Assembly: GCA_964408085.1 (NCBI GenBank) | Contig: CAYOYB010000004.1 | Span: 81,231-145,230, forward strand | DNA: 64,000 bases | Direction: 5' to 3' | DNA from: an uncultured Muribaculaceae bacterium | GTDB lineage: Bacteria > Bacillota_I > Bacilli_A > RF39 > UBA660 | Shown here: piece by piece, positions 1 to 64,000 of the stretch | Position numbering within the stretch: position 1 is the first letter of the stretch | Layout: every line of letters begins with the position of its first letter | Notes under the pieces: generated by a model | Databases searched by the model: none | The model's input: the letters and a program-made list of their open reading frames with translations, nothing else | What the model was told of the DNA's origin: nothing | Program-made: the position numbers and the translations under genes

Positions 1-1206
1 TTTATAATCATTGGAAATCGCATATTCTTTAACTTTTTCAACAACCGAAAATTTCTTATCATCAGCGACATTTATCTTAAGTTCACTAGTAGAATAATAT
101 TTATTTATACCGCTTAACCATTCACTTAATGTTTTATCAGAATTACTTAAAACTTCATACATTCTAAGGCCGCCATATATACCATCATCAAAACCTAAAA
201 ATTTATCACGGAAGAAAACATGACCAGAAAATTCACCACCAAAATCAAAATTTCCTTCTTGCATTTTCATATTGCAATATGAATTACCCGTTCTATACAT
301 TACTGGTTCTATATTCAAATTTTTTAATTCATCAATTAATGTTTTAGAACATTTAACATCAAATAAACCTTTACGAACCTTTAAATTTTTATTTAAATAA
401 CGATACATAATTAACATATATAAATCAGCTGCAATAAATTTACCATTTTCATCAACAATCCCAATTCGGTCAGCATCACCATCAATACCAATACCAAAAT
501 CAAACCCTAGTTCAACAACTTTTTTTCCTAAATCTATCATATTACTAGGTATAGATGGGTCCGGATGATGATTTGGAAAATTACCATCACTTTCACAATA
601 TAATGGATAATACTCAATTCCTAATGCATCAAATACATCTTTTATTATAATTGAGCCTGTCCCATTACCACAATCTAAAACGACTCTTAATTTTTTATTA
701 CCTAAATCTAAAGAACTCGTAAGCAATTTTATATAGTTATCCCTTAAATCTTCTTTCTTAACCTGACCTGCTCCATTATCGAAATTTCCTGCTAAAGTAA
801 ACTCCATAAAATCTTGAATATATTTACCATAAGCATTTCCCCAACTTTCAAAAGAAATTTTGAATCCATTATATTCTTTTGGATTATGACTAGCAGTAAT
901 CATAATACTTGTTGGAACATTATATTTAATACGACCATAATAATACATTGGAGTTGTAACAAGCCCTAAATCAATAACATCACTACCACTATCAACTAAA
1001 CCTTTTACTAAAGCATTATGTAAAATTGGTGAAGAAAGACGATTATCATAGCCAACAATTGTTTTGGTGCTATTGTACTTTTTTATATATGTTCCAAAAC
1101 TTCTACCAAGCGTATAAGCAACATCTTCATTTAAATCAGTACCATAGATACCACGAATATCATACTCTCTAAAAATAGATTTATTAATTTCCTTTATTAC
1201 CTTCAT
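1..1206 (-). CDS. phosphoglucomutase/phosphomannomutase family protein (alpha-D-phosphohexomutase); 3' end cut by window edge
   Basis: My own minus-strand translation gives MKVIKEINKSIFREYDIRGIYG... It has the active-site motif TASHNP and the Mg motif DGDADR. An AGGAGG RBS lies upstream of the ATG at 1206. It is absent from the ORF track because it runs off the window. Confidence 0.85.
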   Translation of the reverse strand, partial: MKVIKEINKSIFREYDIRGIYGTDLNEDVAYTLGRSFGTYIKKYNSTKTIVGYDNRLSSPILHNALVKGLVDSGSDVIDLGLVTTPMYYYGRIKYNVPTSIMITASHNPKEYNGFKISFESWGNAYGKYIQDFMEFTLAGNFDNGAGQVKKEDLRDNYIKLLTSSLDLGNKKLRVVLDCGNGTGSIIIKDVFDALGIEYYPLYCESDGNFPNHHPDPSIPSNMIDLGKKVVELGFDFGIGIDGDADRIGIVDENGKFIAADLYMLIMYRYLNKNLKVRKGLFDVKCSKTLIDELKNLNIEPVMYRTGNSYCNMKMQEGNFDFGGEFSGHVFFRDKFLGFDDGIYGGLRMYEVLSNSDKTLSEWLSGINKYYSTSELKINVADDKKFSVVEKVKEYAISNDYK

Positions 1207-1370
1207 TTAATAACCTCCTACCTTATATAAATTGTATCATAGATAGACCAATATTAAAATAATAAATTTTATTTAAATTTTAGATTGCTATTTTTAAATT
1301 TTAATGTTATTATAACTCTCAAAAGATTTACTATACTGAGTAAAAATAATGTTAACGAAAGAGCGATTTT

Positions 1371-2354
1371 ATGAAAATAGATAATAATTTATTAAATGAA
1401 TTAGGAAATAGTAATACTAGTATTATTAAAGTTTTAGAAGATAATGAAGTTTATGAAAAAAATAGTATTAATAAAATATTTAGTTATGCTATAACAAACT
1501 GGAAAAATAGTGATAGAATTGATGATTTAATTATATTCGCACATAAATATGATTATTTAAAAAGATTAATAAATAATAAAAAATTTAGTGATACAATTAT
1601 AAATTCCAAATTTCCTCTAATTAAATTAAAAGCATTAGTCAAAAATAATACTGAAATATATAAAAAAATTATGTTAAAAATAAATGAAAATAAAAAATTA
1701 TTTATTAAAAAAACCGTTAATTACTCCATAAGCAAGCACTTCAATATAACAGAAATTAATAAATCGATGTTAAAATTAATCCAAGAAATAATTTTTATGA
1801 TTATTGAAGAAATTGCCAAAAATGAAAATGAAGATATATGTAACTTAGAATTGATAGGAGAAGGTGATTTTTCACTTGTCTATTCTATTGGGGATAAAAT
1901 CATAAAAATTGGTAGCAAACGAGCAACACCAAAATTTCCAAATAACCCATATATTGTTAAACCTCTATTAAGAAAATCCATACCGATTAATGATAATAAT
2001 GATATAGTATTTATTGAAGTCTGCGAAAAAATTAAAACTAATTGCTGCACTGAAGAAGATGTCTATAAACTTTATAAAAGTTTAAGAGAAATTGGATTAA
2101 TTTGGATGGATCCTAAAAAAAGTAATGTTGGTAAATTAATTAAAGACAACAAAATTTATTGGAATAGCAATTTAAATCCTTCTGACAAAGCTTTAATGTT
2201 AGATGAATATGTAGAAGATACTGAATTAAAAGCAGGAGACCCTGTAATTTGTGATGCCGATTTAATATATACATATAGTAAGAAAATGAATATTCAAAGA
2301 GTTGCTAAATTTGAACTTAAATATAGGGATGAGAAACGGAAACAAAAAGATTGA
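1371..2354 (+). CDS. hypothetical protein with protein-kinase-like motifs in the C-terminal half
   Basis: 327-aa ORF. Motifs: Gly-rich-loop-like GEGDFSLVY, then IIKIG (Lys), catalytic-loop-like WMDPKKSNVG (D-x-K-x-x-N), then CDAD. The N-terminal ~150 aa is unrecognisable. Confidence 0.45.
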   Translation: MKIDNNLLNELGNSNTSIIKVLEDNEVYEKNSINKIFSYAITNWKNSDRIDDLIIFAHKYDYLKRLINNKKFSDTIINSKFPLIKLKALVKNNTEIYKKIMLKINENKKLFIKKTVNYSISKHFNITEINKSMLKLIQEIIFMIIEEIAKNENEDICNLELIGEGDFSLVYSIGDKIIKIGSKRATPKFPNNPYIVKPLLRKSIPINDNNDIVFIEVCEKIKTNCCTEEDVYKLYKSLREIGLIWMDPKKSNVGKLIKDNKIYWNSNLNPSDKALMLDEYVEDTELKAGDPVICDADLIYTYSKKMNIQRVAKFELKYRDEKRKQKD

Positions 2355-2379
2355 TATAGTTAAATATCAATCTTTTTTA
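2344..2379. terminator. bidirectional rho-independent terminator between convergent genes
   Basis: 11-bp perfect stem AAGATTGATAT/ATATCAATCTT (2347-2357 / 2364-2374), flanked by an A-run and a T-run. Confidence 0.7.
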
Positions 2380-4443
2380 AAATGGATTAGCCATAATCTC
2401 TTCTAAATCAAAATAGAAACCAAATTCTTGATAATAATTATCACCTATTTTAGCATGTTTTGTTTCAACATTTTTACCACCTAATGATTCATAAAATTTT
2501 ATAGATTCATCATTATCAGAAACACACCAAACAATCATATTTCTTTTTTGTTGATTCAAAAGTTCTTTAACAGTTTCTTTAAACAAACTTGTTCCTATAC
2601 CTTTTCCTTTATAATCTGGTTTAATATATAAACTAACTAGTTCGGCATCGTATTTATCATCTTGCTTTTTTAAATCAAAACAAGAATATCCTAAAACTTC
2701 ATCATCCTTTACAGCTACTAAAACTAAATCTTTATATTCTTCAAAACTTTTTATATAACGTTCTGTTTGACTCTCATAATCCAATGCTTTTAAATATTTA
2801 GAAGCGATAATTCTATCATAAGCAGTACGCCATCCATCGACTTTAATTTGTGCCATTTGTTTCTGATCTTTTAACTCATTTTTTCTAATGACATATTGAT
2901 CAGCTGGTGTCAAATATGATAATGCTTTATTCATTTGAGAAAAAGCTAAAATTATTTTTTCATCTTCGATTGCGTAAGATACTCTAGCAATTAATTCATC
3001 CTTATAAGGCCAACTAACCGATTGTCCAACTAAAAATCTAATACGAGAAGTTTTATAAAAGAATTTAAGTAAATCATTTTCACTAGTAATGCTTGTGCCT
3101 TTATATTTCATTCCCTTTAATTTAGTAAAATCAAGTAGAGCAAAGAAACCCGCTTCTGGCTCTAAATTTTCTGGAAAATCTACATAAGGTAATCCCTGTA
3201 AAACTTTTTTTAATTCTTTTTCATCAGTAACTGTATTTTTAATTTCCAATTCAATTTGCTCAGCCATATCAGAATCTTTTATGCTATCAATACCATTAAC
3301 TAAAGCCTTTAATAAATTAAATTTGTAAATATAAATCTGTCTTAACTTTGAAAAGTATTTTTCATAAATTTTTTCTCGTTTAGGCGTAACGTTAAATGCC
3401 CCTGCTAAAGCACGCCCAACTATATCGGGTGAAGAATCCATACCTTGAAAGATTCGATTTATTAATTCCCTTATAATTATTTCATCAGCTACAACAAAAC
3501 CTGCTCGTAAACTAGCTAAGCCATAACTTTTTGATAATCCAAATAAAGAAATTGTATTACGAAACATACCTGGTAACGTTGCAATAGGTTTAGCTATATT
3601 TGATGCATCATAAGTTAAATCACGATAAACTAAATCATCAATTACAAAAACACCACGTTCTAAACAAACATTCCCAATTTCTTTTAAAAGTTCTACTTCT
3701 TTTTCACCCATTACCTTGCCAGTTGGATTATTAGGGTTAGCATTTAAAAAAGCAACAACACGAGGTACATATCCTTTTCTTCTATTATAAACTTTCTGCA
3801 AACTTTCATTAATGTCATCAATTTTTGAAGCTAATTTTTGAGGATTGACTAACCAATTATCCTCTTTGTCTAAATCAAGAATTTCAACTTCTGCTCCTGC
3901 CCTTTCAGCTCTTATCGTAAACAAACCATAATTAGGACCTGTTGTTAAAACAACATCACCTGGCTTTGAAATTATATTTATAATCATATTAAAAGCAATA
4001 GAAGTGGAAGGCAAAAAAGTAATATTATGAACAGATAAACCCTTATCGTCTATATCGCTATAAGCATAAGGATGATCATTAAAAAATCCTTCCTTTTCAA
4101 TATAATCTAATAAAACTTTTCGAATATTATCATCACCTTCAGTATAAGGGTATTTATACATAGAAGCCGAATCTAAAGCTTTTTTCATTTCTTCAATAGA
4201 TAAAGGAAAAGGTTCATAATTTGTTGGATTTCCACTACCTAAATCAATATCTGGTATTGTCGTAATATTTTCATCTCTTACTTCATAACCATAAAAATCA
4301 ATAGCGTCAGCTATATTTTGAACAGTTGGATTAAATTTTTCACCATCTAATCTACCACCAATATAAGGTAAACCAAACCTACGATCTGCTAAATTTGGAT
4401 TTTCTCTTAACATTCTATCAATCGCATTTGACTTTATTAACAT
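2377..4443 (-). CDS. class I/II PLP aminotransferase fused to a C-terminal GNAT acetyltransferase
   Basis: 688 aa. NPNNPTG and SKSYGLASLRAG (PLP-lysine motif) lie in the first ~520 aa. The last ~165 aa carry GNAT motif A (KPDYKGKGIGTSLF). Confidence 0.75.
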   Translation of the reverse strand: MLIKSNAIDRMLRENPNLADRRFGLPYIGGRLDGEKFNPTVQNIADAIDFYGYEVRDENITTIPDIDLGSGNPTNYEPFPLSIEEMKKALDSASMYKYPYTEGDDNIRKVLLDYIEKEGFFNDHPYAYSDIDDKGLSVHNITFLPSTSIAFNMIINIISKPGDVVLTTGPNYGLFTIRAERAGAEVEILDLDKEDNWLVNPQKLASKIDDINESLQKVYNRRKGYVPRVVAFLNANPNNPTGKVMGEKEVELLKEIGNVCLERGVFVIDDLVYRDLTYDASNIAKPIATLPGMFRNTISLFGLSKSYGLASLRAGFVVADEIIIRELINRIFQGMDSSPDIVGRALAGAFNVTPKREKIYEKYFSKLRQIYIYKFNLLKALVNGIDSIKDSDMAEQIELEIKNTVTDEKELKKVLQGLPYVDFPENLEPEAGFFALLDFTKLKGMKYKGTSITSENDLLKFFYKTSRIRFLVGQSVSWPYKDELIARVSYAIEDEKIILAFSQMNKALSYLTPADQYVIRKNELKDQKQMAQIKVDGWRTAYDRIIASKYLKALDYESQTERYIKSFEEYKDLVLVAVKDDEVLGYSCFDLKKQDDKYDAELVSLYIKPDYKGKGIGTSLFKETVKELLNQQKRNMIVWCVSDNDESIKFYESLGGKNVETKHAKIGDNYYQEFGFYFDLEEIMANPF

Positions 4444-4571
4444 AATACTCCTCCTAAATTTATTAACGTTAATATAATTATAGCAAAAATAAATAAATTG
4501 TTGAACGAAAATAAGTTATTTAACATCACAAATAATAATAAATTATATAAAATATGATGAAGGAGGAATTT

Positions 4572-5498
4572 ATGTATACCATTGATAAAAAATTTATTGA
4601 TTTAATAAATTTAATTAAAAATCAAAGTTTAGAAGAAGTATATAGTCATATTAAAGACTGTTTTGATAAAATACATCCAAGTATTCAAGCATCATTAGAA
4701 GATTATTTTAAAAAATTTGATTATTGGGGAAAACTAATTATATCTGAAAATAATTATGAAGAATTATATAATCGTGCCGAATCATTAAAAAATCATATTG
4801 ATGATTATATCTTTCTATATGACAAATTAGAAGATTATCGTTCAAAAAAATTACTATTTGCCATATTAAATAATTGGTATAATTTCGATTTTGAAACTCT
4901 AAAAACTAGCAATGAAACTAATTATTTACACTACTTTGACGTCGATTTAATTAAATGTGATACTAATGAAGTAATAGTAGATTTAGGTGCCTATATAGGT
5001 GACACTATTATTGATTACCTAAATACTTATGGAACCAATAATTATAAAAAAATATATTGTTATGAAATTACTGAAGAAAGTTTTGAGAACTTAAAAAATA
5101 ATTTAGCCTATTATCCTAATATAGAATTTATAAAAAAGGCAGTTGGAAATGAAATTGGCAATCTATATATAAATAAAAGTTCAGTTGACAATTCTGCTAA
5201 CACAATTAGTGATGAGGGTGAAATTGCTATTCCTGTTACAACCTTAGATGAAGATATTAAAGACCAAATAACCATGATAAAAATGGATATTGAAGGTTCA
5301 GAACAAAAAGCATTAGAAGGTTGCAGGCAACATATCATAAATGAGCACCCAAAATTATTAATCTCTGTTTATCATAATCATGAAGATTTATGGAAAATAC
5401 CAAAAATGATTAATGAAATGTCTAATGATTATAAATTTCATTTAAGGTATTATGGTAATAACATTTTTCCAACAGAGATTGTTTTAATCGCAATCTAA
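4572..5498 (+). CDS. FkbM-family SAM-dependent methyltransferase
   Basis: Motifs VDLGAYIGDT and IKMDIEGSEQKAL are typical of FkbM. The start is moved to the ATG at 4572 (MYTIDKK), preceded by GAAGGAGG. The track start at 4554 lies inside the RBS. Confidence 0.75.
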   Translation: MYTIDKKFIDLINLIKNQSLEEVYSHIKDCFDKIHPSIQASLEDYFKKFDYWGKLIISENNYEELYNRAESLKNHIDDYIFLYDKLEDYRSKKLLFAILNNWYNFDFETLKTSNETNYLHYFDVDLIKCDTNEVIVDLGAYIGDTIIDYLNTYGTNNYKKIYCYEITEESFENLKNNLAYYPNIEFIKKAVGNEIGNLYINKSSVDNSANTISDEGEIAIPVTTLDEDIKDQITMIKMDIEGSEQKALEGCRQHIINEHPKLLISVYHNHEDLWKIPKMINEMSNDYKFHLRYYGNNIFPTEIVLIAI

Positions 5499-5527
5499 AA
5501 AAGTTTGATCAATTTCAAACTTTTTTA
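5497..5527. terminator. bidirectional hairpin terminator
   Basis: Stem AAAAAGTTTGA/TCAAACTTTTT between convergent genes. Confidence 0.65.
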
Positions 5528-6217
5528 ATAAAACATATTTATAAAAATTGCTATAAAAGCAGCCATATTAAAGAAGAAGCTTACATATATAATCCATTCA
5601 CGTTTTTTATGATTATCATGAATTAAGCGATATATTTCTGTAGTAGCTAAGACAATATTTAATATTATAAACCATAAAATATTATCCCTACTTGAACTAA
5701 TATAGGTAATAGTTGGAATTATGGTACAAATACTAATATAAAAACAAGTAAGACTAATTGCACTATATTTTGATTCTTTCTTTTCCATATTTATTTTTCG
5801 GTAAATTAAAATTAATAATAATAGTACCCCAAAATATAAACAATTTTGATTCATATAATTTATATTAATATTCTTAATAATATCAAGATTAATATTATTT
5901 AAAGGATTGCCTGGATTCATTTCAAGTAGAATATCATAATAAGATGAATTATATAAAAAGGAAGGATCAAAAATAGCACGACAACTAATAAATATTATTA
6001 ATAATTCTACAAAAATACATAATAAATTATAAACATTATCAAAATTAATTTTATTGTGTTTTAGAAAATCTTTTATCATTAACAATAGAATGACAATATA
6101 AAACAATAAATAAATTATATATTGTTGACATAAACCAAATATATGAATATAAATAGTATTTAAAACTAATAGTATTAAACATAAAACTAATTTTAAAATA
6201 TTCAAGATTTTATTCAT
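5525..6217 (-). CDS. polytopic membrane protein, unknown function
   Basis: Multiple hydrophobic segments. The likely start MNKILNIL at 6217 follows AAGGTAGGTGG and overlaps the end of the upstream HTH gene. Confidence 0.6.
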   Translation of the reverse strand: MNKILNILKLVLCLILLVLNTIYIHIFGLCQQYIIYLLFYIVILLLMIKDFLKHNKINFDNVYNLLCIFVELLIIFISCRAIFDPSFLYNSSYYDILLEMNPGNPLNNINLDIIKNININYMNQNCLYFGVLLLLILIYRKINMEKKESKYSAISLTCFYISICTIIPTITYISSSRDNILWFIILNIVLATTEIYRLIHDNHKKREWIIYVSFFFNMAAFIAIFINMFY

Positions 6218-7136
6218 CAATACCACCTACCTTAATAACCATCTTCGTTAAATGATAATACATTTCCGTCATATAATCATACATATATACTCTTGTAGGT
6301 ATTTTAAATTGATCTGTATTATACTGATAATCAAAAAAACTAGGTACTCTATATTTATAAGCAACATCAGTTTCTGAATATGTATCATTACCTAAATACA
6401 TAATTACTGTTAACATTTTAGTATATAAATTTATATCATCTTCAATGCTTTTATCATAACTTTTTAAAATAAGTATTACATTGTACATATTTAATTTAAA
6501 TGGCAAAGATTTATCCAATATATATATATCATGTAAATTACAATCTTTTAATCCATCATACTTTAATAATGGCATATTTTTATAATTATCAAAAGTTGTA
6601 TCAAAATAATTAATAATTGCATGATAATCATCATCATTAAATATACCCTGATTATTTTTTATAATATTTATATTATCCTCAATATTATCAATGGTTTTCT
6701 TTAACTCTATTATATAATTACTGTCAAAATCATATTCATACCTTTTGTTTAAATAAATGATATGATTAATATTTAAAATAACTAAAAAACCGCCCAAAAT
6801 AATTATTAAGATAGTTATTAATTTTGAAAATATCTTTTTAACATTGTTTGTATTATTATAATCAGAATACTTAATAGTATCATGTACATAATCATTCATA
6901 TCAGTTATTTTGATAATTTCATCTTCAATCATTCTACCTTTTAAAATTTCCAATATTGACACATCTAACTCTTTTGATAATATTTCAAGTATTGAAACAT
7001 CGGGGCAGCCTAAACCTCGCTCCCATTTAGAAACGGCTTTATCAGTCACACCTAATTTTAAAGCCAAATCTTTTTGGGTTAAACCTTTTTCTTTCCTTTT
7101 TATAGCTATAAAATTACCTATTTTATCATAATTCAT
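6210..7136 (-). CDS. XRE-family HTH protein with a transmembrane segment and an extracytoplasmic domain
   Basis: HTH: LTQKDLALKLGVTDKAVSKWERG. TM segment: LITILIIILGGFLVILNI. The start at 7136 (MNYDKIGNF) follows AAGGAG. Confidence 0.75.
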   Translation of the reverse strand: MNYDKIGNFIAIKRKEKGLTQKDLALKLGVTDKAVSKWERGLGCPDVSILEILSKELDVSILEILKGRMIEDEIIKITDMNDYVHDTIKYSDYNNTNNVKKIFSKLITILIIILGGFLVILNINHIIYLNKRYEYDFDSNYIIELKKTIDNIEDNINIIKNNQGIFNDDDYHAIINYFDTTFDNYKNMPLLKYDGLKDCNLHDIYILDKSLPFKLNMYNVILILKSYDKSIEDDINLYTKMLTVIMYLGNDTYSETDVAYKYRVPSFFDYQYNTDQFKIPTRVYMYDYMTEMYYHLTKMVIKVGGIDE

Positions 7137-7259
7137 GATTTCACTCCTTACCCTAAAATTAGTATAACAATAAAAATATTTTTTTAGCAACCGACTAAAC
7201 GTAGATACTTAACTTTTAATCAATATTAATAAAAAAAGCTACTTTTAAAGCAGCATATT

Positions 7260-7487
7260 TTATTTATCATCTTTTTGAAATTCTATCCTTCGTATTAATT
7301 TGCTATTAGCTATATCTAAATCTAAAAAATCATTTTCTAAATTATTATTTAATATTTCTAATAACTCACTTATCTTTTGTGATATTTCGTTAGGAAGATC
7401 ACAACTATAATTATAATATATAAGACTTATAATATTATATATTGTTAAAACGTTTTCATTTATTTCAATATCTTTAGTTATCTTCAT
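7260..7487 (-). CDS. hypothetical small protein
   Basis: 75-aa ORF, divergent from the XRE gene. No recognisable motif. Confidence 0.4.
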   Translation of the reverse strand: MKITKDIEINENVLTIYNIISLIYYNYSCDLPNEISQKISELLEILNNNLENDFLDLDIANSKLIRRIEFQKDDK

Positions 7488-7664
7488 TTTATTTATCCTT
7501 TCATATATATATTGATATATTTAAAAAATTCTAATCGTAGGTTTTATAAATTTATATCTTCTATATCATATATTATAACATAAAATAGCAAAAATGTATA
7601 ACTGATAGTAGCAAATAGCTAATATTATTCCTATTTGATGTAAAAATTAATATAGGTGATATAT

Positions 7665-8111
7665 ATGATAAGTTTTAAAAGACTAAGAAATATTAGAGAA
7701 GATAATGATATGAAACAAGAAACAATTGCTAATATATTAGGAGTAAATCGTTCTACTTACTCATTATGGGAATTAGAAGTTAATATTATGCCTTTAGATA
7801 AATTATGTAAATTTGCAGCCTATTTTAATACTAGTATTGATTACGTATTAGGATTAACAAATGATAAAACTAATAATAGAGTTATTAAAAATTTTAATAC
7901 TAAAATTCTAGGCGATAATCTAAAATATTTAAGAATAAAAAATAATTTATCACAAGATAATGTAGCAAAGGTATTAAATGTAACACAAGCTTGTATTGTT
8001 AGATATGAAAAAGGATTAATTTGTATTTCTATTGCTAACTTATATAAATATTCTAAATTATTTAAAGTTTCAATGAATGATTTATGTAATGAAATGAAAA
8101 ATAAAAACTAG
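7665..8111 (+). CDS. XRE-family transcriptional regulator with two tandem HTH domains
   Basis: Two HTH_3-like units (QETIANILGVNRSTYSLWE and QDNVAKVLNVTQACIVRYE). An AGGTGA RBS precedes the ATG at 7665. Confidence 0.8.
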   Translation: MISFKRLRNIREDNDMKQETIANILGVNRSTYSLWELEVNIMPLDKLCKFAAYFNTSIDYVLGLTNDKTNNRVIKNFNTKILGDNLKYLRIKNNLSQDNVAKVLNVTQACIVRYEKGLICISIANLYKYSKLFKVSMNDLCNEMKNKN

Positions 8112-8127
8112 CATGCTAGTTTTTTAT
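8103..8127 (+). terminator. rho-independent terminator
   Basis: Palindrome AAAACTAGCATGCTAGTTTT followed by a T-run. Confidence 0.7.
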
Positions 8128-8372
8128 TTTCGATTAATATTTTTAGAATAACCTTTACCTAGTAAATCTATTTCAGTTAATGGTTGCGATTCTACTATGC
8201 AATTATTTAGAAGAATAATAAATGGTTATAGTGGTTCTAATACTTCTTTTAGTAGATATTTTTAAAATTCTCCTATATTACGACCTAACCTAGCAACTTC
8301 ATAATTTAAAAGAAAATCTTCTCTCTTATCTGTTCTATTTTTAATAACAAATGTCCACACCTCATACAACAT
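8128..8372 (-). pseudogene. decayed serine recombinase (resolvase/invertase) remnant
   Basis: My own translation, one frame with two in-frame stops: MLYEVWTFVIKNRTDKREDFLLNYEVARLGRNIGEF*KYLLKEVLEPL*PFIILLNNCIVESQPLTEIDLLGKG. The part EDFLLNYEVARLGRN aligns with the resolvase motif GD-LVV-KLDRLGRS. The N-terminal catalytic Ser region is missing. Confidence 0.5.
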
Positions 8373-8545
8373 ATGTATTGACATGTATAAATTTTTCAAT
8401 TATTGTTTCCAAATAATATAATCTCTTATTGTGTTATACTTGTCTAATTTTTATTTATTTTCTTGGATTATATAAAAATTCAACATTTGTAAGAAATATT
8501 TTAATTTTTTTAGAAATAACAATTATAGTCTCATTTTATCCAAAT

Positions 8546-9007
8546 TTAAATATCTTTACTTTTTGTTTTAACTTTATTTTCATCTGACTCTCTTTTTAAT
8601 TTAATTAATTCATCTTTCGATAAAGATGTAAGACGTGAAACCAATTCTAATGCTATATTATCATCTAAACCATAATTAACATATGCCCCTCTTAAATAAA
8701 AATTTGCCGCCCTAGTTCTATAATCTACATTATCATATTCTTCATGTAAATATGAAACTTCTTCTTCATATTGTTTCCTAAGATCACTATGACATTTAAT
8801 TAAACTTTCTATAGAATAATTTTGGGTGAACGAATTAAATTGACTTGTATTAAATGTCAAAGCAACATATATAAAAATATCATGTAATAAGTAGTTTGCA
8901 AGATTGTCTCCTTCTTGTATTCCAAAATTGTAACCTAACTCCCTCATTTTAGATATATACTTTTCAGCTTGTATCTTAGCTTCATCATGCGTCAATCTTT
9001 TAATCAT
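8546..9007 (-). CDS. hypothetical protein
   Basis: ORF with an AAGGAGG RBS before MIKRLTHDEAK (start 9007). No motif recognised. Confidence 0.5.
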   Translation of the reverse strand: MIKRLTHDEAKIQAEKYISKMRELGYNFGIQEGDNLANYLLHDIFIYVALTFNTSQFNSFTQNYSIESLIKCHSDLRKQYEEEVSYLHEEYDNVDYRTRAANFYLRGAYVNYGLDDNIALELVSRLTSLSKDELIKLKRESDENKVKTKSKDI

Positions 9008-9089
9008 AAAAACATTCCTCCTTAACATTTATAATTAACTATTAATTACTATATATTGATAATAATTTCACCATTTTATAGATAACAAT

Positions 9090-9377
9090 TTATAAATTAT
9101 AATTTGTATCTTTAATTTTATATAATACCAATTCATATAAAATCTCTTTTGTTAAATCATCTTTAGTATATTTTTTACCATTTTGAACATTTTCTATAGT
9201 AAAATCTACTTCTAATAATTTTTTTCTATAAAAATCATGTTTAGGATATACAGAAGCAGATGCCAATATCCACATAGAAATAATTTTATTTCTAACTTTA
9301 GTACTAAAATATTCCCCACAACTATCAAAATAATATAATGCTATATCTATATTTCTAATACACTCTTCTAAATGCAT
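9090..9377 (-). CDS. hypothetical protein (possibly 5'-truncated)
   Basis: 95-aa ORF. The frame stays open about 60 nt upstream of the ATG without a start codon, and neighbouring frames carry fragments. Confidence 0.4.
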   Translation of the reverse strand: MHLEECIRNIDIALYYFDSCGEYFSTKVRNKIISMWILASASVYPKHDFYRKKLLEVDFTIENVQNGKKYTKDDLTKEILYELVLYKIKDTNYNL

Positions 9378-9722
9378 ATTAGTTATGCCTTTTTCTTTTC
9401 TAATATCATTAAATTCCTTTTCTGATATATTAATTTTAATATATCAAATATTATATAAGGCTTCTCGAATAGTTTTAAAATATCTTCAGAAGTTAAAGTA
9501 TATATCGCGACTTTTGGCATATTCAGTTAATAACTCATTTTCACAATACAATTGTTCAACTAACATGTTCATTCTCTTATAAATAGACGATTTCTTAATA
9601 CAAATTTTAACATATCTATTTTAACACCTTTTATCAAATACCACAATAAAATTAAGTATTAAATTTTATTATACTAAAAATTTAAAATTATAAGATTATA
9701 ATTGCCTTTTTTTGATTAAAAC

Positions 9723-9746
9723 AAAAAAATCTAGTTGCTCTAGATC
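9723..9746 (-). terminator. small hairpin terminator downstream of the 82-aa gene
   Basis: Stem ATCTAG/CTAGAT, with a T-run on the minus strand. Confidence 0.4.
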
Positions 9747-9834
9747 TTATATTAACGATAACTAAAAAAACATTTCATAAGTCATAGTAAAAAGTGCTTT
9801 CCAAACTCTTTGCTACTACTTACCTTTCGTTTTC

Positions 9835-10083
9835 TTATTTCTTTTTTCCACCCATTGACTCTTTTAAAACAAAACCTGCTGCTACATAATCGTCATCCAA
9901 AACAGCATTAATTTTAGCAATTGTTTCCTCTCTTACATCACAATAATCAAGCATTTCTAATTGTGTAGAAAGTTCTATTGCCCAACTAAGATTTTGTAAA
10001 TACTTTTCTCTCTTTTCCTTTGGAACGCTATCCATTACAAGGGAATTTCTGTTAATTTTTGACAAGTAATGTTCTTCATTCAT
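9835..10083 (-). CDS. hypothetical protein
   Basis: 82-aa ORF. No motif recognised. Confidence 0.45.
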   Translation of the reverse strand: MNEEHYLSKINRNSLVMDSVPKEKREKYLQNLSWAIELSTQLEMLDYCDVREETIAKINAVLDDDYVAAGFVLKESMGGKKK

Positions 10084-10200
10084 TGTTAAATTCCTTCTTT
10101 CTTTTCTATCTTAAATTATAAAATATATCAGAACTTTAATAAACTATAGTAATGTTAATTATAAGCAAAAACTTAAATAAGTTCCCAGTTCTTGATTTTC

Positions 10201-10539
10201 CTATTTTTTCCCTTTTATAACCTTTTCTAATAACAATCTTTTATCAAAGCCACCATTTTTTTGTTTCTTTCGATCAGCTTCGACAATAATGTCTTCTAAA
10301 CTAAAACCACTGAATTCAGCCATAGCTCTAATTAATTCTAGTTTATCAGCTAATTCTTTTTTTCTTTTTTCTAATGATTCAGCAGTTTTTACCTCTTCTA
10401 GTTCTTCTTGGTCCTTTTTTAATAAATATTCCCAATATTCTTCTGGATTTAAAACTCTTGTAAAAGGTTCTTCTCCATTAGCTCTACAAATATCAGGAAT
10501 TTTATCACGAACTAATTTATTATAATATACTTTTTCCAT
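10201..10539 (-). CDS. MazG-like nucleoside triphosphate pyrophosphohydrolase (small all-alpha type)
   Basis: The N-terminus YYNKLVRDKIPDI plus an acidic EE-rich helix is typical of the small MazG/PRA-PH-like family. Confidence 0.6.
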   Translation of the reverse strand: MEKVYYNKLVRDKIPDICRANGEEPFTRVLNPEEYWEYLLKKDQEELEEVKTAESLEKRKKELADKLELIRAMAEFSGFSLEDIIVEADRKKQKNGGFDKRLLLEKVIKGKK

Positions 10540-10639
10540 TACACACCTCTTATATATTAAGACTCCAAAAATTTGAAGTTTATCTACATACGATACTTAA
10601 ATAATATAGATTTCAAATTTTTACTTCTACTAATCTTTC

Positions 10640-11218
10640 TTATCTATTTTTTGAATTTAGAATATAAGATAGAAGCATTCCAACTGTCCTATCTTCATGT
10701 ATTTCATTCTCCTGACACATTCTAATAACTTCATCAAATTCAAACCATGTATAACCATTTATGACCTCATCTTCTTCCAATTTAGGACCAGTTTCAGACT
10801 TAATGTATTCTTTTATTTCAAAATAATATAAATCCCAAATTACACCAGCACCATCCTTTGAAACTTTTAAAAGTTTTGGATGAGATATTATCAAGCCAAC
10901 TTCTTCCAATACTTCTTTTGGAACAGTTTTCAAAACACTATCCATTACTGTATTATTTTTTAAAGCTAATTTATAATCATTAAGAGATTCAAAAACCTTT
11001 CCACCAGGTAATCTATAATCCCAACCATTTAATTCATAACGAAATTCTTTTGAAAGTAATATTTGGCTTTTTTCATTTACAATTAAAGCTCTAATTCCTG
11101 GTGGACGTCTAACCATATTTCGCCTTATACATTTTACTTGACTATCAATTGTAAATTCCTCTTCTGTTTCCAAAAATTCAAAAAAACCATTATCAAAGAG
11201 AGTTTTTTCTGTTTTCAA
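10640..11218 (-). CDS. NUDIX hydrolase
   Basis: Nudix-box-like segment GGKVFES...EVLEEVGL. 192 aa. Confidence 0.7.
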   Translation of the reverse strand: MKTEKTLFDNGFFEFLETEEEFTIDSQVKCIRRNMVRRPPGIRALIVNEKSQILLSKEFRYELNGWDYRLPGGKVFESLNDYKLALKNNTVMDSVLKTVPKEVLEEVGLIISHPKLLKVSKDGAGVIWDLYYFEIKEYIKSETGPKLEEDEVINGYTWFEFDEVIRMCQENEIHEDRTVGMLLSYILNSKNR

Positions 11219-11293
11219 CTTATCACTTCCCTAATCAAGATTTTAAACAAAATAATTTATTAAAACTCCAAAAATTTGGAGTTTATCTACATC

Positions 11294-11367
11294 TGGCAGG
11301 GGTGGCAGGAGTTGAACCCACATGAACGGTTTTGGAGACCGTCATTCTACCATTGAATTACACCCCT
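11294..11367 (-). tRNA. trnW: tRNA-Trp (anticodon CCA)
   Basis: The reverse complement folds as a cloverleaf: AGGGGTG acceptor, anticodon loop CTCCAAA, T-arm GTGGG-TTCAACT-CCTGC, and an encoded 3' CCA. It is followed by a hairpin plus T-run. Confidence 0.93.
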
Positions 11368-11502
11368 AATACATTCACTAAATATTTATTTATGAATAAA
11401 ATATAGAGAAAAATATTAACATAGATATTGTAACATTGTTATTTTATTTTTGCAAGTACTTTAATAATTTTTCAACATTATTAATAGAGGGGAAGATAAC
11501 AC

Positions 11503-11928
11503 ATGATTGTAAAATATACAACTAAAGAAAGAGATTTATTAGCAAGATTAATGCGAGCTGAAGCAGTTGGCGAAGGTAACTTGGGTATGCTAATGGTAGG
11601 AAATGTTGGTGTTAATAGAACCATTGCCAGTTGTTTAACATTTAACAACATAAGAACTATATCAGAAATGATTTATCAAAATCCAGGTGGATTTTCTGGA
11701 ATAAATAGTCCATTATTTTTTAGTAATCCAACAACACAACAACAAAATTTAGCTGATAGAGTATTAAAAGGTGAATACTATTATCCAGCTACTAATGCTT
11801 TATGGTTTTATGCGCCAAAAACTAACGAAAATTGTAAAAATATTTGGTGGGACCAAGCTTTTGCAGGAAGATACAAAAACCATTGCTTTTATGAACCATC
11901 TGAAGGAGTATGCGTAGAGATACATTAA
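11503..11928 (+). CDS. SleB-like cell wall hydrolase (Hydrolase_2 domain)
   Basis: LLARLMRAEAVGEGNLGMLMVGNVGVNR... is typical of the spore-cortex-lytic SleB catalytic domain. Confidence 0.75.
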   Translation: MIVKYTTKERDLLARLMRAEAVGEGNLGMLMVGNVGVNRTIASCLTFNNIRTISEMIYQNPGGFSGINSPLFFSNPTTQQQNLADRVLKGEYYYPATNALWFYAPKTNENCKNIWWDQAFAGRYKNHCFYEPSEGVCVEIH

Positions 11929-11983
11929 AAAAACAGTTTTAATATATTCAGATTAATATATCTAAATATATCTAACTGTTTTT

Positions 11984-13122
11984 TTATTTACTAAGTGGAA
12001 TTCTTAGTGTTTGACCTATACTTAACAAATTACTTTTCAAATTATTATAATTCATTAATTCTTGAGCAGTATAACCATATCTTCTTCCTATTGAATATAA
12101 ATTATCTCCTGATTTAACTGTGTATTCAATATAATTTGCTTGATTATTACCAGTATTTGTTGGTATCTTTAAAGTTTGACCTATATTTAATAAAGTACTA
12201 GTTAAGTTATTATAATCCATTAATTGTTGCGTAGACACACCATATTGTCTTCCAATCGAATATAAACTATCACCTGGTTTAACAGTATAATTTATATAAT
12301 TAACTTGTTCTACATTTGAGGAACTATTAGGTATTTTTATAATCTGACCTATACTTAATAGAGTACTATCTAAATTATTATAATCAAGTAAGTCTTGTAT
12401 TGTAAAACCATATTTTTGACCAATTGAATATAGACTATCGCCACTTTTAACAACATATTCTGTATAATTACCAGTAGGCACTTGCTCAGTCGATGCTATT
12501 GGTATTCTTAGTGTTTGACCAATTTGTAATATATCACTAGTTAAATTATTATAATTTTTAAGTTCTTGTACAGTTAAATCATTTTTTTGCGCTATGCTAT
12601 ATAAACTATCTCCTGCTTTAACAGTATAATTTATATAATTCTTTGGTTCAGTATCTGTACTAGACATTCCTGGAATTTTTAATCGTTGACCTATACTTAA
12701 TGTATTATTAGTTAAGTTATTAGCATTTTTTAATTCATCAACAGTAATATCATATTTTTTAGCTATACTCCAAAGACTATCACCACTTTTAACCGTATAA
12801 TAATCTGAAGAACTTGGGTTTTTAATGTTTTTGTATTCTAATATAGCATCAACTACTGCTTGAGCATATTTTTTATAATCATTTTTTAGTTGATTAACAT
12901 CATCGCCTGTACTATCAAGAAAACCATACTCAACTAAAACGGGTTCAGTTACACCAGTATTACGATGAATAAAATAATAATCCTTTGATGTATCTGATGG
13001 TAATCTTCTTTGATAAGATTTACGTATATTTTGACCAGATTTTTCTAATTCATCTAAAATTAAATCTGCAAGTTCATTTGTATTTCGAAGTGCATAAACT
13101 ACTTCAGCACCATCACCACCTC
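11984..13122 (-). pseudogene. 3' segment of a split N-acetylmuramoyl-L-alanine amidase (end of the Amidase_3 domain plus five LysM repeats)
   Basis: GGDGAEVVYALRN...VLVEYGFLD continues an Amidase_3 domain. Five LysM units (YTVKSGDSLYSI...IGQTLKIP) follow. The first 4 codons of track ORF 11984..13132 derive from the inserted element. Confidence 0.85.
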
Positions 13123-13143
13123 GTGGGTTCATTTACCATTGTT
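13100..13143. repeat. attL-like junction of the inserted element
   Basis: Core CACCTC at 13117-13122 is shared with the other junction. The element arm GTTCATTTACCATTGTT at 13127-13143 is the 16/17 inverted repeat of 28505-28521. Confidence 0.75.
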
Positions 13144-13199
13144 CATTATTTACTTTTGTTCCACATATGTTTATTTTGCGGTTCAAAAGTAAAATAACT

Positions 13200-14090
13200 T
13201 TAATTTTCTTTCACTTTATATTTTTCTAAAAGTTCTTCTCTATGTGAATAAATTTGATTAAGTGATAATTTAGCAAGCAAATCATTCAATTTTATAACTT
13301 CTTCATCATCAATTGTAACAACATCTTTATCTGGATATTCTTCTTGTTTGGAAATCATTATTGCCAAAGATGGAGAAATTGGGTAATATAGTTCTAATTT
13401 ATCCGGTATGCCATCGAAATCACCATGAAAATTAATTGCTGGCTGATCTGAAGTAATAAAATTATCATTTTTACTTTTTAATAAACAAACTTGATAATTT
13501 TTTTCATATAAATATAAGCCTATCTTAAATGCTATACTATGGCGAATTAAAATCCATACATTTTCCCCTCTAATATCAGGATCTTTTAATTTTAAACACA
13601 TATTTTTAGTATTTTCTTTTATTTTTTTCGTTCGACAATATTGTTCAGCAATTGCATGAAAGAATTGTATAGAATTACTTTTTTCTTCTAAAAAAGAAAA
13701 ATCTTTTTTATATAAAAAATCTAACATTGGATTTAATCTATCTTCTACTATACAATTAAAAAATGACTCTTCACTTTGTTTAGCAAAATCTATTATTTCA
13801 TCTCGTTTTACACAACTTTTATAATTATATGCTTCTTTTAATTTCTCGTTAAACTGTTGATATAAAAGCATTAGCTTTTCGCAACCATTTTCTGCAAAAT
13901 ACTTTCCAATTTCAATTTCTTTATCTGTACATGGTATAAACTTATAAAAATTATTTTCTTGACCAATATTCATTATATTTGTTTTAAATATTTTCTTCTT
14001 TTCTCTAAGACAATATATCATTTCTTTAGTAGACCATTTTCTTAAATACTTTCTATAAACATAATGTGGATGTTTTGTAATACTTGTCAC
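13200..14090 (-). CDS. DUF4238-like protein (unknown function)
   Basis: N-terminal HPHYVYRKYLRKW and internal FITSDQPAINF resemble DUF4238 hallmarks (H-Y-x-P/x-x-YL and tSDnP). GTG start with an AGGTGA RBS. Confidence 0.5.
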   Translation of the reverse strand: MTSITKHPHYVYRKYLRKWSTKEMIYCLREKKKIFKTNIMNIGQENNFYKFIPCTDKEIEIGKYFAENGCEKLMLLYQQFNEKLKEAYNYKSCVKRDEIIDFAKQSEESFFNCIVEDRLNPMLDFLYKKDFSFLEEKSNSIQFFHAIAEQYCRTKKIKENTKNMCLKLKDPDIRGENVWILIRHSIAFKIGLYLYEKNYQVCLLKSKNDNFITSDQPAINFHGDFDGIPDKLELYYPISPSLAIMISKQEEYPDKDVVTIDDEEVIKLNDLLAKLSLNQIYSHREELLEKYKVKEN

Positions 14091-14117
14091 TAGATAATCA
14101 CCTATATATATTATACA

Positions 14118-15773
14118 TTATTTTTTTCCTTTTCTACCATAAGGATTTCTCGCTAAATTTCTATTTTCATATTTAAAATTTATTTCTAGAGCTATATCAT
14201 ATTTATATTTGATAGTAATATTTCTATCTTTATCAATCACTATTCTATCGACTAAAGTATCTATCAATTCTTTTTTAGGTTTATTTAAATCCAATAGTTT
14301 TTTAATCTTTTTTGTATAATTTGGTAAAATACTACTTTTGTTTTTAATTTTATATTTTTTTACTTGTTCATTTTCAATACTTTCATTTATTTGTTTTAGT
14401 TTATTTTCTGATTCGCTTGCTAATACCTTATAAGTGTCTGCTGAAATTACCCCATCACATCTATCGTTATATAGAGTTGTTAACATATTTGTTATTTTAT
14501 CTTTTTCAATCTGTAATTCTTTAATAACTTTATCTATATCAGTTGTTTCTTTATGAATATTTTTAACAACTTCATTATTTAATTCATTTACATCAAGTTC
14601 TTTAATTAATTTAGATACTGATTTATTTATTTGTTCCAATATTTGTTCTTCTAAATAATTATATGGATAAAAATGTGAATAACATCTTCCTCTTATTGGA
14701 TCTCTAGAATATCTATTACAATTAACAGACCAATAATCTAACTTTTTTCTATAAAGAACTGTTAGCCTATTTTGACACTCTTTACAAAATAATTTCCCTT
14801 CTAACAATCTTTTTTCCCTATTTGTCTTAACTTCATAATTTCTAGTATTTCGCTTTCTTAAAGTATTAACATATTTAAAAGTCTCTTTATCAACTAATGC
14901 CTCATGGGTATTTTCTACAATAATCCATAATTTTTCGTCTAAAGTTATTTTTTTCTTTGATTTATAATTCACTTTTGTTTGAGTATGCTGAATCATATCA
15001 CCAGTATATATTCTGTTACACAAGATTTTTTTTACTGTAGAAATATTCCAGTTATCTCTATCTATTAATCTTGATGAATAATTAGTTTTTTTATAACCGC
15101 TTGGTGTAACAATATTTTCTTTATTTAATCTATTTGCTATTTCAGTTGGTCCAATTCCTTCTGCACGCCAGTTAAATATATTTTTTACTATAGGAGCAGT
15201 TTCAGGATTAGGGATCAAATGTCCTTTATCTTTTGGATCTCTCATATAACCAAAGCAAGGTAGACTACCAACAAATTTTCCATTTTTTCTTTTTTCATTC
15301 AAAACATTTCTAATTTTAATAGAATTTTGTTTACTATAATAATCATTACAAGCAATTATAAATGTTGATGAATCGTTACTAGCTTGATTTTTAAAACTAT
15401 CATATGACTCAAGTATAGATATAAATCTTACACTATTTTCTGGGAAAAATGTTTCAATATAATAACCTGTCATAACATGATCTCTACCAAGTCTAGATAA
15501 ATCTTTAACTATTACACAATTTATCTTTTTTTGTTTTATATCTTCTATCATTTTTTGAAATCCAGGTCTATCAAAATCTGTACCAGAATATCCATCATCA
15601 ACATATTCTTCAACTAAATTAAATGCATTATTCTTAACATAACTTCTCAATAATTCTTTTTGATTAATTACACTTTCACTATCAGATTCATATTTTTTAT
15701 CTTTATCTTCTTGAGATAATCTTATATAGATTCCAACATTGAAATCCATTCCAGCTAAGTAAGTATTATACAT
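14118..15773 (-). CDS. large serine recombinase
   Basis: N-terminal resolvase domain (VGIYIRLSQED..., VKDLSRLGRDH), a recombinase domain, a Cys-rich zinc ribbon (CKECQNRL...CNRY...RC) and a C-terminal coiled coil. 551 aa. Confidence 0.92.
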   Translation of the reverse strand: MYNTYLAGMDFNVGIYIRLSQEDKDKKYESDSESVINQKELLRSYVKNNAFNLVEEYVDDGYSGTDFDRPGFQKMIEDIKQKKINCVIVKDLSRLGRDHVMTGYYIETFFPENSVRFISILESYDSFKNQASNDSSTFIIACNDYYSKQNSIKIRNVLNEKRKNGKFVGSLPCFGYMRDPKDKGHLIPNPETAPIVKNIFNWRAEGIGPTEIANRLNKENIVTPSGYKKTNYSSRLIDRDNWNISTVKKILCNRIYTGDMIQHTQTKVNYKSKKKITLDEKLWIIVENTHEALVDKETFKYVNTLRKRNTRNYEVKTNREKRLLEGKLFCKECQNRLTVLYRKKLDYWSVNCNRYSRDPIRGRCYSHFYPYNYLEEQILEQINKSVSKLIKELDVNELNNEVVKNIHKETTDIDKVIKELQIEKDKITNMLTTLYNDRCDGVISADTYKVLASESENKLKQINESIENEQVKKYKIKNKSSILPNYTKKIKKLLDLNKPKKELIDTLVDRIVIDKDRNITIKYKYDIALEINFKYENRNLARNPYGRKGKK

Positions 15774-16045
15774 TCATTCCTCCAATCATCTTACTTAATT
15801 GGGTATTAAGACAATTTAATAATAACGCGATATTAAAAAAATTGCAATACATCATTTTTTAATTTCTTCATCTTTTTTTATCTCTTCGATAAGATATTTT
15901 AAAATAAGATCTTTAAACTTAATTTCATTATTCATAACAACACCTATTTAAAGTTATGTTATAATTTCTAATTTTATTATCCTTCATTTTTTCAACCCCC
16001 TTGGTTTCAAATAAAAAACTATCAGTTCCTTTTCACCAATAGTTA

Positions 16046-16237
16046 TTAAATATTAACTTTATTTTTTATAAGCTCATTCTTTTTTATATCAGTATCATCA
16101 AAAAGATTCTTTTCTTCTCTTATAATGTATTTAAAACACTTCCTATTAAACATGTCTTTTAATCTTTCTTCGTTTAGATTTGGTTTATTAGTTTTAAATT
16201 CGTATGTAATCACATAATTAACTTTTCTTTTTTTCAT
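16046..16237 (-). CDS. hypothetical small basic protein
   Basis: 63-aa ORF with an AAGGCGGAG RBS. Confidence 0.45.
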   Translation of the reverse strand: MKKRKVNYVITYEFKTNKPNLNEERLKDMFNRKCFKYIIREEKNLFDDTDIKKNELIKNKVNI

Positions 16238-16305
16238 TTTCTCCGCCTTTCACCAAAATTGTAACGCACTTATAAAAATATGTCAGCAGTAAATTAAATG
16301 CTCAA

Positions 16306-16476
16306 TTACTTATCATTTCTAATAACTACTTCAAGATTTTTATAGATATATTCTTTTAACAATGATTCCATTGCAAATTGAAATGTAACTTTATTATTAG
16401 ATAATACTTTTTGAATTGCTTTCTCAGTATTACTATCTATCCTAAATTTCTTTTGTATAGTTTTATTTGCTCTCAT
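16306..16476 (-). CDS. small ribbon-helix-helix-like protein (56 aa; not in the ORF track)
   Basis: My own translation: MRANKTIQKKFRIDSNTEKAIQKVLSNNKVTFQFAMESLLKEYIYKNLEVVIRNDK. A perfect AAGGAGG RBS lies 7 nt upstream. Confidence 0.5.
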   Translation of the reverse strand: MRANKTIQKKFRIDSNTEKAIQKVLSNNKVTFQFAMESLLKEYIYKNLEVVIRNDK

Positions 16477-16824
16477 ATAAACATCCTCCTTTCTATAATT
16501 TTGGTACCGTCTTTATATTCTTATAGATATAAAAATAAAAATATTTTTAAACTAAAATTAAAGCAGGATAAATCTTGTTTACAAACAACTAGCCAGTGTC
16601 TAGTTTATCCTTATTTTATAAGAGATTTCAAAATTGCAAAGTGTAAACATTTTTCATATTTGTTATACAATTGTATACATCATAATCCTTATTTTATAAA
16701 GGGTGTTATACACTCGTATACATTTTTTTAATACGAAATATTTCATTTTTGATACATAAATAATAATTTTTGTAAAAAAATTTGGTACCAGAATTATATA
16801 TTTTTTAAGGGGCAATTTTGAATA

Positions 16825-16857
16825 CAAAAAACACCAACAAGAATAGCTTGCTGGTGC
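16825..16857 (-). terminator. terminator of the dnd operon
   Basis: Minus strand reads GCACCAGCAAGCTATTCTTGTTGGTG followed by TTTTTTGT. This is one of the few GC-containing hairpins in the region. Confidence 0.6.
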
Positions 16858-17095
16858 AATAAATTTTACAATTATTTCGTATTCTACTATATTGTAACAT
16901 ACAATTGTTGAAAGTCAATAAGGAAAAAATGTTGGATAAATAACTGCAAAAATCTCTGATTAAAATCTAATTAAGCCTTATAAATACTGCATTTTCCTAA
17001 ATAGATACTTTAATGGATATTTGCCTATTTACAATAACAAATAATTTTTTTATACCAATAATTTATAAAAATGCGACTACATTTTTTAATATTTA

Positions 17096-18208
17096 TTATT
17101 CAATTTCATCAAAATCATTATAATCACAATAAGATGATAATGAGAATCTTATTGTCTCCCTTATTTGTTCGTCCGAATAACCACATTCTTTTAAAACATA
17201 TGATGGTTTTGAATTACTACAAGCAGAGCCTGTACTTGCAGATATAATTGAAGAAGCATTTTTCAAAAACAGTTGATTATTATAGCCTTTTATTTGAATA
17301 CTAACTAATCCTGGTATTTTATTCTCAAAATTATTATTTATAATTATTCTATCACCAAATACATCAATCATTTTTTTCTTAAATTGTTTTTCATATTTTT
17401 TTAATATTTCAATATTTTTTTCCAAATCTTTTTCAGCTATTTCAGCAGCTTTACCCAAGCCAACTATTTGATGTACTGCTAAAGTACCACTTCTAAATCC
17501 AAATTCCTGTTCTCCTCCATGTATCAAAGGAGTTATTTTAGGATACAAATTATTTGAATCCTTTCTTATAAATAATATTCCAATACCTTTTGGGCCATAA
17601 AATTTATGTGCAGACATAGACAAAAAATCTATATTTGCCATTTCTTGTAAATTAATATAACCTTTACCAGCAAATTGAGTTGCATCAGTATGAAATAAAA
17701 CATTATGCTTATGACAAATTTCAGATAATCTCTTTACATCGTTAATACTTCCCAATTCATTATTTGCCCACATTATTGAAACTAAAATTGTATTCTCTTT
17801 GATATTTTTTTCTAGGATTTCTGGTAAAACAATTCCCTCACGATTAACAGGTAAAAATGTAACTTCAAAACCGTTTTCTTCTAAAAAAATGGCAGTATTT
17901 TTTATACAAGAATGTTCTACTGCACTTACTATAATATGATTGCCTTTATACTTATTCGCATGAGTATAGCCCTTTAATACCAAATTATTACTTTCAGTAG
18001 AACCACTTGTAAATATTACTTCATCATTTCTACAATTAACAAATGAGGCAACTCTTTGTCTAGCTAAGTCTACTGCTTCTTGAGATTTTAATGCTTGATT
18101 ATAATATTTACTATTAGGATTACCATAAAATTCTGTAATATATGGCAGCATTTCATCACATACCTCAGGTAAAACTCTTGTAGTTGCTGAATTATCTAGA
18201 TATAACAT
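17096..18208 (-). CDS. dndA: cysteine desulfurase DndA (IscS/NifS family)
   Basis: Class V aminotransferase motifs, SAHKFYGPKG (PLP Lys) and the active-site Cys in STGSACS. It is the last gene of the dnd operon. Start at the ATG at 18208, after AAGAAGGTGA. Confidence 0.85.
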   Translation of the reverse strand: MLYLDNSATTRVLPEVCDEMLPYITEFYGNPNSKYYNQALKSQEAVDLARQRVASFVNCRNDEVIFTSGSTESNNLVLKGYTHANKYKGNHIIVSAVEHSCIKNTAIFLEENGFEVTFLPVNREGIVLPEILEKNIKENTILVSIMWANNELGSINDVKRLSEICHKHNVLFHTDATQFAGKGYINLQEMANIDFLSMSAHKFYGPKGIGILFIRKDSNNLYPKITPLIHGGEQEFGFRSGTLAVHQIVGLGKAAEIAEKDLEKNIEILKKYEKQFKKKMIDVFGDRIIINNNFENKIPGLVSIQIKGYNNQLFLKNASSIISASTGSACSNSKPSYVLKECGYSDEQIRETIRFSLSSYCDYNDFDEIE

Positions 18209-18222
18209 TTTATTCACCTTCT

Positions 18223-18609
18223 TTAAAGTAATTCAAAAATGGAATCTAATACCTTGTCGTAATTACCTTTTAACTGATATTCATCATATAATACATTAAC
18301 GCCTCTAGAAATATGTGCATTAAATAATTCAGGAAATAATTCTGAATCTGTAACTTCTTTATTTAATTGTTCAATTAATAATGCCTTATATAATTCATCA
18401 AAATCTCCTGTTATAGTAATTCTTTGATATGTAGCACCTCCGTGATCGTTGTTGATTTCATTGTACTGTTTTCTTGGATCTTCTTTGCTTTTTAATGAGA
18501 GACCTATAGCTATTCTCATAACAGAGGCTTTGGTGGATAATTTTAGTAACTTTTGTAATTCTATTATCTTCTGTTCAACTTCTAATGAAGTAGTTAATCT
18601 ACCATTCAT
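18223..18609 (-). CDS. dndE: DNA sulfur modification protein DndE
   Basis: 128 aa, immediately after dndD. N-terminal RLTTS...LKLSTKASVMRIAIGLSL resembles the DndE family. Confidence 0.7.
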   Translation of the reverse strand: MNGRLTTSLEVEQKIIELQKLLKLSTKASVMRIAIGLSLKSKEDPRKQYNEINNDHGGATYQRITITGDFDELYKALLIEQLNKEVTDSELFPELFNAHISRGVNVLYDEYQLKGNYDKVLDSIFELL

Positions 18610-18611
18610 AA

Positions 18612-20537
18612 TTAAAAATAAGCCTCCTTTATTTCTGTTTTTCCTTCTGTTTCATCATTAATCAATATATAATTTTTACTTAAATTCTTCTTAACAATTT
18701 TATATAAATTTCCTACAATTTCCTCATCTGTTGATAATATTAAAACCTGTTCAGAAATAGTGCATAATATTTTTTCTACGAATAATGCCCTATTTTCCTT
18801 ATCTAACCTAGCTAATGGAGTATCAAATGTAAAAACATTATTACGATCAGACAGTTTAAATATAGACCATACTATAGCAGCGATAAGCAACTGTTTCTCA
18901 CCAGCTGATAAAATAGTAATATCCTTTTCAAACCCTTTATTATCAAATAAAATAATTTCATAAGAATCATTATTTATTTCCATTTTTGTAATGTAATTTT
19001 CCTTCTTATTAATTTCATCAAACTTTTTTACAGCTAATTCTGATATTCTTGTTAAATAATTAATAGTTTGCTTTTTCTTATATTCTTCAGAAACTTTTAG
19101 AATTTTTCTCGCTATAAAAAAACTATTCTCTTCTTTTTTTTCTGAATCTAATTTCTTTTCCATTGTTTCAAGTTCAATAAATGAACTATTAACTTCTAAT
19201 GTAGCCCTTTTTATATTTTTTTCTACATCTCTTATTTTTATTTTCAATTCTTCTAAATCTATTTCTAACACTTTTATTTCTTTTAATAATTTTTGCAAAT
19301 CTTTAGAATTTGCATTTTCATTTTTATCAATTATTTGTTTATATAGTTTAGTACTAGTCAAATCATCTCTGCTACTTAATAAAATTTGTTTTAAAGAATA
19401 AATATCTAATTTTTCATATCTTTCTAAAAATTCATTTATTAGTTTATTTAATTTAGGAGTAGTATTATACTTGATATCTAATTCAGAATCATCAACCATA
19501 TCTAGTAATTCTTTTTTTATTTTTTTAACAGCTTGTTCACCTAAAAGCTGTTCAATTTCATCAACATATTTAAGTAAAATTTTTGGTTTTTCTTTTCGTA
19601 TTTCTTTGCTTATATTTTTAATTCTATTTGCATTAAGATAAAAAACTACATCATCCTCTAAAAAATCCTTTATTAAAGCCATATTTTCTTTTCTATTTTT
19701 TTCAAGCATTTCTAATGAACTTCTCATAGCAAATTTCTTTTTTTCATCAAGTCCACCATAATTTTCAAATTTTTTCATTAAATTTCTTAATTTAAAATGT
19801 TGTTCAGCTTCAGTATTTTTATATCGTATTAAAACATCAGTTAAATTTTTTAGATTTTTTTGGTTTTCATTATATTTATTTCTATATTCCAATAAATTAA
19901 TTTCATCAGTAGAAAAAACCTTTCTACTTTTTTCCTTTTCTATGTAAAAAGATATGTCATCTTCCATTTTTTCAAAAATATTTAAATTAAAATTGACATT
20001 TATAATTTCTCTTAAATATTCTGATATTTTGTTTTCATCTATTATTTGAGCAATTTTTTCGCCATCAAATAACATTGTATCTATTACAGATGGCGGCATT
20101 ATTTCTTTTAATTTTGTTTGCATCTGTTCTATTTCTTCATCATTCAAAAAAATTTTATTTTTCTTAACCCGTAACGTTTCTAATATTGAGTCGTTTACCT
20201 TCTTCCATGATCTAGTAACTGTATAATTATTTTCAATATAATTCTCAATTAGACTGAACTCTATGTCTATTTCGTAGTAGGAAATTTTCTTTTTTAATTC
20301 TACATAATTAAATATCTTTTTTAGTGAATTATAATAAACATTACTATTTGTTTTTAAACCATAGGCATAAGAACCAAATAAACCTGTTTTTATAGAATTT
20401 AATAAAGTTGTCTTACCTGCACCATTTTTTCCACCTATTAAAATAATATTCTTATCCTTACTAACATTAATATTAAATATATTATTTTCATTTCTATATG
20501 GACCGATATTATGTAACTTTATCTTAGTTATTTTCAT
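18612..20537 (-). CDS. dndD: DNA sulfur modification protein DndD (SMC-like ATPase)
   Basis: Walker A GGKNGAGKTT, a long coiled-coil middle, signature LSAGEKQ, and the DndD-type FDTPLARLDKENR. Confidence 0.85.
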   Translation of the reverse strand: MKITKIKLHNIGPYRNENNIFNINVSKDKNIILIGGKNGAGKTTLLNSIKTGLFGSYAYGLKTNSNVYYNSLKKIFNYVELKKKISYYEIDIEFSLIENYIENNYTVTRSWKKVNDSILETLRVKKNKIFLNDEEIEQMQTKLKEIMPPSVIDTMLFDGEKIAQIIDENKISEYLREIINVNFNLNIFEKMEDDISFYIEKEKSRKVFSTDEINLLEYRNKYNENQKNLKNLTDVLIRYKNTEAEQHFKLRNLMKKFENYGGLDEKKKFAMRSSLEMLEKNRKENMALIKDFLEDDVVFYLNANRIKNISKEIRKEKPKILLKYVDEIEQLLGEQAVKKIKKELLDMVDDSELDIKYNTTPKLNKLINEFLERYEKLDIYSLKQILLSSRDDLTSTKLYKQIIDKNENANSKDLQKLLKEIKVLEIDLEELKIKIRDVEKNIKRATLEVNSSFIELETMEKKLDSEKKEENSFFIARKILKVSEEYKKKQTINYLTRISELAVKKFDEINKKENYITKMEINNDSYEIILFDNKGFEKDITILSAGEKQLLIAAIVWSIFKLSDRNNVFTFDTPLARLDKENRALFVEKILCTISEQVLILSTDEEIVGNLYKIVKKNLSKNYILINDETEGKTEIKEAYF

Positions 20538-20556
20538 AGTTGAGTCCTCCTATCTA

Positions 20557-22128
20557 CTAAATATGAATATAATCCTGATTTAATAATTTAGAAAGATCCT
20601 TTTGAAGATTATCTCTCCTTGTTAAACCAAAACTATTTTTTTCTAAATACAAGATTTTTTTAACCAATTCAAAATCAATATTGTTATTTACACAAACATC
20701 TTTTAGTATTTCTAACTCACTTTCTCCTAATAATTTTATATCGTCAGATATAAAATTTAAATCTATTCCCATCACATCTTTATATATTTTACAAACATCG
20801 TTATTCCAATAACCTTGTTCTAACCATAACTTACTAATCGCTACTAATTCATCTTTTGTAATTAATTCATATTCAATCCCATGTTCTTCTTTTAATTTTT
20901 TTTGAACTTCCAATAATTTTCTTAACATATCTTTTCTTTCTTCATAAGTAAATGGACCTAATCCTAATTGACCATAACCTTCATTCAATTTACAAATAAT
21001 TTTAGGGTCATAGCTACTGGATAAATCAATCTTATTATTTTTTATATATTTAACTACTTCAGATTTGGTTTTAAAAATATTCCACTGTTCATTAAAATTA
21101 TCAATACCTGTTTCAATGTTTATCTCTATTTTCTCTCTATCCCCCTTTTTAGGAATAATCAAAATATTATCTTTATGATTTACAGAGGAAAAATAAATTT
21201 GCCCTGTAGCTCTTCTCTTCATTCTTAAATTTCTATTATCTCTAATACTATATAACCAATTTCTATATTCTAATAAAGGAACTAACCATTTTATACCACT
21301 TGTTATAAATCCATTTAATGCTTTATCTTCTGCAACAACAGTACATACCCAACAACCAAATCTACTATTGCCACAACTTCCAGCTTTCTTAGTATCTTCA
21401 TCTACTATTAATGGACATTCTGTACTTGCAGAACTTTCAGCATATAATTTAAATAGCTCTTGGTTATTGCCTCCCCATGGGCAAGGATAATTTAACAATA
21501 CATCCCAAACATCATCTATATTAAAATCTATTATAGGTGCAAATGTAAATGCATTACTAAGAGTCGTATGTCGCATTAGATCGCTGCTTTTTACTGAATG
21601 AGAATTTAAAACACGATCTCTTGAATTACTTTCACCTTTTCTAACACCTAATACCATAATTGCTTCGCCATTAGCAGCTACTATATCCCTAATAAATCTA
21701 TTCGCAGGTTCAATTTTCATTCGATCAGTACACCATCTAAATGTTTGATTAGGGCAAGGATATCCCTTTCCAATTAAATTAGCCCAAAAAGTATTATCAT
21801 ATTGAGGTTGAACTTTATGTGTACTAAGGGGTAAATTATTTTTTTTACCATATTGTTCCATTTTATATAGTGTAGAATTGATCTCATTAATAATTAAAGG
21901 AGTTTCTACTAGAGTATCAGAACTTATAATATATACATGTTTTTTTAATTTTTCTGGTGCTAACTCAGACAGTGCCGTTAAAACAACAGTACATGTAGCT
22001 GTTGAATCCTTTCCTCCACTATAACCTATAATCCATGGTCTATCATCTTGTAAATAAACTCGTTTTGCTCTATCTATCGCATCTCTATATTTTTTGCCTT
22101 TTTGCTCTAATATGTTTGTAAGTTTCAT
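20557..22128 (-). CDS. dndC: DNA phosphorothioation protein DndC (PAPS-reductase-like ATP pyrophosphatase)
   Basis: P-loop YSGGKDST and a Cys cluster (CGNSRFGCWVC). 523 aa. Confidence 0.88.
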   Translation of the reverse strand: MKLTNILEQKGKKYRDAIDRAKRVYLQDDRPWIIGYSGGKDSTATCTVVLTALSELAPEKLKKHVYIISSDTLVETPLIINEINSTLYKMEQYGKKNNLPLSTHKVQPQYDNTFWANLIGKGYPCPNQTFRWCTDRMKIEPANRFIRDIVAANGEAIMVLGVRKGESNSRDRVLNSHSVKSSDLMRHTTLSNAFTFAPIIDFNIDDVWDVLLNYPCPWGGNNQELFKLYAESSASTECPLIVDEDTKKAGSCGNSRFGCWVCTVVAEDKALNGFITSGIKWLVPLLEYRNWLYSIRDNRNLRMKRRATGQIYFSSVNHKDNILIIPKKGDREKIEINIETGIDNFNEQWNIFKTKSEVVKYIKNNKIDLSSSYDPKIICKLNEGYGQLGLGPFTYEERKDMLRKLLEVQKKLKEEHGIEYELITKDELVAISKLWLEQGYWNNDVCKIYKDVMGIDLNFISDDIKLLGESELEILKDVCVNNNIDFELVKKILYLEKNSFGLTRRDNLQKDLSKLLNQDYIHI

Positions 22129-22148
22129 AACTGCACTTCCTCTTTACT

Positions 22149-22652
22149 TTATAGTCCCTCTTCCTCCAAAATTTCATTAATAGTCTTTGCACCCAAATTA
22201 CTTTTTTCGAAGAATTTATCTATTATATCTTTTATATTATCAACTTGCTTATCAAAAATAACGTCTGAAAGCATATTATACAATATGTCAATTCCACCCA
22301 TAGCATAATCATCAAAAAGTTCTTTTTTATGTAATTTTCGAGGATTTGCTATAGAATTTTCTTCAAATGATAATTTCATAGCATTTTCAGCATCAACATC
22401 TATTTCATCACTCAAGCAAATTATTTGATATAAAAAATCAATTTTATCAGCTCTATTTTGCAATACATTTCTTGGTAAATTAGCAGTTATTGAGTTATCA
22501 TTATCTTGAACATCTTTTTGATTATTAATAAATCCAAGCACCCCTGACATCATATAAATATCAACCAAATCAAAACCATACTTATTTTTTAATTCTTGAT
22601 ATTTTTCTGCTTTTTTACCCTTTATTACAATATCAGTTTGAAAAGTTAACAT
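22149..22652 (-). CDS. small helical dnd-associated protein (167 aa), function unknown
   Basis: Translationally coupled: it overlaps the upstream ATPase gene by 7 nt and ends 20 nt before dndC. No DGQHR (DndB) motif. Confidence 0.5.
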   Translation of the reverse strand: MLTFQTDIVIKGKKAEKYQELKNKYGFDLVDIYMMSGVLGFINNQKDVQDNDNSITANLPRNVLQNRADKIDFLYQIICLSDEIDVDAENAMKLSFEENSIANPRKLHKKELFDDYAMGGIDILYNMLSDVIFDKQVDNIKDIIDKFFEKSNLGAKTINEILEEEGL

Positions 22653-24637
22653 TTAATTATATCCCCCTTCTCAACTAATGAGACGCTAGACGTTGTTCCA
22701 ACTTTGTCTATATCATACATTAATCCAATTCTATCTTTCAATGTATCTTCAACTACACCATCCCATTGACTATCTGAAGTGAACAATATTATTTGGTCTG
22801 TTAAAGAAGGTATTATTGATGTTACATTTTTCCTATGACTTAAATCTAATTTAGCAAAAGGGGCATCCATTACTAATGTAAATCTATCATCATCTGATAA
22901 TTCCGTTGTTTCGTCTTTTTCTCTAGAAATAAATTCTTTTGCAATTGATATAATGGATCCAACAAAAGCAAAACTTGTAACAATTTTTTCGCCTTCAGAT
23001 AATGTAGTCGTTTTAAATTCATCAGTTACATTAAAATTATAATCATCTTCAATATAAATTGATTTTTCAGAATTTAACATCTTAGATAAAAGTTCACTTA
23101 TTTTATTCTGTAAATCATCTTTAACTTCTCTTTCTTTTTTATTTAATCTATTAGTCATATCATTTATCAATTTTTGGCATATATCTACTTTAAATTGAAC
23201 AGCATCATTAATATTACTAGAAACAGTAATCCTACTTCGTTCATCTTCTTTATTTCTTTGGGATTGCTTCATAACTTCTATTTGATTTTTACAACTACCA
23301 ATAGCTTGATTCTTAGAAGCAATTGAATTTCTCAATTGAATATACTCATCATTATATTTAGATAAATCTTGATCACCAACATCAGCAATTAATTTTTCAT
23401 TATCGTTAATTTTATTTGTAATAATATCCTTATTATTTATTAGATTATTATAATCTTCATACATTCTATTGAAATTCTCATAATACTTTCTATTATTTTC
23501 AATTGCATTATTAATATGAACTTCAAGACTTTTTAATAAAACACTATAACTTTCTGGAGGCAAATAACTTTTCAATTTTTCAAGTCTTTTAATTGCATCT
23601 TGATTATTATATAAATTATTTCCACAAATACATACGCCATCATTTAAAATATGATTAATCGCATTTGCATTTATTCCTTCTATTACTTTATCCCTCAGAT
23701 CGCTTTTTTGGATTTTTTCCTGTAATATTTCAAAGGTTGAGCCTAAAAAATAATTAACACTTGCCGTGCCAAATGTTTTAAATATTTGAATTTTCTTTTT
23801 TTCTATTTCGTCTTGAATCTTTTCCATTTGCTTGTTGTATTCAACCCTCTTATTCTGTAATTCTTTTAATGCTGCATTAGACTTTAGAATTTCATTAACT
23901 TTGGATTGCCTTTTTTCTAATTCTATTAATTCATCCTCATATTTTTCTTTATTTTTATTTTCTATATCTAATTTTTCATCTAACAATTTTAAATCTTCAT
24001 TTATCTGATTTAACTTAGAAGAATTATCCGAAACAAATTCAGTCTCAAATTCCTTTTTGGCTTTTTCTAAATGGTACTTAGAATTCTCAAGCACATCTAA
24101 ACCCAAAAGATTTTTTACAGCTTTTGATAAATCTTTTTTCCCTACTCGTTGATTATCAACTAAATCTTGCATTCTTTCACCATCAAACAAGAAATATGTT
24201 GATAAGTCTCTTGGAAATATTTCCCTAATTGCATTTTGAGTAGTTCGTTTGGTTTCTCCAGTTACTGGATCCGAAATAGTAAAAGTCAAATCTTCAACTA
24301 ATTTTTGAATATTACCATTAGAATTTCTAATATAATCAATATATTTTCTACAAGTATATATTTTTTTTGAGTGTTCAAATTCTAAACTGACTTCAACACA
24401 TGCTTTCTCCCCAACAGCAATTTTTGATAATATTTCTTTTGTAATTAATTCGTCAGGATTGTCTAATTTAATTTGCCCATATAAACACCAATTAAAAGCT
24501 TGTAATAAAGTAGTTTTTCCTGCACCATTATTAGCAATAATCACAGTTACATTTTTCTCTTTAGAAGTTGAAAAAGAGATTTCAGTATCGCCTTTAAACT
24601 GTCTAAAGTTGTGTAAATTCATTTTTCTGAATATCAT
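22646..24637 (-). CDS. second DndD-like SMC-type ATPase (paralogue class distinct from dndD)
   Basis: Walker A ANNGAGKTT, an E/K-rich coiled coil, LSEGEK, and VMDAPFAKLDLSHR, which parallels DndD's FDTPLARLDKENR. GAGGTG RBS. Confidence 0.7.
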   Translation of the reverse strand: MIFRKMNLHNFRQFKGDTEISFSTSKEKNVTVIIANNGAGKTTLLQAFNWCLYGQIKLDNPDELITKEILSKIAVGEKACVEVSLEFEHSKKIYTCRKYIDYIRNSNGNIQKLVEDLTFTISDPVTGETKRTTQNAIREIFPRDLSTYFLFDGERMQDLVDNQRVGKKDLSKAVKNLLGLDVLENSKYHLEKAKKEFETEFVSDNSSKLNQINEDLKLLDEKLDIENKNKEKYEDELIELEKRQSKVNEILKSNAALKELQNKRVEYNKQMEKIQDEIEKKKIQIFKTFGTASVNYFLGSTFEILQEKIQKSDLRDKVIEGINANAINHILNDGVCICGNNLYNNQDAIKRLEKLKSYLPPESYSVLLKSLEVHINNAIENNRKYYENFNRMYEDYNNLINNKDIITNKINDNEKLIADVGDQDLSKYNDEYIQLRNSIASKNQAIGSCKNQIEVMKQSQRNKEDERSRITVSSNINDAVQFKVDICQKLINDMTNRLNKKEREVKDDLQNKISELLSKMLNSEKSIYIEDDYNFNVTDEFKTTTLSEGEKIVTSFAFVGSIISIAKEFISREKDETTELSDDDRFTLVMDAPFAKLDLSHRKNVTSIIPSLTDQIILFTSDSQWDGVVEDTLKDRIGLMYDIDKVGTTSSVSLVEKGDIIKC

Positions 24638-24791
24638 TCTTTTTCACCTCTCGCTCAATTATATTTTTTATTACTTTAATCATTTCAGAATCTTTTTTTT
24701 CTTTGGTATTAAAATTTTTCTTTTCCGTAAATATTATTTCATACAAAACTTCTGCAGATATTTCATTAATCAATTCAGATCTACTCTTCAT
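24603..24791 (-). CDS. 62-aa Lys/Glu-rich ORF bridging the helicase and ATPase genes
   Basis: GGAGG lies 8 nt before the ATG. It overlaps the helicase stop by 11 nt and the ATPase start by 35 nt. It fills the only gap in the operon. Confidence 0.35.
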   Translation of the reverse strand: MKSRSELINEISAEVLYEIIFTEKKNFNTKEKKDSEMIKVIKNIIEREVKKNDIQKNEFTQL

Positions 24792-26940
24792 CTATAAAAC
24801 CTCCAACATTATATTTATCCCTAACATCATGTATTTTTTCTTTTTCAATTCCATAAATAGCTAATAAGTCATTAATGAATCTTTCACCCTGATCTTTATT
24901 TTCCGCTAAAGAGTTAAATTCATATACTCTTTTCAATTCACTCTCAACTAAACTAGAACCAGTATAATTTTCTTCTTCACTACATGGAACAGTAACAAAA
25001 TCATGAATATATGCATATTCTTTATCAGGATATAATCGAAGTACTCTTCCCCTTCTTTGAATAAATTCTTTTGGATCTGTACTACTTGAAAGAATAAAAG
25101 CATGCTGAATGGCTGGAATATTCACACCTTCATCAAGACATTTTATTGCAACTATAGCCTGTAGATCTTTTCCTTCACTAAACATTTCTATAATTTCTGA
25201 TCGTTCTTCTGATGTTTCTTCTGATGTGAATTTCCTATTCTTTATACCAAACTCATTCCATAATATCTGACAAACTTTTCTAATTTGTCTTTCTTCACTT
25301 CCATCTATTTCATCAATGGTTTTGGTCGCTCCACAATAAACTAATATATAGTTTTTATTAAAATATTGACTCATCAAATTTCTAAGTACGACTAATTTAT
25401 TACTCGCACCAGCTACTAGTCTTGCTCTTTTTATAAGTAAATTTTTTGCAATGTCATTTATTATAATCTTTCCACTAACTTCTCTGATATTTTGAGCAAT
25501 CCTTAACGAAAGCTTATTATATTCATCTTGTTCTTCCACAGTCAATCTAACAATATGAGGAAAATAATAATATCTAGTCAAAAACCCCTCATTAATAGCT
25601 CTTTCAAGATCAAATGAATAAACCTCTCCACCAAAATAATTATATATAAATTCTGTATTTTCTTCATCTCTAAATCTTCTAGGTGTTGCAGATAACCCCA
25701 ATCTATACTTAAATTTTTCATCTAAGCTTGCTCTCATAGAATTTGTTCCCGCATTATGAGCTTCATCTACAACCAACAATATATCACCATTAACTTTGCT
25801 TAAAAATTTTTGCATATCTTCAGATGAAAATGTAGCATTTGTTGTTACAATAGTAAAATTGTCAATAGTTCCATAATTAAATAATTTAATTTTTCTATAC
25901 ACTTGCTCTTTCCAATTTGGATATACAGAATAACACACTACAGGATTCAAATTAAATTTCTTAACATCTTCTACCCATTGTTCAACCAAATGCTGATATG
26001 GACAAACAATTACAATTACTAATTTTTCAATTTCTTTCCATATTTCAGTTATGCCATATAAACCTGTTAACGTTTTTCCTGTACCAGTAGCCATAGTCAA
26101 CAATCCCATGTATTTATTATTTATCCAATTTGTTATTGCTTCTTTCTGATATTGCCTTGGTTTAAACCAATCAGGAATTAATGGAAATTCTATGTTTTCT
26201 TCGTAAGAAGGAATGATTTCGTTGAATTCTTCATGAGTATTTTCTTTTATATAATCTATTTTTTTAAATTCTAGCAATTTATTTTTTAATGCATCTGGAA
26301 ATGGTTGAATATTTAACCTATTAGTTTTATTATCCCATAAATTTGTAAAATCTATATCATATTCTTTAACATATTCATTTTCATCACTATTCCAAGATTT
26401 GAACACAACAAAAGATTCGAAATTGGTATATTGTCCATTATTAGTTTCATTCATAGAACCAGTAAACATAATTTTATTATGCATCGCATCCTCTATAATA
26501 CCAAATTTTTCATGGTATGCACCATAGTCATCCATTAATGCTATCTTAATATCCAATCTATCATCTGCTATAAGTGTAGCTATATAATTCAATTTTTCAT
26601 TAATGTTTTCAGATTCTATATTATTAAATTCTCTTATCATAGCATCCAATATAACATCCGATTTCATTTTATATCCTAAATTAATAGTATCTATATCCTC
26701 TTTACTAAGTTTTGGAGAAGCTATTATTTCAACTTTACCTCCATTTTCAATCAAATTTGATAGTCCTTGAGAGGCATTAACTAAAGAAGAAATTGTAAAA
26801 TAACCAACTGCCCTTTTATAATAAGTTGCAACTGATAATAAAGGATTATAAAAATCTTTTACCATATTGTTTTTGCTACTTCTATATGATCGTTCTATAC
26901 TAATATCAGTTAACAACATTTTACCACCTATGACTTTCAT
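24781..26940 (-). CDS. PLD-family nuclease domain fused to an SF2 (ResIII/DEAH) helicase
   Basis: Single HKD motif HEKFGIIED in the N-terminal ~230 aa. Helicase motifs MATGTGKT (I), VVDEAHN (II), LSATP (III) and QRRGRVLR (VI). The start could instead be Met8 at 26919. Confidence 0.8.
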   Translation of the reverse strand: MKVIGGKMLLTDISIERSYRSSKNNMVKDFYNPLLSVATYYKRAVGYFTISSLVNASQGLSNLIENGGKVEIIASPKLSKEDIDTINLGYKMKSDVILDAMIREFNNIESENINEKLNYIATLIADDRLDIKIALMDDYGAYHEKFGIIEDAMHNKIMFTGSMNETNNGQYTNFESFVVFKSWNSDENEYVKEYDIDFTNLWDNKTNRLNIQPFPDALKNKLLEFKKIDYIKENTHEEFNEIIPSYEENIEFPLIPDWFKPRQYQKEAITNWINNKYMGLLTMATGTGKTLTGLYGITEIWKEIEKLVIVIVCPYQHLVEQWVEDVKKFNLNPVVCYSVYPNWKEQVYRKIKLFNYGTIDNFTIVTTNATFSSEDMQKFLSKVNGDILLVVDEAHNAGTNSMRASLDEKFKYRLGLSATPRRFRDEENTEFIYNYFGGEVYSFDLERAINEGFLTRYYYFPHIVRLTVEEQDEYNKLSLRIAQNIREVSGKIIINDIAKNLLIKRARLVAGASNKLVVLRNLMSQYFNKNYILVYCGATKTIDEIDGSEERQIRKVCQILWNEFGIKNRKFTSEETSEERSEIIEMFSEGKDLQAIVAIKCLDEGVNIPAIQHAFILSSSTDPKEFIQRRGRVLRLYPDKEYAYIHDFVTVPCSEEENYTGSSLVESELKRVYEFNSLAENKDQGERFINDLLAIYGIEKEKIHDVRDKYNVGGFIDEE

Positions 26941-27174
26941 TTCTAAGGGAATTTTCCAATATTATTATATCATGTATACTTTGAGTTGTAAATTAAATGG
27001 AGAATCTATACTTAATAATTTATTTTACAAATAAATTAATTTTTTTCGTTATTTTTCATTCTAAATAAAAATATTACAATTAAATATTAAATTATCATTA
27101 ATAACATAATACGATAATAACGCTTTAAACTAAAAAAATCCATACAAAACATGGAAAAGATCGTTTATAAAACA

Positions 27175-27205
27175 TTAAAAAAGGCCCTACCACTAGATAG
27201 TGCCT
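27175..27205 (-). terminator. terminator after fic
   Basis: Hairpin AGGCACTATCTAGTGGTAGGGCCT followed by TTTTTT on the minus strand. Confidence 0.55.
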
Positions 27206-27271
27206 ATATGAAAATAATTTAATATTTTCTTCATTAATAATATGTTATAAATATTAGTTTAGATCAATAAA

Positions 27272-28120
27272 TTAATCTTTCCTATCAAATAATTCTTTAA
27301 TAATTAAATCTTGAGAGTGTAAATTATTATTTTTTCCTAATAATAAATTTTCATAAAATTTAATTAAATAACTACTATCTTCTTTTATATTTAAATAATT
27401 ATTATAATAATTACTTCTTAATAAAGCATTTCTAAAATATACAGATTTATTCTTAAATAAAGTATTATCCACACTATAACCTAAACTTATTAAATATTTT
27501 TCTATAAATAATGCAGTAGTTCTAGTATTACCCTCTCTAAATGGATGAACCTGCCATATACTAGATGAAAATTTAGTAATGCTGTTTATAACTTCTACTA
27601 TATTCATTTCTTTATAGTTTTTTTCTTTTTCTAAAGATATATCATATTCTAATGATTCAGTTAATGTTTTACAATCACCATATGCCACTGAATCATTATT
27701 TAATATTTTTTCATGTTTTGAAAAATCTATTTTTCTAAACTCACCTGCAAACTCATAAACATCTTGAAATAAATATTTATGGACATATTTTAAATAATCA
27801 ACAGATAATTCAAATTTATTTTCTTGTAATAATTCAACTATCCTAGTAGACACAAAATCACATTCTAATTCGCTATGATTTATTTCTTTTTTACCTTCTT
27901 TTTCTATATAATATTCTTTTAATTCATTTTCTACTTGTTCAATAGTTAAATTACCATTAACATTATTACTTACAAGCTTTTCTAAATATTTAGAAGGTTT
28001 TAAATTATCTACTTCCTGTAAACCAATAGCCATATCCCATTGTAATTGTTTTACATAATTATTAGACTTATATTCTTCTTGATATTCATTAACACTTGAA
28101 TCTAATTCTTTTTCACTCAT
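27272..28120 (-). CDS. Fic/Fido-domain protein with a degenerate active-site motif
   Basis: HPFREGNTRTTA compared with the canonical HPFx(D/E)GNGRxxR. 282 aa. Strong AGGAGG RBS. Confidence 0.8.
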   Translation of the reverse strand: MSEKELDSSVNEYQEEYKSNNYVKQLQWDMAIGLQEVDNLKPSKYLEKLVSNNVNGNLTIEQVENELKEYYIEKEGKKEINHSELECDFVSTRIVELLQENKFELSVDYLKYVHKYLFQDVYEFAGEFRKIDFSKHEKILNNDSVAYGDCKTLTESLEYDISLEKEKNYKEMNIVEVINSITKFSSSIWQVHPFREGNTRTTALFIEKYLISLGYSVDNTLFKNKSVYFRNALLRSNYYNNYLNIKEDSSYLIKFYENLLLGKNNNLHSQDLIIKELFDRKD

Positions 28121-28183
28121 AATTTATACCTCCTAACCATTTTTAATTATACCATATTTTTTATAATAATTAAGTTATTATAT

Positions 28184-28441
28184 TTAATTATCTAATTCTA
28201 ATCTATAATAAACCCTTAAATCCATAATAGCTTGTCTAAAAATTTTCTTTTCTTCTTCCTGAGAATAAATTATCACATCATGCAATGTCTTATAAATTGA
28301 TATGACACTTACATTTTTATTATCTAAATATTTATAATTTAAATAAATCAAATCTGCTAATAATCTAGCATCATTTTCTATTCTTAACCTTTTTTCTTCT
28401 TTAATAAAATTCTTTTCGTTTATCGTCATTCCATCCTCCAT
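28184..28441 (-). CDS. hypothetical small protein upstream of fic
   Basis: 85-aa ORF (alternative start at 28429). It begins about 60 nt inside the element's right end. Confidence 0.45.
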   Translation of the reverse strand: MEDGMTINEKNFIKEEKRLRIENDARLLADLIYLNYKYLDNKNVSVISIYKTLHDVIIYSQEEEKKIFRQAIMDLRVYYRLELDN

Positions 28442-28504
28442 TTATTGCGTATTTTTTTACTATTGTTTTATTAAATATACATGTCTCAATACCCAATTAA
28501 ATTT

Positions 28505-28548
28505 AACAATGGTAACTGAACATTTCACCTCCTGCATTTATGTGATTA
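28505..28548. repeat. attR-like junction of the inserted element
   Basis: Element arm AACAATGGTAACTGAAC at 28505-28521. Core CACCTC at 28526-28531. Confidence 0.75.
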
Positions 28549-28790
28549 GACACAACAATTACATCACTATTATTTCCATAAGCTTCTAATATTCTATTTA
28601 CCCTTTCAGTTGGTGATAAAGTCTCATCACTAACTCTAGTCATCTTAACATCCACACCTAAATTTTTAAATAAATCATACATATATTGAGAAATCTCTAA
28701 AGTTAAATCTTTTTCAATTATACCATTGCCACTAGCTCCAGGATCTGAGCCCCCATGACCAGCATCTATAACAACTTTTAAATCATTCAT
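28526..28790 (-). pseudogene. 5' segment of the split N-acetylmuramoyl-L-alanine amidase (Amidase_3 N-terminus)
   Basis: MNDLKVVIDAGHGGSDPGA...VVSNHINAGG, then 7 element-derived codons and a stop in track ORF 28503..28790. Confidence 0.85.
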
Positions 28791-29075
28791 ATTTTACCTC
28801 CTAAAATAATTTTATGATTATAATTGAGAAAGGTGCCCATTTATAATTATACTTTTATATAAAAAATATTTTCCCTACATATTATAGCTTTTATATTTAC
28901 ATAATGATATAATAAACATGAAAGAAGGTAGATAAATATTATGATAATAATTTTTATTTTACTAACAATAGTCGCAATATTTGCAGGAATTCATGATGGA
29001 TCAAAATAAATATACCATAACTATTAAAATATAAAATAATACAAACAAAAAATCAAAACTTTAATTTTGATTTTT

Positions 29076-30161
29076 TTATTCGGCACTTTTATCTAATTTA
29101 ACTACAACATTTTTTATTTTTCCAGAACGATATACTTTCATTTCAATTTTTTCGCCTATATCATACTTATATAATAAGAAACGCAAATGAGCAGAATCTT
29201 CTACCTCTTCACCATTTACTTCTAAAATTACATCACCTTTTTGTAAACCTGCTTCTTTTGCTGGATAACCATCTTCAACACTAGCAACAACGGCGCCTCT
29301 ATTTACTTCTTCATCAATAGTAATTTTATGATAATAAAGTGTATAAGTATTAGTTGCATCAATTAATTGAACACCTAGAACAGGTCTCAATACTTTTTCA
29401 CCTTTTTCTAATTTATCAACAGCTGACATAGCTATTTCAATTGGAATTGCAAAACCCATACCTTCAATCTCGTCTTCAACTAATTTCATTGAATTTATGC
29501 CAATAACTTCACCTTTCATATTAACTAAAGGCCCACCACTATTACCAGGATTAATAGCGGCATCAGTTTGTAAAACTTGCATCATATATTTTCCACTTGT
29601 TGAAGAAGAAACAGTAACTAAACGATCCTTACCAGATAAAATACCTCTAGTAACCGTTCCAATATATTTTTTACCAAGTGGCGAACCAACTGTAAAAACA
29701 GAGTCACCTAATTCCATCTCAGTACTATCGCCTATTTTAACAGATTTTAAAGCAGCTGACTTCTCAATCGATAAAACAGCTATATCAGCATATTCATCGC
29801 CACCTAATAAAGTCGCTTCAACTGTTTGTCCAGCTATATTAGTTACTTGAATTTTATTTGCGTCCTTTATTACATGATAATTAGTAATTATATAACCTAA
29901 ATCATCAGCAATTTTATATACAAAACCTGTCCCTGTTCCAACAGCTTGGCTGTTTTGATATGTTTCTATAATTACAACAGCATCATACACTTCATCAATC
30001 GAAGATTTCATCGAATTAGTTTCTGTAATTGTAACATCTTTAACAACAGACTCAATTTGTTTTTCTTGTATAGGAAAATTATGATAGACAACGATTGTCC
30101 CACAAACACCTACTGTTAAAGATATCACAATGGTTATTATATAACTTATTCCTTTTTTCAA
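29076..30161 (-). CDS. htrA: HtrA/DegP-family serine protease (trypsin-like domain plus PDZ)
   Basis: N-terminal TM anchor, a His/Asp/Ser triad with GNSGGPLVN, and a C-terminal PDZ domain. Confidence 0.88.
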   Translation of the reverse strand: MKKGISYIITIVISLTVGVCGTIVVYHNFPIQEKQIESVVKDVTITETNSMKSSIDEVYDAVVIIETYQNSQAVGTGTGFVYKIADDLGYIITNYHVIKDANKIQVTNIAGQTVEATLLGGDEYADIAVLSIEKSAALKSVKIGDSTEMELGDSVFTVGSPLGKKYIGTVTRGILSGKDRLVTVSSSTSGKYMMQVLQTDAAINPGNSGGPLVNMKGEVIGINSMKLVEDEIEGMGFAIPIEIAMSAVDKLEKGEKVLRPVLGVQLIDATNTYTLYYHKITIDEEVNRGAVVASVEDGYPAKEAGLQKGDVILEVNGEEVEDSAHLRFLLYKYDIGEKIEMKVYRSGKIKNVVVKLDKSAE

Positions 30162-30171
30162 ATTATCACCT

Positions 30172-31101
30172 CTATAAATCTACAATTTCTCGCCAATTAT
30201 CAGGAAATCCAATTTTATTTAAAATACTATTAAGTGAAACTGTATCAACTTTACTATCTAAAATATCAATTTCATAACCTATCTCAAAAATAATATCGCG
30301 AAATTCTCCATCACTAAGCATTTTTTTCATAATCAAAATAATCGCATATAAATCATTTTTACCATAAATATATTCCCCTTCTTCATCTGTAGAAATATTT
30401 AAAATATTATGGTATTCATTATTAGGAATTACACGACTTGTTCTATGATCATATAAAATATCTTCATGAGCACATAAATTTCTAAAATTTGCTAACAAAG
30501 ATAAATAAATAGATAATGTCTCAACATCAGTTCTATATAACTTAGCAATTTCATTTTGGTCTTCATATTTTAATATACAAAATAATTCAGAAATAATACC
30601 AAAAGATAAAACTTTTACTAAAATCCACATTGGAATATAACCATAATTACTTAAATAGTGAAGAGTAGCTGAATGCTGACGACCATTAACTCTTATCTGT
30701 CTTTTCATTTTATTTAATATATCAAAAACTTGTCTTGAACGAGCTGGATCCTGCGTAAAATTTTCTGGATTCAAATAATCTTTATCCTTAAATCCATATT
30801 TTCTTGATAATTGGTAACTCATAATTGATTTAATATTATTTTCAATAATCAAAATATATTTAAAAATTGTATTACGAATTCTCCTGTCAAACACAAATGT
30901 TGCATATAACTCTTCAAATGTTGTCCCAGAAATAAACTTATCTTTATCAACAGTTGTAAACATATGTCGATAACCATTTATAAAAAAATAATTTTCACGA
31001 AACAAAATTTGCTTTGCAGTCTCTTCATCATTAATAATTAGACCTCTAGATTTTAAAATATCAATTTGTTCATCTAAGTTCTTAAATATTTTAGACTTCA
31101 T
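30172..31101 (-). CDS. Abi_2-family abortive-infection protein (AbiD/AbiF-like)
   Basis: N-terminus FKNLDEQIDILKSRGLIINDEETAKQILFRENYFFINGY is characteristic of Abi_2. Start at 31101 (MKSKIF). Confidence 0.8.
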   Translation of the reverse strand: MKSKIFKNLDEQIDILKSRGLIINDEETAKQILFRENYFFINGYRHMFTTVDKDKFISGTTFEELYATFVFDRRIRNTIFKYILIIENNIKSIMSYQLSRKYGFKDKDYLNPENFTQDPARSRQVFDILNKMKRQIRVNGRQHSATLHYLSNYGYIPMWILVKVLSFGIISELFCILKYEDQNEIAKLYRTDVETLSIYLSLLANFRNLCAHEDILYDHRTSRVIPNNEYHNILNISTDEEGEYIYGKNDLYAIILIMKKMLSDGEFRDIIFEIGYEIDILDSKVDTVSLNSILNKIGFPDNWREIVDL

Positions 31102-31190
31102 ACAATCACCTATAAAAATTATAGCATACAAAATATGAAAATAATATGTTTTTTTCGTGTAATTTATTTGATAAAATAAGACATTTACAT

Positions 31191-31856
31191 TTATTTACTA
31201 CTAATATAATTAATAACACCTGTAACAATTGTATCAACTATTTTTTGTTGATAACTATCTTGTCTTAACAAATATCTTTCATTGGCATTACTTAAAAAAC
31301 CAACTTCAACTAAAACACCAGGTCGTTCAGCTTTCCTATATAAATATAAATCACTTATCTCTTTAATTTTTCTTTTAGAATTAAGTGAAGTTGTAAATTC
31401 TTTTTGAAGAAATTCCGCCAAAACAACATTTTCACTATTTACATCATCATAAAATACTTGAGCCCCATACCAAGACTCTGAGATATCTGCATTCAAATGA
31501 ATAGATAAAAATAGTGTACAATTAGATTCATTAATTAATTTTATACGTTGATTTAAATCACTACGTTTATGGTTATTAGCGTTAGGAATTGATAAATCAT
31601 AATCTCCATACCTTGTCATATATACAATGGCACCTTTTTCTGTCAAAGCTTGTTCCAATTTTTTACTAATTTCTAAATTAATTGGAGCTTCTTTTATATT
31701 CATATACATAGCTCCTGGGTCGGCACCGCCATGACCAGCATCAACATATATAATATGCCCTAATAATGGTAAATCATTATCATCAGCTTGAACAAAATTA
31801 AAACCGAAAATACTTAATATTAAAAAGAAAAAAACATATATTTTATAGCGTAACAT
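31191..31856 (-). CDS. cwlD: germination-specific N-acetylmuramoyl-L-alanine amidase CwlD
   Basis: Signal anchor plus Amidase_3 (VDAGHGGADPGA, SIHLNA). Its position downstream of rplM-rpsI matches B. subtilis. Confidence 0.8.
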   Translation of the reverse strand: MLRYKIYVFFFLILSIFGFNFVQADDNDLPLLGHIIYVDAGHGGADPGAMYMNIKEAPINLEISKKLEQALTEKGAIVYMTRYGDYDLSIPNANNHKRSDLNQRIKLINESNCTLFLSIHLNADISESWYGAQVFYDDVNSENVVLAEFLQKEFTTSLNSKRKIKEISDLYLYRKAERPGVLVEVGFLSNANERYLLRQDSYQQKIVDTIVTGVINYISSK

Positions 31857-31932
31857 TGTATCACCTTATTTAAATATATGCTTTTCTATATAGTTAATTA
31901 ATATTAAATTTATTAAAGTAAAATCTTATAAA

Positions 31933-32592
31933 TTATAAATTATCAAATAAATTCCATGGATAATCTTTAGGTTTTTCTTCTATAAATTCCATTTTTTCTT
32001 TAGTAACAGGATGATAAAAAGCTAAATAATAAGAAAATAATGCAATTTGTTCTCCTACTTTAGAATTTTTATTATAACGTTGATCACCATATAAAGCATG
32101 ATTTCTTGATGAAAATTGAACTCTAATTTGATGTGATCTACCAGTTACTAAATCTATATCAACTAATGAATAACCATCTTTAAAATCTATAACCTTATAA
32201 TTTAAAATAGCGTCTTTTCCTTTAGAAGATACAATGGTCATATTAGTCTTAGTATTTTTTAATAATTTATCTTTAAAAACTCCTTGTTTATTAGAAAAAT
32301 ATCCATCTACAATAGCGTAATATTTCTTAACTATTTTGTGTGTTCTAACCTGTTCACTTAAACGTGATGCTGCCTTAGAAGTTTTAGCAAAAACCATAAC
32401 GCCACTTACAGGCCTATCTAATCTATGGACAAGGCCTAAATAAACATTACCAGGTTTATTATATTTTTCTTTTAAATAACTTTTTAACATACTAAGTAAA
32501 TCAGTATCATTACTTTCATCTAATTGAACAGGTATATTAGCAGGTTTAACCACAACTAAAACATGATTATCTTCATACAAAATCTTAATCAT
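31933..32592 (-). CDS. RluA-family pseudouridine synthase
   Basis: Catalytic motif HRLDRPVSGV. 219 aa. Confidence 0.85.
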   Translation of the reverse strand: MIKILYEDNHVLVVVKPANIPVQLDESNDTDLLSMLKSYLKEKYNKPGNVYLGLVHRLDRPVSGVMVFAKTSKAASRLSEQVRTHKIVKKYYAIVDGYFSNKQGVFKDKLLKNTKTNMTIVSSKGKDAILNYKVIDFKDGYSLVDIDLVTGRSHQIRVQFSSRNHALYGDQRYNKNSKVGEQIALFSYYLAFYHPVTKEKMEFIEEKPKDYPWNLFDNL

Positions 32593-33460
32593 TTAATTCA
32601 AATCTTCCATATATTCCACAAGGCAATACTAAATTATTATTTTCAATTGGTAATCCAACTTCACCAGCTGATATAATTCCATTTGGATATTTTTTTAAAA
32701 CAGTTACCTTTAAAATATTTTCTAAAACTGTACTAGAAATACCAGTTGTATATGAATTTATAAGCATAAATAAAGGTTTATCACTTAATATTTTCATACA
32801 AGAAGTAATCAAATTATAAATGTTATCTTCAAACTTCCATACTTCGCCATTTGGTCCTCTTCCATAACTTGGTGGATCCATAATTATTACATCATATTTA
32901 TTACCACGTCTTGCTTCTCTCTCAACAAATTTTAAACAATCATCAACTATAAATCTTATTTTATTATTTTCTAAATGTGAAAGGCGCATATTTTCTTTTG
33001 CCCATTCAATCATACCACGAGCTGCATCAACATGAACAACCTCAACAGCTCCAGCATAAGAACAAGCCATTGTTGCACCACCAGTATACGCAAATAAATT
33101 TAAAACTTTAATTGGACGATTACTATTTTTTATTTTATCAATCATATAATCCCAATTAACAGCTTGTTCTGGAAATAAACCTGTATGTTTAAAATTAGTT
33201 GGACTAACTTTAAAACTTAAAGCACCATAATTAACAGTCCAATAATCAGGCAATTTTTTAAAAAATTCCCAAGTACCTCCACCTTTACTACTTCGATGAT
33301 AAAAACCATCAGGATTATTCCAATTCTTGTTATTTTTATCGATTGGCCACAAAGCTTGAGGATCTGGTCTTCTCAAAACGACATCTTTCCAAATTTCTAA
33401 CTTTTCACCATTTCCTGCATCGACAATTTTATAATCTTGCCACTTATTACTAATTCGCAT
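32585..33460 (-). CDS. class I SAM-dependent (rRNA-type, RlmI/RlmK-like) methyltransferase
   Basis: LNLFAYTGG (SAM motif I) and IIMDPPSYGRG (motif IV). Confidence 0.7.
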   Translation of the reverse strand: MRISNKWQDYKIVDAGNGEKLEIWKDVVLRRPDPQALWPIDKNNKNWNNPDGFYHRSSKGGGTWEFFKKLPDYWTVNYGALSFKVSPTNFKHTGLFPEQAVNWDYMIDKIKNSNRPIKVLNLFAYTGGATMACSYAGAVEVVHVDAARGMIEWAKENMRLSHLENNKIRFIVDDCLKFVEREARRGNKYDVIIMDPPSYGRGPNGEVWKFEDNIYNLITSCMKILSDKPLFMLINSYTTGISSTVLENILKVTVLKKYPNGIISAGEVGLPIENNNLVLPCGIYGRFELND

Positions 33461-33467
33461 AAATCAC

Positions 33468-34241
33468 CTATTTGCTCTTTCTAGTTTGAAGAACTTTAAT
33501 ACCTTTTACCAACAAATAAAGAACAACAATAGGAGTAATAAAAATTACAACTAAATTTGATACAACTGTAAATGAACATAAAAAGGCTGAAAGAGCTTCT
33601 GATGAACCAATTTCACATTCTCTACCATTAAAAAGCATAAAAAGAGCGCATATAATATCGATAATAATAATTGGTAACATAATTCTTACAAAAAACCAAT
33701 TTTCATCAGCTTTTTTATTTTTAACTAAATTATTTTTTGATATATTTTTTGCTTCTTCAACTTCAACAAATTTCTTTTTACTTAAACTACCCCATTTATT
33801 AATAATTTCTTCTTGATAAATATCTAAACATCTATTTAAATCATTATAAATAACTAATGTTATTATTTTATCATCATAGCGTTTTTGAATTTTTTCATGC
33901 AAAACTTGAAACTCGCCAACTATTTCTTCTTTAGATTTTTTATCTATAAAATATTTACCATCTTCACTTTTATTAACTTCACTATTATAAAAATTATAAT
34001 CATCTTCAAGATTTAAATAATTTTTTAACATTGGAAAAACAATGTTTTGTTTATTTTCTTCAAAAAATTTGTCCATAGTTTCCTTTAATTCATTAACTTT
34101 TTGTTCTTTTTCTTTAACTTCTGAATTAAATTTACGCTTAGTCATTTCTATTCTTTTACTATCATAATCTTTTTTAAATTTATTTAAATCATTAAAAGCT
34201 AAATTATATTCTAATCTTTTTTCTTCATAATCAGCTAACAC
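33468..34241 (-). CDS. hypothetical coiled-coil protein with C-terminal TM helices
   Basis: GTG start after GAGGTGA. An E/K-rich N-terminal half and two hydrophobic C-terminal segments. Confidence 0.5.
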   Translation of the reverse strand: MLADYEEKRLEYNLAFNDLNKFKKDYDSKRIEMTKRKFNSEVKEKEQKVNELKETMDKFFEENKQNIVFPMLKNYLNLEDDYNFYNSEVNKSEDGKYFIDKKSKEEIVGEFQVLHEKIQKRYDDKIITLVIYNDLNRCLDIYQEEIINKWGSLSKKKFVEVEEAKNISKNNLVKNKKADENWFFVRIMLPIIIIDIICALFMLFNGRECEIGSSEALSAFLCSFTVVSNLVVIFITPIVVLYLLVKGIKVLQTRKSK

Positions 34242-34388
34242 AATATCACCTCGTATAAAAATATCTATATATATTATACCAATAAATATTATAAAATAAT
34301 TATGGAAAAATGAAATAATAAAAGATTGGACATTTATTTACAAAAAATATAATATAAATATGAAATTAAATATATAGTTTAATCCTTT

Positions 34389-34871
34389 TTAATCATTAAT
34401 ATTATATTTATAATAACTGATATTATATAAATCTAAATCAGATATTTTAATATTTCCTTTTTTTAATGCATCAGAAACAGGTTCAGTAGAACCATCTTCA
34501 TACTGAGCAATAATATATTCGTTCTTAACACAACTAAAATAATAATGATATTTCTCATCACTATAAAATTCTTCTAACATCTCAGCACAAACAAAATCAT
34601 CAATATATTTAGTAGTATCATCAATTTTTACTACTTTCATACTAGATGAATTAACAGAACATTTAAATTTACTACCTTTAAAATGTATTTGTGGAGTAGA
34701 ATATTCTGGACAATAGTATACATCATACAATACTCCATTATAAGAATAAGGCTCAATACCTTGAATTGCAAACAATGGTTTATGTAACATAAATATGCAA
34801 ACTATATCCACTATGATAAGAAAAACTATTGTAATTATAATAAACAAAATTATTTTAATCCAACTTTTCAT
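34389..34871 (-). CDS. hypothetical membrane-anchored protein
   Basis: The start MKSWIKII follows GGAGG. One N-terminal TM helix. Confidence 0.5.
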   Translation of the reverse strand: MKSWIKIILFIIITIVFLIIVDIVCIFMLHKPLFAIQGIEPYSYNGVLYDVYYCPEYSTPQIHFKGSKFKCSVNSSSMKVVKIDDTTKYIDDFVCAEMLEEFYSDEKYHYYFSCVKNEYIIAQYEDGSTEPVSDALKKGNIKISDLDLYNISYYKYNIND

Positions 34872-34993
34872 AAATTGACCTCCAATATTAAATAATTCAA
34901 ATTCATTTTTATTATAGCACAACCTTAGTAATCAAAAAAACTAATAAAAACCTTGAAAATATAAATTTCCAAGGCCATATGAACTGTAAAATA

Positions 34994-35407
34994 TTATCTC
35001 TTTGAAAATTGTGGTGCTCTACGAGCGGCTTTAAGTCCTGGTTTCTTACGTTCTTTACTTCTAGAGTCTCTAGTAATAAGACCAGCTCTTTTTAGTGTAA
35101 TTCTAAAACTATCTTCTTTTCCTTCATTAACTTCATCGTAAACAAGTAATGCTCTTGCAATTCCTAAACGAGTTGCTTCACATTGACCACTGAATCCTCC
35201 ACCTTTTACAGTAACTGTAATATCGAAAGTTGCTTCAGTATTAGTAGCTACTAAAGGTTGTTTTAAATTCATGATATTAGTGTCATAAGGAAAATATTCT
35301 TTTACATCTACACCGTTAACAACAATTTTTCCTTTTCCAGGAACCATTGTTACTTGAGCGATAGATGATTTTCTACGTCCTGTTCCAGTAAATACTCTTT
35401 TTCCCAT
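34994..35407 (-). CDS. rpsI: 30S ribosomal protein S9
   Basis: [10 protein letters not shown]...GGGFSGQ...C-terminal KRAPQFSKR. Confidence 0.97.
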
Positions 35408-35417
35408 TAAAACCCTC

Positions 35418-35852
35418 CTAATTAGCTTTCATTTCCACTGGTTTTTGAGCAGTATGTGGATGTTCGCTTTCAGCATATACAAATAATTTTTTGTACATAG
35501 CACGTCCTAATCTTCCTTTTGGAAGCATACCCTTAACAGCTCTTTCAACCATTTCAACTGGATAATTTTCTTTCATTTCTTTAGCAGTTCTTTCTCTTAA
35601 TCCTCCAGTATAACCACTATGGTTATAATAAATCTTATCATTTAATTTATTTCCTGTTAGATTAATTTTTGAAGCATTAACAACGATTACATAATCACCA
35701 CAATCAACATGTGGAGTATAAGTTGTTTTATGCTTTCCACGTAATACATGTGCTACCTTTGTTGCAAGACGTCCTAAATTAACGTCCTCAGCATCAATAA
35801 CATACCAATTACGTGATACTTCTTGCGCTTTTTGCATATAAGTATTTTTCAT
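35418..35852 (-). CDS. rplM: 50S ribosomal protein L13
   Basis: [29 protein letters not shown]. Confidence 0.97.
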
Positions 35853-36003
35853 AAATCTTTTCCCTTCCTTATTTTAAGTTCAAGTGAATGGTCCCAACAT
35901 CCACTTATATGGGATATAAAAAATGTACCATATAAAATATTACTAAAAATAAATCTAAAAGTCAATAAAATTATATGTTTTTTCTTCTAAAAACAGTATT
36001 TTT

Positions 36004-36735
36004 TTATTCATAATAAACATTATTTAAATATAAACCACTAGCAGGAGCTGTTTTTCCTGCCTTAGTCCTATCTTCAAAATTTAATATTTTAGTTATCTCA
36101 TTTGGCATAATTTTGCCTTCACCAACACTAATTAAAATGCCAACTAAATTTCTAACCATATATCTTAAAAAACCATTTCCTTTAAAAACAATTGACATTA
36201 TATTATTATTAACAACTATTTTTGTTTCATATATTTCCCTTTCATAGTCTACTATCTCAGAATTACTTTTTGTAAATGATTTAAAATTATGTTTACCTTC
36301 AAAAAATTTAATTGCTTCCTGCATTTTAGTAATATCTAAATATCGATTATATTGATAAATATAATTTCGATCTATTGGATTATATTCACCTAAATTAATT
36401 TTATAAATATATTCTTTAGCTACAACACTGAACCTAGCATGAAAATCGCCTGAAACAATCGATACATCTTTTACATATATATCATTAGGTAATAAACTAT
36501 TTAGAGCTTTTTTTAAACCTTCACAACTTATATTTAAATTTAAATCAAAATGTGCATATTGATTATTCGCATGGACTAATGCATCAGTTCTACCACTAGC
36601 ACATACCACTACTTTATCGTTAGAAAGTTCTGTCAAAACTCGTTCAAGTTCTCCTTGGATAGTTCGTTTATCATTCTGTTTTTGATACCCATAAAAATTA
36701 GAACCATCATAAGAAAATCGTATTAAATATCGCAT
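36004..36735 (-). CDS. truA: tRNA pseudouridine(38-40) synthase TruA
   Basis: YDGSNFYGYQKQ...ASGRTDALVHA, plus synteny. Confidence 0.93.
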   Translation of the reverse strand: MRYLIRFSYDGSNFYGYQKQNDKRTIQGELERVLTELSNDKVVVCASGRTDALVHANNQYAHFDLNLNISCEGLKKALNSLLPNDIYVKDVSIVSGDFHARFSVVAKEYIYKINLGEYNPIDRNYIYQYNRYLDITKMQEAIKFFEGKHNFKSFTKSNSEIVDYEREIYETKIVVNNNIMSIVFKGNGFLRYMVRNLVGILISVGEGKIMPNEITKILNFEDRTKAGKTAPASGLYLNNVYYE

Positions 36736-37487
36736 TAATATATTCCTTTCATTACTAAAACTAACATTAATATAATATGAGAACTAAGCATATATGCATC
36801 CATTTTATTAAACCCATAAATATAGCAATTGCTTCTTTTTATATCAGTATTATATAGTCTTAAAGATAATGTTTCAGCTAATTCATCAGAATTTTTTAAT
36901 GATAAAACAAACATAGGTGTAATCAAACTTTTTAAGTATGATAGTTTTAGCTTAAAAGATAATTTTCTAAAACTTATACCTTTACTTTCATAAACTTTAA
37001 TAATTCTTTGTCCATTTTCAAAAACACTCGGAATAAATCGAATTGCCAAAGATAATATAAGTGCTAATGAATTAACAGGAATTTTAAAAATTTTAAGTGG
37101 TGACAAAATATGTTCTAAACCATAAACTAACTCACTAGGTGTTGAAGTAAGTGTTAAAACTGATGAATACAAAACAATTAATATTAGACGAATTGAAAAA
37201 ACAATTGATATATTATAAGATGCACTACATAAGAAGTTAAGTAAAAATATAAATATAATAAAAGGAATTAAACTAAAAATAATTTTTAAATAAACTTTTA
37301 TAGGAATATTACTAAAACAAAGAATATATAAAACAATTAAAACTAATATTAAATTAAATTCAATACTACTAGACATAAAAGTTAAAATTAAGAAAATTAT
37401 AACACATAATATTTTAGATATAGGATTCATTCTTCTAATTTCAGAATCGATATTATAAAAACGATTAAATGATATATTACCTAACAT
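36735..37487 (-). CDS. ecfT: ECF transporter transmembrane component EcfT
   Basis: Polytopic membrane protein immediately after two EcfA-type ATPases, upstream of truA. Confidence 0.8.
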   Translation of the reverse strand: MLGNISFNRFYNIDSEIRRMNPISKILCVIIFLILTFMSSSIEFNLILVLIVLYILCFSNIPIKVYLKIIFSLIPFIIFIFLLNFLCSASYNISIVFSIRLILIVLYSSVLTLTSTPSELVYGLEHILSPLKIFKIPVNSLALILSLAIRFIPSVFENGQRIIKVYESKGISFRKLSFKLKLSYLKSLITPMFVLSLKNSDELAETLSLRLYNTDIKRSNCYIYGFNKMDAYMLSSHIILMLVLVMKGIY

Positions 37488-38310
37488 AACGATAAATATC
37501 CTTTAACAAATCATTTATTTCATCTCTATATCCTATTTTTATATTTTTCTTATTTAAAACTAAAGTCGAAAACTCAATTATTTTAGGTATTGGTATTTCA
37601 TATTGTTTTAAAATCTGAATATTTTTAAAAACATCATATTTATTACCTTCTAATACTATTTTACCATCATGCATAATTATGATATCATCGCTTATCTTAT
37701 GGAGAAATTCAACATCTCTACTAACTACAATAACTATTTTACCAGCACTTTTCAAAGATTTAATTAAACGCTCTATACATTTAATACTCTTACCATCTAA
37801 ACCATTAGTAGGTTCATCGAAAATGATAACATCAGAATCTAAAACTAATGTTGAAGCTATAGATACTTTTCGCTTTTCACCATGGCTTAATAATAATGGA
37901 TTTTTAACTAAATAACTCTCATCTAAACTAACCATTTCTAAAACGTCAATCAATCTTTGTCTTTCAATAGGCTTATTTAAAAAATGACAAGAATAAGACA
38001 ATTCTTCTTCAACTGTTTTATTAAAAAGTTGAGTTTCAGCATTTTGAACAACATAACCAACAATTTTTCTTAACTCAACCTTATCAAACTCTTTTTTCTT
38101 ATTTATTACAATGTTATCAATTGTTACTTTACCACTTGTAGGCAAAATAAGCGCATTTATTAATTCTACTAATGTTGTTTTACCACTTCCACTTTTACCA
38201 GTTATCCCAACAACTGTATTAGCTTTTATTTTTAAATTTATCGAATCTAAATTTTTTTTCTTAGACTTTTTATCATAATAAAAATTAACATTATTAAATC
38301 TTACTTCCAT
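37477..38310 (-). CDS. ecfA2: ECF transporter ATPase EcfA2
   Basis: Walker A GKSGSGKTT, signature LSHGEK, Walker B IIFDEP. Confidence 0.85.
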   Translation of the reverse strand: MEVRFNNVNFYYDKKSKKKNLDSINLKIKANTVVGITGKSGSGKTTLVELINALILPTSGKVTIDNIVINKKKEFDKVELRKIVGYVVQNAETQLFNKTVEEELSYSCHFLNKPIERQRLIDVLEMVSLDESYLVKNPLLLSHGEKRKVSIASTLVLDSDVIIFDEPTNGLDGKSIKCIERLIKSLKSAGKIVIVVSRDVEFLHKISDDIIIMHDGKIVLEGNKYDVFKNIQILKQYEIPIPKIIEFSTLVLNKKNIKIGYRDEINDLLKDIYRYVR

Positions 38311-39110
38311 AATAAATCCGCCATTTCTTCCATATTATAAATAACCCGATCAATTAAATTATAGTATTTTAATTTTATTGATAAATCTACCATAAAAGGT
38401 AAATTAAGTCCTAACTTAGTAAAAAGTTTATCATCCTTAAAAACTACTTCTAAATTATCATTAGCCAAAACAGTACCTTTATCTAAAACAATTATAGTAT
38501 TACTAAATAGAACATCTTCCATATTATGAGTTATATTAACAATTGTTAAACCATAATCAATTTGAAGCTTATGTAATAAATTTAATATTTTTTCTCGTTC
38601 ATATCTATCTAAACTAGAAAATGACTCATCTAAAATCAAAACAATAGGTTTATAAACCAAAACAGAAGCTAAATTAACTAATATTTTTTCAAAATTATTA
38701 AGTTTAAAAATATTTTCTTCTAACAAATGTGAAATATTTAATAAACTCACTATTTCATTAACATTATTTAAAATTATTTTTCTTTCAAAACCTAAGTTTT
38801 CAAGTGGGAAACAAATATTATCAACTACTTTTTCTGTTACAAATTGATTATCTAAATTGTTAGATATAAAACCAATTTTTTTTCTAATTTCTTGAATATT
38901 TTTTTTATTTAGTATTAAACCATCAATTTCTATATTTCCATCAAAGTCATTTAAACCTGCTAAAATTCTAACTAAAGTACTTTTACCACTGCCATTTACT
39001 CCAACTAAAGAAACAAAATCACCACGTACTATATCTAAATTAAAATCATTAAAAACTTTATAATCTCCATAATTAAAATTTAGATTTTTAATTGATATTA
39101 TATTAGACAT
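38301..39110 (-). CDS. ecfA1: ECF transporter ATPase EcfA1 (degenerate ABC signature)
   Basis: Walker A GVNGSGKST and Walker B LILDES. The LSGGQ position reads LNNFEK. Confidence 0.8.
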   Translation of the reverse strand: MSNIISIKNLNFNYGDYKVFNDFNLDIVRGDFVSLVGVNGSGKSTLVRILAGLNDFDGNIEIDGLILNKKNIQEIRKKIGFISNNLDNQFVTEKVVDNICFPLENLGFERKIILNNVNEIVSLLNISHLLEENIFKLNNFEKILVNLASVLVYKPIVLILDESFSSLDRYEREKILNLLHKLQIDYGLTIVNITHNMEDVLFSNTIIVLDKGTVLANDNLEVVFKDDKLFTKLGLNLPFMVDLSIKLKYYNLIDRVIYNMEEMADLLWK

Positions 39111-39308
39111 CTAAAATCACCTTAAAGGTTATTATAATATATCTAGAAATTTAAAACAAGGAAAATTTGATAATCATTTAACTTTTTTAAAAAAACATTA
39201 TTATTATTGAAAATATAATAACTATTATGTTATAATATACAAATAAATATTTACAAAAAATCTATAATTTTCCTATAAGATTCAAATCTTTTGAAAGGAG
39301 CAATAAAA

Positions 39309-40193
39309 ATGATAGATTTACATTTACATACAAATCATTCAGATGGAACTGATTCAGTAAAAGAATTATTAGAAGTTGCAGAACAAAAGAAACTCGAAAT
39401 GATTTCAATCACTGATCATAATTCTGTTGGAGCCTATTTTGAATTAGATGAAAATCCGGAGATTAGAAATATATTTAGTGGTAAAATTATAATTGGTTCA
39501 GAAATTAAGGCCATCTTTGATGATGTTAATATAGAAATTTTAGCTTATGGAATTGATTATAAAAAAATTGACATTAGACAAGAAAATAAATTACAAGTTC
39601 AAAATGATATTTTAAAACATTATATAAATGTTGCTAAAAAGCTTGGAATTAGAGTTGATGAAACTATTAAAGTAGATATAGCTGATCCTACTAGAACATT
39701 TGCTTGTTGGGTATTTTGTGATGACATTTTGAAATATAAAGAAAATGAAAGAATATTAAAAGAAATAGGCCAAATAAATAAAATAACCTTTTATAGAGAT
39801 CATGAAGGAAATAAAAATAGCCCATTTTATTATAACACCTCAAAATATTATGATGATTGCCAAACACTAATAGATAAAATACACGCGGCAGGTGGATTAG
39901 CATTCTTGGCGCATGGGCTATTATATCCATTCAATAATAAAAAAGATTCTATAGAAAAAATATTAAAGACAACAAATATTGATGGATTGGAGTGTATATA
40001 TCCACTATTTAGTAAAAAAGACACAGATTTTATGATTAATCTATGTCGAAAATACAAAAAATTTATGTCAGGTGGCTCTGATTATCATGCCAAAAATAAG
40101 CCTACAATCTTTATGGGAACTGGTATAAATAATAACATTGCTATTGAAAAAACTTTTGTAAAAAATTGGACAAATAAAGTTAGGAAAATATAA
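39309..40193 (+). CDS. PHP-domain phosphoesterase
   Basis: MIDLHLHTNHSDGT...ITDHN. The ATG at 39309 follows AAAGGAG. Confidence 0.8.
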   Translation: MIDLHLHTNHSDGTDSVKELLEVAEQKKLEMISITDHNSVGAYFELDENPEIRNIFSGKIIIGSEIKAIFDDVNIEILAYGIDYKKIDIRQENKLQVQNDILKHYINVAKKLGIRVDETIKVDIADPTRTFACWVFCDDILKYKENERILKEIGQINKITFYRDHEGNKNSPFYYNTSKYYDDCQTLIDKIHAAGGLAFLAHGLLYPFNNKKDSIEKILKTTNIDGLECIYPLFSKKDTDFMINLCRKYKKFMSGGSDYHAKNKPTIFMGTGINNNIAIEKTFVKNWTNKVRKI

Positions 40194-40207
40194 ATTTTAA
40201 TATTTAA

Positions 40208-41281
40208 TTATCCATTTTCCAAGTCATTCTTTTTGTTTTTCATATCATCTAATTTTTGAGCTATATCATCTTCATAAAAACGATAAGTTGCTAGTAAAAT
40301 TATAGTAACAGGAAGCGCTATAATAATACCTAGAGCGCCTGCCAATTTACCACCTGCAAATACAGCAAAAATAGTAAGTAACCCAGGAACATTATTAGTT
40401 TTTCCATAAACACGTGGAGAAATAATATATCCATCAATATTTGGGCAAATAAATGCTACAATAAGTGTTAAAATAAATAATTTTTGAGAAACGAAAAATG
40501 CTGTAATGGCTGCAATAATATTTGCAAATATCCCTCCAAAATAAGGAACAATCGTTGTAACGGAACACAATATACCAAGTAATAAATAGTATGGATGGCC
40601 AATTAAGAAAAATATCATTGTATATTCAATAAATTGAATTATAATGTTTTTTTCAAGTCCAACAAAATATTGGCTAACCTCATGATCAAGTCTTTCAACA
40701 TAACGATAAGTTCTTTTATTATGGCGTCTTAAAAAACTCTTAATTTTTTTTCTTATTTTTTCCATATCAGCTAAAAAATAAATACAAGTTATAAAACAAA
40801 TAACAAATAAAGTTAAAATATTAATTGAATGCATTATAACACTAAATGAAAAATCTCCAATTGATTTACCATAGTTACTAATTACTGTTTTAAAGTCCCC
40901 AATATGTTCTTGAATTGAATTTAAATCGACATTATAATCATTAGATATTTTTAAAACAAATTCCATTAACCAATTAAATAATGAAGTAAGCTGTTCAATA
41001 ACAATTGGAACCATTAAAGCTATAATGAATGTCAAAAAACCTACTACAGCAGCAATAACAATAAAAACTGCTAAAGATTTAGGAACTTTTCGTTTTGTAA
41101 GTTTCTCTACAAATGGATATAAGGCATAGGCAATTGCAAAAGCAATAATAAAAGGTAAAATTATTGAAAATACTTTTTTAAGAATACCAGCCCAAAAACC
41201 AAATGTATTAATAATTAAAAAAATTATTATTAACGTCAATACTACATCGATTAATTTATAATTTACTTTTCCCTTTTCCAT
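40208..41281 (-). CDS. AI-2E family (PerM/UPF0118) transporter
   Basis: About 8 TM segments. C-terminal GALGIIIALPV is typical of the family. Confidence 0.7.
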   Translation of the reverse strand: MEKGKVNYKLIDVVLTLIIIFLIINTFGFWAGILKKVFSIILPFIIAFAIAYALYPFVEKLTKRKVPKSLAVFIVIAAVVGFLTFIIALMVPIVIEQLTSLFNWLMEFVLKISNDYNVDLNSIQEHIGDFKTVISNYGKSIGDFSFSVIMHSINILTLFVICFITCIYFLADMEKIRKKIKSFLRRHNKRTYRYVERLDHEVSQYFVGLEKNIIIQFIEYTMIFFLIGHPYYLLLGILCSVTTIVPYFGGIFANIIAAITAFFVSQKLFILTLIVAFICPNIDGYIISPRVYGKTNNVPGLLTIFAVFAGGKLAGALGIIIALPVTIILLATYRFYEDDIAQKLDDMKNKKNDLENG

Positions 41282-41417
41282 CTATATTCCTCCATTTATC
41301 ATTTATAATTTTATTATACCCATTATTTATCTATTTGAATAGTATAAGACTAGACAAATAAAGAAAAAATATAACTTTATCTTTAATTAATTGACATATA
41401 TTTACAAAAAAACTGCA

Positions 41418-42059
41418 TTACGCAGCTTTAATTTTTTCAATATAAGCATTTACATTATATGCCCATGCTGTACTTTCAGCATACTTTGGATTCATCATTT
41501 CTGCTGTCGTCAAACCATAAGCATAATAATTATAATATAAATTATCTAAATAACCAATAATACCTTCATCTAAGGTACTATAAGCCATGTATGAACCACC
41601 ATTACAACTAGGGCTGCCTTTTTGTCCACCAACATTATTACAAGCATTTACTAAATAACTACAATTCCATTGACACCCTGTTTCTTGTAATACAATTGCG
41701 ACTGCCAAATAAGGATCCATACCCAGTTCTAAAGAATGAGTAGCAAAAATTTCACCTTTACCTGCTAGAGTAGAATTCAACATTCTATTTAATTTATCTG
41801 TTAACTCACCCATAGTTAATCCATCCCAAACAATTTTACCAGTTGTATTATCATAAGTCACATCTTCAATTACTTGTTTTGATGTTAGAAAAAATATATT
41901 ATTAATTTGCGTTTCACTCAAATTTCCAGTTGCTTTATCATCATTCTTAATATCTTGTTGAAACATAATTAATTTAGCATAAACAAGAGAAATACCAATA
42001 TAAATTAATAATAAGCTTAAAATTACTATTGTTTTTTTACCTAATCTATTGATTATCAT
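41418..42059 (-). CDS. membrane-anchored glucosaminidase-domain protein
   Basis: TM anchor plus LAVAIVLQETG...NNVGGQKG, which resembles the FlgJ/Glucosaminidase fold. Confidence 0.55.
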   Translation of the reverse strand: MIINRLGKKTIVILSLLLIYIGISLVYAKLIMFQQDIKNDDKATGNLSETQINNIFFLTSKQVIEDVTYDNTTGKIVWDGLTMGELTDKLNRMLNSTLAGKGEIFATHSLELGMDPYLAVAIVLQETGCQWNCSYLVNACNNVGGQKGSPSCNGGSYMAYSTLDEGIIGYLDNLYYNYYAYGLTTAEMMNPKYAESTAWAYNVNAYIEKIKAA

Positions 42060-42155
42060 TTATTCACCTTTCTTTAAAACAAATACAATTCTAACATAAA
42101 ACTATTTATATTGTCAAATTTTGTCCATCTATTACTACTAATAATATATTCTTCA

Positions 42156-44075
42156 CTAAAAATTATGCTTGTTTTTTTCATAATTTGTCGAAAAAATTTC
42201 AAGTGATAAACGTTTTTGGTTGATATATGTTATCGTTTTGCTTAACCCTTCCTGTATTTCATAAATATCATTATGCGAATAAGGATTAAAATATAATCTA
42301 TCTAAACATTCCCTTGCTAAAACATCAGGAAATCTTCTAAGTGGACTAGTAATATGTGAATAAGCATTAAGATCTAAGCCAAAATGTCCTTTGTTTTCCA
42401 AAGAATAAATAGCTTTTGGATAAATATTTTTAATAACACCAATATATTTTGAATATTTAGAACTTTTTTCATCTAAACTAATACTTTTAGAAAACTGTTC
42501 AATTTTAGCCATTTCTTCATTATTTATTGCGTGCACACGATAAATAAATGGCAAACCTCTATTAAAAAAATAAGAAGCAACCATATGATTATTAAAAATC
42601 ATCGCACTCTCAACCACTTTTTCTGATAATGAGCGACCAATAATATTAGTATCAGTAATATTATTAGAGCTACGATTTACTTTTTCATAAAAAGGGTCAA
42701 CATGATAATAACGCGCTAAAATGGGATGAATATTAGATAATTTAACAATGCTATTATAAATATTTAAATCTTGGCAACCATGTTCTAAAATTACATTAAA
42801 CTCTGTATAAGTCATATTTTTATAAATTTGAATATAAGACTTATAAAATTTATAATCAATAACATCTCCATCTTTACTTAATTCATAATAGTATGAAGTA
42901 GCAGGGCGTCTTTTCCCTTCAAGTAAACTAGCAGAATTACTAGATATTGGGCTAGGAAACATGGGAACAGTCATATCTGATAAATAAATTGAAGTTGTCC
43001 TTCGTTTTGCTTCATCATAAATAATACTATTACTATTTACAAAATATGATGGATCAGCAATATGCACACCTAATAAATAATTACCATTATCCAAAACTTT
43101 TATTGAAAGAGCATCATCAATTTCTTTTGCGCCTTCCCCATCAAATGTCAATATAATTTCATCATCAATTACTTTTCTTTTATTATCTGCCTTATCATTT
43201 TGAATAAGTCTTTGACATTCAATATTAATACTTTGGTTAAAACTACTTTTAACATCATATTTATATTTTAAATAATCTAAATCATAATTATTTATTCCTT
43301 GTATTGAATTACACAAATCATTTAAAAAGAAAATATATTTCTGTTTAGTCAAATTGTTAAATTTTGAATTATCCACATTATTTAATAAATTATTAATCTC
43401 ATTAAGCCATTTTTGTTTAGCAATTACATTAAAATCTAACTCTTTTGAAGATAATAATAATTTTAAAATTTCATCATAATAAATAACATCATCTATAGTA
43501 TTTAATTCCATACCTTTAGTATAGATAGATAATTCTTCTAAATATTTTTCTATTACACTATCAATTAAAGGCTTTTTTTCTTTTGTTTCAAAATTAACTA
43601 TGTGTGGAAATCTTTTTAAAGCATCTTCAAATAAATTAATACGTTTAACCTCAAAAACTAAAAAATTAATAAAATCATATTTACTACCATCATATTTATC
43701 AATATAATCATAAAGTAACGATAATGAAATGGTTTCTAAATTATCACTTAGAGTTTTTAAAAATTGAAAATGCTCAGAATCTTCGGTAATATAATCAGGT
43801 TTTTGAAACAATAAATTTTTAATTTTATTTATTATCCTTTTAACTTTTAAATAAAACTCTTTTTTATCTTCAAAATTTACCTGAAAATAATCAGGAAAAC
43901 AATCAAACATCTTAAGTAAGTAACTATAATCATTAGATGTCTCATACATAAAATTATCTATTTTATTTTCAATTAAATCAATTAATAAATTACGCATTTT
44001 ACTCTTACTACAAGGTAAATCAACGATTTTTCCATTATTTTTTAATGTTTTATCTACATCTTTATAACTAACCAT
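42156..44075 (-). CDS. RNB-domain exoribonuclease (RNase II/R family) with an atypical N-terminal region
   Basis: GAKEIDDALSI and HFGLDLNAYSHITSPLRRFPD are RNB motifs. I recognised no cold-shock or S1 motifs. Confidence 0.75.
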   Translation of the reverse strand: MVSYKDVDKTLKNNGKIVDLPCSKSKMRNLLIDLIENKIDNFMYETSNDYSYLLKMFDCFPDYFQVNFEDKKEFYLKVKRIINKIKNLLFQKPDYITEDSEHFQFLKTLSDNLETISLSLLYDYIDKYDGSKYDFINFLVFEVKRINLFEDALKRFPHIVNFETKEKKPLIDSVIEKYLEELSIYTKGMELNTIDDVIYYDEILKLLLSSKELDFNVIAKQKWLNEINNLLNNVDNSKFNNLTKQKYIFFLNDLCNSIQGINNYDLDYLKYKYDVKSSFNQSINIECQRLIQNDKADNKRKVIDDEIILTFDGEGAKEIDDALSIKVLDNGNYLLGVHIADPSYFVNSNSIIYDEAKRRTTSIYLSDMTVPMFPSPISSNSASLLEGKRRPATSYYYELSKDGDVIDYKFYKSYIQIYKNMTYTEFNVILEHGCQDLNIYNSIVKLSNIHPILARYYHVDPFYEKVNRSSNNITDTNIIGRSLSEKVVESAMIFNNHMVASYFFNRGLPFIYRVHAINNEEMAKIEQFSKSISLDEKSSKYSKYIGVIKNIYPKAIYSLENKGHFGLDLNAYSHITSPLRRFPDVLARECLDRLYFNPYSHNDIYEIQEGLSKTITYINQKRLSLEIFSTNYEKNKHNF

Positions 44076-44185
44076 TTTATCACCACTTTAAGTATAACAT
44101 TAAAATAAAGAAAAAACAAAACTAATTAATTATTTACAAATCAAAATTTTAATGTTATAATATCCAGCAAAAAGGTGGGATTTTT

Positions 44186-44827
44186 ATGTCAAAAGAGCAA
44201 AATGTTATAAATTACTATGTTATTTGTAATAGATTAAAAGATGTTATTAGGACAGGTTGGAAAAATTGGAATGTTCAAAGAGAAAGAATCGAAAGTGTTG
44301 CGGAGCATATTTTTGGAGTTCAAATGCTCGCAATTGCGATGAAATCAGAATTTAAGTATGATGTTGATATTATGAAAGTTATATTTATGTTAGCAATTCA
44401 TGAATTAGGAGAAACTGTTATTGGTGACTTAACTCAATTTCAAATAACTAAAGAAGAAAAAGAAAAATTAGAGCATGAAGCAGTACATAAAATATTAAAT
44501 GGTTTATTAGATGGTAATCAAATTGAGGAATTATTTCTAGAATTTGATACACACAATACGAAAGAATCCATGTTTGCATATCAATGCGACAAGTTAGAAT
44601 GTGATTTACAAAGTAAATTATATGATGAAGAAGGTTGTGTTGATTTAGATAAGCAAGATGGTAATAATACACTAAATAATAAATTAGTTCAAAATCTACT
44701 TCAAACTGGTGCATCTTGGTCAACTATGTGGCTTAAATTTGGTCAACAAGTATACCCTTATGATGATAATTTTAGAGCAGTATCAAACTATGCTATAAAT
44801 AATGATATAGGGGCAAAAAGAAAATAA
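44186..44827 (+). CDS. HD-superfamily hydrolase (YfbR-like 5'-nucleotidase type)
   Basis: ESVAEHIFG...LAIHELGETVIGD. Confidence 0.65.
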   Translation: MSKEQNVINYYVICNRLKDVIRTGWKNWNVQRERIESVAEHIFGVQMLAIAMKSEFKYDVDIMKVIFMLAIHELGETVIGDLTQFQITKEEKEKLEHEAVHKILNGLLDGNQIEELFLEFDTHNTKESMFAYQCDKLECDLQSKLYDEEGCVDLDKQDGNNTLNNKLVQNLLQTGASWSTMWLKFGQQVYPYDDNFRAVSNYAINNDIGAKRK

Positions 44828-44853
44828 ATACGCATTAAAATAATATTATATTT

Positions 44854-44879
44854 AACACTTAATCCATAAGTGTTTTTTT
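44854..44879 (+). terminator. rho-independent terminator
   Basis: Stem AACACTTA/TAAGTGTT plus a T-run. Confidence 0.65.
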
Positions 44880-44898
44880 ATATATAAATTCAACTAAG

Positions 44899-44929
44899 CA
44901 AAAAAATGTCAATGTTTTAACTTGACATT
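44899..44929 (-). terminator. rho-independent terminator after xfp
   Basis: Stem ATGTCAA/TTGACAT with a T-run on the minus strand. Confidence 0.6.
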
Positions 44930-44935
44930 TTAACG

Positions 44936-47320
44936 TTATTTAAAAGACTCTTCAAACGTCCAATTACGAATTTCTTCTAAATCTTCTCCATACTCATGTA
45001 TATATTCTTTATGCTCAATAAGTTTATTTCTACACCATTCAGTTAATTCTGAACGTCTATTACCAAGTTGTGGTAAATATTTTAAAGCATCAATAACTAA
45101 ATTGAAACGGTCAATTTTATTTTGAACTCTCATATCGAAAGGAGTCGTAATTGTACCTTCTTCTTGATAACCATGAACATGCATATTTTGGTTTTCACGC
45201 TTATAAGTTAATTGATGAATCAATGGTGAATAACCATGGAAGGCAAATATAATTGGTTTATCAGTTGTAAATAAAGAATTATAATCAGCATCACTAAGTC
45301 CATGAGGATGAACTATATCAGATTGTAAACGCATTAAATCAACTACATTAACAACTCTTATTTTAAGTTCATTAAAATTATTTCTTAAAATTGAAACAGC
45401 CGCAATTGTTTCTAATGTTGGTGTATCCCCACAGCATGCCATAACAATATCCGGTTCTTCTCCTTGATCATTACTTGCAAAATCCCATCTACCAATTCCT
45501 TTTGTACAATGTTTAACAGCTTCATCCATTGTAAGCCATTGTGGACGAGGATGTTTTGATGCAATCATGACATTAATAAGATTTTTACTTCTAATACAAT
45601 GATCAAAAACTGATAATAAACAGTTAGCATCTGGAGGTAAATACATTCTTACAATGTCAGCCTTTTTTGTAACCAAATGATTCAAGAAACCTGGATCTTG
45701 ATGTGTATAACCATTATGGTCTTGTTGCCAAATATGGCTAGATAAAACATAATTTAAAGAAGCAATTGGAGCTCTCCAAGGTAATTCTTTTGTAACTTTT
45801 AACCATTTAGCGTGTTGACTTGCCATTGAATCAACAATTCTAACAAATGCTTCATAACTATGCATAAAGCCATGTCGTCCAGTTAGTAAGTAGCCCTCTA
45901 ACCAACCTTCACATAAATGTTCAGATAACATTGAATCCATAACTCTACCATCACTAGCTAAAAATTCATCATTTTCTTTTGTTTCACCATTCCACTGGCG
46001 ACTAGTTGCTTCAAAGACAGAATTTAATCTATTAGATAGAGCCTCATCAGGTCCAAAAATTCGAAAATTTCTATTATCGTCATTTAATTTTACAACATCA
46101 CGAACATATTTACCAAGCTCACTCATATCTTGCGCAATAGTTTTTCCTGGTACTTCAACTTTAACGCCATAATCACGATAATCAGGTAAACGTAATTCTT
46201 TTAATAATTTACCACCATTAGTAATAGGATTAGAACCCATTCTTTTGTTTCCAACTGGTGCTAAATCACGAAGTTCTGCAATTAAATGACCATCTTCATC
46301 AAACAATTCTTGAGGCCTGTAACTTTTCATCCAAGCTTCTAAAACTTTAACATTTTCAGGCACTTTACCATTCACAATAACAGGAACTTGATGAGCTCTA
46401 AAGCTTCCTTCTATTTGTTTACCTTCAACATACTTAGGACCAGTCCATCCCTTTGGCGTTCTAAGAACAATCATTGGCCACATTGGTCTTTCTTGTAATT
46501 CACCATTTAGAGCTGCTTTTTTTATTTTATTTATATCGGAAATAACTTTATCCAAAACCTCTGCCATACATTCATGCATATACATTGGGTCATCACCTTC
46601 AACATAGTAAGGTTTCCAACCACAACCAACAAAGAAATTTTCAAGTTCTTTTTTAGAAATTCTTGAAAATACAGTTGGATTAGCTATTTTATAACCATTT
46701 AAATGTAAAATTGGTAAAACAACACCATCTGTTTTTGGATTTAAAAATTTATTCGAATGCCAAGATGTTGCAAGTGGTCCTGTTTCGGCTTCACCATCTC
46801 CAACTACACAAGTAGCAATTAAACCAGGATTATCTAAAACAGCTCCAAAAGCATGTGATAAACTATATCCTAATTCTCCACCTTCATTAATAGATCCTGG
46901 AGTTTCTGGGGCAACATGACTAGAAATTCCCCCTGGAAAACTAAATTGTTTAAATAATTTTTTTAAACCTTCTTCATCTTCTGTAATATTTGGGTATGTC
47001 TCACTATAAGAACCCTCTAAATATGTATTTGCAACAAGAGCATTTCCACCATGACCTGGACCAGATAAATAAATCATGTTTAAATCATATTTTTTAATAA
47101 TACGATTTAAATGTACATATATAAAATTTTGGCCAGGTACTGTTCCCCAGTGTCCAACCACATTTGGTTTAATATGTTCTAATGTAAGTGGTTCACGTAG
47201 TAATGGATTATCTAAAAGATAAAGTTGACCTACAGAAAGGTAATTTGCTGCTCTAAAATAAGCATCTATACGTCGTAGCATATCATCAGATAAAACTTTA
47301 CTTTGACTATTTATATCCAT
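44936..47320 (-). CDS. xfp: xylulose-5-P/fructose-6-P phosphoketolase
   Basis: 794 aa. [21 protein letters not shown] and EGGELGY are typical XFP motifs. Confidence 0.95.
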
Positions 47321-47493
47321 AATATAACCTCCATTATATTATTATTATATAATATCAGTTTTTTATTAACAAATATAAAAATCAAAATTTTACTAAAGTT
47401 TACAAAAAATAATTTAGATTTTCTATTACTTAGATGGAATTGTATCTCAATCGATTTCTTTACTTAACATTTTCACTTGATAAAAGACAATTA

Positions 47494-48138
47494 CTAATTC
47501 ATTTTCACAACTTCATGATTCTTAACTTGATACAAAACATCAACTAAAATATCAATATCATCTTTAATATGAGATGCTAAAATAATTATTTTCCCTTTTT
47601 GCTTTTCTTCAATTAATAAATCTCTAATTTGCTGTGCTGTATCATCCTCAACACCATTAAAAGGTTCATCAAGTATAATTACTTTAGGATTTTCCATTAA
47701 AGTCTGAGCTATTCCCAATTTTTGTTTCATGCCAAGTGAATATTTATAATATTGCTTATCTCTATCTTCATATAAATTTACTTTTTTTAATGTTTCTTCA
47801 ATTTCTTCTTTACCAATTAATTTCAAAATATCTGCAAGTAATTTTAAATTTTGATAACCCGTTTTATATGGCAAAAATTGTGGATTCTCAATTAAACATC
47901 TAGTAGATGGCGGAACATTTATATCCTTATTCAAAACTTTTCCATCAAATATAATTTCACCACTAGTTGCTGTCATATAACCACATATTAACTTTAAAAG
48001 AACTGTCTTACCAGAACCATTCCTACCAACTAATCCATAAATTTTTCCCTCTTCAAAATCAACATTTACATCCTTTATGACAACATTATTTTTGAAGCTT
48101 TTACTTACATTTCTCAATTCAATTTTCAAATGAATCAT
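47494..48138 (-). CDS. ABC transporter ATP-binding protein
   Basis: GRNGSGKT, YSLGMKQK, ILDEPFNG. Confidence 0.88.
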   Translation of the reverse strand: MIHLKIELRNVSKSFKNNVVIKDVNVDFEEGKIYGLVGRNGSGKTVLLKLICGYMTATSGEIIFDGKVLNKDINVPPSTRCLIENPQFLPYKTGYQNLKLLADILKLIGKEEIEETLKKVNLYEDRDKQYYKYSLGMKQKLGIAQTLMENPKVIILDEPFNGVEDDTAQQIRDLLIEEKQKGKIIILASHIKDDIDILVDVLYQVKNHEVVKMN

Positions 48139-48794
48139 CCTTTCAAATCGCTAAATTTAATAAACTTGGATACTATAATTATAATAATAAATGTAATAAG
48201 CCAATATATAATTGCAAACAACATGCTAATTTTTTGAATATCAAATCCTATTAATACAGTACTTATGATTGCAAATAATATTAGAACTGACATTATTTTA
48301 AATTTATTATAAAATAATAAAATTAAATATATTAATGATACTAATGATGATGTAATAATTACTTTTTTAAACATAATAATAAGATACTCAAATCCAACTG
48401 TTTTGCTTAAAATTACATTTAAAAATATTACCAAGTTAATTAAAAAAATTATAATAAACATAACAATCATCTTACTTATTATCCACTTCTTCAAACTTAT
48501 TCTAAAGAAAAAATTATCATAATTATCCATATCCTTCTTATAAATAACAATGGATAAACCAATAAATAAAAAGTATGTTGCAATAATTAGACTACTAATA
48601 ATAGGATTAGAAATTAATATATTATAATTAATAGATAAAGACAATACACTATTTAATATGAAAAAATTCTGTGTTTCCATATAAATATCTCTAACTAAAT
48701 AAAAATATAATAAACACGCAAAAAAATAAGCTAAAACAATTGCATAATATTTTCGACATAAATATGTTAAATCATTTATTATAATATATTTCAT
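48135..48794 (-). CDS. polytopic membrane protein (putative ABC-2-like permease partner)
   Basis: About 6 hydrophobic segments. 4-nt overlaps with both neighbours. Confidence 0.55.
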   Translation of the reverse strand: MKYIIINDLTYLCRKYYAIVLAYFFACLLYFYLVRDIYMETQNFFILNSVLSLSINYNILISNPIISSLIIATYFLFIGLSIVIYKKDMDNYDNFFFRISLKKWIISKMIVMFIIIFLINLVIFLNVILSKTVGFEYLIIMFKKVIITSSLVSLIYLILLFYNKFKIMSVLILFAIISTVLIGFDIQKISMLFAIIYWLITFIIIIIVSKFIKFSDLKG

Positions 48795-49666
48795 TATAAA
48801 TCACTTAAAACTTTCTCTTTGTTTTTATATGAATTCAACACCATCATAGTCGATAAAAAAGCAGGTATCAATGATGAGATTAATATCCCAATTAAACTTG
48901 AGCCTAAAAAAGACCAAATATGCGTGAAATTAAAATAAAGTGCCATAGAAGATTGTGAAAAAATTACTGCAGCCAATTCATCTAAAATTATGAATAACAA
49001 TATATATTCTATATATGAAAATATAATTGAAACAACTGAGTATCTATTATGTCTACAATTATATATTGCTATATTAATCCAAAAAATACCATGTAATATA
49101 AAATTACTAAAATAAACAATTAAAAAAATAATAATATTTTTGCAATTTTCAATTCCAAAAGAGTCATACATATAAAAACTAACACCATAATTGTAATCAA
49201 AATTTCCTGATATACAATAACACCCAATTAGTAAAAAAGCTAAGAAAATTGGTAATATAAATGCATTTTTTAATACATTTAAATATAAATTACGAAAACT
49301 ATTTTTATATCCAATTCTAATAACTGAATTTTTAAAATATCCCTTTCTTAGTTTTCTATTAAATTCAGTTGAAACAATAATTATAATTAATAATGGTGCA
49401 AGCATTCTTAATAAAGACATTCCCCTATCAATGGTCGATATATATCCAAGTGTATTTAAAGTATCACGCCTTTTAACTGGTTCTGTATACTTTACACATG
49501 CTGTGGAATACGATGAATCAATTTGACATTGCTTATAATTTTCTACATCTTTAGCATACCATATATCATCATCATGCTTGTATTTGTATAAAGCCGAAAA
49601 ACCACAAAAAAATAAAAATATAAAGACTAAAATTACTAAAAAATTATCTTTAATTCGTTCAATCAT
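48794..49666 (-). CDS. polytopic membrane protein
   Basis: About 6 hydrophobic segments. First gene of the three-gene unit. Confidence 0.55.
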   Translation of the reverse strand: MIERIKDNFLVILVFIFLFFCGFSALYKYKHDDDIWYAKDVENYKQCQIDSSYSTACVKYTEPVKRRDTLNTLGYISTIDRGMSLLRMLAPLLIIIIVSTEFNRKLRKGYFKNSVIRIGYKNSFRNLYLNVLKNAFILPIFLAFLLIGCYCISGNFDYNYGVSFYMYDSFGIENCKNIIIFLIVYFSNFILHGIFWINIAIYNCRHNRYSVVSIIFSYIEYILLFIILDELAAVIFSQSSMALYFNFTHIWSFLGSSLIGILISSLIPAFLSTMMVLNSYKNKEKVLSDL

Positions 49667-50054
49667 ATAACATACTCCTTTATATTGGTAGTGTTTTATA
49701 AAATATTACGCATATTTGTACTCTTTAAATGTAATGAAATAATATCCGTATATTTTATATAAATTTTAGTTAAAATAAAGCCTAAAGAATTAATTATACG
49801 CAAAAATATTAGTATAATTAATTAAAAAATGGCATTAACAATAAAATTAATAACCACGATATGCTTTTTCATAACTCATCAAGATATCATAATATGAATA
49901 GTTTTATTTCATTTGCAATATAATAAAAATGTATAAAAATTTATATTATATATAATTATAAACTTATTCTTAAACTATTGTTTTTTTAAATAAATCAATA
50001 AATTATATAATAAAAATATAAGACATTATTACGAAGTGAAATTATATAAAAATA

Positions 50055-50423
50055 TTAATAAAAGAAAATCCCTTTATAATTATTATTGAAATGCCAATCA
50101 GCACTAACTAAGTGTAATTGAACAATATCATTTTGTATAGGGCTAAGTTGAGTTATATTAGATGTTCCACCAACTATTGTATTATAATATGGTGTAGAGC
50201 CCATTGAAGTCGAAAACGAAAATTTTGTAGGATAACTTTGACTTTCAGTATAAAGAGCAATTGTTGAAACCGCATCACCTGTTATAGGATAAGAAAGTGT
50301 AGTTACATTATCAAACCAAAGAGTAACATTTATATCCTCCCTACCATATGCTGAAACCCTTGCAACAGTTACTAAATATAATGTCGATAATAAAATTCCC
50401 AAAATTACAATATTCTTTTTCAT
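50055..50423 (-). CDS. small secreted protein, unknown function
   Basis: Signal peptide MKKNIVILGILLSTLYLVTVARVSA. AAGGAGG RBS. Ser/Thr-rich mature part. Confidence 0.6.
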   Translation of the reverse strand: MKKNIVILGILLSTLYLVTVARVSAYGREDINVTLWFDNVTTLSYPITGDAVSTIALYTESQSYPTKFSFSTSMGSTPYYNTIVGGTSNITQLSPIQNDIVQLHLVSADWHFNNNYKGIFFY

Positions 50424-50713
50424 ATTTTACCTCCTTAAATTAAAAATAATTTCACTTCATATATCAAAATATCACAAATATGTAAGAAACACTTTATCGT
50501 ATGTGCTAAATAATATTAATTCATCTTTGAATCCTTTTAAATTGACTAAATTAATATAACCAGCAAATTTATGCGTTAAAAGATACAATTTAAACATTTT
50601 TTGATATTTTTGTTAAAAACAAATAGTATAAATTGTATATTAATTGCCTTGTATATTGCTTAACAATAAATATTGAAATAAAAAAATAATATTATAAGTA
50701 TATACTCATAATA

Positions 50714-50995
50714 TTATTTATTCGTATTTTTATAATAATTAAGCTCTGATAAATCTATTAATAAAGCATCTAATTCCTCATCTATTTCTGATTCATTGTT
50801 TAGATATTCTTCTATATCAAATATTAAAGATGATAAGCTACTATATTTTTTATAATCAATTTTATTTCTTTCTAAAATACTAATCTGATTATTTGATAAA
50901 TAAATATCATTACCTCGATTAATTCTAAAATTATTTTCAATATCTATGTCATCAACTATAGTTTCAATATTTAATTCTTTACCATTAATCTCCAT
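50714..50995 (-). CDS. hypothetical acidic protein
   Basis: 93-aa ORF, 6 nt after the preceding gene. Confidence 0.45.
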   Translation of the reverse strand: MEINGKELNIETIVDDIDIENNFRINRGNDIYLSNNQISILERNKIDYKKYSSLSSLIFDIEEYLNNESEIDEELDALLIDLSELNYYKNTNK

Positions 50996-51001
50996 AAATC
51001 C

Positions 51002-52249
51002 CTACTTAACCAATCTAGAAGCAGCCTTCATAATTGCTAACTTACCATATTCATAAGTTAAAGAGCCTTGTTGATAAGCTATATAAGGTGGTCTTATTGG
51101 ACCATCACAAGAAAGTTCAATTGATGATCCCTGTGTAAAAGCACCAGCTGCCATTATAACCTTATCAGTATAACCAGGCATATCCCAAGGTAATGGTACT
51201 ACAAAACTATCAATTGGTGAACCAGACTGTATTCCCTGACAATATTTAATCAAATCCTGTTCATTTCCAAACTCAATATTTTGAACAATATCTGCTCTAT
51301 TATCATTATACTTTGGTTCTACTTTATAACCAAGTTTTTCTAATAAGCAAGCTGTAAAAATAGCTGTTTTTAAACTACTAGAAACTACACTAGGAGCTAA
51401 AAATAAACCTTGTAGTAAACTTTTATTCATACCTAAACTTGGGCCTACTTCTTTACCCTCACCTGGTACTGTAAGTCTTTCAGCTGCTAAATTAACTAAA
51501 TCTTTTTTACCTACAATATAAGCGCCATTTGGAGCAATACCTCCACCTAAATTTTTGATTAAAGAACCAACAACTATATCAGCACCAACTTCAGTTGGTT
51601 CTTTTTTATCAACAAATTCACAATAGCAATTATCAATCATAACAATAACATCTTTATCAACTTCACGAATTTTTTTAATAACATGCTCAACCTTATCTAT
51701 TGTAAGACTTTTTCTAGTAGAATAGCCTTTTGATCTTTGAATCTCAATTAATTTAATTTTAGATTGAGTCAATCTTTCACATATTTTTCCAATATCAAAA
51801 TCATCATTAACTAAATCAATCTGTTCATAATTAACATCAAATGATTTTAAAGAACTAGGATTTTCTCTTATACCTATTACCTCTTCTAAAGTATCATAAG
51901 GCTTACCTGTAATACTAAGTAGCGTATCACCTGGACGTAAAATAGCAAATAAAGCAACAGTTAAGGCATGACTCCCAGAAATAAATTGACTTCTAACTAA
52001 AGCATCTTCTGCTTTAAATATATTCGCATAAATAGACTCAATTGTATCCCTACCAATATCACCATAACCATAACCAGTGGTTGAATTAAAATGAGCATCA
52101 GAAATTTGATATTTTTGAAAAGCCTTTAAAACTTTAAAACTATTAAAAGTACAAATATCATCAATCTTAGCTAATTCTTCTTTTATTTGTTCATCAACAT
52201 TTGGTACTAAAGAAATTATTTTTTCATCTATTCCAAAACTTTCATACAT
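51002..52249 (-). CDS. YnbB/methionine-gamma-lyase-family PLP enzyme (also called the aluminium resistance protein family)
   Basis: FNSFKVLKAFQKYQISDAHFNSTTGYGYGDIGRD...GKPYDTLEEVIG. Start at 52249, after GGAGG. Confidence 0.75.
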   Translation of the reverse strand: MYESFGIDEKIISLVPNVDEQIKEELAKIDDICTFNSFKVLKAFQKYQISDAHFNSTTGYGYGDIGRDTIESIYANIFKAEDALVRSQFISGSHALTVALFAILRPGDTLLSITGKPYDTLEEVIGIRENPSSLKSFDVNYEQIDLVNDDFDIGKICERLTQSKIKLIEIQRSKGYSTRKSLTIDKVEHVIKKIREVDKDVIVMIDNCYCEFVDKKEPTEVGADIVVGSLIKNLGGGIAPNGAYIVGKKDLVNLAAERLTVPGEGKEVGPSLGMNKSLLQGLFLAPSVVSSSLKTAIFTACLLEKLGYKVEPKYNDNRADIVQNIEFGNEQDLIKYCQGIQSGSPIDSFVVPLPWDMPGYTDKVIMAAGAFTQGSSIELSCDGPIRPPYIAYQQGSLTYEYGKLAIMKAASRLVK

Positions 52250-52250
52250 A

Positions 52251-52985
52251 TTAGTGACCTCCATCTACTCTAATAATTGAACCATTAACATAACTTGCTT
52301 CATCAGTCGCTAAAAAATAAATAACATTCGCAATTTCAGAAGGTTCAGCAAAACGTCCTAATAAAACTTTCTTTTTTTCACCATCTAAATAAGAAGGTTC
52401 CATTTCTAAAACAGGAGGTGTATTCATCCAACCAGGAGCAATACAATTGACCCTAACATAAGGTGCTAAAGCTTTTGAAAAATTTTTAGTTAAAGAAATA
52501 AGACCAGCTTTTGATGCATCATAATCCATCGAATAAGTTTCATTTGTATCTATAGCATTAGTTGAAGAAACATTAATAATACAACCACATTTTTTCTTAA
52601 ACATAATTTCACCTAAATATTTTGATAATAAAAAAGGTCCAATTAAATTAGTTTCTAAAACAGTTGAAAACTCACTACTACTTTTATCATAAAAATAATT
52701 ATCACAACATATGGCAGCATTATTTACTAAGCAATCAATTTTACCAAACTCTTTTATCGATAAATCAACCATTTTTTTAACTTCTTCTTCTTTAGAAATA
52801 TCTGCTTTTATGGTTAAAACAGAAATATCATATTCACTTTCAATTTTTTCTTTTAATTCTTCAGCTTGTTCTTTAGAATTATTATAATTAATTATTACAT
52901 CATAACCCTGACTTGCAAATTTTAAAGCACAAGCTCTACCTAAACCACGACTAGCACCAGTAATTAATACTTTTTTTCTTTCCAT
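52251..52985 (-). CDS. SDR-family oxidoreductase (FabG-like)
   Basis: TGASRGLGRA and YDASK. Confidence 0.85.
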   Translation of the reverse strand: MERKKVLITGASRGLGRACALKFASQGYDVIINYNNSKEQAEELKEKIESEYDISVLTIKADISKEEEVKKMVDLSIKEFGKIDCLVNNAAICCDNYFYDKSSSEFSTVLETNLIGPFLLSKYLGEIMFKKKCGCIINVSSTNAIDTNETYSMDYDASKAGLISLTKNFSKALAPYVRVNCIAPGWMNTPPVLEMEPSYLDGEKKKVLLGRFAEPSEIANVIYFLATDEASYVNGSIIRVDGGH

Positions 52986-52997
52986 AAAACACCCATC

Positions 52998-53237
52998 CTA
53001 TTTATCAACAAAATCATCACTATCATTATTGTAAATTCTATCTAATTTATCATTTATTTTTTCTAATTCTTTATATATTAATTGTATATTTTTTTCAACA
53101 CTATTAATTCGTTTTTTCTCTTTGTTTTTCACTAATAATCTATAAATACCCATCATTATTAAAATAATAATACAAGCAACTATAATATATAAAGCATAGC
53201 TTGCTAAAGTCTGATACGAAAATTCTTCTCCTAACAC
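52998..53237 (-). CDS. small single-pass membrane protein
   Basis: 79 aa, with one TM helix and a coiled C-terminus. Confidence 0.45.
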   Translation of the reverse strand: MLGEEFSYQTLASYALYIIVACIIILIMMGIYRLLVKNKEKKRINSVEKNIQLIYKELEKINDKLDRIYNNDSDDFVDK

Positions 53238-53364
53238 TTTATCACCTCATATATTACTATTATACCATGATACCAAAATAAATTTATAAATTTTAATATC
53301 ATTTTGAAGCATTCATATAACTAACTTATTTAATTTAATATCTATAAAGAATAAATAACGAAAT

Positions 53365-53400
53365 AAAAACTAGTAAAACATAAAAAGTTCTACTAGTTTT
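53365..53400 (-). terminator. hairpin terminator downstream of the CAT-like gene
   Basis: Stem AACTAGTA/TACTAGTT with flanking A- and T-runs. Confidence 0.55.
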
Positions 53401-53444
53401 AAAAACTGTACATACTAATATGAATACTACAAAATTTAAACCTT

Positions 53445-54056
53445 TTATAAATATTTCTCTATATTATTTATTTTATCATTCAATTTATCTAAAAATAATC
53501 CTATATGGTAGCCATCGACAAAACCATGATGAACCATTATTGTTAAATTAATATAACATCTATCATTAATAAACTCAAACTTATCCCAAATAAATTGTGG
53601 AACAGTTACCTTTTTATCAAAAGGAGTTATTAACGATGATATTTTAAACCAAGGGGCACATGAAACCCATATCTCACCTAAATTATTACTAATATATGAT
53701 TTATGATTTTTTTGAAACTTTTCACGAATAATTTTATATTCTTCTATAAAATCATTATAATTATCTTTTAAATCAACAGAATAATATCCAATATTATGGT
53801 CAGAAAACATTTCTGTAAAATTTAAATTAATTCTATTATATTTATATATTTTATTATCCTCAACTCTATATTTAAAATTATCAATTTCATTAACTACTAA
53901 ACAAATCAAATAACCTATTGATGCATAGTAATTCTTACAATTATTATATATATTAGTTATATCTACTTTTGTTGTTAAATATAAAAATGGATTTGTTTCC
54001 TGATTATAATGATTAAACAATTCTAAACGATTAAATTCTGTTATTTCTTCTTTCAT
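53445..54056 (-). CDS. chloramphenicol-acetyltransferase (CAT) family protein
   Basis: C-terminal VHHGFVDGYHIG matches the CAT catalytic HHxxxDGxH. The N-terminus (MKEEITEF..., Met8 of the track ORF) is chosen by its offset from the track coordinates. Confidence 0.7.
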   Translation of the reverse strand: MKEEITEFNRLELFNHYNQETNPFLYLTTKVDITNIYNNCKNYYASIGYLICLVVNEIDNFKYRVEDNKIYKYNRINLNFTEMFSDHNIGYYSVDLKDNYNDFIEEYKIIREKFQKNHKSYISNNLGEIWVSCAPWFKISSLITPFDKKVTVPQFIWDKFEFINDRCYINLTIMVHHGFVDGYHIGLFLDKLNDKINNIEKYL

Positions 54057-54274
54057 TTTTCCACCCTCATATAACATAAAAATTTATAAAATTCTCCTCA
54101 TAATTTTAAATAGTGTTACAACTATTATTATTAATTTATAATTTGTAACAATTTTTTAGTTTGCTATTAAACTAAAAATCATAATAATCAACTTACCATA
54201 TTATAACATATATAATATAGATAGTAAATTGAGAAAATTATGAAGAATCTTTTTACCAATATAATATATGCTAC

Positions 54275-54303
54275 TTGACTTTCACAAATAAAAACCATAT
54301 AAT
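54275..54303 (+). promoter_or_regulatory. sigma-A-type promoter
   Basis: TTGACT, 17 nt spacer, TATAAT, 33 nt upstream of the ATG at 54337. Confidence 0.6.
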
Positions 54304-54336
54304 AAAGCCTCAAAAAAGAGGGGGAAGATAGACATC

Positions 54337-56034
54337 ATGACAACAAAACAACCTATTACACATAACTATATGGATAAAAATGAATTTCATAAAAATCTAA
54401 TTTTAAATGATAAAATAAATAATGATGATGAATTTAATAAAAAATGTTCTGCCATGATTGATTCTATTAACGAACTAGACCACTTCGATATCAATATGTT
54501 TTTTATCGCATTAAAAAGTTTTGATACTATAGATAATAATAATTTTAATGACTTATTTAAATTATATGAAATATCAAAAAATAAAAAAATAAGCGCTCAA
54601 AAAAAAGAAGGATTTGCAAATTTTTTAGAATTACTAAACAATTTCAATAATTATACTAAAAACCAAGAGATATTAAAAAATATAATTACTAATTTTAATG
54701 ACTTTATTCATCAAATTATTGATTACATAACAAAAGGTTATATATATATGCTTGATTCATATAATGAAAACATTTTTGTAAAAACAAGACTACCAATTAT
54801 ACGATTAATAAAATATTGTTTACAAAATAATTTATTTTCAACATATTTTAAGTTAGCTCAAAAAATAGAACCTTGCATTATAAATATTTTTTTCGAAACT
54901 TATAAAACAGAAATAATAGACATAATAAATAAAAACAAAAATAATCCTAATGTTTTATATATAGTAACAAACTTAGATGAAAATAATATAAATGAAATTT
55001 TTAAAATAAATCTCTTACCACTTTTAGAAAATGCTACAAATTATTTAATATTAAATTTAATTAGAAACGATGTACCAAAAAAGTATATTATAAATGATTT
55101 TTTTATAAATGGATTTAAAAAATGCGAGTTTACTAAACAAATCGATATACTAGAATATTTAGAAGATTTTGAATATCCACAAGAATTTATTAATAATCTT
55201 CACCATAAATTAAATAAGGAGTCTAAATGTCCTATTTCTGTTGAAAATACAATCGAAATATCAAAATCAAAATTCGATAAAATTTGTCACATAATTGAAC
55301 ATTCTTCTTATTTTATTAAAAACAACATTCAAAATAGTGAACTTTGGAAATTAATAATTGCAATATCAAATAACGAACCAATCAATCAAGTTCAGATTTC
55401 AAATTTATACGAAAAATTGGTACATCTATATAGCTTATGCTACAATCATGCAACTACTTCGATTACAAATAATATTTATCCACTTAATACTTTACAAGAA
55501 AAAATTACCTATTTAGAAAATACTAAATTTAATATTTTTGCTATATGTTGCGATACAACAAATTGCCACACACCAGAAGATTTATTAAAAAATCAAAATT
55601 TTGCTTGGGGAAATATTTTAACAGAAAATAATTTTTCTCATCCTTATGATGAAGGTCATTTATTTGGTTTTTATACAAATATCACTCCCTCATCTATCGT
55701 ACACATATTTCCAGCGGAACCTGTGTTACCAAATCTTTCTTGTAAATATAAAAAAGATATAACATGGTATAAACCTATTTTGCTAGATATTGATGATTTA
55801 AATTATACCACACTCAACAATGATACTTTTTCTAGTGTATTCATTAGAACTAAAACCCAAGATAATCAGATTATTATTCCAAACTGCATTATATGCTTAG
55901 ATGAGGTTGATAAAGATTCTTTAAATTTAGCACAAAAATTTAATCAAAAAATCTTAGTTTTGAAGAAAAATTCCAAAACAATTGAAAACAATGAAAGAGT
56001 TTCCTATCATGGTACTGGCGAAACAGAACAATAA
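54337..56034 (+). CDS. hypothetical Asn-rich protein (565 aa)
   Basis: Long ORF with a GAGGGGGAAG RBS. No motif recognised. Confidence 0.55.
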   Translation: MTTKQPITHNYMDKNEFHKNLILNDKINNDDEFNKKCSAMIDSINELDHFDINMFFIALKSFDTIDNNNFNDLFKLYEISKNKKISAQKKEGFANFLELLNNFNNYTKNQEILKNIITNFNDFIHQIIDYITKGYIYMLDSYNENIFVKTRLPIIRLIKYCLQNNLFSTYFKLAQKIEPCIINIFFETYKTEIIDIINKNKNNPNVLYIVTNLDENNINEIFKINLLPLLENATNYLILNLIRNDVPKKYIINDFFINGFKKCEFTKQIDILEYLEDFEYPQEFINNLHHKLNKESKCPISVENTIEISKSKFDKICHIIEHSSYFIKNNIQNSELWKLIIAISNNEPINQVQISNLYEKLVHLYSLCYNHATTSITNNIYPLNTLQEKITYLENTKFNIFAICCDTTNCHTPEDLLKNQNFAWGNILTENNFSHPYDEGHLFGFYTNITPSSIVHIFPAEPVLPNLSCKYKKDITWYKPILLDIDDLNYTTLNNDTFSSVFIRTKTQDNQIIIPNCIICLDEVDKDSLNLAQKFNQKILVLKKNSKTIENNERVSYHGTGETEQ

Positions 56035-56174
56035 TTAAAAAAATATAATCAAGAATCTTTATTATTCTTTTAATAAATATTTAAAACAAAATTTTAACAT
56101 ACAAAGTAAATAATACTAAAAATTTGAGCACATTTTTTTAACATTAAAATACATAGAATTACAACAATAAAGCA

Positions 56175-56203
56175 TTGACAATAAGATATTTGAACATTAT
56201 AAT
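56175..56203 (+). promoter_or_regulatory. sigma-A-type promoter
   Basis: TTGACA, 17 nt spacer, TATAAT. Confidence 0.6.
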
Positions 56204-56228
56204 ATACTAACAAGAAGGAAGGTATTTT

Positions 56229-56981
56229 ATGGGAATGATCATTGATGGTGGAGATTTAGAAACAAAAACATCTATGCCAAATTTATACAAAGCTATTTCA
56301 CAAGCTATTATAAAAATATATTATGCCAGTCAAAATGAAATAAAATTTGATAAATATTTACAAGACGCTATTAGAAGCTTAAGAAAAATTAATTTAATTG
56401 AAACAAGATCAAAAATAGAATTAAAAAGATACCATAGCACTCAATATCCTGCTTTTTTATGGCAAGAAAAAATTAAACAAAAATTACATTTTTTTGCTTC
56501 AATGATAGGTTTTATTGATGGATTTATTGATGATTATACTAGAAAGATAGAAATATTTTATTCAAACTTCGATAATCAAATAAATGAAATAGATCAAATA
56601 AATGAAATACATGAATATAAAAATAAGCAAATGTATTTATTAGAAATCAGAAATAGCATATTACTAGACTTTACAAAAAAGAAAATAGATTTTGAGCCAA
56701 CAATATTACAATCAACTTTAGAAACAATACCAGCGCATAAATCATTTTCTGAATTATATAATAATGCTATTGAAAATAAATATCAACTTAATTTGCAACA
56801 AGAATTAGTTAGTGCTTATAACATTGGATATAAAAGTGTTGGATATTATGAATTAAACGAAACATTAACTTTATATAAAGAATTAAGTGCTGAATTAGAT
56901 GAATATGAGCAACTTAATCAAGATACACTAGAAAAAGAAAAAAACAGGAAATTCCTTAAATTTAAAAAAATAGGTAAATAA
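56229..56981 (+). CDS. hypothetical protein, paralogue A of 57576..58244
   Basis: Shared blocks with 57576..58244: KFD-YL, LNLI-TR, QKL-FF--IGFIDG-I, TIPA---FS-LY, YNIGY. Confidence 0.55.
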   Translation: MGMIIDGGDLETKTSMPNLYKAISQAIIKIYYASQNEIKFDKYLQDAIRSLRKINLIETRSKIELKRYHSTQYPAFLWQEKIKQKLHFFASMIGFIDGFIDDYTRKIEIFYSNFDNQINEIDQINEIHEYKNKQMYLLEIRNSILLDFTKKKIDFEPTILQSTLETIPAHKSFSELYNNAIENKYQLNLQQELVSAYNIGYKSVGYYELNETLTLYKELSAELDEYEQLNQDTLEKEKNRKFLKFKKIGK

Positions 56982-57004
56982 TTATTAAAAACTAATTTTG
57001 ACAT

Positions 57005-57043
57005 ATAAAACCTCGTTTCTATATCCAAGAAACGAGGTTTTTA
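57005..57043. terminator. bidirectional terminator
   Basis: 12-bp perfect stem AAACCTCGTTTC/GAAACGAGGTTT with flanking A- and T-runs. Confidence 0.75.
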
Positions 57044-57067
57044 TAATTTAAATTTAAATAGTCTTTC

Positions 57068-57283
57068 TCACCATCTCGCAATGTGATCTCTAGCGTAGAC
57101 CAATGATTTACAAGCTCCATCATCATGCTTTTCACAAGCTTTTTGCAAATTAGAATTAATTTTTGCAATTGTTGATGCTTTAACAGGAATAAGTTTAGAA
57201 CAAACCCCTTCTTCACTTTTAACTGGAATATCATCATCTAATTCATTCAAAGTTTTGTATTCTTCTTTTAAATCAACCATCAT
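57068..57283 (-). CDS. hypothetical 71-aa protein
   Basis: Acidic N-terminal half and a C-terminal CEKHDDGAC pair. The terminator lies directly downstream. Weak RBS. Confidence 0.4.
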   Translation of the reverse strand: MMVDLKEEYKTLNELDDDIPVKSEEGVCSKLIPVKASTIAKINSNLQKACEKHDDGACKSLVYARDHIARW

Positions 57284-57521
57284 ATTAGCCCACTAACTAC
57301 ATATAAAATATCATATTGTATAGTATCTTATCAATAATTTTGCTAATTTATCAGCAAATAGAAAAGTAAAAATATTAATTATAACAATTCTTGTTTTAAA
57401 CAAAATCTTTACTTTCGTTCAATAAATAAAATATATACAATCAAATTATAACATACAAAATGGCACAACTTCAATATATTCTTTTATTAACACTATAATA
57501 AAAAGTAATTACAATAAATTA

Positions 57522-57550
57522 TTGACAAATAAACATTTAAAGACTATAAT
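57522..57550 (+). promoter_or_regulatory. sigma-A-type promoter
   Basis: TTGACA, 17 nt spacer, TATAAT. The track ORF's TTG start is the -35 box itself. Confidence 0.6.
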
Positions 57551-57575
57551 ACCTAACAAAAAAAGGGGGATAATT

Positions 57576-58244
57576 ATGTCAATAAATATAGGTCTTGAAA
57601 CTATTAATCCTACATTAAATGAATTTCAACAAGAAATACACAAAATGATTACAGAATATGAAAATAACAATCCAACAATTAAATTCGATGAATATTTAAA
57701 ATTATGTGCAACGAACTTAAAAAAATTAAATTTAATTTCAACAAGATTTCAAATCGAAGCTATTAAATATGGACATACAGAAGAATATTCATGCAACCTA
57801 GAAAATAATATAAAGGAACAAAAATTACAATTTTTCTTAGCTATTATAGGTTTTATTGATGGTGTAATAGAGAGTAATAACAAAAATAAAAATGCAAATG
57901 GAAATTATCAACAAGCAGATTTGCGAACCACTAGAAGTAGAGTAATAACTAACTTTAAAGAACTATTCACTGAAAAAGAACCAACAGCATTATCAAGTAT
58001 GTTAATAACAATACCAGCATATAATAATTTTTCTTCCCTATATCAATACTTTTCTAAAAATAGTTTACCTCTGTCACTAATTAATTCATATAATATTGGC
58101 TATGAAAATAATCAATATAATCCAAAAGAAATATTTGAATTATATCAAGGTTTATATAGTGAAATGAATCATTGGGTAGAATCGCTTAGAATTATGTTGG
58201 AAGTTGAAAAAATTAAAATATTAAGCAATAAAAAAGTTCTATAA
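57576..58244 (+). CDS. hypothetical protein, paralogue B of 56229..56981
   Basis: The ATG at 57576 (MSINIGLE) follows AAGGGGGA. See paralogue A for the shared sequence blocks. Confidence 0.55.
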   Translation: MSINIGLETINPTLNEFQQEIHKMITEYENNNPTIKFDEYLKLCATNLKKLNLISTRFQIEAIKYGHTEEYSCNLENNIKEQKLQFFLAIIGFIDGVIESNNKNKNANGNYQQADLRTTRSRVITNFKELFTEKEPTALSSMLITIPAYNNFSSLYQYFSKNSLPLSLINSYNIGYENNQYNPKEIFELYQGLYSEMNHWVESLRIMLEVEKIKILSNKKVL

Positions 58245-58256
58245 GAACTTTTTTTG
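58231..58256. terminator. bidirectional terminator
   Basis: Stem AAAGTTCT/AGAACTTT enclosing the stop codon, followed by a T-run. Confidence 0.6.
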
Positions 58257-58270
58257 TATAAATTGTTTTT

Positions 58271-58810
58271 TTAATCCATATCACTCCACACATCACTGTT
58301 AATAAATTGTGTAAGTGCCATTATAAAAGCATCACGAGTTAAATCAATTCTTGTTATTTCATTTTTAGTTAAAAAACTAACTCCACCTTTGCCACTTCTT
58401 AAATCGTGCTGTTTAAATATTTCGTCCATTACTTTACCTAAATCAGTTGTTATAATATCATTAACATACTTTTCAGGAACTGGATAACCAGCACTTGTAC
58501 CAAAGCTTTCAAAACCATTTTTATCCTTAATGATAGCGACATTTATAATAACCCATTTACCTAATAAATTTGTAATACCTGATTCAATTCCTAAAAAATA
58601 ATCTACATCAATATTATTTTCTAAAGCATATTTTATTAAATTATCAACCCTATTTTTTGCCCCATTATAAATTTCATCATTTAATGGTTGATCACTAACA
58701 TCAGAAGAGACATCTACACCTTCTATTTCGATATTATCATAGTATCTTTCTAAAGCTTGTTTTGCTCCTTCTATTTTAGCAAAATTTTTTGTTCCAATTA
58801 ATACTTTCAT
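58271..58810 (-). CDS. DUF84/YjjX-like non-canonical purine NTP phosphatase
   Basis: MKVLIGTKNFAKIEGAKQAL... and its ~180 aa size fit the family. Confidence 0.6.
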   Translation of the reverse strand: MKVLIGTKNFAKIEGAKQALERYYDNIEIEGVDVSSDVSDQPLNDEIYNGAKNRVDNLIKYALENNIDVDYFLGIESGITNLLGKWVIINVAIIKDKNGFESFGTSAGYPVPEKYVNDIITTDLGKVMDEIFKQHDLRSGKGGVSFLTKNEITRIDLTRDAFIMALTQFINSDVWSDMD

Positions 58811-58820
58811 AGATACACCT

Positions 58821-60212
58821 CTAATTAATAATATCTTTTAATAATACTGCCATTGTTTGTAATTTGTTGAAGCATTCTTTAGCTTTTTTTATTTCTAATT
58901 TATTTAAAGTTACATAACCTCTAGAAGTTCCATCACTTGGTAAATCAACAAGTAATGCATAATCATCTATCCCTATCCAACCATTTTTTATTATATCCAA
59001 AAGTTTAGGATTACTTTCTTTTAATTTTTCTAAATCAACATATTTACTAATTATTTTATTACTGGATAAATATCTTTTTATATAAGGGTTTTCTTTAAAT
59101 AAACTAGCATTTTCCCTATTAAATATAAAAATTCTTTCTATCTTAACACCACGATCAGCAGCATCAAAATTACTTTGAATAAATTTTCGCTCAGCTGGAT
59201 CTTCATTCCATTCATTTTCCATCATTGTTGAAATAATCCACATTTTTGATCCTTTTTTCGTTTCTGAAAAATATTTATCTAATATTTTATAAAATTTTCC
59301 AGAATCTAATTCTTCAGTTCTAGATTGTGAATCCATTGATAGATATCCACCATCAGACACTAAAGAACTACCATTAGTATATTTATGTCTTGTTAACATT
59401 AAATATATATCATCAGCAATTTCAAATGGTGAACCTAATCGTTTCATAGGTATTTGCTCGGATGCCTTATTAAAAGTATCATCGCTTTCCATAACTCCAC
59501 CAATCCATCCAGCCATAACCGAATTTATTCTTACACCATACATTTCTGTAAAAATATTCGCAAACGTTTGAACTAAATTTACTTTAGCTGCTTGAGCAGA
59601 TGCATATGCTGACGCACCAAATGAACCACGATATGCCTCAATACTATTAACCATTACAATACTTGATTCATAATTCATCTTTTTAACAAGTTCTCTAACT
59701 AATAAATTAGCTGCGAATACATTTACACGATAACTATCCTCAAATTTATCATAATCAAAATCAAACATATCTTCTAAATTAAAATATATTTCCATAAACA
59801 CAAAGCCATATATATCGCTATTTATTTCTTGAGTTGTACGCAATAAATTTTCTCTATCAAAATAATCTACTTCTTTTAAAATAATATTATCATTAATCAA
59901 AACATCAGCAATTTTACTACCTTTTTGATATAACCCAATAATTTGATAGCCACCTGTTAAAAGCAATTTGGATAATTCTTTTCCAATATCTGAATTAATA
60001 CCAGCAATAACAACAACTTTTTGATCATTTTCTAATTTAGCATAAGAATTTCTTTTATCTATTGGTTTATGAGATTCTTTAGGAATAGACCAATATCTTC
60101 CATTCTTTAATGCACCAGGTATCCTATTCTCATTTAATAATTTGATAATTCTTCTTTCACTAATATCCCACAATTCTGAAGCTTGTTTAACTGATAAATA
60201 TTCCATTTCCAA
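58821..60212 (-). CDS. three-domain protein: N-terminal HTH, SDR-like domain with an altered catalytic motif, and an unknown C-terminal domain
   Basis: HTH: LSVKQASELWDISERRIIKLL. Rossmann motif: VVVIAGINSDIGKE. YASAQ stands where SDRs have YxxxK. The C-terminal ~170 aa is unrecognised. Confidence 0.55.
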   Translation of the reverse strand: MEMEYLSVKQASELWDISERRIIKLLNENRIPGALKNGRYWSIPKESHKPIDKRNSYAKLENDQKVVVIAGINSDIGKELSKLLLTGGYQIIGLYQKGSKIADVLINDNIILKEVDYFDRENLLRTTQEINSDIYGFVFMEIYFNLEDMFDFDYDKFEDSYRVNVFAANLLVRELVKKMNYESSIVMVNSIEAYRGSFGASAYASAQAAKVNLVQTFANIFTEMYGVRINSVMAGWIGGVMESDDTFNKASEQIPMKRLGSPFEIADDIYLMLTRHKYTNGSSLVSDGGYLSMDSQSRTEELDSGKFYKILDKYFSETKKGSKMWIISTMMENEWNEDPAERKFIQSNFDAADRGVKIERIFIFNRENASLFKENPYIKRYLSSNKIISKYVDLEKLKESNPKLLDIIKNGWIGIDDYALLVDLPSDGTSRGYVTLNKLEIKKAKECFNKLQTMAVLLKDIIN

Positions 60213-60389
60213 TCACCATTGTTATTTTATACTGAATTAAGAACAATGTCAATTTAAATTGAATAATTATTTAATTTTAGTACAAAAACATAAAATAAAT
60301 ATATTTTTTTATTACTATTATTGCATCATTTATAATAAAATGATATAATCGTAAACATGTATGAAAAAATTTATAGAAAAGGTGAAGTT

Positions 60390-61055
60390 ATGAAACATCT
60401 AGATAATATACCTTTTAATACAGAAATTCTATATGAAGAGGGTTATAATTATAATGGTTTTAAGCAAAGATTATACTTTCAAAAAACATTTATGAAAGCA
60501 AATAATAAAAATCAATATTTCATTAAATCTTATATAATTAACAATAACTCTCTAATTTGTCAGGGATATATTTATTTCTATTTAGACGACAATGCAAGAA
60601 CAAGCAATTTTATTGGCATTTATGTTAAGCCAGAATACAGAAATTCTGGACTTGCTTCATTTTTAATTGCCCATTGGATTCAATTCTGTTTAAATAATGG
60701 TTATAATTTCTTAGGGACTAATAAAAATCAAAGAAAGCCATTTCTATTATATTTATTAAAAACTTATGGTTTTGAAATACTAGATAAAAGTTACTATACA
60801 ACTTCAAGAAATATAATTAATATTTGTAAAAAAGATAATGACAATACTAAATACTTATTGTTTAAAAACCCATTTCAAGCTAAATCTTTTTTAAATAGTC
60901 CAATTGCAAAAGAAGATAACTATCAAGTTATTACAGATTTAATTGAAAAAGTATATTGTTTAGATAAAGTAATTTTATCAACTCCATATAATATGAATGA
61001 TATGTCTAAAGCAGAACAAAAATGCGCTGTAGCAATTAAAAAATATCGTAACTAA
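60390..61055 (+). CDS. GNAT-like acetyltransferase
   Basis: IGIYVKPEYRNSGLASFLI (motif A). Start at 60390, after AAGGTGA. Confidence 0.55.
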   Translation: MKHLDNIPFNTEILYEEGYNYNGFKQRLYFQKTFMKANNKNQYFIKSYIINNNSLICQGYIYFYLDDNARTSNFIGIYVKPEYRNSGLASFLIAHWIQFCLNNGYNFLGTNKNQRKPFLLYLLKTYGFEILDKSYYTTSRNIINICKKDNDNTKYLLFKNPFQAKSFLNSPIAKEDNYQVITDLIEKVYCLDKVILSTPYNMNDMSKAEQKCAVAIKKYRN

Positions 61056-61056
61056 T

Positions 61057-61092
61057 AAACAAATTTAATATTCTAAATTTGTTTATTTTTTT
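61057..61092 (+). terminator. rho-independent terminator
   Basis: 10-bp stem AAACAAATTT/AAATTTGTTT plus a T-run. Confidence 0.65.
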
Positions 61093-61117
61093 AAGCAAAA
61101 AAACACTTATAAAGTGT

Positions 61118-61804
61118 TTAATAATTTTCAATATCTTTAATACCAAATTCAGGTATAATTACATCTTCTTCACAATTAATTATAAATTCTACTGCTTTAG
61201 CTACTTTTTCTACCTCTAATCCAGTTGATGTATCATAATCATTTCCAGCTTTTTTAAAAAGATTGGTTTGCATAAATCCAGGATAGAATCCTGTCACCTT
61301 AATTCCTTTTTTACTAATGGCTTTTTGAATTGAGCGATTAAAACCTCTCATTGCCCATTTAGAAGCATTATAAACTACCGAGAAATCATCATTATCAAAA
61401 CTTGATTGTGAACAAATATTTATAATTAATCCTTTACCTTGTTCATACATATTAGGTAATATTGCTTTTGTCATATAAATTGGTCCTTTTGTATTAACAT
61501 CAATACAATTGCTAATTTGTTCGTAAGTATTTTCTGTTAAATCTCCTGCTAACCAAACCCCTGCATTATTAATTAGAACATCAATATTCCCATGATTTTC
61601 AATAATTGTATTTATAGTTTTTTCAACTTCATTAAATTTAGTAATATCACATGCATAACATTCAGCACTAGGTATTTCACTTGATATTTTTACAGCACTA
61701 TCCAAATTTTTAGAAATAATTATAACATTATGGTCTTTACTTAATAATCCAGCAATAGCCTTGCCCAAGCCATCATTTCCACCTGTTATTATTATATTTT
61801 TCAT
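61118..61804 (-). CDS. SDR-family oxidoreductase
   Basis: TGGNDGLGKA and YNASK. Confidence 0.85.
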   Translation of the reverse strand: MKNIIITGGNDGLGKAIAGLLSKDHNVIIISKNLDSAVKISSEIPSAECYACDITKFNEVEKTINTIIENHGNIDVLINNAGVWLAGDLTENTYEQISNCIDVNTKGPIYMTKAILPNMYEQGKGLIINICSQSSFDNDDFSVVYNASKWAMRGFNRSIQKAISKKGIKVTGFYPGFMQTNLFKKAGNDYDTSTGLEVEKVAKAVEFIINCEEDVIIPEFGIKDIENY

Positions 61805-62469
61805 TACTCTTCCTCCTTAATTTTCTTTACATCTAAATGCCATTTAAATATTCCATAAATATTTATTAGTAAGTAACCAATCGATACTAATAACATCATT
61901 ATTGAACCTTCACCATCTTTGCAAACAATTACAATCCAAATTATTAAATCTATTATATTATTCACTAACCAAATCCACCAAGCTTCTTTAAATCTAAGAA
62001 TCATTAGTATAACACCACATAAATTAATGCAATTGGAACTGGCATCCATAAATGCTAATTGTTGATTAGGAATAAGACTTAATAAATATCCTAACATAAA
62101 ACTACCTAATATACATGAAAAAGTTATTATAATAGAGTTTTTTAAAGTAAATTCACGTACTTTTACATTTTTATCTTCATCTAAATTTTTATCCCAAGTA
62201 ACAAAACCTTTAAGCTGTAATGGAGAAAATATACATATATAAAAGAAAAAGATTCCAAATAAATTATTTTTAAAAGATACATATCCCATCAATAAATAAT
62301 TTATTAAGCCTAAAATATAATTAATTCTTTTTCCCTCACTTGCAAAATAAGAACATAAAAGTCCTGTAGCAAGTATTATTCCACCAATTAATAAATCGCC
62401 AGTAATAATTCCTGATATTATGGAAATTAAAACACAAATACAAGTAATTATTATATACTTTTTATTCAT
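61804..62469 (-). CDS. pnuC: nicotinamide riboside transporter PnuC
   Basis: 7 TM segments. The WWIWLVNNIIDLIIW motif is typical of PnuC. Confidence 0.75.
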   Translation of the reverse strand: MNKKYIIITCICVLISIISGIITGDLLIGGIILATGLLCSYFASEGKRINYILGLINYLLMGYVSFKNNLFGIFFFYICIFSPLQLKGFVTWDKNLDEDKNVKVREFTLKNSIIITFSCILGSFMLGYLLSLIPNQQLAFMDASSNCINLCGVILMILRFKEAWWIWLVNNIIDLIIWIVIVCKDGEGSIMMLLVSIGYLLINIYGIFKWHLDVKKIKEEE

Positions 62470-62473
62470 ATAA

Positions 62474-63580
62474 TCACTTTTCTTTCTTAACTTTTACTTG
62501 ATATAAAATTTTAGATTTTGAATATTCTTCCTCATCTCTAATCATAGATGTCTCCAAGGCTTCAACTTCGCCAATAATCCCAAAATACTTATTAACATCA
62601 GCTTGATCAAAGAATCGTTTTGTATAGTCTCCCTCAAAATAAAAATTTTTTTCTAGTTGTTCACCCACACCAGCACCAAAATTAAAATCATTTACAGAAG
62701 CGACTCTAGCTAATAAGATACCATCATTTTTTAAGATTCTTTTAATTTCATTCATAATATGTATCGTTGTTTCATTGTCAAAATAATGAAGCGACAAGTC
62801 TGCAATTATTAAAGAATAACTTTCATCAGCAAAAGGAAAGGGCTCTATCATATCTAAATATTGTGTTTTACTATTTGAAATATTTTTTTGAATGTTTTCT
62901 AATGCCTCAATTGAAAAATCACAAGATAATACTTTAAAATCTCTTTCAAGTAAATATAAAGTATCAGCTCCAATTCCACACCCTAAATCTAGTATTTCAT
63001 AATTCTTATTTTTACTTAATATATCTTTATAATCATCTAACCAATTATCATAAGCTGGTAAGCCTATTCTTTTTTTTGACCAATTATCCCACATTTTTAC
63101 ATAGCCAATATCACTATCAATTATTTCGCTTTTAATAATTTTATGATTATTATCAACAATTAATTTAATTTTAAAATTACCATATTGAAAATATTTTTTA
63201 TATTCAGATTTTAAGATATCAATGCTAGGTAACTTTTTAGCTTGAGCTAACAAATTATTAATTTCTATCCACATTGATTCATTTTTAATAAAACAAGAAG
63301 GAGAGCCATTAAAATTATTACATAAGAAAACATCTAAATCAAAAATCACTTCTGGATACTCAATAATTAAATTACCCATATATCTTTGATTAATGATTTT
63401 AATTCCAGTTTCCTCTAAACATTCTCTAATAGAAGTGTCATAATTTTTTTCGCAATTTTCAAGCATTCCACCTGGAATATCATAAAATCCATTATTTTTT
63501 TCAGTTAAATATTTAATAGCTAGTACTTTATCATTTTTAATTATAAAAGTTCTTACAGCTTTTCTTATAGGTTTATTCAT
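62474..63580 (-). CDS. NUDIX hydrolase fused to a class I SAM-dependent methyltransferase
   Basis: N-terminal Nudix box GGMLEN...IRECLEETG. C-terminal ILDLGCGIGAD (SAM motif I). Start at 63580 (MNKPIRK). Confidence 0.7.
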   Translation of the reverse strand: MNKPIRKAVRTFIIKNDKVLAIKYLTEKNNGFYDIPGGMLENCEKNYDTSIRECLEETGIKIINQRYMGNLIIEYPEVIFDLDVFLCNNFNGSPSCFIKNESMWIEINNLLAQAKKLPSIDILKSEYKKYFQYGNFKIKLIVDNNHKIIKSEIIDSDIGYVKMWDNWSKKRIGLPAYDNWLDDYKDILSKNKNYEILDLGCGIGADTLYLLERDFKVLSCDFSIEALENIQKNISNSKTQYLDMIEPFPFADESYSLIIADLSLHYFDNETTIHIMNEIKRILKNDGILLARVASVNDFNFGAGVGEQLEKNFYFEGDYTKRFFDQADVNKYFGIIGEVEALETSMIRDEEEYSKSKILYQVKVKKEK

Positions 63581-63758
63581 ACTTATCACCCAATATAATT
63601 TTAACATATTTTATTCATTAATTAATAGTCATTTTAAGGTTATTATATTTTCAATATCTATAAATAAAATAGAAATATCAAAATCAACCTAATATAAAAC
63701 TTAAAAATGAATTTTAGAGATATTACCTATTTTAATGTTTCCAACATATTTAATATTT

Positions 63759-64000
63759 CTAATGTATTTTTAATTTTATTCTTGCATCTTTATTATTCGC
63801 GTTTAATGTTTCTAGAACATTTAAATCTTTTGTTGAAAGAAAATTATTAATTGAAATATCATTATTTATATTTATCAATGGCAAAATACCTGTACCATTA
63901 ATAATATTCATATTTCCTGTTATAAATGGGCAGAACATTATATTATCTACATTGTTAAAAAAGGATTGGTAAACAGTACTATTTTTAATTTGCTGAATTA
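63759..64000 (-). CDS. C-terminal end of a hypothetical protein (5' part outside the window)
   Basis: My own translation: ...FCPFITGNMNIINGTGILPLININNDISINNFLSTKDLNVLETLNANNKDARIKLKIH*. Leu/Asn-rich and repeat-like. Confidence 0.35.
   Translation of the reverse strand, partial: IQQIKNSTVYQSFFNNVDNIMFCPFITGNMNIINGTGILPLININNDISINNFLSTKDLNVLETLNANNKDARIKLKIH

What the first reader, a model, noticed from the sequence alone, without database searches (positions are those of the whole stretch)
13100..28548. 15.4-kb large-serine-recombinase element splits an Amidase_3-LysM hydrolase gene; attB and a palindromic attP can be rebuilt from the junctions
Seen directly:
- ORF 28503..28790 encodes the Amidase_3 N-terminus up to ...SNHINAGG, then 7 unrelated codons and a stop.
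- ORF 11984..13132 begins with 4 unrelated codons, then continues GGDGAEVVY... and five LysM repeats.
- Both junctions share CACCTC (13117-13122 and 28526-28531).
- Joining the host flanks gives, in gene sense, GTGTCTAATCACATAAATGCAG-GAGGTG-GTGATGGTGCTGAAGT. This is an uninterrupted ...HINAGGGDGAEVVY... ORF of about 465 aa.
- Joining the element ends gives AACAATGGTAACTGAAC-ATTTCACCTCGTGG-GTTCATTTACCATTGTT. Its 17-bp arms are 16/17 inverted repeats centred on the shared core, as expected for a large-serine-recombinase attP.
- The recombinase (14118..15773) sits about 1 kb from the left end.

Inference:
- The arrangement resembles the skin/SPbeta-type intervening elements that interrupt sporulation genes in Bacillus and Clostridium and excise to restore them.
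- The neighbours cwlD and a SleB-domain gene indicate a spore-former.
- The cargo here is a defence operon rather than a prophage.
- The amidase promoter would read through the 5' gene fragment into the element's first genes (the 85-aa ORF and fic).
Basis: partly seen in the sequence, partly recalled or inferred. Interest (0 to 1): 0.8.

Follow-up and report, generated by a model that had tools for sequence, protein, structure and literature searches.

The report
Recombinase-borne defence island splitting a sporulation-type amidase gene
A 15.4-kb mobile island carrying anti-phage genes is inserted by a large serine recombinase inside a cell-wall amidase gene of an uncultured gut bacterium; it belongs to a large, undescribed family that uses the same landing site, and it is a new example of a known kind of element.

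Summary
Window 13123-28531 is a discrete island that splits an Amidase_3 + 5xLysM gene. Joining the flanks gives a 465-aa ORF. Its central 44 nt match real uninterrupted alleles in syntenic contigs except at one base. The joined element ends form a 16/17 palindrome centred on the 6-bp core.

The cargo is a dndCDEA-pbeABCD phosphorothioate defence module plus a Fic candidate defence gene. There are no phage or conjugation genes.

Three things are new. First, the recombinase belongs to a large family (53-94% identity), and 52 of 57 members with enough flank sit at this same site. They carry swapped cargo, mostly restriction-modification. At least five attP types converge on the same ~10 bp. Second, one species shows the empty site and two different occupied states. 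Third, the amidase has no signal peptide and carries a conserved sigma-K-type promoter (AC-N16-CATAnnnTA). It therefore looks like a cwlC-type mother-cell gene.

Excision during sporulation, as with skin, SPbeta and gin, is plausible but untested. No mother-cell promoter was found near the recombinase, and no attP junction was found in two collections. This is a new member of a known kind and is moderately interesting.

The parts
13123..28531 (-). The integrated island, 15.4 kb. One copy of the 6-bp core is counted with it. All its genes point the same way as the amidase gene.
   Evidence: Junctions. The empty-site alleles L001, L005 and L006 lack it. GC is 25.0%, the same as both flanks.
13117..13122 (.). 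Core CACCTC at the left junction (attL in + coordinates). The inferred crossover dinucleotide is CC, which is GG in gene sense.
   Evidence: Junctions of other element types narrow the shared crossover to AGGTG.
13129..13145 (.). Left attP arm, GTTCATTTACCATTGTT.
   Evidence: It is 16/17 complementary to 28506-28522, and the dyad centre coincides with the core centre. The same arm type is found in L087, L089 and L092.
28506..28522 (.). Right attP arm, AACAATGGTAACTGAAC.
   Evidence: Related arms (GTTCAGTTACCA) occur at the right junctions of L112, L113 and L122.
28526..28531 (.). Core CACCTC at the right junction (attR).
28503..28790 (-). 5' fragment of the amidase gene. Host codons 1-88 run from 28790 down to about 28527, followed by 7 element-encoded codons and a stop.
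   Evidence: Amidase_3 profile positions 1-78. There is no signal peptide: the protein starts MNDLKVVIDAGHGG.
11984..13132 (-). 3' fragment of the amidase gene. It starts with 4 element-encoded codons (MNPR), then the rest of Amidase_3 and five LysM repeats.
   Evidence: Amidase_3 profile positions 83-173 plus 5 LysM repeats.
28808..28834 (-). Sigma-K-type promoter of the amidase gene, ACCTTTCTCAATTATAATCATAAAATT (AC-N16-CATAnnnT).
   Evidence: CATAnnnT[AT] occurs in 66/80 orthologous upstream regions against 14% of controls. AC-N16/17-CATA occurs in 45/80 against 4.7%. C at -17 is 90% conserved and A at +8 is 92% conserved in 78 aligned sites.
14118..15773 (-). Large serine recombinase, 551 aa. 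The catalytic motif is YIRLS, with R18 and S20.
   Evidence: Resolvase, Recombinase and Zn_ribbon_recom domains. The nearest solved relative is the TnpX catalytic domain, E = 5e-27. Compared with the L089 homologue, codon positions 1+2 are 96% identical and position 3 is 76% identical, which indicates purifying selection.
13200..14090 (-). DUF4238 protein, 296 aa, in a variable slot between the recombinase and the att end.
   Evidence: Pfam DUF4238, E = 6e-23. In relatives this slot holds unrelated ORFs of 134, 166, 345 or 445 aa.
15852..15935 (-). 27-aa ORF immediately upstream of the recombinase. It is a candidate recombination directionality factor.
   Evidence: It is conserved at 64-77% in 23 family loci at the same position. 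An AGGTG ribosome-binding site lies 5 nt upstream.
16046..16237 (-). 63-aa ORF of the backbone. It is a candidate accessory or directionality factor.
   Evidence: It is conserved in 12 loci. A CTGACA-17-TACAAT promoter-like site lies at 16286-16258. No Pfam hit.
16306..16476 (-). 56-aa ORF of the backbone. It is a candidate accessory or directionality factor.
   Evidence: It is conserved at 53-68% in 17 loci. No Pfam hit.
16831..16857 (-). The only intrinsic-terminator-like hairpin in the island. It separates the dnd operon from the recombinase module.
   Evidence: The recombinase module 14118-16971 is the block shared at 83% nt identity with the L089-type islands.
17096..22128 (-). dndC (20557-22128), dndD (18612-20537), dndE (18223-18609) and dndA (17096-18217). 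These are DNA phosphorothioate modification genes.
   Evidence: PADLOC: DndC 9e-171, DndD 1e-94, DndE 6e-14, DndA/SspA 1e-130. Pfam: PAPS_reduct, DndE, Aminotran_5.
22149..26940 (-). pbeA (24781-26940, PLD + helicase), a 62-aa ORF (24603-24791), pbeC-like SMC ATPase (22646-24637) and a 167-aa ORF (22149-22652). This is the restriction partner of Dnd.
   Evidence: PADLOC: PbeA 4e-240, PbeC 2e-138. Pfam: PLDc_2, ResIII, Helicase_C. The two small ORFs match no model. Their positions fit pbeB and pbeD (inference).
27272..28120 (-). Fic-domain protein, 282 aa. It matches the candidate defence family PDC-S72 and is a conserved backbone gene.
   Evidence: PADLOC PDC-S72 2e-79. Pfam Fic. It is 86-90% identical in 11 family loci.
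28184..28441 (-). 85-aa ORF, the first gene after the amidase 5' fragment.
   Evidence: No family hit. No homologue in any fetched locus.
11503..11928 (+). Host neighbour: a 141-aa protein consisting only of Hydrolase_2 (CwlJ-like).
   Evidence: Pfam Hydrolase_2. The SleB equivalog scores only 41 bits. 33/48 orthologous upstream regions carry a CATA-type -10 box.
31191..31856 (-). Host neighbour: a CwlD-like Amidase_3 protein, 221 aa.
   Evidence: TIGR02883 scores 203.1 bits against a cutoff of 221.55. 12/13 orthologous upstream regions carry a CATA-type -10 box.

Best explanation
Window 13123-28531 is a non-phage, non-conjugative integrative island moved by a large serine recombinase (LSR).

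Integration. The recombinase pairs a ~48-bp palindromic attP on the circular island with an attB made of codons ~84-93 of an amidase gene. These codons encode the conserved SNHINAGGGDGAE motif. The recombinase cuts both sites at a central GG/CC dinucleotide and rejoins them. The gene is split without loss or gain of a base, so the reverse reaction restores it exactly.

Cargo. The island carries a complete dndCDEA-pbeABCD phosphorothioate modification and restriction system, plus a Fic (PDC-S72) gene. It works as a portable anti-phage cassette.

Family. The island is one member of a large modular family. The backbone is the Fic gene, three small ORFs and the recombinase. The central defence cargo is swapped between members. 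The family spreads between species of uncultured gut Bacilli and nearly always lands at this site.

Target gene. The amidase has no signal peptide and has a conserved sigma-K-type promoter. It is therefore most likely a cwlC-like mother-cell amidase.

Inferred step, not shown (my probability about 0.45). The island is excised in the terminally differentiated mother cell during sporulation. This would restore the amidase there while the spore genome keeps the island, as with skin, SPbeta and gin.

Shown here: the anatomy, the empty and occupied alleles, the family-wide site specificity, the cargo, and the promoter signature.
Inferred: the recombination chemistry (from what is known of the LSR family), the identity of the directionality factor, and the timing of excision.
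For: Junction anatomy.
- The attP palindrome is centred on the core, and only 7/20000 random joins reach 16/17.

Empty and occupied sites.
- Empty sites occur in the same synteny, and the central 44 nt of attB match except at 1 nt.
- One species has the empty site and two occupied states, with flanks 99.4-99.9% identical.
- Identical junctions appear in two other samples.

Recombinase.
- It has the LSR domain set.
- The TnpX catalytic domain is the nearest solved relative.
- It is under purifying selection: codon positions 1+2 are 96% identical and position 3 is 76% identical.

Family.
- More than 120 protein clusters are 88-94% identical.
- 52/57 family loci with at least 3 kb of downstream flank have an amidase fragment junction within 7 kb of the recombinase.
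- A 93%-identical recombinase sits at the same site of an amidase that is only 51% identical.
- The same backbone carries a Type I R-M system instead of Dnd-Pbe.
- In 16 complete elements of 2.9-14.7 kb the cargo is dominated by R-M and other defence genes.
- All 16 rebuilt ORFs are open through the last LysM repeat.

Sporulation link.
- Sigma-K-type promoter: 45/80 against 4.7% of controls. C at -17 is 90% conserved.
- CATA-type -10 boxes also lie upstream of the CwlJ-like (33/48) and CwlD-like (12/13) genes.
- Related uncultured orders are predicted to include spore formers (PMC10868615).
- There is a precedent for a non-prophage island with R-M cargo excised in sporulation by an LSR plus a 42-aa factor (PMC5595907).
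Against: - No attP (excised-circle) junction was found in JGI metagenome contigs or IMG/VR.
- No AC-N16/17-CATAnnnT[AT] motif lies within 1.3 kb upstream of the recombinase in any of 56 family members. Background is 7-17% per window. On the gene strand of the island, the only match to the looser form of the motif (CATAnnnT[AT]) lies inside a coding region.
- The 85-aa ORF next to the host promoter is not conserved.
- No core sporulation gene was seen in about 60 kb of host DNA.
- The CwlD-like protein scores below the equivalog cutoff.
- Site occupancy varies between strains. This also fits simple insertion into a dispensable gene.
- The predicted -10 box lies only 4-6 nt from the ribosome-binding site. 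That would give an unusually short leader.
- The host genus is unknown, so its ability to form spores is not established.
Confidence: 0.8

Rival explanations
1. It is the same LSR defence island, with no developmental role. The conserved motif codons of the amidase gene give a landing site that exists in many hosts. Losing one lytic amidase is tolerated. Excision happens only sporadically, for transfer or replacement.
For: - Occupancy varies between strains, and the elements at the site are replaced. Three different element ends occur in alleles that are at least 96% identical. One species has empty and occupied states.
- The same recombinase (93% identity) occurs in hosts whose amidases are only 51% identical, which indicates recent horizontal spread.
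- No mother-cell promoter lies near the recombinase, and no attP contig was found.
- Some genomes carry tandem amidase paralogues, which suggests redundancy.
- A second recombinase clade hits another conserved motif of the same gene with non-defence cargo.
Against: - The target is specifically a gene with a sigma-K-type promoter. Every characterised sporulation-linked intervening element sits in that class of gene (PMC5595907, PMC4191935).
- All 16 rebuilt ORFs are intact.
- In the window's own species group, every allele found is interrupted and none shows decay.
Confidence: 0.45
2. It is a Tn4451/Tn5397-type element. Its TnpX-like recombinase carries out both insertion and excision without a separate directionality factor, and the element moves as a circular intermediate mobilised by other elements.
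For: - The nearest solved relative is the TnpX catalytic domain, E = 5e-27, against 5e-13 for TP901-1 integrase.
- TnpV homologues occur in 3 family elements.
- The site-1 recombinases carry DUF4368.
- That TnpX alone catalyses both reactions is from my own knowledge of Tn4451.
Against: - The window's island has no Mob/relaxase gene, no TnpV, and no DUF4368 on its recombinase.
- Tn4451 targets loosely defined sites, whereas this family is strictly site-specific.
- Three small ORFs are conserved next to the recombinase, as expected for a directionality factor.
Confidence: 0.25
3. It is a degraded prophage or phage satellite of the skin type.
For: skin is itself a prophage remnant moved by an LSR. 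The recombinase has distant relatives (34% identity or less) in phage records.
Against: - The island has no capsid, tail, terminase, portal, replication or lysis genes. Every ORF larger than 100 aa is accounted for as Dnd, Pbe, Fic, DUF4238 or the recombinase.
- IMG/VR holds no match to the attP.
- The cargo of 16 relatives is R-M and other defence genes.
Confidence: 0.03
4. It is an assembly chimera or a chance ORF break.
For: None beyond the general risk with metagenome assemblies.
Against: - Independent assemblies from two other samples are 100% identical across the junction.
- More than 50 independent loci have the same break point.
- The palindrome is centred on the core.
Confidence: 0.01

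Closest known systems
gin element of Bacillus cereus ATCC 10987 (GirC recombinase plus the 42-aa factor GirX, inserted in gerE)
   Same: It is a non-prophage genomic island with restriction-modification cargo. A large serine recombinase inserts it inside the coding sequence of a mother-cell sporulation gene, and the junctions share a short core. Excision restores the ORF. The directionality factor is a tiny ORF with no known motif (PMC5595907).
   Different: - The target here is an amidase-LysM (cwlC-like) gene, not gerE.
- The host is an uncultured gut Bacilli lineage.
- The cargo is Dnd-Pbe.
- gin has lower GC than its host, whereas this island matches its host.
- Excision in sporulation was shown experimentally for gin and not for this island.
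- Many attP types converge on one site here.
skin (SpoIVCA, in sigK) and SPbeta (SprA/SprB, in spsM) of Bacillus subtilis; skin of Clostridioides difficile
   Same: An LSR-mediated element interrupts a mother-cell gene, and the interruption can be reversed precisely. A non-palindromic central dinucleotide fixes the orientation (PMC4191935, PMC5499854, PMC5025042).
   Different: Those are prophages or prophage remnants of 14-135 kb, whose recombinase or directionality factor is under sigma-E/K control. Here there are no phage genes, and no such promoter was found near the recombinase.
Tn4451 / TnpX (Clostridium perfringens)
   Same: TnpX is the closest recombinase by sequence among solved structures. 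Both are small cargo-carrying elements without phage genes, and TnpV-like genes occur in some relatives.
   Different: Tn4451 carries catP and the mobilisation gene tnpZ, and it inserts at loosely defined sites. This island has no Mob gene and has one strict attB.
SCCmec (CcrAB recombinases, inserted in rlmH/orfX)
   Same: It is a cassette moved only by serine recombinases, with no transfer genes of its own. It has one conserved chromosomal attB in a core gene, a modular variable cargo, and many cassette types at one site (my own knowledge).
   Different: SCC inserts at the 3' end of rlmH without inactivating it. It carries resistance genes and often uses two recombinases.
Dnd-Pbe phosphorothioate defence (dndCDEA-pbeABCD)
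   Same: The gene set and order match: PbeA (PLD-helicase), a small ORF, PbeC (SMC-like), a small ORF, then DndC, DndD, DndE and DndA.
   Different: There is no dndB. The two small ORFs match no PADLOC model. The system here rides on an LSR island.

Membership tests
Large serine recombinase integrative elements | The recombinase has an N-terminal resolvase catalytic domain with a serine nucleophile, then a recombinase domain and a zinc ribbon. | tested here: met
   PF00239 covers residues 15-166, PF07508 covers 190-309 and PF13408 covers 323-383. The YIRLS motif has S20.
Large serine recombinase integrative elements | attP is short, has imperfect dyad symmetry, and is centred on the crossover. 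| tested here: met
   The arms are 16/17 complementary, the spacer is 14 nt, and the dyad centre falls in the middle of the CACCTC core. Among 20000 random joins, 7 reach this score.
Large serine recombinase integrative elements | Recombination is conservative: the empty site equals the joined flanks, with no target duplication beyond the short core. | tested here: met
   The central 44 nt of the rebuilt attB match the natural alleles in L001 and L002 except at 1 nt. The conspecific empty site L005 is compared with the occupied sites L087 and L088.
Large serine recombinase integrative elements | A separate recombination directionality factor is needed for excision. | not testable with these tools
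   There are only candidates: conserved ORFs of 27, 56 and 63 aa next to the recombinase.
Sporulation gene-intervening elements (skin, SPbeta, gin type) | The interrupted gene is expressed in the mother cell during sporulation. | tested here: inconclusive
   A conserved AC-N16-CATAnnnTA signature is present in 45/80 regions against 4.7% of controls, with C at -17 in 90%. The protein has no signal peptide. No expression data exist.
Sporulation gene-intervening elements (skin, SPbeta, gin type) | The host forms endospores. | not testable with these tools
   The evidence is only indirect. The CwlD-like protein scores 203 against a cutoff of 221.55. There is a CwlJ-like gene, and CATA-type -10 boxes lie upstream of both. 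Related orders are predicted to include spore formers (PMC10868615). No core spo gene was seen in about 60 kb of host DNA.
Sporulation gene-intervening elements (skin, SPbeta, gin type) | Excision restores an intact ORF. | tested here: met
   The window gives a 465-aa ORF. All 16 complete relatives give open ORFs.
Sporulation gene-intervening elements (skin, SPbeta, gin type) | The recombinase or its directionality factor is under sigma-E/K control, and excision occurs in sporulating cells. | tested here: inconclusive
   The motif scan found nothing within 1.3 kb upstream of the recombinase in 56 members, and nothing convincing elsewhere in the island. A pattern scan cannot exclude such a promoter, and excision itself cannot be tested here.
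Dnd-Pbe phosphorothioate defence | dndC, dndD and dndE are present, with a cysteine desulfurase (dndA). | tested here: met
   PADLOC: DndC 9e-171, DndD 1e-94, DndE 6e-14, DndA 6e-130.
Dnd-Pbe phosphorothioate defence | The restriction partner pbeABCD lies adjacent. | tested here: inconclusive
   PbeA 4e-240 and PbeC 2e-138 are met. The 62-aa and 167-aa ORFs at the pbeB and pbeD positions match no model.
Tn4451-type mobilisable transposons | A Mob/relaxase gene (TnpZ) and TnpV accompany a TnpX-like recombinase. | tested here: not met
   No such domain occurs in any ORF of the window's island. TnpV occurs in only 3 of 16 relatives.
Prophage or phage satellite | Phage structural, packaging or replication genes are present. 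| tested here: not met
   Searches find none. The attP is absent from IMG/VR. The recombinase is 34% identical or less to phage-encoded ones.

The most novel reading that the evidence does not exclude
Codons 84-93 of a sigma-K-driven, cwlC-like amidase gene serve as a dedicated landing pad in uncultured gut Bacilli. At least five attP types of LSR islands shuttle interchangeable anti-phage systems into it. Each island is cut out in the mother cell to rebuild the lysis amidase, while the spore keeps the island. The defence island would thus be kept in the germline and removed in the soma. Its attB and attP junction reads would be a culture-free reporter of sporulation in a lineage never grown in the laboratory.
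Probability: 0.4. Interest if true: 0.7.

Novelty: new member of a known kind. Interest (0 to 1): 0.55.

Why it matters
- It adds a new target gene (a cwlC-like amidase), a new host clade (uncultured, reduced-genome gut Bacilli), and a whole modular family to the short list of LSR elements that split mother-cell genes.
- It shows that such elements can be pure defence-system shuttles with swappable cargo.
- The defined 44-nt attB and 48-nt attP, with a well-conserved recombinase, could be tried directly as a site-specific integration tool.
- The conserved sigma-K-type and CATA-type promoters upstream of three peptidoglycan hydrolase genes are independent evidence that this uncultured lineage has a mother-cell regulon.
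- If excision is tied to sporulation, junction reads would report sporulation in situ in stool metagenomes.

Tried and rejected
- attP search. A degenerate 38-nt attP pattern found no match in JGI metagenome contigs or IMG/VR. No excised circle or free form was found. These collections hold few of the relevant samples.
- Mother-cell promoter near the recombinase. There were no hits in 56 family members, and only chance-level hits elsewhere in the island.
- The 85-aa ORF as a conserved, host-promoter-driven directionality factor. It has no homologue in any fetched locus, so I rejected the idea.
- Generic sigma-70 scan. It found 153 sites against 150.7 expected, so it is uninformative in 25% GC DNA.
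- The repeat finder. The terminal arms did not rank among the longest inverted repeats because AT-rich low-identity pairs dominate the list. I replaced it with a direct test.
- Core sporulation genes. None was seen in the rest of the window or in flanks extended by 10 kb on each side.
- Literature. No paper in the library combines 'intervening element' with cwlC.
- Prophage, satellite and assembly-artefact readings were rejected (see the rival explanations).

Full report
**1. Observation**

Pfam Amidase_3 is cut between profile positions 78 and 83. Joining the host flanks gives a 465-aa Amidase_3 + 5xLysM protein.

Joining the element ends gives AACAATGGTAACTGAAC-ATTTCACCTCGTGG-GTTCATTTACCATTGTT. 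The arms are 16/17 complementary. The dyad centre falls between the two central C's of the core. Among 20,000 random pseudo-junctions from the window, 7 gave a 16/17 inverted repeat at any position.

The junction is not an assembly artefact. Contigs from two other samples are 100% identical over 8.5 and 11.7 kb across it.

**2. Empty sites**

A search with the rebuilt protein found full-length 465-aa homologues at 80-82% identity. Their contigs (L001, L002, L005, and the species-representative MAG L006) show the same neighbourhood: a CwlD-like gene, Abi_2, HtrA, the amidase and a Hydrolase_2 gene. In all of them the gene is uninterrupted.

The central 44 nt of the rebuilt attB differ from L001 and L002 at one base. 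About 50 further orthologues carry ...SNH(I/L)NAGG... intact.

L087 and L088 have host flanks 99.4% and 99.9% identical to the empty L005, but each carries a different element end at the same position. One species therefore has the empty state and two occupied states.

**3. Contents of the island**

All genes are co-oriented with the amidase. In gene order they are:
- an 85-aa ORF;
- Fic (PADLOC PDC-S72, 2e-79);
- PbeA (PLD + helicase, 4e-240);
- a 62-aa ORF;
- a PbeC-like SMC ATPase (2e-138);
- a 167-aa ORF;
- DndC, DndD, DndE, DndA;
- the only predicted terminator (16857-16831);
- ORFs of 56, 63 and 27 aa;
- the recombinase;
- a DUF4238 protein.

There are no phage, replication, relaxase or conjugation genes. 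GC is 25.0%, equal to the flanks.

The recombinase has the full LSR domain set. Its nearest solved relative is the TnpX catalytic domain (5e-27). The nearest phage-encoded relatives are 34% identical or less.

**4. A large family aimed at one site**

*Truncated amidase proteins.* Those in the database carry several different leaders fused at exactly GGDGAEV. MNPRGG, MNSSGG, MNSRGG and MRGG represent the same type of element end. MQENAGGG, MDRQKRLKNITQRLSPGG and MSYGRLPLLLLISAGG are three further, distinct ends.
- L003 carries a DpnII R-M system and a 54%-identical recombinase.
- L004 carries MutH, OLD-TOPRIM and UvrD genes. This combination resembles Gabija, which is my inference.

*The recombinase family.* It has more than 120 clusters at 88-94% identity. 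A 93%-identical copy (L089-L096) has the same backbone but a Type I R-M system as cargo. The shared backbone is Fic at 87% nt and the module of recombinase plus small ORFs at 83% nt. That copy sits at the same codons of an amidase that is only 51% identical, in a different genomic context. The module therefore spreads horizontally.

*Site specificity.* A metagenome scan gave 80 more loci (53-89% identity). Of 57 with at least 3 kb of downstream flank, 52 have an amidase fragment broken at residue 84-94 within 7 kb.

*Complete elements.* Sixteen measure 2.9-14.7 kb. The smallest (L122) is little more than the recombinase. Six loci have the inverted orientation. At least five unrelated right-arm sequences abut the same AGG(T)G.

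*Cargo.* The 16 complete elements carry 8 C5-methylases, N6-methylases, DpnII, MmeI-type and AspBHI enzymes, Z1/AIPR, MutH, a Schlafen-type helicase, a reverse transcriptase, and AAA_15/21 ATPases. Three carry TnpV and three carry HTH_36.

*Conservation.*
- Codon positions 1+2 of the recombinase are 96% identical to the L089 copy and position 3 is 76% identical, which indicates purifying selection.
- The 27-aa ORF is conserved in 23 loci, the 56-aa ORF in 17, the 63-aa ORF in 12 and Fic in 11.
- The 85-aa ORF and DUF4238 are not conserved.

**5. What the target gene is**

The protein starts directly with the catalytic domain and has no signal peptide. Its C-terminal part consists of wall-binding repeats. 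This is the architecture of B. subtilis CwlC, the sigma-K-dependent mother-cell lysis amidase (my own knowledge).

*Promoter motif.*
- Of 80 distinct orthologous upstream regions, 66 have CATAnnnT[AT] within 60 nt of the start. The figure is 14% for 937 control ORFs from the same loci.
- 45 of the 80 have AC-N16/17-CATAnnnT[AT], against 4.7% of controls.
- I aligned 78 sites on CATA, which was the only feature used to select them. C is present at -17 in 90% and A at +8 in 92%, in DNA that is about 10% C.
- This matches the published sigma-K consensus AC-16/17-CATA---TA (established knowledge).

*Neighbouring genes.* The CwlJ-like gene (33/48) and the CwlD-like gene (12/13) carry the CATA-type -10 box, mostly without the AC. 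That pattern is expected of sigma-E-type promoters.

*Host lineage.* The nearest genomes are labelled uncultured Bacilli, Tenericutes or Mollicutes, CAG:433 and CAG:822. That these belong to RF39 or RFN20 is from my memory, not tested. These orders are predicted to contain spore formers (PMC10868615).

*Against.*
- The CwlD-like protein scores below its equivalog cutoff (203 against 221.55).
- The -10 box lies only 4-6 nt from the ribosome-binding site.
- No core sporulation gene lies in the roughly 60 kb of host DNA examined.

**6. Mechanism**

*Shown.* The insertion is site-specific and conservative, at a fixed crossover inside GAGGTG. The central GG is inferred from the dyad centre and from the overlap of all junction types. 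Occupancy is polymorphic, the cargo is modular, and the recombinase is under selection.

*Inferred from what is known of the LSR family.* Dimers bound to attP and attB synapse, make double-strand cuts with 2-nt overhangs, rotate subunits and religate. The non-palindromic GG fixes the orientation. Excision needs a directionality factor, for which the three conserved small ORFs are candidates. Alternatively the enzyme is bidirectional like TnpX.

*Inferred cargo function.* Dnd adds phosphorothioate marks to host DNA, and Pbe attacks unmarked DNA.

*Developmental excision.* Excision in the mother cell is plausible because the target gene belongs to the class hit by every characterised sporulation-linked intervening element (PMC5595907, PMC4191935, PMC5025042). 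All 16 rebuilt ORFs are intact. In the window's own species group every allele found is interrupted, by three different element ends, yet none is decayed.

It is not shown. No mother-cell promoter lies near the recombinase, and no attP junction was found. I put it at about 0.45.

**7. Comparison with known elements and novelty**

The closest known element is gin of B. cereus. It is a non-prophage island with R-M cargo, an LSR and a 42-aa directionality factor, inserted in gerE. SCCmec is the closest analogue as a recombinase-only modular cassette with one chromosomal site. Tn4451 is the closest by recombinase sequence.

No paper in the library links an intervening element to cwlC.

My verdict is a new member of a known kind. 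It is notable for the size and modularity of the family, for the convergence of several attP types on one ~10-bp site, and for the uncultured host clade.

Noticed in passing
L066:1-10050; also L017, L025, L046, L070 near the amidase start: A second clade of serine recombinases (31-33% identical, with a DUF4368 tail) inserts in the same amidase gene at codons ~10-11, the DAGHGG motif. In L066 the promoter plus the first 11 codons lie at 9-69 and the rest of the gene starts near 10000. The ~9.9-kb element between them carries ParA, ParB, two ABC exporters, a PHP protein, MazF and the recombinase.
   Followed up: partly
L014:12366-12620, L016:11293-11562, L065:398-652; L018, L025, L034, L036: Some genomes have two tandem amidase-LysM paralogues. 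In L014, L016 and L065 an extra 5' fragment ends at residue 90-94, which suggests the second copy is split at the same site.
   Followed up: no
L122:940-3827: This is a minimal 2.9-kb member of the family. It holds only the recombinase and one 180-aa ORF between the two amidase halves, so the recombinase lies directly downstream of the host sigma-K-type promoter.
   Followed up: no
L140, L142, L145, L157, L172, L174: Members with recombinases about 61% identical are inserted in the opposite orientation relative to the amidase gene, and the recombinase lies next to the 5' fragment.
   Followed up: no
proteins P0007-P0010: In the window's own species group (3' fragments at least 96% identical) every allele in the 5.8-billion-protein collection is interrupted, by three different element ends. 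The best full-length protein is only 82% identical.
   Followed up: partly
window 2377-11400: The stretch between the CwlJ-like gene and the 327-aa gene at 1371-2354 is about 9 kb longer than in the syntenic L001. It holds tRNA-Trp (11294-11367), a NUDIX gene, several HTH proteins, an FkbM methyltransferase, an aminotransferase-GNAT fusion and unannotated small ORFs. It may be another variable island next to the tRNA.
   Followed up: no
window 30172-31131 (-); L001:7871-8806; L005:1329-2258: An Abi_2 (abortive-infection-like) gene is conserved between the CwlD-like gene and the HtrA-like protease in all syntenic genomes. It looks like core genome, not island.
   Followed up: no
upstream of window 11503 (+) and 31856 (-), and their orthologues: CATAnnnT[AT] -10 boxes close to the ribosome-binding site are strongly enriched upstream of the CwlJ-like (33/48) and CwlD-like (12/13) genes, against 14% of control ORFs. 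This points to a mother-cell-type regulon in this uncultured clade.
   Followed up: partly
window 13117-13135 (-); L087, L092: The left attP arm supplies an in-frame ATG (MNPRGG, MNSRGG) to the 3' amidase fragment in several, but not all, members. L089 has ATA instead. No terminator is predicted after the recombinase or DUF4238, so a truncated LysM protein might be made.
   Followed up: no

Follow-up and report, generated by a model that had tools for sequence, protein, structure and literature searches.

Gene content and organization of the locus

We analyzed a 64,000-nucleotide stretch of DNA (the window) from an uncultured low-GC Bacilli lineage. The ORF list of the window contains three co-directional minus-strand ORFs of 62, 663 and 167 aa, flanked by a PLD-helicase gene and dndC. 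The genes and the transcription signals around them are listed below under the names assigned to them in this work.

24781..26940, minus strand: pbeA, 719 aa, first gene of the cassette, outside the span of the first-pass annotation
24603..24791, minus strand: pbeB, 62 aa, Lys/Glu-rich
22646..24637, minus strand: pbeC, 663 aa
22149..22652, minus strand: pbeD, 167 aa
20557..22128, minus strand: dndC, 523 aa (TIGR03183 535 bits, above the cut-off of 290)
18612..20537, minus strand: dndD, 641 aa, the bona fide modification ATPase (TIGR03185 361.7 bits, above the cut-off of 245.85)
18223..18609, minus strand: dndE, 128 aa (Pfam DndE, 1.5e-16)
17096..18217, minus strand: dndA-like cysteine desulfurase, 373 aa (TIGR03235, PADLOC DndA, PADLOC SspA)
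26964..26992, minus strand: best promoter-like site, TTTACA-17-TATAAT with TG, 24 nt 5' of the pbeA start (a consensus match only, the total of such sites in the scan being not above chance)
16831..16857, minus strand: terminator-like hairpin with T-run, about 240 nt past dndA, the sole one in 15700-28600

The desulfurase matched PADLOC DndA (5.7e-130) and SspA (7.3e-131) and scored 398.8 bits with TIGR03235, below the cut-off of 480. A GGAGG sequence was detected 8 nt 5' of the pbeB ATG, and pbeB shares 11 nt with the end of pbeA and 35 nt with the beginning of pbeC. According to the coordinates, the 719-aa and 663-aa genes are separated by 143 nt, the sole intergenic gap of more than 20 nt among the eight genes, in agreement with the first-pass annotation, which had described a 62-aa ORF with a perfect GGAGG ribosome-binding site bridging the only gap in the operon. 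The pbeC start has its own ribosome-binding site, GAGGTGA, and pbeC and pbeD overlap by 7 nt (ATGTTAA), consistent with the translational coupling proposed for this pair. The motifs, ribosome-binding sites and overlaps recorded in that annotation were all recovered from the translations and junction sequences. The eight genes, pbeABCD-dndCDEA, appear to be one operon transcribed as a single unit. The operon is carried on a serine-recombinase element of about 15.4 kb that interrupts an amidase gene, the amidase junctions lying near 28526 and 13121.

PbeC, a coiled-coil ATPase related to DndD

The 663-aa protein matched the PADLOC PbeC profile (1.8e-138) over residues 1-642, covering positions 1-639 of 644 of the profile, while the best DndD model gave 2.6e-45; its N-terminal domain is AAA_23 (Pfam). 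With the TIGR03185 DndD equivalog it scored 118.9 bits and missed the cut-off that the neighboring 641-aa DndD passes. The identity between PbeC and the DndD of the operon is 25% and is confined to the first ~177 residues (E 3e-10), so the earlier description of a DndD-like but distinct paralogue stands. PbeC resembles DndD in the ABC head, the Walker A, the Q-loop FDGE, the LSxGE signature, the D-x-P Walker B, a coiled-coil insert of ~370 residues and a tandem ribbon-helix-helix partner. Its motifs are IIANNGAGKTT, LSEGEK and LVMDAPFAKLDLSHR, the last corresponding to FDTPLARLDKENR in the 641-aa DndD. PbeC differs from DndD in the missed equivalog cut-off, in an identity limited to the N-terminal head and in a CxC motif.

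24509..24535, minus strand: PbeC Walker A (A35-NNGAGKTT-43), located from the translation
23624..23632, minus strand: CxC motif C336-I-C338, midway along the PbeC coiled coil, a putative Zn hook

Both cysteines of the CxC motif are invariant in 39 of 39 orthologues, in the context G+C[ILV]CG, whereas the DndD of the window has one Cys and no CxC. Conservation across 39 orthologues was also seen for GAGKT and the QAFNWCLYG after it, and the signature and Walker B motifs are conserved as well as the Walker A. The CxC motif lies in mid-protein, at the apex of a coiled-coil ABC ATPase, and agrees with the character by which the CxC ABC-ATPase clade is defined (PMC10853773). The Rad50/SbcC Zn-hook ATPases share with PbeC an ABC head interrupted by an antiparallel coiled coil and the Cys motif at the apex, and PbeC gave weak N-terminal NCBIfam matches to Rad50 and SbcC; PbeC, however, has a much shorter coiled coil, CxC instead of CxxC and no Mre11/SbcD partner, and the likeness is restricted to the head.

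The first-pass label "SMC ATPase" needs correction, as the protein is of the CxC Zn-hook ABC ATPase type and not an SMC proper (PMC10853773). SMC proteins proper carry an apical hinge domain and ~800-1000 residues of coiled coil (PMC10853773), while the present protein has 663 aa in total, with CxC at the apex, and scored 27.9 bits with SMC_N, below the cut-off of 40. A true SMC was therefore rejected for its short coiled coil and lack of a hinge. A redundant duplicate of DndD was likewise rejected, given the missed cut-off, the CxC motif and the linkage to Ssp genes described below. Judged by its sequence, PbeC is a CxC-type coiled-coil ABC ATPase of a clade that is sister to DndD.

PbeA, the nuclease-helicase

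PbeA matched the PADLOC PbeA profile over its full length (4.4e-240) and TIGR04095 (dnd_restrict_1) with 522 bits, short of the 600-bit cut-off. The Pfam domains PLDc_2 (1e-09), ResIII (5.7e-26) and Helicase_C (2.2e-14), together with the PADLOC match, describe a fusion of a PLD (HKD) nuclease domain with a ResIII/SF2 helicase.

26506..26514, minus strand: HxK of the single HKD motif of PbeA (H143-E-K145), with GSxN further downstream

The HEK residues are the same in all 37 orthologues, as are the G, S, N and E of the GSMNE that follows. The mechanism is under dispute: in the archaeal system Xiong et al. detected no cleavage of DNA (PMC6459918), while nuclease action is favored by the HKD site conserved here and by the reasoning of Rakesh et al. 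Whether PbeA cleaves DNA is a matter of inference, as are the roles of the individual Pbe subunits.

PbeB, a small conserved protein

The 62-aa ORF lies within the size range of ~50-70 aa of the small gene between pbeA and pbeC. PbeB had no Pfam match above threshold and none in NCBIfam or PADLOC, the latter even at E 10. We detected a small ORF at the pbeB position in all 38 loci with a readable pbeA-pbeC junction, and 48 homologue clusters were gene-called. The motif E..N.KT...EM..I+K is common to the related loci, and the substitutions relative to loci L001-L004 fall mostly in third codon positions. By these data PbeB is conserved in both position and sequence and is under purifying selection, and the ORF is a real gene, in line with the first-pass annotation. 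The AF2 model (pLDDT 84) has helices at 4-29 and 34-51, forming a helical hairpin.

The lack of a curated model for the 62-aa ORF and the weak match of the 663-aa protein to DndD models could be explained by a chance frame in an AT-rich spacer followed by a redundant copy of dndD. By rough arithmetic, an open frame of 62 codons at 25% GC has a chance probability of ~0.003 in one given frame. The ORF and its common motif are present at every readable junction, in genomes with a PbeC only 24-31% identical to that of the window; its substitutions favor third positions, the 663-aa protein misses the DndD cut-off and carries the invariant CxC, and the cassette is found with Ssp writers too, in which DndD is absent. 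We give this explanation practically no credence and, on these sequence comparisons, regard it as already refuted; a spurious ORF in particular is excluded by the conservation and the codon-position bias.

PbeD, a DndE-like protein

The window PbeD gave nothing usable in Pfam, NCBIfam or PADLOC (PADLOC even at E 10), and no match to TIGR04062 (DNA phosphorothioation-associated protein 4) at E<=1. Its HMM family includes 309 representatives. TIGR04062 was matched by 38 of 76 family members (best 1.7e-10) and PADLOC PbeD by 7 of 76, while Pfam DndE (PF08870) matched neither the window protein nor any of the 76 members. Among nine positional orthologues, eight matched TIGR04062 weakly (19-24 bits, cut-off 74.25), and it was the sole family matched by the orthologues, except for one chance-level match at E 0.2. 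The scores of the orthologues and the family matches make PbeD a remote relative of TIGR04062 and not a member by NCBI's rule. The first-pass suggestion of "dnd system-associated protein 4" thus holds at the level of the remote family and fails for the window protein itself.

We obtained an AF2 model of PbeD (pLDDT 83.6) in which a strand-helix-helix unit occurs twice (strand 8-11, helices 13-25 and 29-42; strand 56-59, helices 61-66 and 68-84), giving two ribbon-helix-helix repeats and a helical C-terminal extension. In a Foldseek search of the PDB, the top 17 matches, which were also the only good structural matches, were all DndE (7x4e/4lrv/5wtu); the target-normalized TM-scores to 7x4e and 4lrv were 0.57-0.63, with a probability of 1.00 and a weak E of ~0.015. 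The family profile searched against PDB sequences found chance matches only (UspA1 and TetR, E ~0.2), so sequence alone falls short of DndE. By hhalign the family gave only local C-terminal matches, with 20% probability to the window DndE and 44% to a DndE profile, which is a narrow one because the homologue search for DndE returned only relatives of at least 59% identity. The fold, on these weak scores, suggests that PbeD is a DndE-like tandem ribbon-helix-helix protein, encoded directly 3' of pbeC. The earlier "helical" description was right as to the helices and missed the DndE-like fold. The translation contains no DGQHR, as had been noted, and a DndB-like protein was rejected for this reason and for the different fold.

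Conservation of the cassette and linkage to Dnd and Ssp genes

Co-directional pbeA, pbeB, pbeC and pbeD stand next to phosphorothioate (PT) modification genes in the window and in related loci. Among 43 related loci, the A-B-C-D order is kept wherever the contig extends far enough. Read in flanks of 10 kb, the cassette adjoins Dnd or Ssp genes in 33 of these loci; the other 10 are on contigs that end at the cassette or close to it on one or both sides. Most of the PbeC relatives recovered share only 24-34% identity with the window PbeC. The block of eight genes (window 26930-17090) is exactly the unit of nucleotide conservation with four related Bacilli MAGs, and the linkage to dndCDEA is confined to the window's own subclade (the window and four loci). 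More distant relatives of the cassette lie beside Ssp-type and not Dnd-type modification genes. In 25 loci the A-B-C-D cassette lies directly downstream of an SspD/BrxP-like - SspB - SspC - SspA set, and in 3 further loci SspB-SspC lie downstream. An example of the sspDBCA-pbeABCD arrangement is locus L010, from Clostridiales bacterium VE202-15. We found no description of the Ssp-Pbe pairing in the literature searched.

Discussion

The published DndCDEA-PbeABCD anti-virus system already includes these three genes as pbeB, pbeC and pbeD, and they are not new. The first-pass annotation had not recognized them as parts of a named system with experimental characterization. The region 24791-22149 very probably encodes, together with PbeA, the restriction half of this PT defense system, and this identity is supported by the family membership of the four proteins, the gene order, the catalytic motifs and the linkage to PT writers.

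DndCDEA-PbeABCD labels the DNA of its host with sulfur and stops invaders that lack the label (PMC6459918). The window shares with the characterized archaeal system of Haloterrigena jeotgali A29 (Xiong et al. 2019, Nat Commun 10:1688; PMC6459918) the order of the four pbe genes, the PLD, ResIII and Helicase_C domains of PbeA, the AAA_23 domain of PbeC, the adjacent and co-directional position of the cassette relative to dndCDEA, and the absence of dndB and dndFGH nearby. The order in the window is pbeABCD-dndCDEA, whereas it is dndCDEA-pbeABCD in H. jeotgali (PMC6459918). The small proteins have 62 and 167 aa in the window and 66 and 152 aa in H. jeotgali (PMC6459918), and those of the window are too diverged for direct PADLOC or NCBIfam matches. 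The PT-dependent antiviral activity is known from H. jeotgali genes expressed in Natrinema (PMC6459918). This distant haloarchaeal homologue gave ~10^4-fold protection against the virus SNJ1, for which pbeB, pbeC and pbeD were strictly and pbeA partly required; PT-modified virus escaped, and host PT was needed for activity (PMC6459918). These published genetics agree with the first-pass proposal that one ATPase serves modification and the other sensing or restriction with the PLD-helicase (PMC6459918).

The PbeABCD cassette was re-annotated as a "CxC ABC-ATPase" system by Rakesh et al. (2024, NAR 52:1005; PMC10853773). These CxC ABC-ATPase / DndE-cognate systems share with the window the CxC at the coiled-coil apex, the DndE-like tandem ribbon-helix-helix partner directly 3', the HKD-SF2 helicase and small protein upstream, and the tandem occurrence with a DndD-DndE system (PMC10853773). 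Their small protein is rapidly evolving and mostly disordered (PMC10853773), while in the window clade it has a conserved motif and a confident two-helix hairpin model.

This difference bears on the model that Rakesh et al. proposed for the small protein (PMC10853773), an abortive infection in which PbeB is an inhibitor removed or titrated by a phage factor, freeing the PbeA HKD nuclease to act on any DNA, including that of the host. The invariant HKD catalytic residues of PbeA would suit this model, but the PbeB of the present clade is conserved and modeled as folded, rather than fast-evolving or disordered. Furthermore, the archaeal pbeB deletion ended protection with no toxicity reported, and archaeal pbeABCD without PT was neither toxic nor active (PMC6459918). 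We consider abortive infection very improbable for this locus.

It is slightly less improbable, but still unlikely, that PbeC-PbeD is a second pair for site recognition or modification targeting and not the reader on the restriction side. Such a pair would guide DndA/DndC, or some other modifier, to a further sequence motif, and PbeA would be a nuclease separate from it. PbeC and PbeD mirror DndD and DndE in fold and pairing, and in the proposal of Rakesh et al. CxC-DndE pairs look for target sites, possibly signaling whether these are modified, and some CxC systems pair with cytosine methylases (PMC10853773). Against such a role, archaeal dndCDEA alone gave PT-modified SNJ1, and plasmids with in-frame pbe deletions were described as still expressing PT, with each deletion weakening virus protection (PMC6459918). 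In addition, the nuclease-helicase is always part of the cassette, and the Ssp writers paired with it in 25 loci have their own ATPase (SspC) and DNA-binding subunit (SspB).

In the restriction-side reading that we prefer, DndA, DndC, DndD and DndE would place PT in the host's DNA at a short consensus sequence. PbeC would dimerize via its heads and the CxC apex and pair with PbeD as DndD does with DndE, so as to load on DNA, scan it and read the site and its PT status. PbeB would be a structural or regulatory adaptor, and PbeA the ATP-driven translocase and effector that halts replication of unmodified invader DNA.

We tentatively suggest, as a possibility somewhat short of an even chance, that Pbe is a portable restriction module for either kind of PT writer, with PbeB as a conserved structural subunit in the bacterial clade. 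PbeB of this clade would be a hairpin of two helices whose turn has invariant E, N, K and T residues, and not a disordered regulator that evolves fast. A functional Ssp-Pbe pairing would require PbeCD to recognize the PT or site status produced by single-strand as well as double-strand PT writers.

For the study of the Pbe mechanism, the smaller gains are the conserved motif and folded model of PbeB, independent support for a DndE-like fold of PbeD, and the pairing of the cassette with Ssp as well as Dnd writers; these leave the general picture unchanged. For annotation, the names pbeB, pbeC and pbeD can be given to three "hypothetical" genes of this uncultured lineage of Bacilli, and the locus as a whole can be labeled a complete Dnd-Pbe PT restriction-modification system on an integrative element.

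Identity and organization of the operon

The 62-, 663- and 167-aa ORFs singled out by the first-pass annotation are the second to fourth in a row of eight close-packed minus-strand ORFs (26940-17096), and this pbe-dnd locus is an already known system.

ORFs of the pbe-dnd operon from 5' to 3', with profile matches
24781-26940, minus strand: pbeA, 719 aa; PLDc_2, ResIII and Helicase_C; PADLOC PbeA, 4.4e-240; TIGR04095, 522 bits
24603-24791, minus strand: pbeB, 62 aa
22646-24637, minus strand: pbeC, 663 aa; PADLOC PbeC, 1.8e-138, full length
22149-22652, minus strand: pbeD, 167 aa; no direct match to any curated model (Pfam, NCBIfam, PADLOC)
minus strand: dndC, 523 aa; score over the curated cut-off
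minus strand: dndD, 641 aa; score over the curated cut-off
minus strand: dndE, 128 aa; Pfam, 1.5e-16
minus strand: DndA-like cysteine desulfurase, 373 aa; TIGR03235, 398.8 bits (below the cut-off of 480); PADLOC DndA, 5.7e-130

All the sequence motifs quoted in the first-pass annotation were found in the translations, and the gene junctions are as it described. The 62-aa ORF has GGAGG 8 nt 5' of its ATG, shares 11 nt, stop codon included, with the end of the 719-aa gene and extends 35 nt beyond the start of the 663-aa gene, filling the sole gap of more than 20 nt in the row (143 nt). The 663-aa gene carries its own RBS (GAGGTGA) and is coupled to the 167-aa gene by an ATGTTAA overlap. By consensus match only, the best promoter-like site lies immediately 5' of the first gene, and the one terminator-like hairpin in 15700-28600 follows the last gene at a distance of about 240 nt. 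Nucleotide similarity with four close relatives (26930-17090, 72-80% identity) starts and stops exactly at the operon, indicating that the eight genes travel as one unit.

PbeC, PbeD and PbeB

The proposal that the 663-aa ATPase is a paralogue distinct from DndD held: the two proteins align at 25% identity in the N-terminal head only, and PbeC reached 118.9 bits against the DndD equivalog model, under the 245.85 cut-off. C336 and C338, at the protein midpoint in the context G+C[ILV]CG, are invariant in 39 PbeC orthologues drawn from 44 genome loci, with the Walker A, signature and Walker B motifs also kept, whereas the window DndD has a single Cys and no CxC.

The 167-aa protein is PbeD, a DndE cognate, as follows from its fold and from transitive family links. 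Its AlphaFold2 model (30 homologues, pLDDT 83.6) has two strand-helix-helix units followed by helices, and Foldseek against the PDB ranked DndE structures (7x4e, 4lrv, 5wtu) 1-17 with no other credible match (probability up to 1.00, target TM-score 0.5-0.63, E only about 0.015). The family profile search of 1.84 billion representatives detected 309 relatives; among the 76 tested, 38 matched TIGR04062 (DNA phosphorothioation-associated protein 4) and 7 matched PADLOC PbeD. Of nine other loci, eight had a positional orthologue matching TIGR04062 at 19-24 bits (below the 74.25 cut-off), the only family matched besides one chance-level match (E 0.2). The earlier suggestion of "dnd system-associated protein 4" therefore stands at the remote-family level, but not as a direct TIGR04062 match of the 167-aa protein.

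The spacer between pbeA and pbeC holds an ORF of 51-66 aa at every readable junction (37 loci, plus L014, recovered separately), with the common motif E..N.KT.....EM[VI]..I[RK]K[IL]I. In the part not overlapping the neighbours, comparison of the window with the related loci L001-L004 gave 15-24 substitutions at codon position 3 and 3-10 at each of positions 1 and 2, synonymous codon changes (14-17) exceeding non-synonymous ones (5-11). PbeB homologues form 48 gene-called clusters in the protein collection. The 62-aa ORF is thus a real conserved gene, as first proposed, and its reading as spurious is refuted. A published description of PbeB gives a small, fast-evolving and mostly disordered protein (PMC10853773), whereas in this bacterial clade it has a conserved motif and AF2 predicts a hairpin of two helices (residues 4-29 and 34-51, pLDDT 84), the motif sitting at the helix 1 end and turn; we regard this probably folded, conserved PbeB as a modest new point.

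The window PbeB ends in ...KNEFTQL (24603-24620; 62 aa) and most close homologues in ...KDETA (60 aa); this variable tail falls in the stretch overlapping pbeC. The exact window sequence was absent from the protein-collection matches (best, 93% identity).

Co-occurrence and genomic context

The co-occurrence check proposed earlier was done on 44 genome loci: the four genes occur together in the order A-B-C-D wherever the contig is long enough. Downstream dndCDEA was detected in 4 loci (Bacilli MAGs, PbeC 63-82% identical), SspB-SspC in 3 and SspF in 1; in 10 the contig ends at the cassette or close to it on one or both sides, and L044, a weak partial match only, yielded no cassette. In 25 loci (L005, L007, L009, L010, L012, L014-L020, L022-L024, L028-L032, L035, L038, L041-L043), SspD/BrxP-like (571 aa), SspB/DUF4007 (303 aa), SspC (about 1200 aa) and SspA (381 aa) directly precede the cassette in a co-directional eight-gene cluster (e.g., L010:224-12573). 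These are more distant relatives (PbeC 24-31% identical) from Clostridia, Bacteroidales and others. No mention of the Ssp-Pbe pairing was found in the literature searched, and we consider it a modest new point.

The Gottfriedia, Savagea and Peribacillus loci (Bacillaceae; L021:12512-21597, L026, L040, L006:13757-15439) have SspB-SspC and/or SspF 3' of the cassette, not 5'. L021 looks like a defence island, because an Hhe/PDC-S37-like helicase-nuclease also lies 5' of the cassette. The Savagea faecisuis pbeC (L040:10001-12012) is broken into 315- and 339-aa ORFs, probably a frameshift or pseudogene. Directly 3' of pbeD in L010 (12594-15317), a 907-aa protein combines two RNA-polymerase alpha C-terminal domains with sigma-70 region 4, an odd architecture beside a defence cassette.

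In the window, an N-acetylmuramoyl-L-alanine amidase (Amidase_3-LysM) gene is interrupted, which leaves its N-terminal part (95 aa; 28790-28503, profile positions 1-78) separate from its C-terminal part (382 aa; 13132-11984, positions 83-173 and five LysM repeats). Both break points (near 28526 and 13121) carry GAGGTG in the same reading frame. The insert of about 15.4 kb contains the complete pbeABCD-dndCDEA operon together with an 85-aa ORF and genes for Fic, a DUF4238 protein and a large serine recombinase (15773-14118), and looks like an integrative element with the defence system as cargo. In the related MAG loci L002 (11600-11941) and L004 (17567-21965), amidase homology stops at the exact window base (28526), with different sequence beyond. 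The L004 operon sits outside the break, flanked by htrA on one side and the amidase fragment on the other, and a serine recombinase in opposite orientation lies downstream; related genomes therefore carry the operon at two positions, no more than about 300 bp apart. This context is a further modest new point.

Further defence or toxin-type genes are nearby: Fic/DOC (27272-28120), directly 5' of pbeA inside the element, and Abi_2 (abortive infection; 30172-31131), adjoining htrA just outside it. A tRNA-Trp (CCA; 11294-11367, minus strand) lies about 600 nt past the C-terminal amidase fragment, away from the element junction.

Proposed function

PbeABCD is a published system: Haloterrigena jeotgali dndCDEA-pbeABCD protects about 10^4-fold against virus SNJ1, strictly requiring pbeB (66 aa), pbeC and pbeD (152 aa) and partly pbeA; activity depends on host phosphorothioate (PT), PT-modified virus escapes, no DNA degradation was seen, and 235 bacterial pbeAC pairs were reported (PMC6459918). 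Rakesh et al. re-annotated the cassette, with PbeA as a fusion that combines an HKD endoDNase with an SF2 helicase, PbeC as a "CxC" Zn-hook ABC ATPase that is sister to DndD and not SMC, and PbeD as a divergent DndE with two RHH repeats, and found 936 bacterial taxa with tandem DndD and CxC systems (PMC10853773).

The published account is the best-supported for the window operon. DndCDEA would write PT; PbeCD, a DndDE-like ATPase and RHH pair, would load on DNA and read the site or PT status; an unlikely rival reading makes it a second writer-targeting pair. PbeB would be the adaptor; in another unlikely rival, its loss would set off abortive infection. Under the published account PbeA would act as translocase and effector. 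We infer these roles for the window, where membership, linkage and motif conservation were detected directly. The first-pass observation of two DndD-class ATPases in one operon is confirmed, and its interpretation, one serving modification and the other sensing or restriction with the PLD-helicase, is supported.

H143-x-K145 is invariant in 37 PbeA orthologues, as are the G, S, N and E residues of the GSMNE that comes after it, suggesting that a functional HKD site is under selection; the DEAH box is kept in at least 90% of these orthologues. This HKD conservation bears on the dispute whether the Pbe system cleaves DNA.

Follow-up and report, generated by a model that had tools for sequence, protein, structure and literature searches.

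A gene encoding a nuclease fused to a helicase stands at the head of a dnd operon in the DNA that we analysed (a stretch of 64,000 nucleotides, here called the window). What is its product, and how does it serve the phosphorothioate (PT) modification genes that follow it? The preliminary description of this locus proposed a PT-dependent restriction enzyme with an architecture unlike that of the characterised PT-linked effectors, PbeABCD among them. Our results point to a different answer: the ORF at 24781..26940 is very probably pbeA and encodes the effector subunit in a complete bacterial PT antiviral cassette of the DndCDEA-PbeABCD type.

The pbeA gene and its product

pbeA (24781..26940, minus strand) is a 719-aa ORF in which an HKD (PLD-family) nuclease is fused to an SF2 helicase-like ATPase. 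Its true start is probably the ATG at 26919 (Met8), which would give a protein of 712 aa; this start is likely because an AGGTGG Shine-Dalgarno sequence is placed 4 nt 5' of it and homologues start at Met8. Just 5' of the gene lies a promoter-like site, TTTACA-17-TGxTATAAT (26964..26992, minus strand), which had the top score of the scan, with 11 of 12 matches and an extended -10. This site is suggestive at most, because such sites are no commoner in this AT-rich region than in shuffles.

Three Pfam domains were found at scores far beyond chance. These were PLDc_2 (PF13091, aa 57-202, 26335..26772, minus strand; E 1e-9, 38.7 bits against a cut-off of 27), the ResIII/DEAH ATPase lobe 1 (PF04851, aa 259-422, 25675..26166, minus strand; E 5.7e-26) and the Helicase_C lobe 2 (PF00271, aa 518-635, 25036..25389, minus strand; E 2.2e-14). 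This HMM check bears out the earlier reading of a single-HKD PLD nuclease joined to a ResIII/SF2 helicase, and all the motifs quoted for it were found. The HKD motif, HEKFGIIED (aa 143-151), is the sole HxK..D motif of the protein and is followed by GSMN (161-164). Its spacing, H143-E-K145-FGIIE-D151, places the aspartate one residue farther from the lysine than the canonical HxK(x)4D does, and it fits the HKD nuclease signature HxK(x)4-5D ... GSxN (G161-S-M-N164). In the motor, SF2 motifs I, II, III and VI are intact: Walker A MATGTGKT (283-290), DEAH (392-395), SAT (417-419) and QRRGRVLR (motif VI, 628-635). Residues H143, K145, D151, G161, S162 and N164 are invariant in 18 diverse homologues (down to 45% identity), as are Walker A, the DE of DEAH and QRRGR. 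The invariance of the HKD/GSxN residues across such distant homologues argues for selection on catalysis.

The identity of the protein follows from its full-length match to the PADLOC PbeA model PDLC02704 (E 4.4e-240; aa 10-684 against model positions 1-680 of 682); each of the five PADLOC PbeA models gave a match. The published PbeA has the same three domains, PLDc_2, ResIII and Helicase_C (PMC6459918), and in the window pbeB, pbeC and pbeD follow. Thus, an architecture unlike PbeABCD can no longer be claimed. Nor does the view hold that the protein is uncharacterised, as PbeABCD has been published as a system (PMC6459918); with its PbeA identity and pbeBCD downstream, the protein is therefore neither a stand-alone enzyme nor uncharacterised as a system.

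Other family models gave lower scores. The TIGRFAM family that the preliminary description mentioned does exist: TIGR04095 (dnd_restrict_1) matched aa 254-696 with E 1.2e-156 and 522.3 bits. Membership in it was not borne out, as its curated cut-off is 600, above this score. NF042964 (phospholipase D-like anti-phage protein) gave 104 bits, under its curated cut-off of 1100. Among relatives, a 48%-identical homologue from Halobacteroides halobius carries the TIGR04095 name, and the only name given to those of 68-69% identity is 'DEAD/DEAH box helicase family protein'. A sequence identical to the window's PbeA was present only in two short run assemblies, and the top homologue in the representative-genome scan was 45% identical.

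The single-chain AlphaFold model of PbeA has a mean pLDDT of 80.8, with low confidence in the catalytic loop (aa 162-175). After the motor it contains only two helices (662-678 and 682-696), and we found no reader or DNA-recognition domain either in this model or by Pfam past Helicase_C. The structure-prediction comparison proposed in the preliminary description placed SauUSI, a PLD nuclease with an ATP-driven translocase, closest: PDB 7clg was the top Foldseek match (E 1.9e-22, 699 columns, 17-18% identity). SauUSI was also a sequence match (E 1.8e-22), and among PDB sequences XPB matched best (E 1.8e-32).

The eight-gene cassette and its carrier element

The reported lead position of the gene and its linkage to dnd genes were confirmed. 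pbeA is the first of eight co-directional genes, in the order pbeA-pbeB-pbeC-pbeD-dndC-dndD-dndE-dndA; all eight ORFs are intact, and their spacing is tight or overlapping, with Shine-Dalgarno sites. pbeB (24603..24791, minus strand) encodes 62 aa, 40% of them charged. It shares 11 nt with the end of pbeA and 35 nt with the start of pbeC, and a GGAGG Shine-Dalgarno sequence lies 8 nt upstream. This ORF is conserved as a protein, with 85% identity in one related cassette (L081) and 58% in another (L084), and it is called in other assemblies too; PbeB has diverged more rapidly than PbeA or the Dnd proteins. In 30 of 32 related loci, a small ORF occupies the gap between PbeA and PbeC.

pbeC (22646..24637, minus strand) encodes an ABC ATPase that resembles DndD and contains a coiled coil (PADLOC PbeC, E 1.8e-138; Pfam AAA_23). 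Its mid-protein CxC motif, C336-I-C338-G, was found in 29 of 33 homologues adjoining PbeA and is absent from the window's DndD; from its position we assume that it lies at the coiled coil's apex. pbeD (22149..22652, minus strand) overlaps the pbeC stop and encodes a 167-aa protein that resembles a divergent DndE. Profile-profile comparison with DndE (hhalign) gave a probability of 84% and E 7e-6 over 115 columns. We hold the homology of PbeD and DndE with moderate confidence, because PbeD had no direct Pfam or PADLOC match; Pfam searches at E up to 10 gave nothing useful for PbeB or PbeD. In 31 of 32 loci, an ORF of 120-240 aa comes after PbeC.

The modification genes, all on the minus strand, are dndC (20557..22128; PAPS-reductase-like sulfurtransferase, TIGR03183 535 bits, cut-off 290), dndD (18612..20537; ABC ATPase, TIGR03185 361.7 bits, cut-off 245.85), dndE (18223..18609; Pfam DndE E 1.5e-16, under the NCBIfam equivalog cut-off) and dndA (17096..18217; cysteine desulfurase, TIGR03235 E 2.4e-119, 398.8 bits, under the cut-off of 480). 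dndA also matched DndA/SspA in PADLOC (E 1e-130). About 240 nt past dndA lies a terminator-like hairpin with a T run (16831..16857, minus strand), the sole such site in 12900..28900.

The archetype of this cassette is the DndCDEA-PbeABCD system of Haloterrigena jeotgali / Natrinema A29 (Xiong et al., 2019; PMC6459918), which has been re-annotated as a 'CxC ABC-ATPase-centred system' (PMC10853773). Besides the three domains and the full-length PADLOC match of PbeA, the two share the same order of partners, namely a small PbeB, a CxC ATPase PbeC and a PbeD of about 150 aa, and an adjoining dndCDEA module without dndB. They differ in that the window's cassette comes from a low-GC bacterium and the archetype from a haloarchaeon; the window's PbeA is only about 34% identical to haloarchaeal homologues (e.g. 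L048); the eight genes of the window all run in one direction, with the pbe genes first; and the window's cassette is part of a serine-recombinase element. The identity of PbeA and the order of the cassette support the earlier suggestion that this gene encodes the effector partner of a PT-modification module. The window's PbeA is another member of a published family and not a new class, because the system family has been published and is present in standard defence-finder databases.

The eight-gene cassette is found with 70-85% identity in three flanking contexts that differ from one another, and in other contexts it has been retained intact at 57-90% protein identity. Among 55 representative genomes with near-full-length PbeA homologues, 32 had PT genes of the Dnd or Ssp type no farther than 10 kb away and 23 had no PT genes in that range. 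Many relatives of PbeA adjoin Ssp-type rather than Dnd-type modification genes.

In the window the cassette lies on an inserted element of about 15.4 kb (13117..28531). Its junction sequences share a GAGGTG core at both ends (13117..13122 and 28526..28531), and it splits an amidase-LysM gene, interrupting the Amidase_3 domain; uninterrupted homologues exist for the rejoined gene. The element encodes a large serine recombinase (14118..15773, minus strand; Pfam Resolvase, Recombinase and Zn_ribbon_recom), and the 1.3 kb gap at 15773..17096 contains short ORFs only. Rfam found only tRNA-Trp in the whole window. The window belongs to a low-GC chromosome, and a spore-cortex hydrolase domain like that of SleB is encoded in it. 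We rejected a phage or plasmid as the source of the window, because the flanks carry housekeeping genes (phosphoketolase, an RNase R-like protein, methionine gamma-lyase).

Two further ideas are unlikely to hold jointly. One is that the Dnd-Pbe cassette is the cargo of a 'gene-intervening element' like skin, SPbeta or gin; the other, separate from it, is that PbeA-type effectors are interchangeable back-ends for Dnd- and Ssp-type PT writers. If the first were true, the recombinase would excise the island of about 15.4 kb and make the amidase-LysM gene whole again, e.g. in the mother cell during sporulation, and a PT epigenetic and defence system would be switched with development. The mobile-element setting, together with the Ssp-Pbe pairings in relatives, bears on the mixing and matching of PT writers and effectors.

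Mode of action

In the archetype, host DNA receives its PT marks from DndCDEA, and protection of about 10^4-fold requires all four Pbe proteins (PMC6459918). pbeB, pbeC and pbeD are indispensable, and deletion of pbeA leaves a residual resistance of less than tenfold; therefore the nuclease step is unproven. A PT-marked virus escapes. Protection also requires host PT, and deletion of dndCDEA causes no growth defect. Viral DNA stays intact for 6 h, without visible degradation, and its replication is blocked (PMC6459918). According to a 2025 review, it is still obscure what kind of restriction event takes place, and in the literature searched we found no experimental tests of any bacterial Pbe system and no later biochemical or structural work on PbeA.

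We propose a model for how the cassette may work. PbeC, an ABC ATPase, and PbeD, a DndE-like DNA binder, would together scan DNA and read its PT status, and would recruit or license PbeA. By analogy with Nuc, Zucchini and SauUSI, PbeA would form a dimer by way of its single-HKD domain, and the dimer would have one active site. PbeA would then translocate on double-stranded DNA with ATP and nick or cut unmarked invader DNA, thus stopping replication, and PbeB may be a small regulator. Taken as a whole, we give this model an even chance of being right.

Xiong and colleagues proposed a mode without cleavage, in which PbeA is a translocase or remodeller that blocks viral replication together with PbeBCD, and the HKD domain is structural or acts on a target other than DNA. 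The viral DNA of the archetype, intact and blocked in its replication (PMC6459918), speaks for this mode. However, the HKD/GSxN residues do not vary even in distant homologues, SauUSI, the nearest structural relative, cuts DNA, and nicks or rare cuts could escape notice when total viral DNA is examined by Southern blot. We regard a mode without cleavage as unlikely.

A second alternative, raised in PMC10853773, is abortive infection: a phage factor would remove or modify PbeB, and PbeA would then attack the cell's own DNA and bring about death or arrest. A small, highly charged and fast-diverging PbeB would suit this role, but the escape of PT-marked virus in the archetype fits discrimination of self from non-self better than suicide set off by a trigger (PMC6459918), and we consider abortive infection quite improbable here.

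The preliminary description followed the logic of classical restriction, by which PbeA would be a stand-alone PT-dependent endonuclease that cuts any PT-free DNA, and loss of dndCDEA would be lethal while PbeA is intact. A nuclease with a translocase does adjoin modification genes here, the fold is SauUSI-like, and TIGR04095 is named 'DNA phosphorothioation system restriction enzyme'. Against this, PbeA lacks a target-recognition domain and pbeB, pbeC and pbeD are kept with pbeA in most loci. The archetype contradicts this logic: it needs pbeBCD, and loss of PT is not toxic but abolishes protection, with no visible degradation of viral DNA (PMC6459918). Classical restriction is thus very unlikely. 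Least probable of all is that we see inactive cargo here, a passenger in decay on the mobile element. Although the cassette lies on an inserted element and dndA and dndE score under their NCBIfam equivalog cut-offs, all eight of its ORFs are intact, ribosome-binding sites are present, catalytic residues are conserved, and the cassette has been kept intact in other contexts.

In the Pbe systems, a conserved nuclease motif stands against reports that DNA is not degraded. The compact operon of this low-GC Firmicute, with its eight intact genes, could suit work with HKD and Walker A mutants and the biochemistry of PbeABCD on PT-marked versus unmarked DNA.

Comparison with known systems

DndFGH and SspE/SspFGH have the same role as Pbe, that of partner to a PT writer, but their proteins are unrelated to those of Pbe. 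In the archetype study, DndFGH was toxic without PT, whereas PbeABCD was not (PMC6459918). An identity of the window's cassette with DndFGH, SspE or SBD-HNH enzymes was rejected, as Pfam and PADLOC gave no such matches; in PADLOC, no protein of the cassette hit a DndF, DndG, DndH or SspE model. TIGR04095 shows strong homology to the helicase half of PbeA, but its model lacks the PLD domain; as 522 bits is less than 600, NCBI rules would withhold its name from PbeA.

Single-HKD nucleases such as Zucchini, Nuc and BfiI build their active site by dimerisation. Zucchini/MitoPLD (PDB 4ggj), compared here by alignment, has one HKD per chain and a GSxN motif, like PbeA, and the HKD/GSxN residues of PbeA align with its catalytic core, although the sequence similarity is weak (E 6e-5 by profile, 0.04 by single sequence). 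Nuc and BfiI, likened to PbeA by description, are bacterial single-HKD nucleases of the PLD family. Unlike PbeA, none of these three enzymes has a motor domain.

[quoted passage not shown] SauUSI is a dimer held by its nuclease domains, which translocates with ATP and cuts DNA (PMC7913695). However, a C-terminal target-recognition domain belongs to the SauUSI chain itself, and the enzyme acts on 5mC/5hmC DNA unaided, whereas PbeA stops about 70 aa past the helicase, carries no reader domain and depends on PbeBCD.

Identity of the gene and its partners

On sequence grounds, the gene at 24781..26940 (minus strand, a 719-aa ORF) is pbeA. PADLOC PbeA models cover the protein end to end (best E 4.4e-240, aa 10-684 matching model positions 1-680 of 682). 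PbeA was originally defined by PLD-like, type III Res and helicase C-terminal domains (PMC6459918), and Pfam places PLDc_2 at aa 57-202 (E 1e-9), ResIII at aa 259-422 (E 5.7e-26) and Helicase_C at aa 518-635 (E 2.2e-14). All the motifs quoted in the preliminary description were found in the ORF. The HKD motif, HEKFGIIED (aa 143-151), is the only HxK..D in the protein and is accompanied by GSMN (161-164); the motor motifs are MATGTGKT (283-290), DEAH (392-395), SAT (417-419) and QRRGRVLR (628-635). No ribosome-binding site precedes the ORF's first ATG (26940). Met8, 21 nt downstream at 26919, has AGGTGG 4 nt upstream of its ATG, and most homologues begin at the matching position. Thus, the true protein probably starts at 26919 and is 712 aa long.

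All the PbeABCD parts, together with dndC, dndD, dndE and dndA, are present in the window, in order and on one strand. The archetypal partners are PbeB (66 aa), PbeC (an AAA_23 ATPase) and PbeD (152 aa) (PMC6459918). A comparative study published later (PMC10853773) re-annotated PbeB as a small, fast-evolving protein, PbeC as an ABC ATPase of 'CxC' type, PbeD as a cognate of DndE, and PbeA as a fusion of an HKD endoDNase with an SF2 helicase. Here, pbeB (24603..24791, minus strand, 62 aa) has a GGAGG ribosome-binding site and overlaps both neighbours, at the stop of pbeA and the start of pbeC. Its product contains 40% charged residues and is 85% and 58% conserved in two related cassettes, values similar to those of PbeC and PbeD but lower than those of PbeA and the Dnd proteins. 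PbeC (663 aa; PADLOC PbeC E 1.8e-138; Pfam AAA_23) carries a mid-protein CxC motif, C336-I-C338-G, which occurs in 29 of 33 homologues encoded after a PbeA gene; the window's DndD lacks it. The pbeD ORF (167 aa) overlaps the pbeC stop and gives no match in direct Pfam and PADLOC searches. A profile built from 34 PbeD-position proteins matched that of DndE (probability 84%, E 7e-6, 115 columns). In representative genomes where PbeA adjoins PbeC, the gap between them holds a small ORF at 30 of 32 loci, and the next ORF after PbeC is 120-240 aa long at 31 of 32.

The genes dndC, dndD, dndE and dndA follow pbeD, and the gaps across the eight genes are 20 nt or less, or negative. The top promoter-like site lies directly upstream of pbeA and the sole terminator-like hairpin falls 3' of dndA; in such AT-rich DNA, neither of them is statistically convincing. 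The preliminary description was right to call the gene product a phosphorothioate (PT)-linked effector, but it set the architecture apart from the characterised PT-linked effectors, PbeABCD included, which is wrong because the protein is PbeA.

A mobile element in an amidase gene

The whole cassette lies within a serine-recombinase element of about 15.4 kb (13117..28531), inserted in frame in an Amidase_3 gene with five LysM repeats. The N-terminal part of this gene (28503..28790) covers Amidase_3 model positions 1-78, and the C-terminal part (11984..13132) spans positions 83-173 and includes the LysM repeats. The sequence GAGGTG is common to the two junctions (13117..13122 and 28526..28531), where it is read in the same phase. 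Rejoined, the gene (465 aa) gives ...NHINAGGGDGAEVVY..., a sequence that can be aligned through the joint with a paralogue found in the window. Many metagenome contigs carry an uninterrupted homologue (55-72% identity; 72% in contig L155), and two of them (L092 and L139) share synteny with the right flank as well. This layout resembles the skin, SPbeta, gin and yin gene-intervening elements of spore formers.

Other genes on the element encode its large serine recombinase (14118..15773), a Fic-domain protein (27272..28120, minus strand) with a PADLOC hit to candidate defence family PDC-S72 (E 1.7e-79) and, between the recombinase and the element's end, a DUF4238 protein (13200..14090, minus strand). 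Just upstream of the Fic gene is an 85-aa ORF without matches (28184..28441, minus strand); the two may form a second defence or toxin module. The 1.3 kb between dndA and the recombinase (15773..17096) holds, apart from the terminator-like hairpin, only short minus-strand ORFs (63 and 56 aa); these may encode a recombination directionality factor or regulators. The remainder of the window is ordinary chromosomal DNA. It includes, just outside the element, an Abi_2 (abortive-infection-like) gene (30172..31131, minus strand), flanked by an HtrA-like protease gene and a second, intact Amidase_3 gene.

At 57-90% protein identity, the eight-gene cassette occurs on two other kinds of contig, adjoining a different serine-recombinase island in one and an IS110 transposase in the other. 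It therefore travels as a unit.

Homologues and linkage to PT genes

A homologue search with PbeA found thousands of related proteins. The closest, at 80% identity, come from metagenome assemblies. At 68-69% identity, database names go no further than 'DEAD/DEAH box helicase family protein'; a Halobacteroides halobius homologue (48%) is named 'DNA phosphorothioation system restriction enzyme'. The TIGRFAM that the preliminary description referred to is TIGR04095. It does match aa 254-696 (E 1.2e-156), but at 522 bits, below the curated cut-off of 600.

Among representative genomes, 55 loci whose PbeA homologue is nearly full-length were classified by the PT genes within 10 kb. Canonical DndC was found at 17 and Ssp-type genes at 15; 23 had neither, several of these being on short contigs. 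In PMC6459918, 42% of PbeAC pairs were reported to lie near dndCD. At L005 (2706..16096), L001, L006, L009, L010, L021, L031, L058 and L060, an Ssp-type module (SspD/BrxP-like, SspB, SspC and SspA by PADLOC) precedes pbeABCD in place of dndCDEA, as in 15 of the 55 loci overall. These are the representative genomes with PbeA closest to the window's (41-45% identity), and we found no description of an Ssp-Pbe pairing in the papers examined. Six other loci (L047, L056, L057, L061, L063 and L064) carry distant PbeA-like HKD-helicase genes (26-31% identity) near dndC/dndD with no adjoining PbeC, which points to a simpler arrangement of a Dnd-linked nuclease-helicase, also mentioned in PMC10853773.

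Predicted activities and a model for PbeA

The haloarchaeal dndCDEA-pbeABCD system protects about 10^4-fold against virus SNJ1, and virus with PT marks escapes it. Every single pbe deletion impaired protection, but residual resistance of less than tenfold persisted without pbeA. Mutating the catalytic site of DndA abolished protection and was not toxic, and viral DNA failed to replicate yet was intact on Southern blots (PMC6459918). The preliminary description had proposed a simple restriction logic, with toxicity on loss of modification as a test. The haloarchaeal data contradict both, and this classical logic is probably wrong. Three explanations are live: limited nicking or cutting of viral DNA that was missed by Southern blot, a roadblock without cutting, and a suicide response set off by a trigger (proposed in PMC10853773). 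The restriction event was still described as obscure in a 2025 review, and our literature search found no later biochemical or structural work on PbeA.

We propose that PbeC-PbeD may scan DNA, read its PT status and license a PbeA dimer, which would translocate and nick or cut unmarked DNA; PbeB would be a regulator. We infer this order of events. Across 18 homologues down to 45% identity, H143, K145, D151, G161, S162 and N164 are invariant, as are the Walker A residues, D392, E393 and Q628-R632, which argues that the predicted nuclease and ATPase activities are both under selection. The structure predicted by AlphaFold has a mean pLDDT of 80.8, and its catalytic loop (162-175) is of low confidence. 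It comprises a domain of PLD type, a pair of RecA-like lobes and a short tail of helices, with no additional reader domain.

The closest sequences are XPB for the motor (E 1.8e-32) and Zucchini/MitoPLD for the PLD core. The top solved-structure match to the model is SauUSI (7clg; E 1.9e-22, 699 columns), a dimer held through its PLD nuclease domains, in which recognition of the target triggers DNA cutting and translocation powered by ATP (PMC7913695). Because PbeA lacks the recognition domain present in SauUSI, its target choice must come from its partners.
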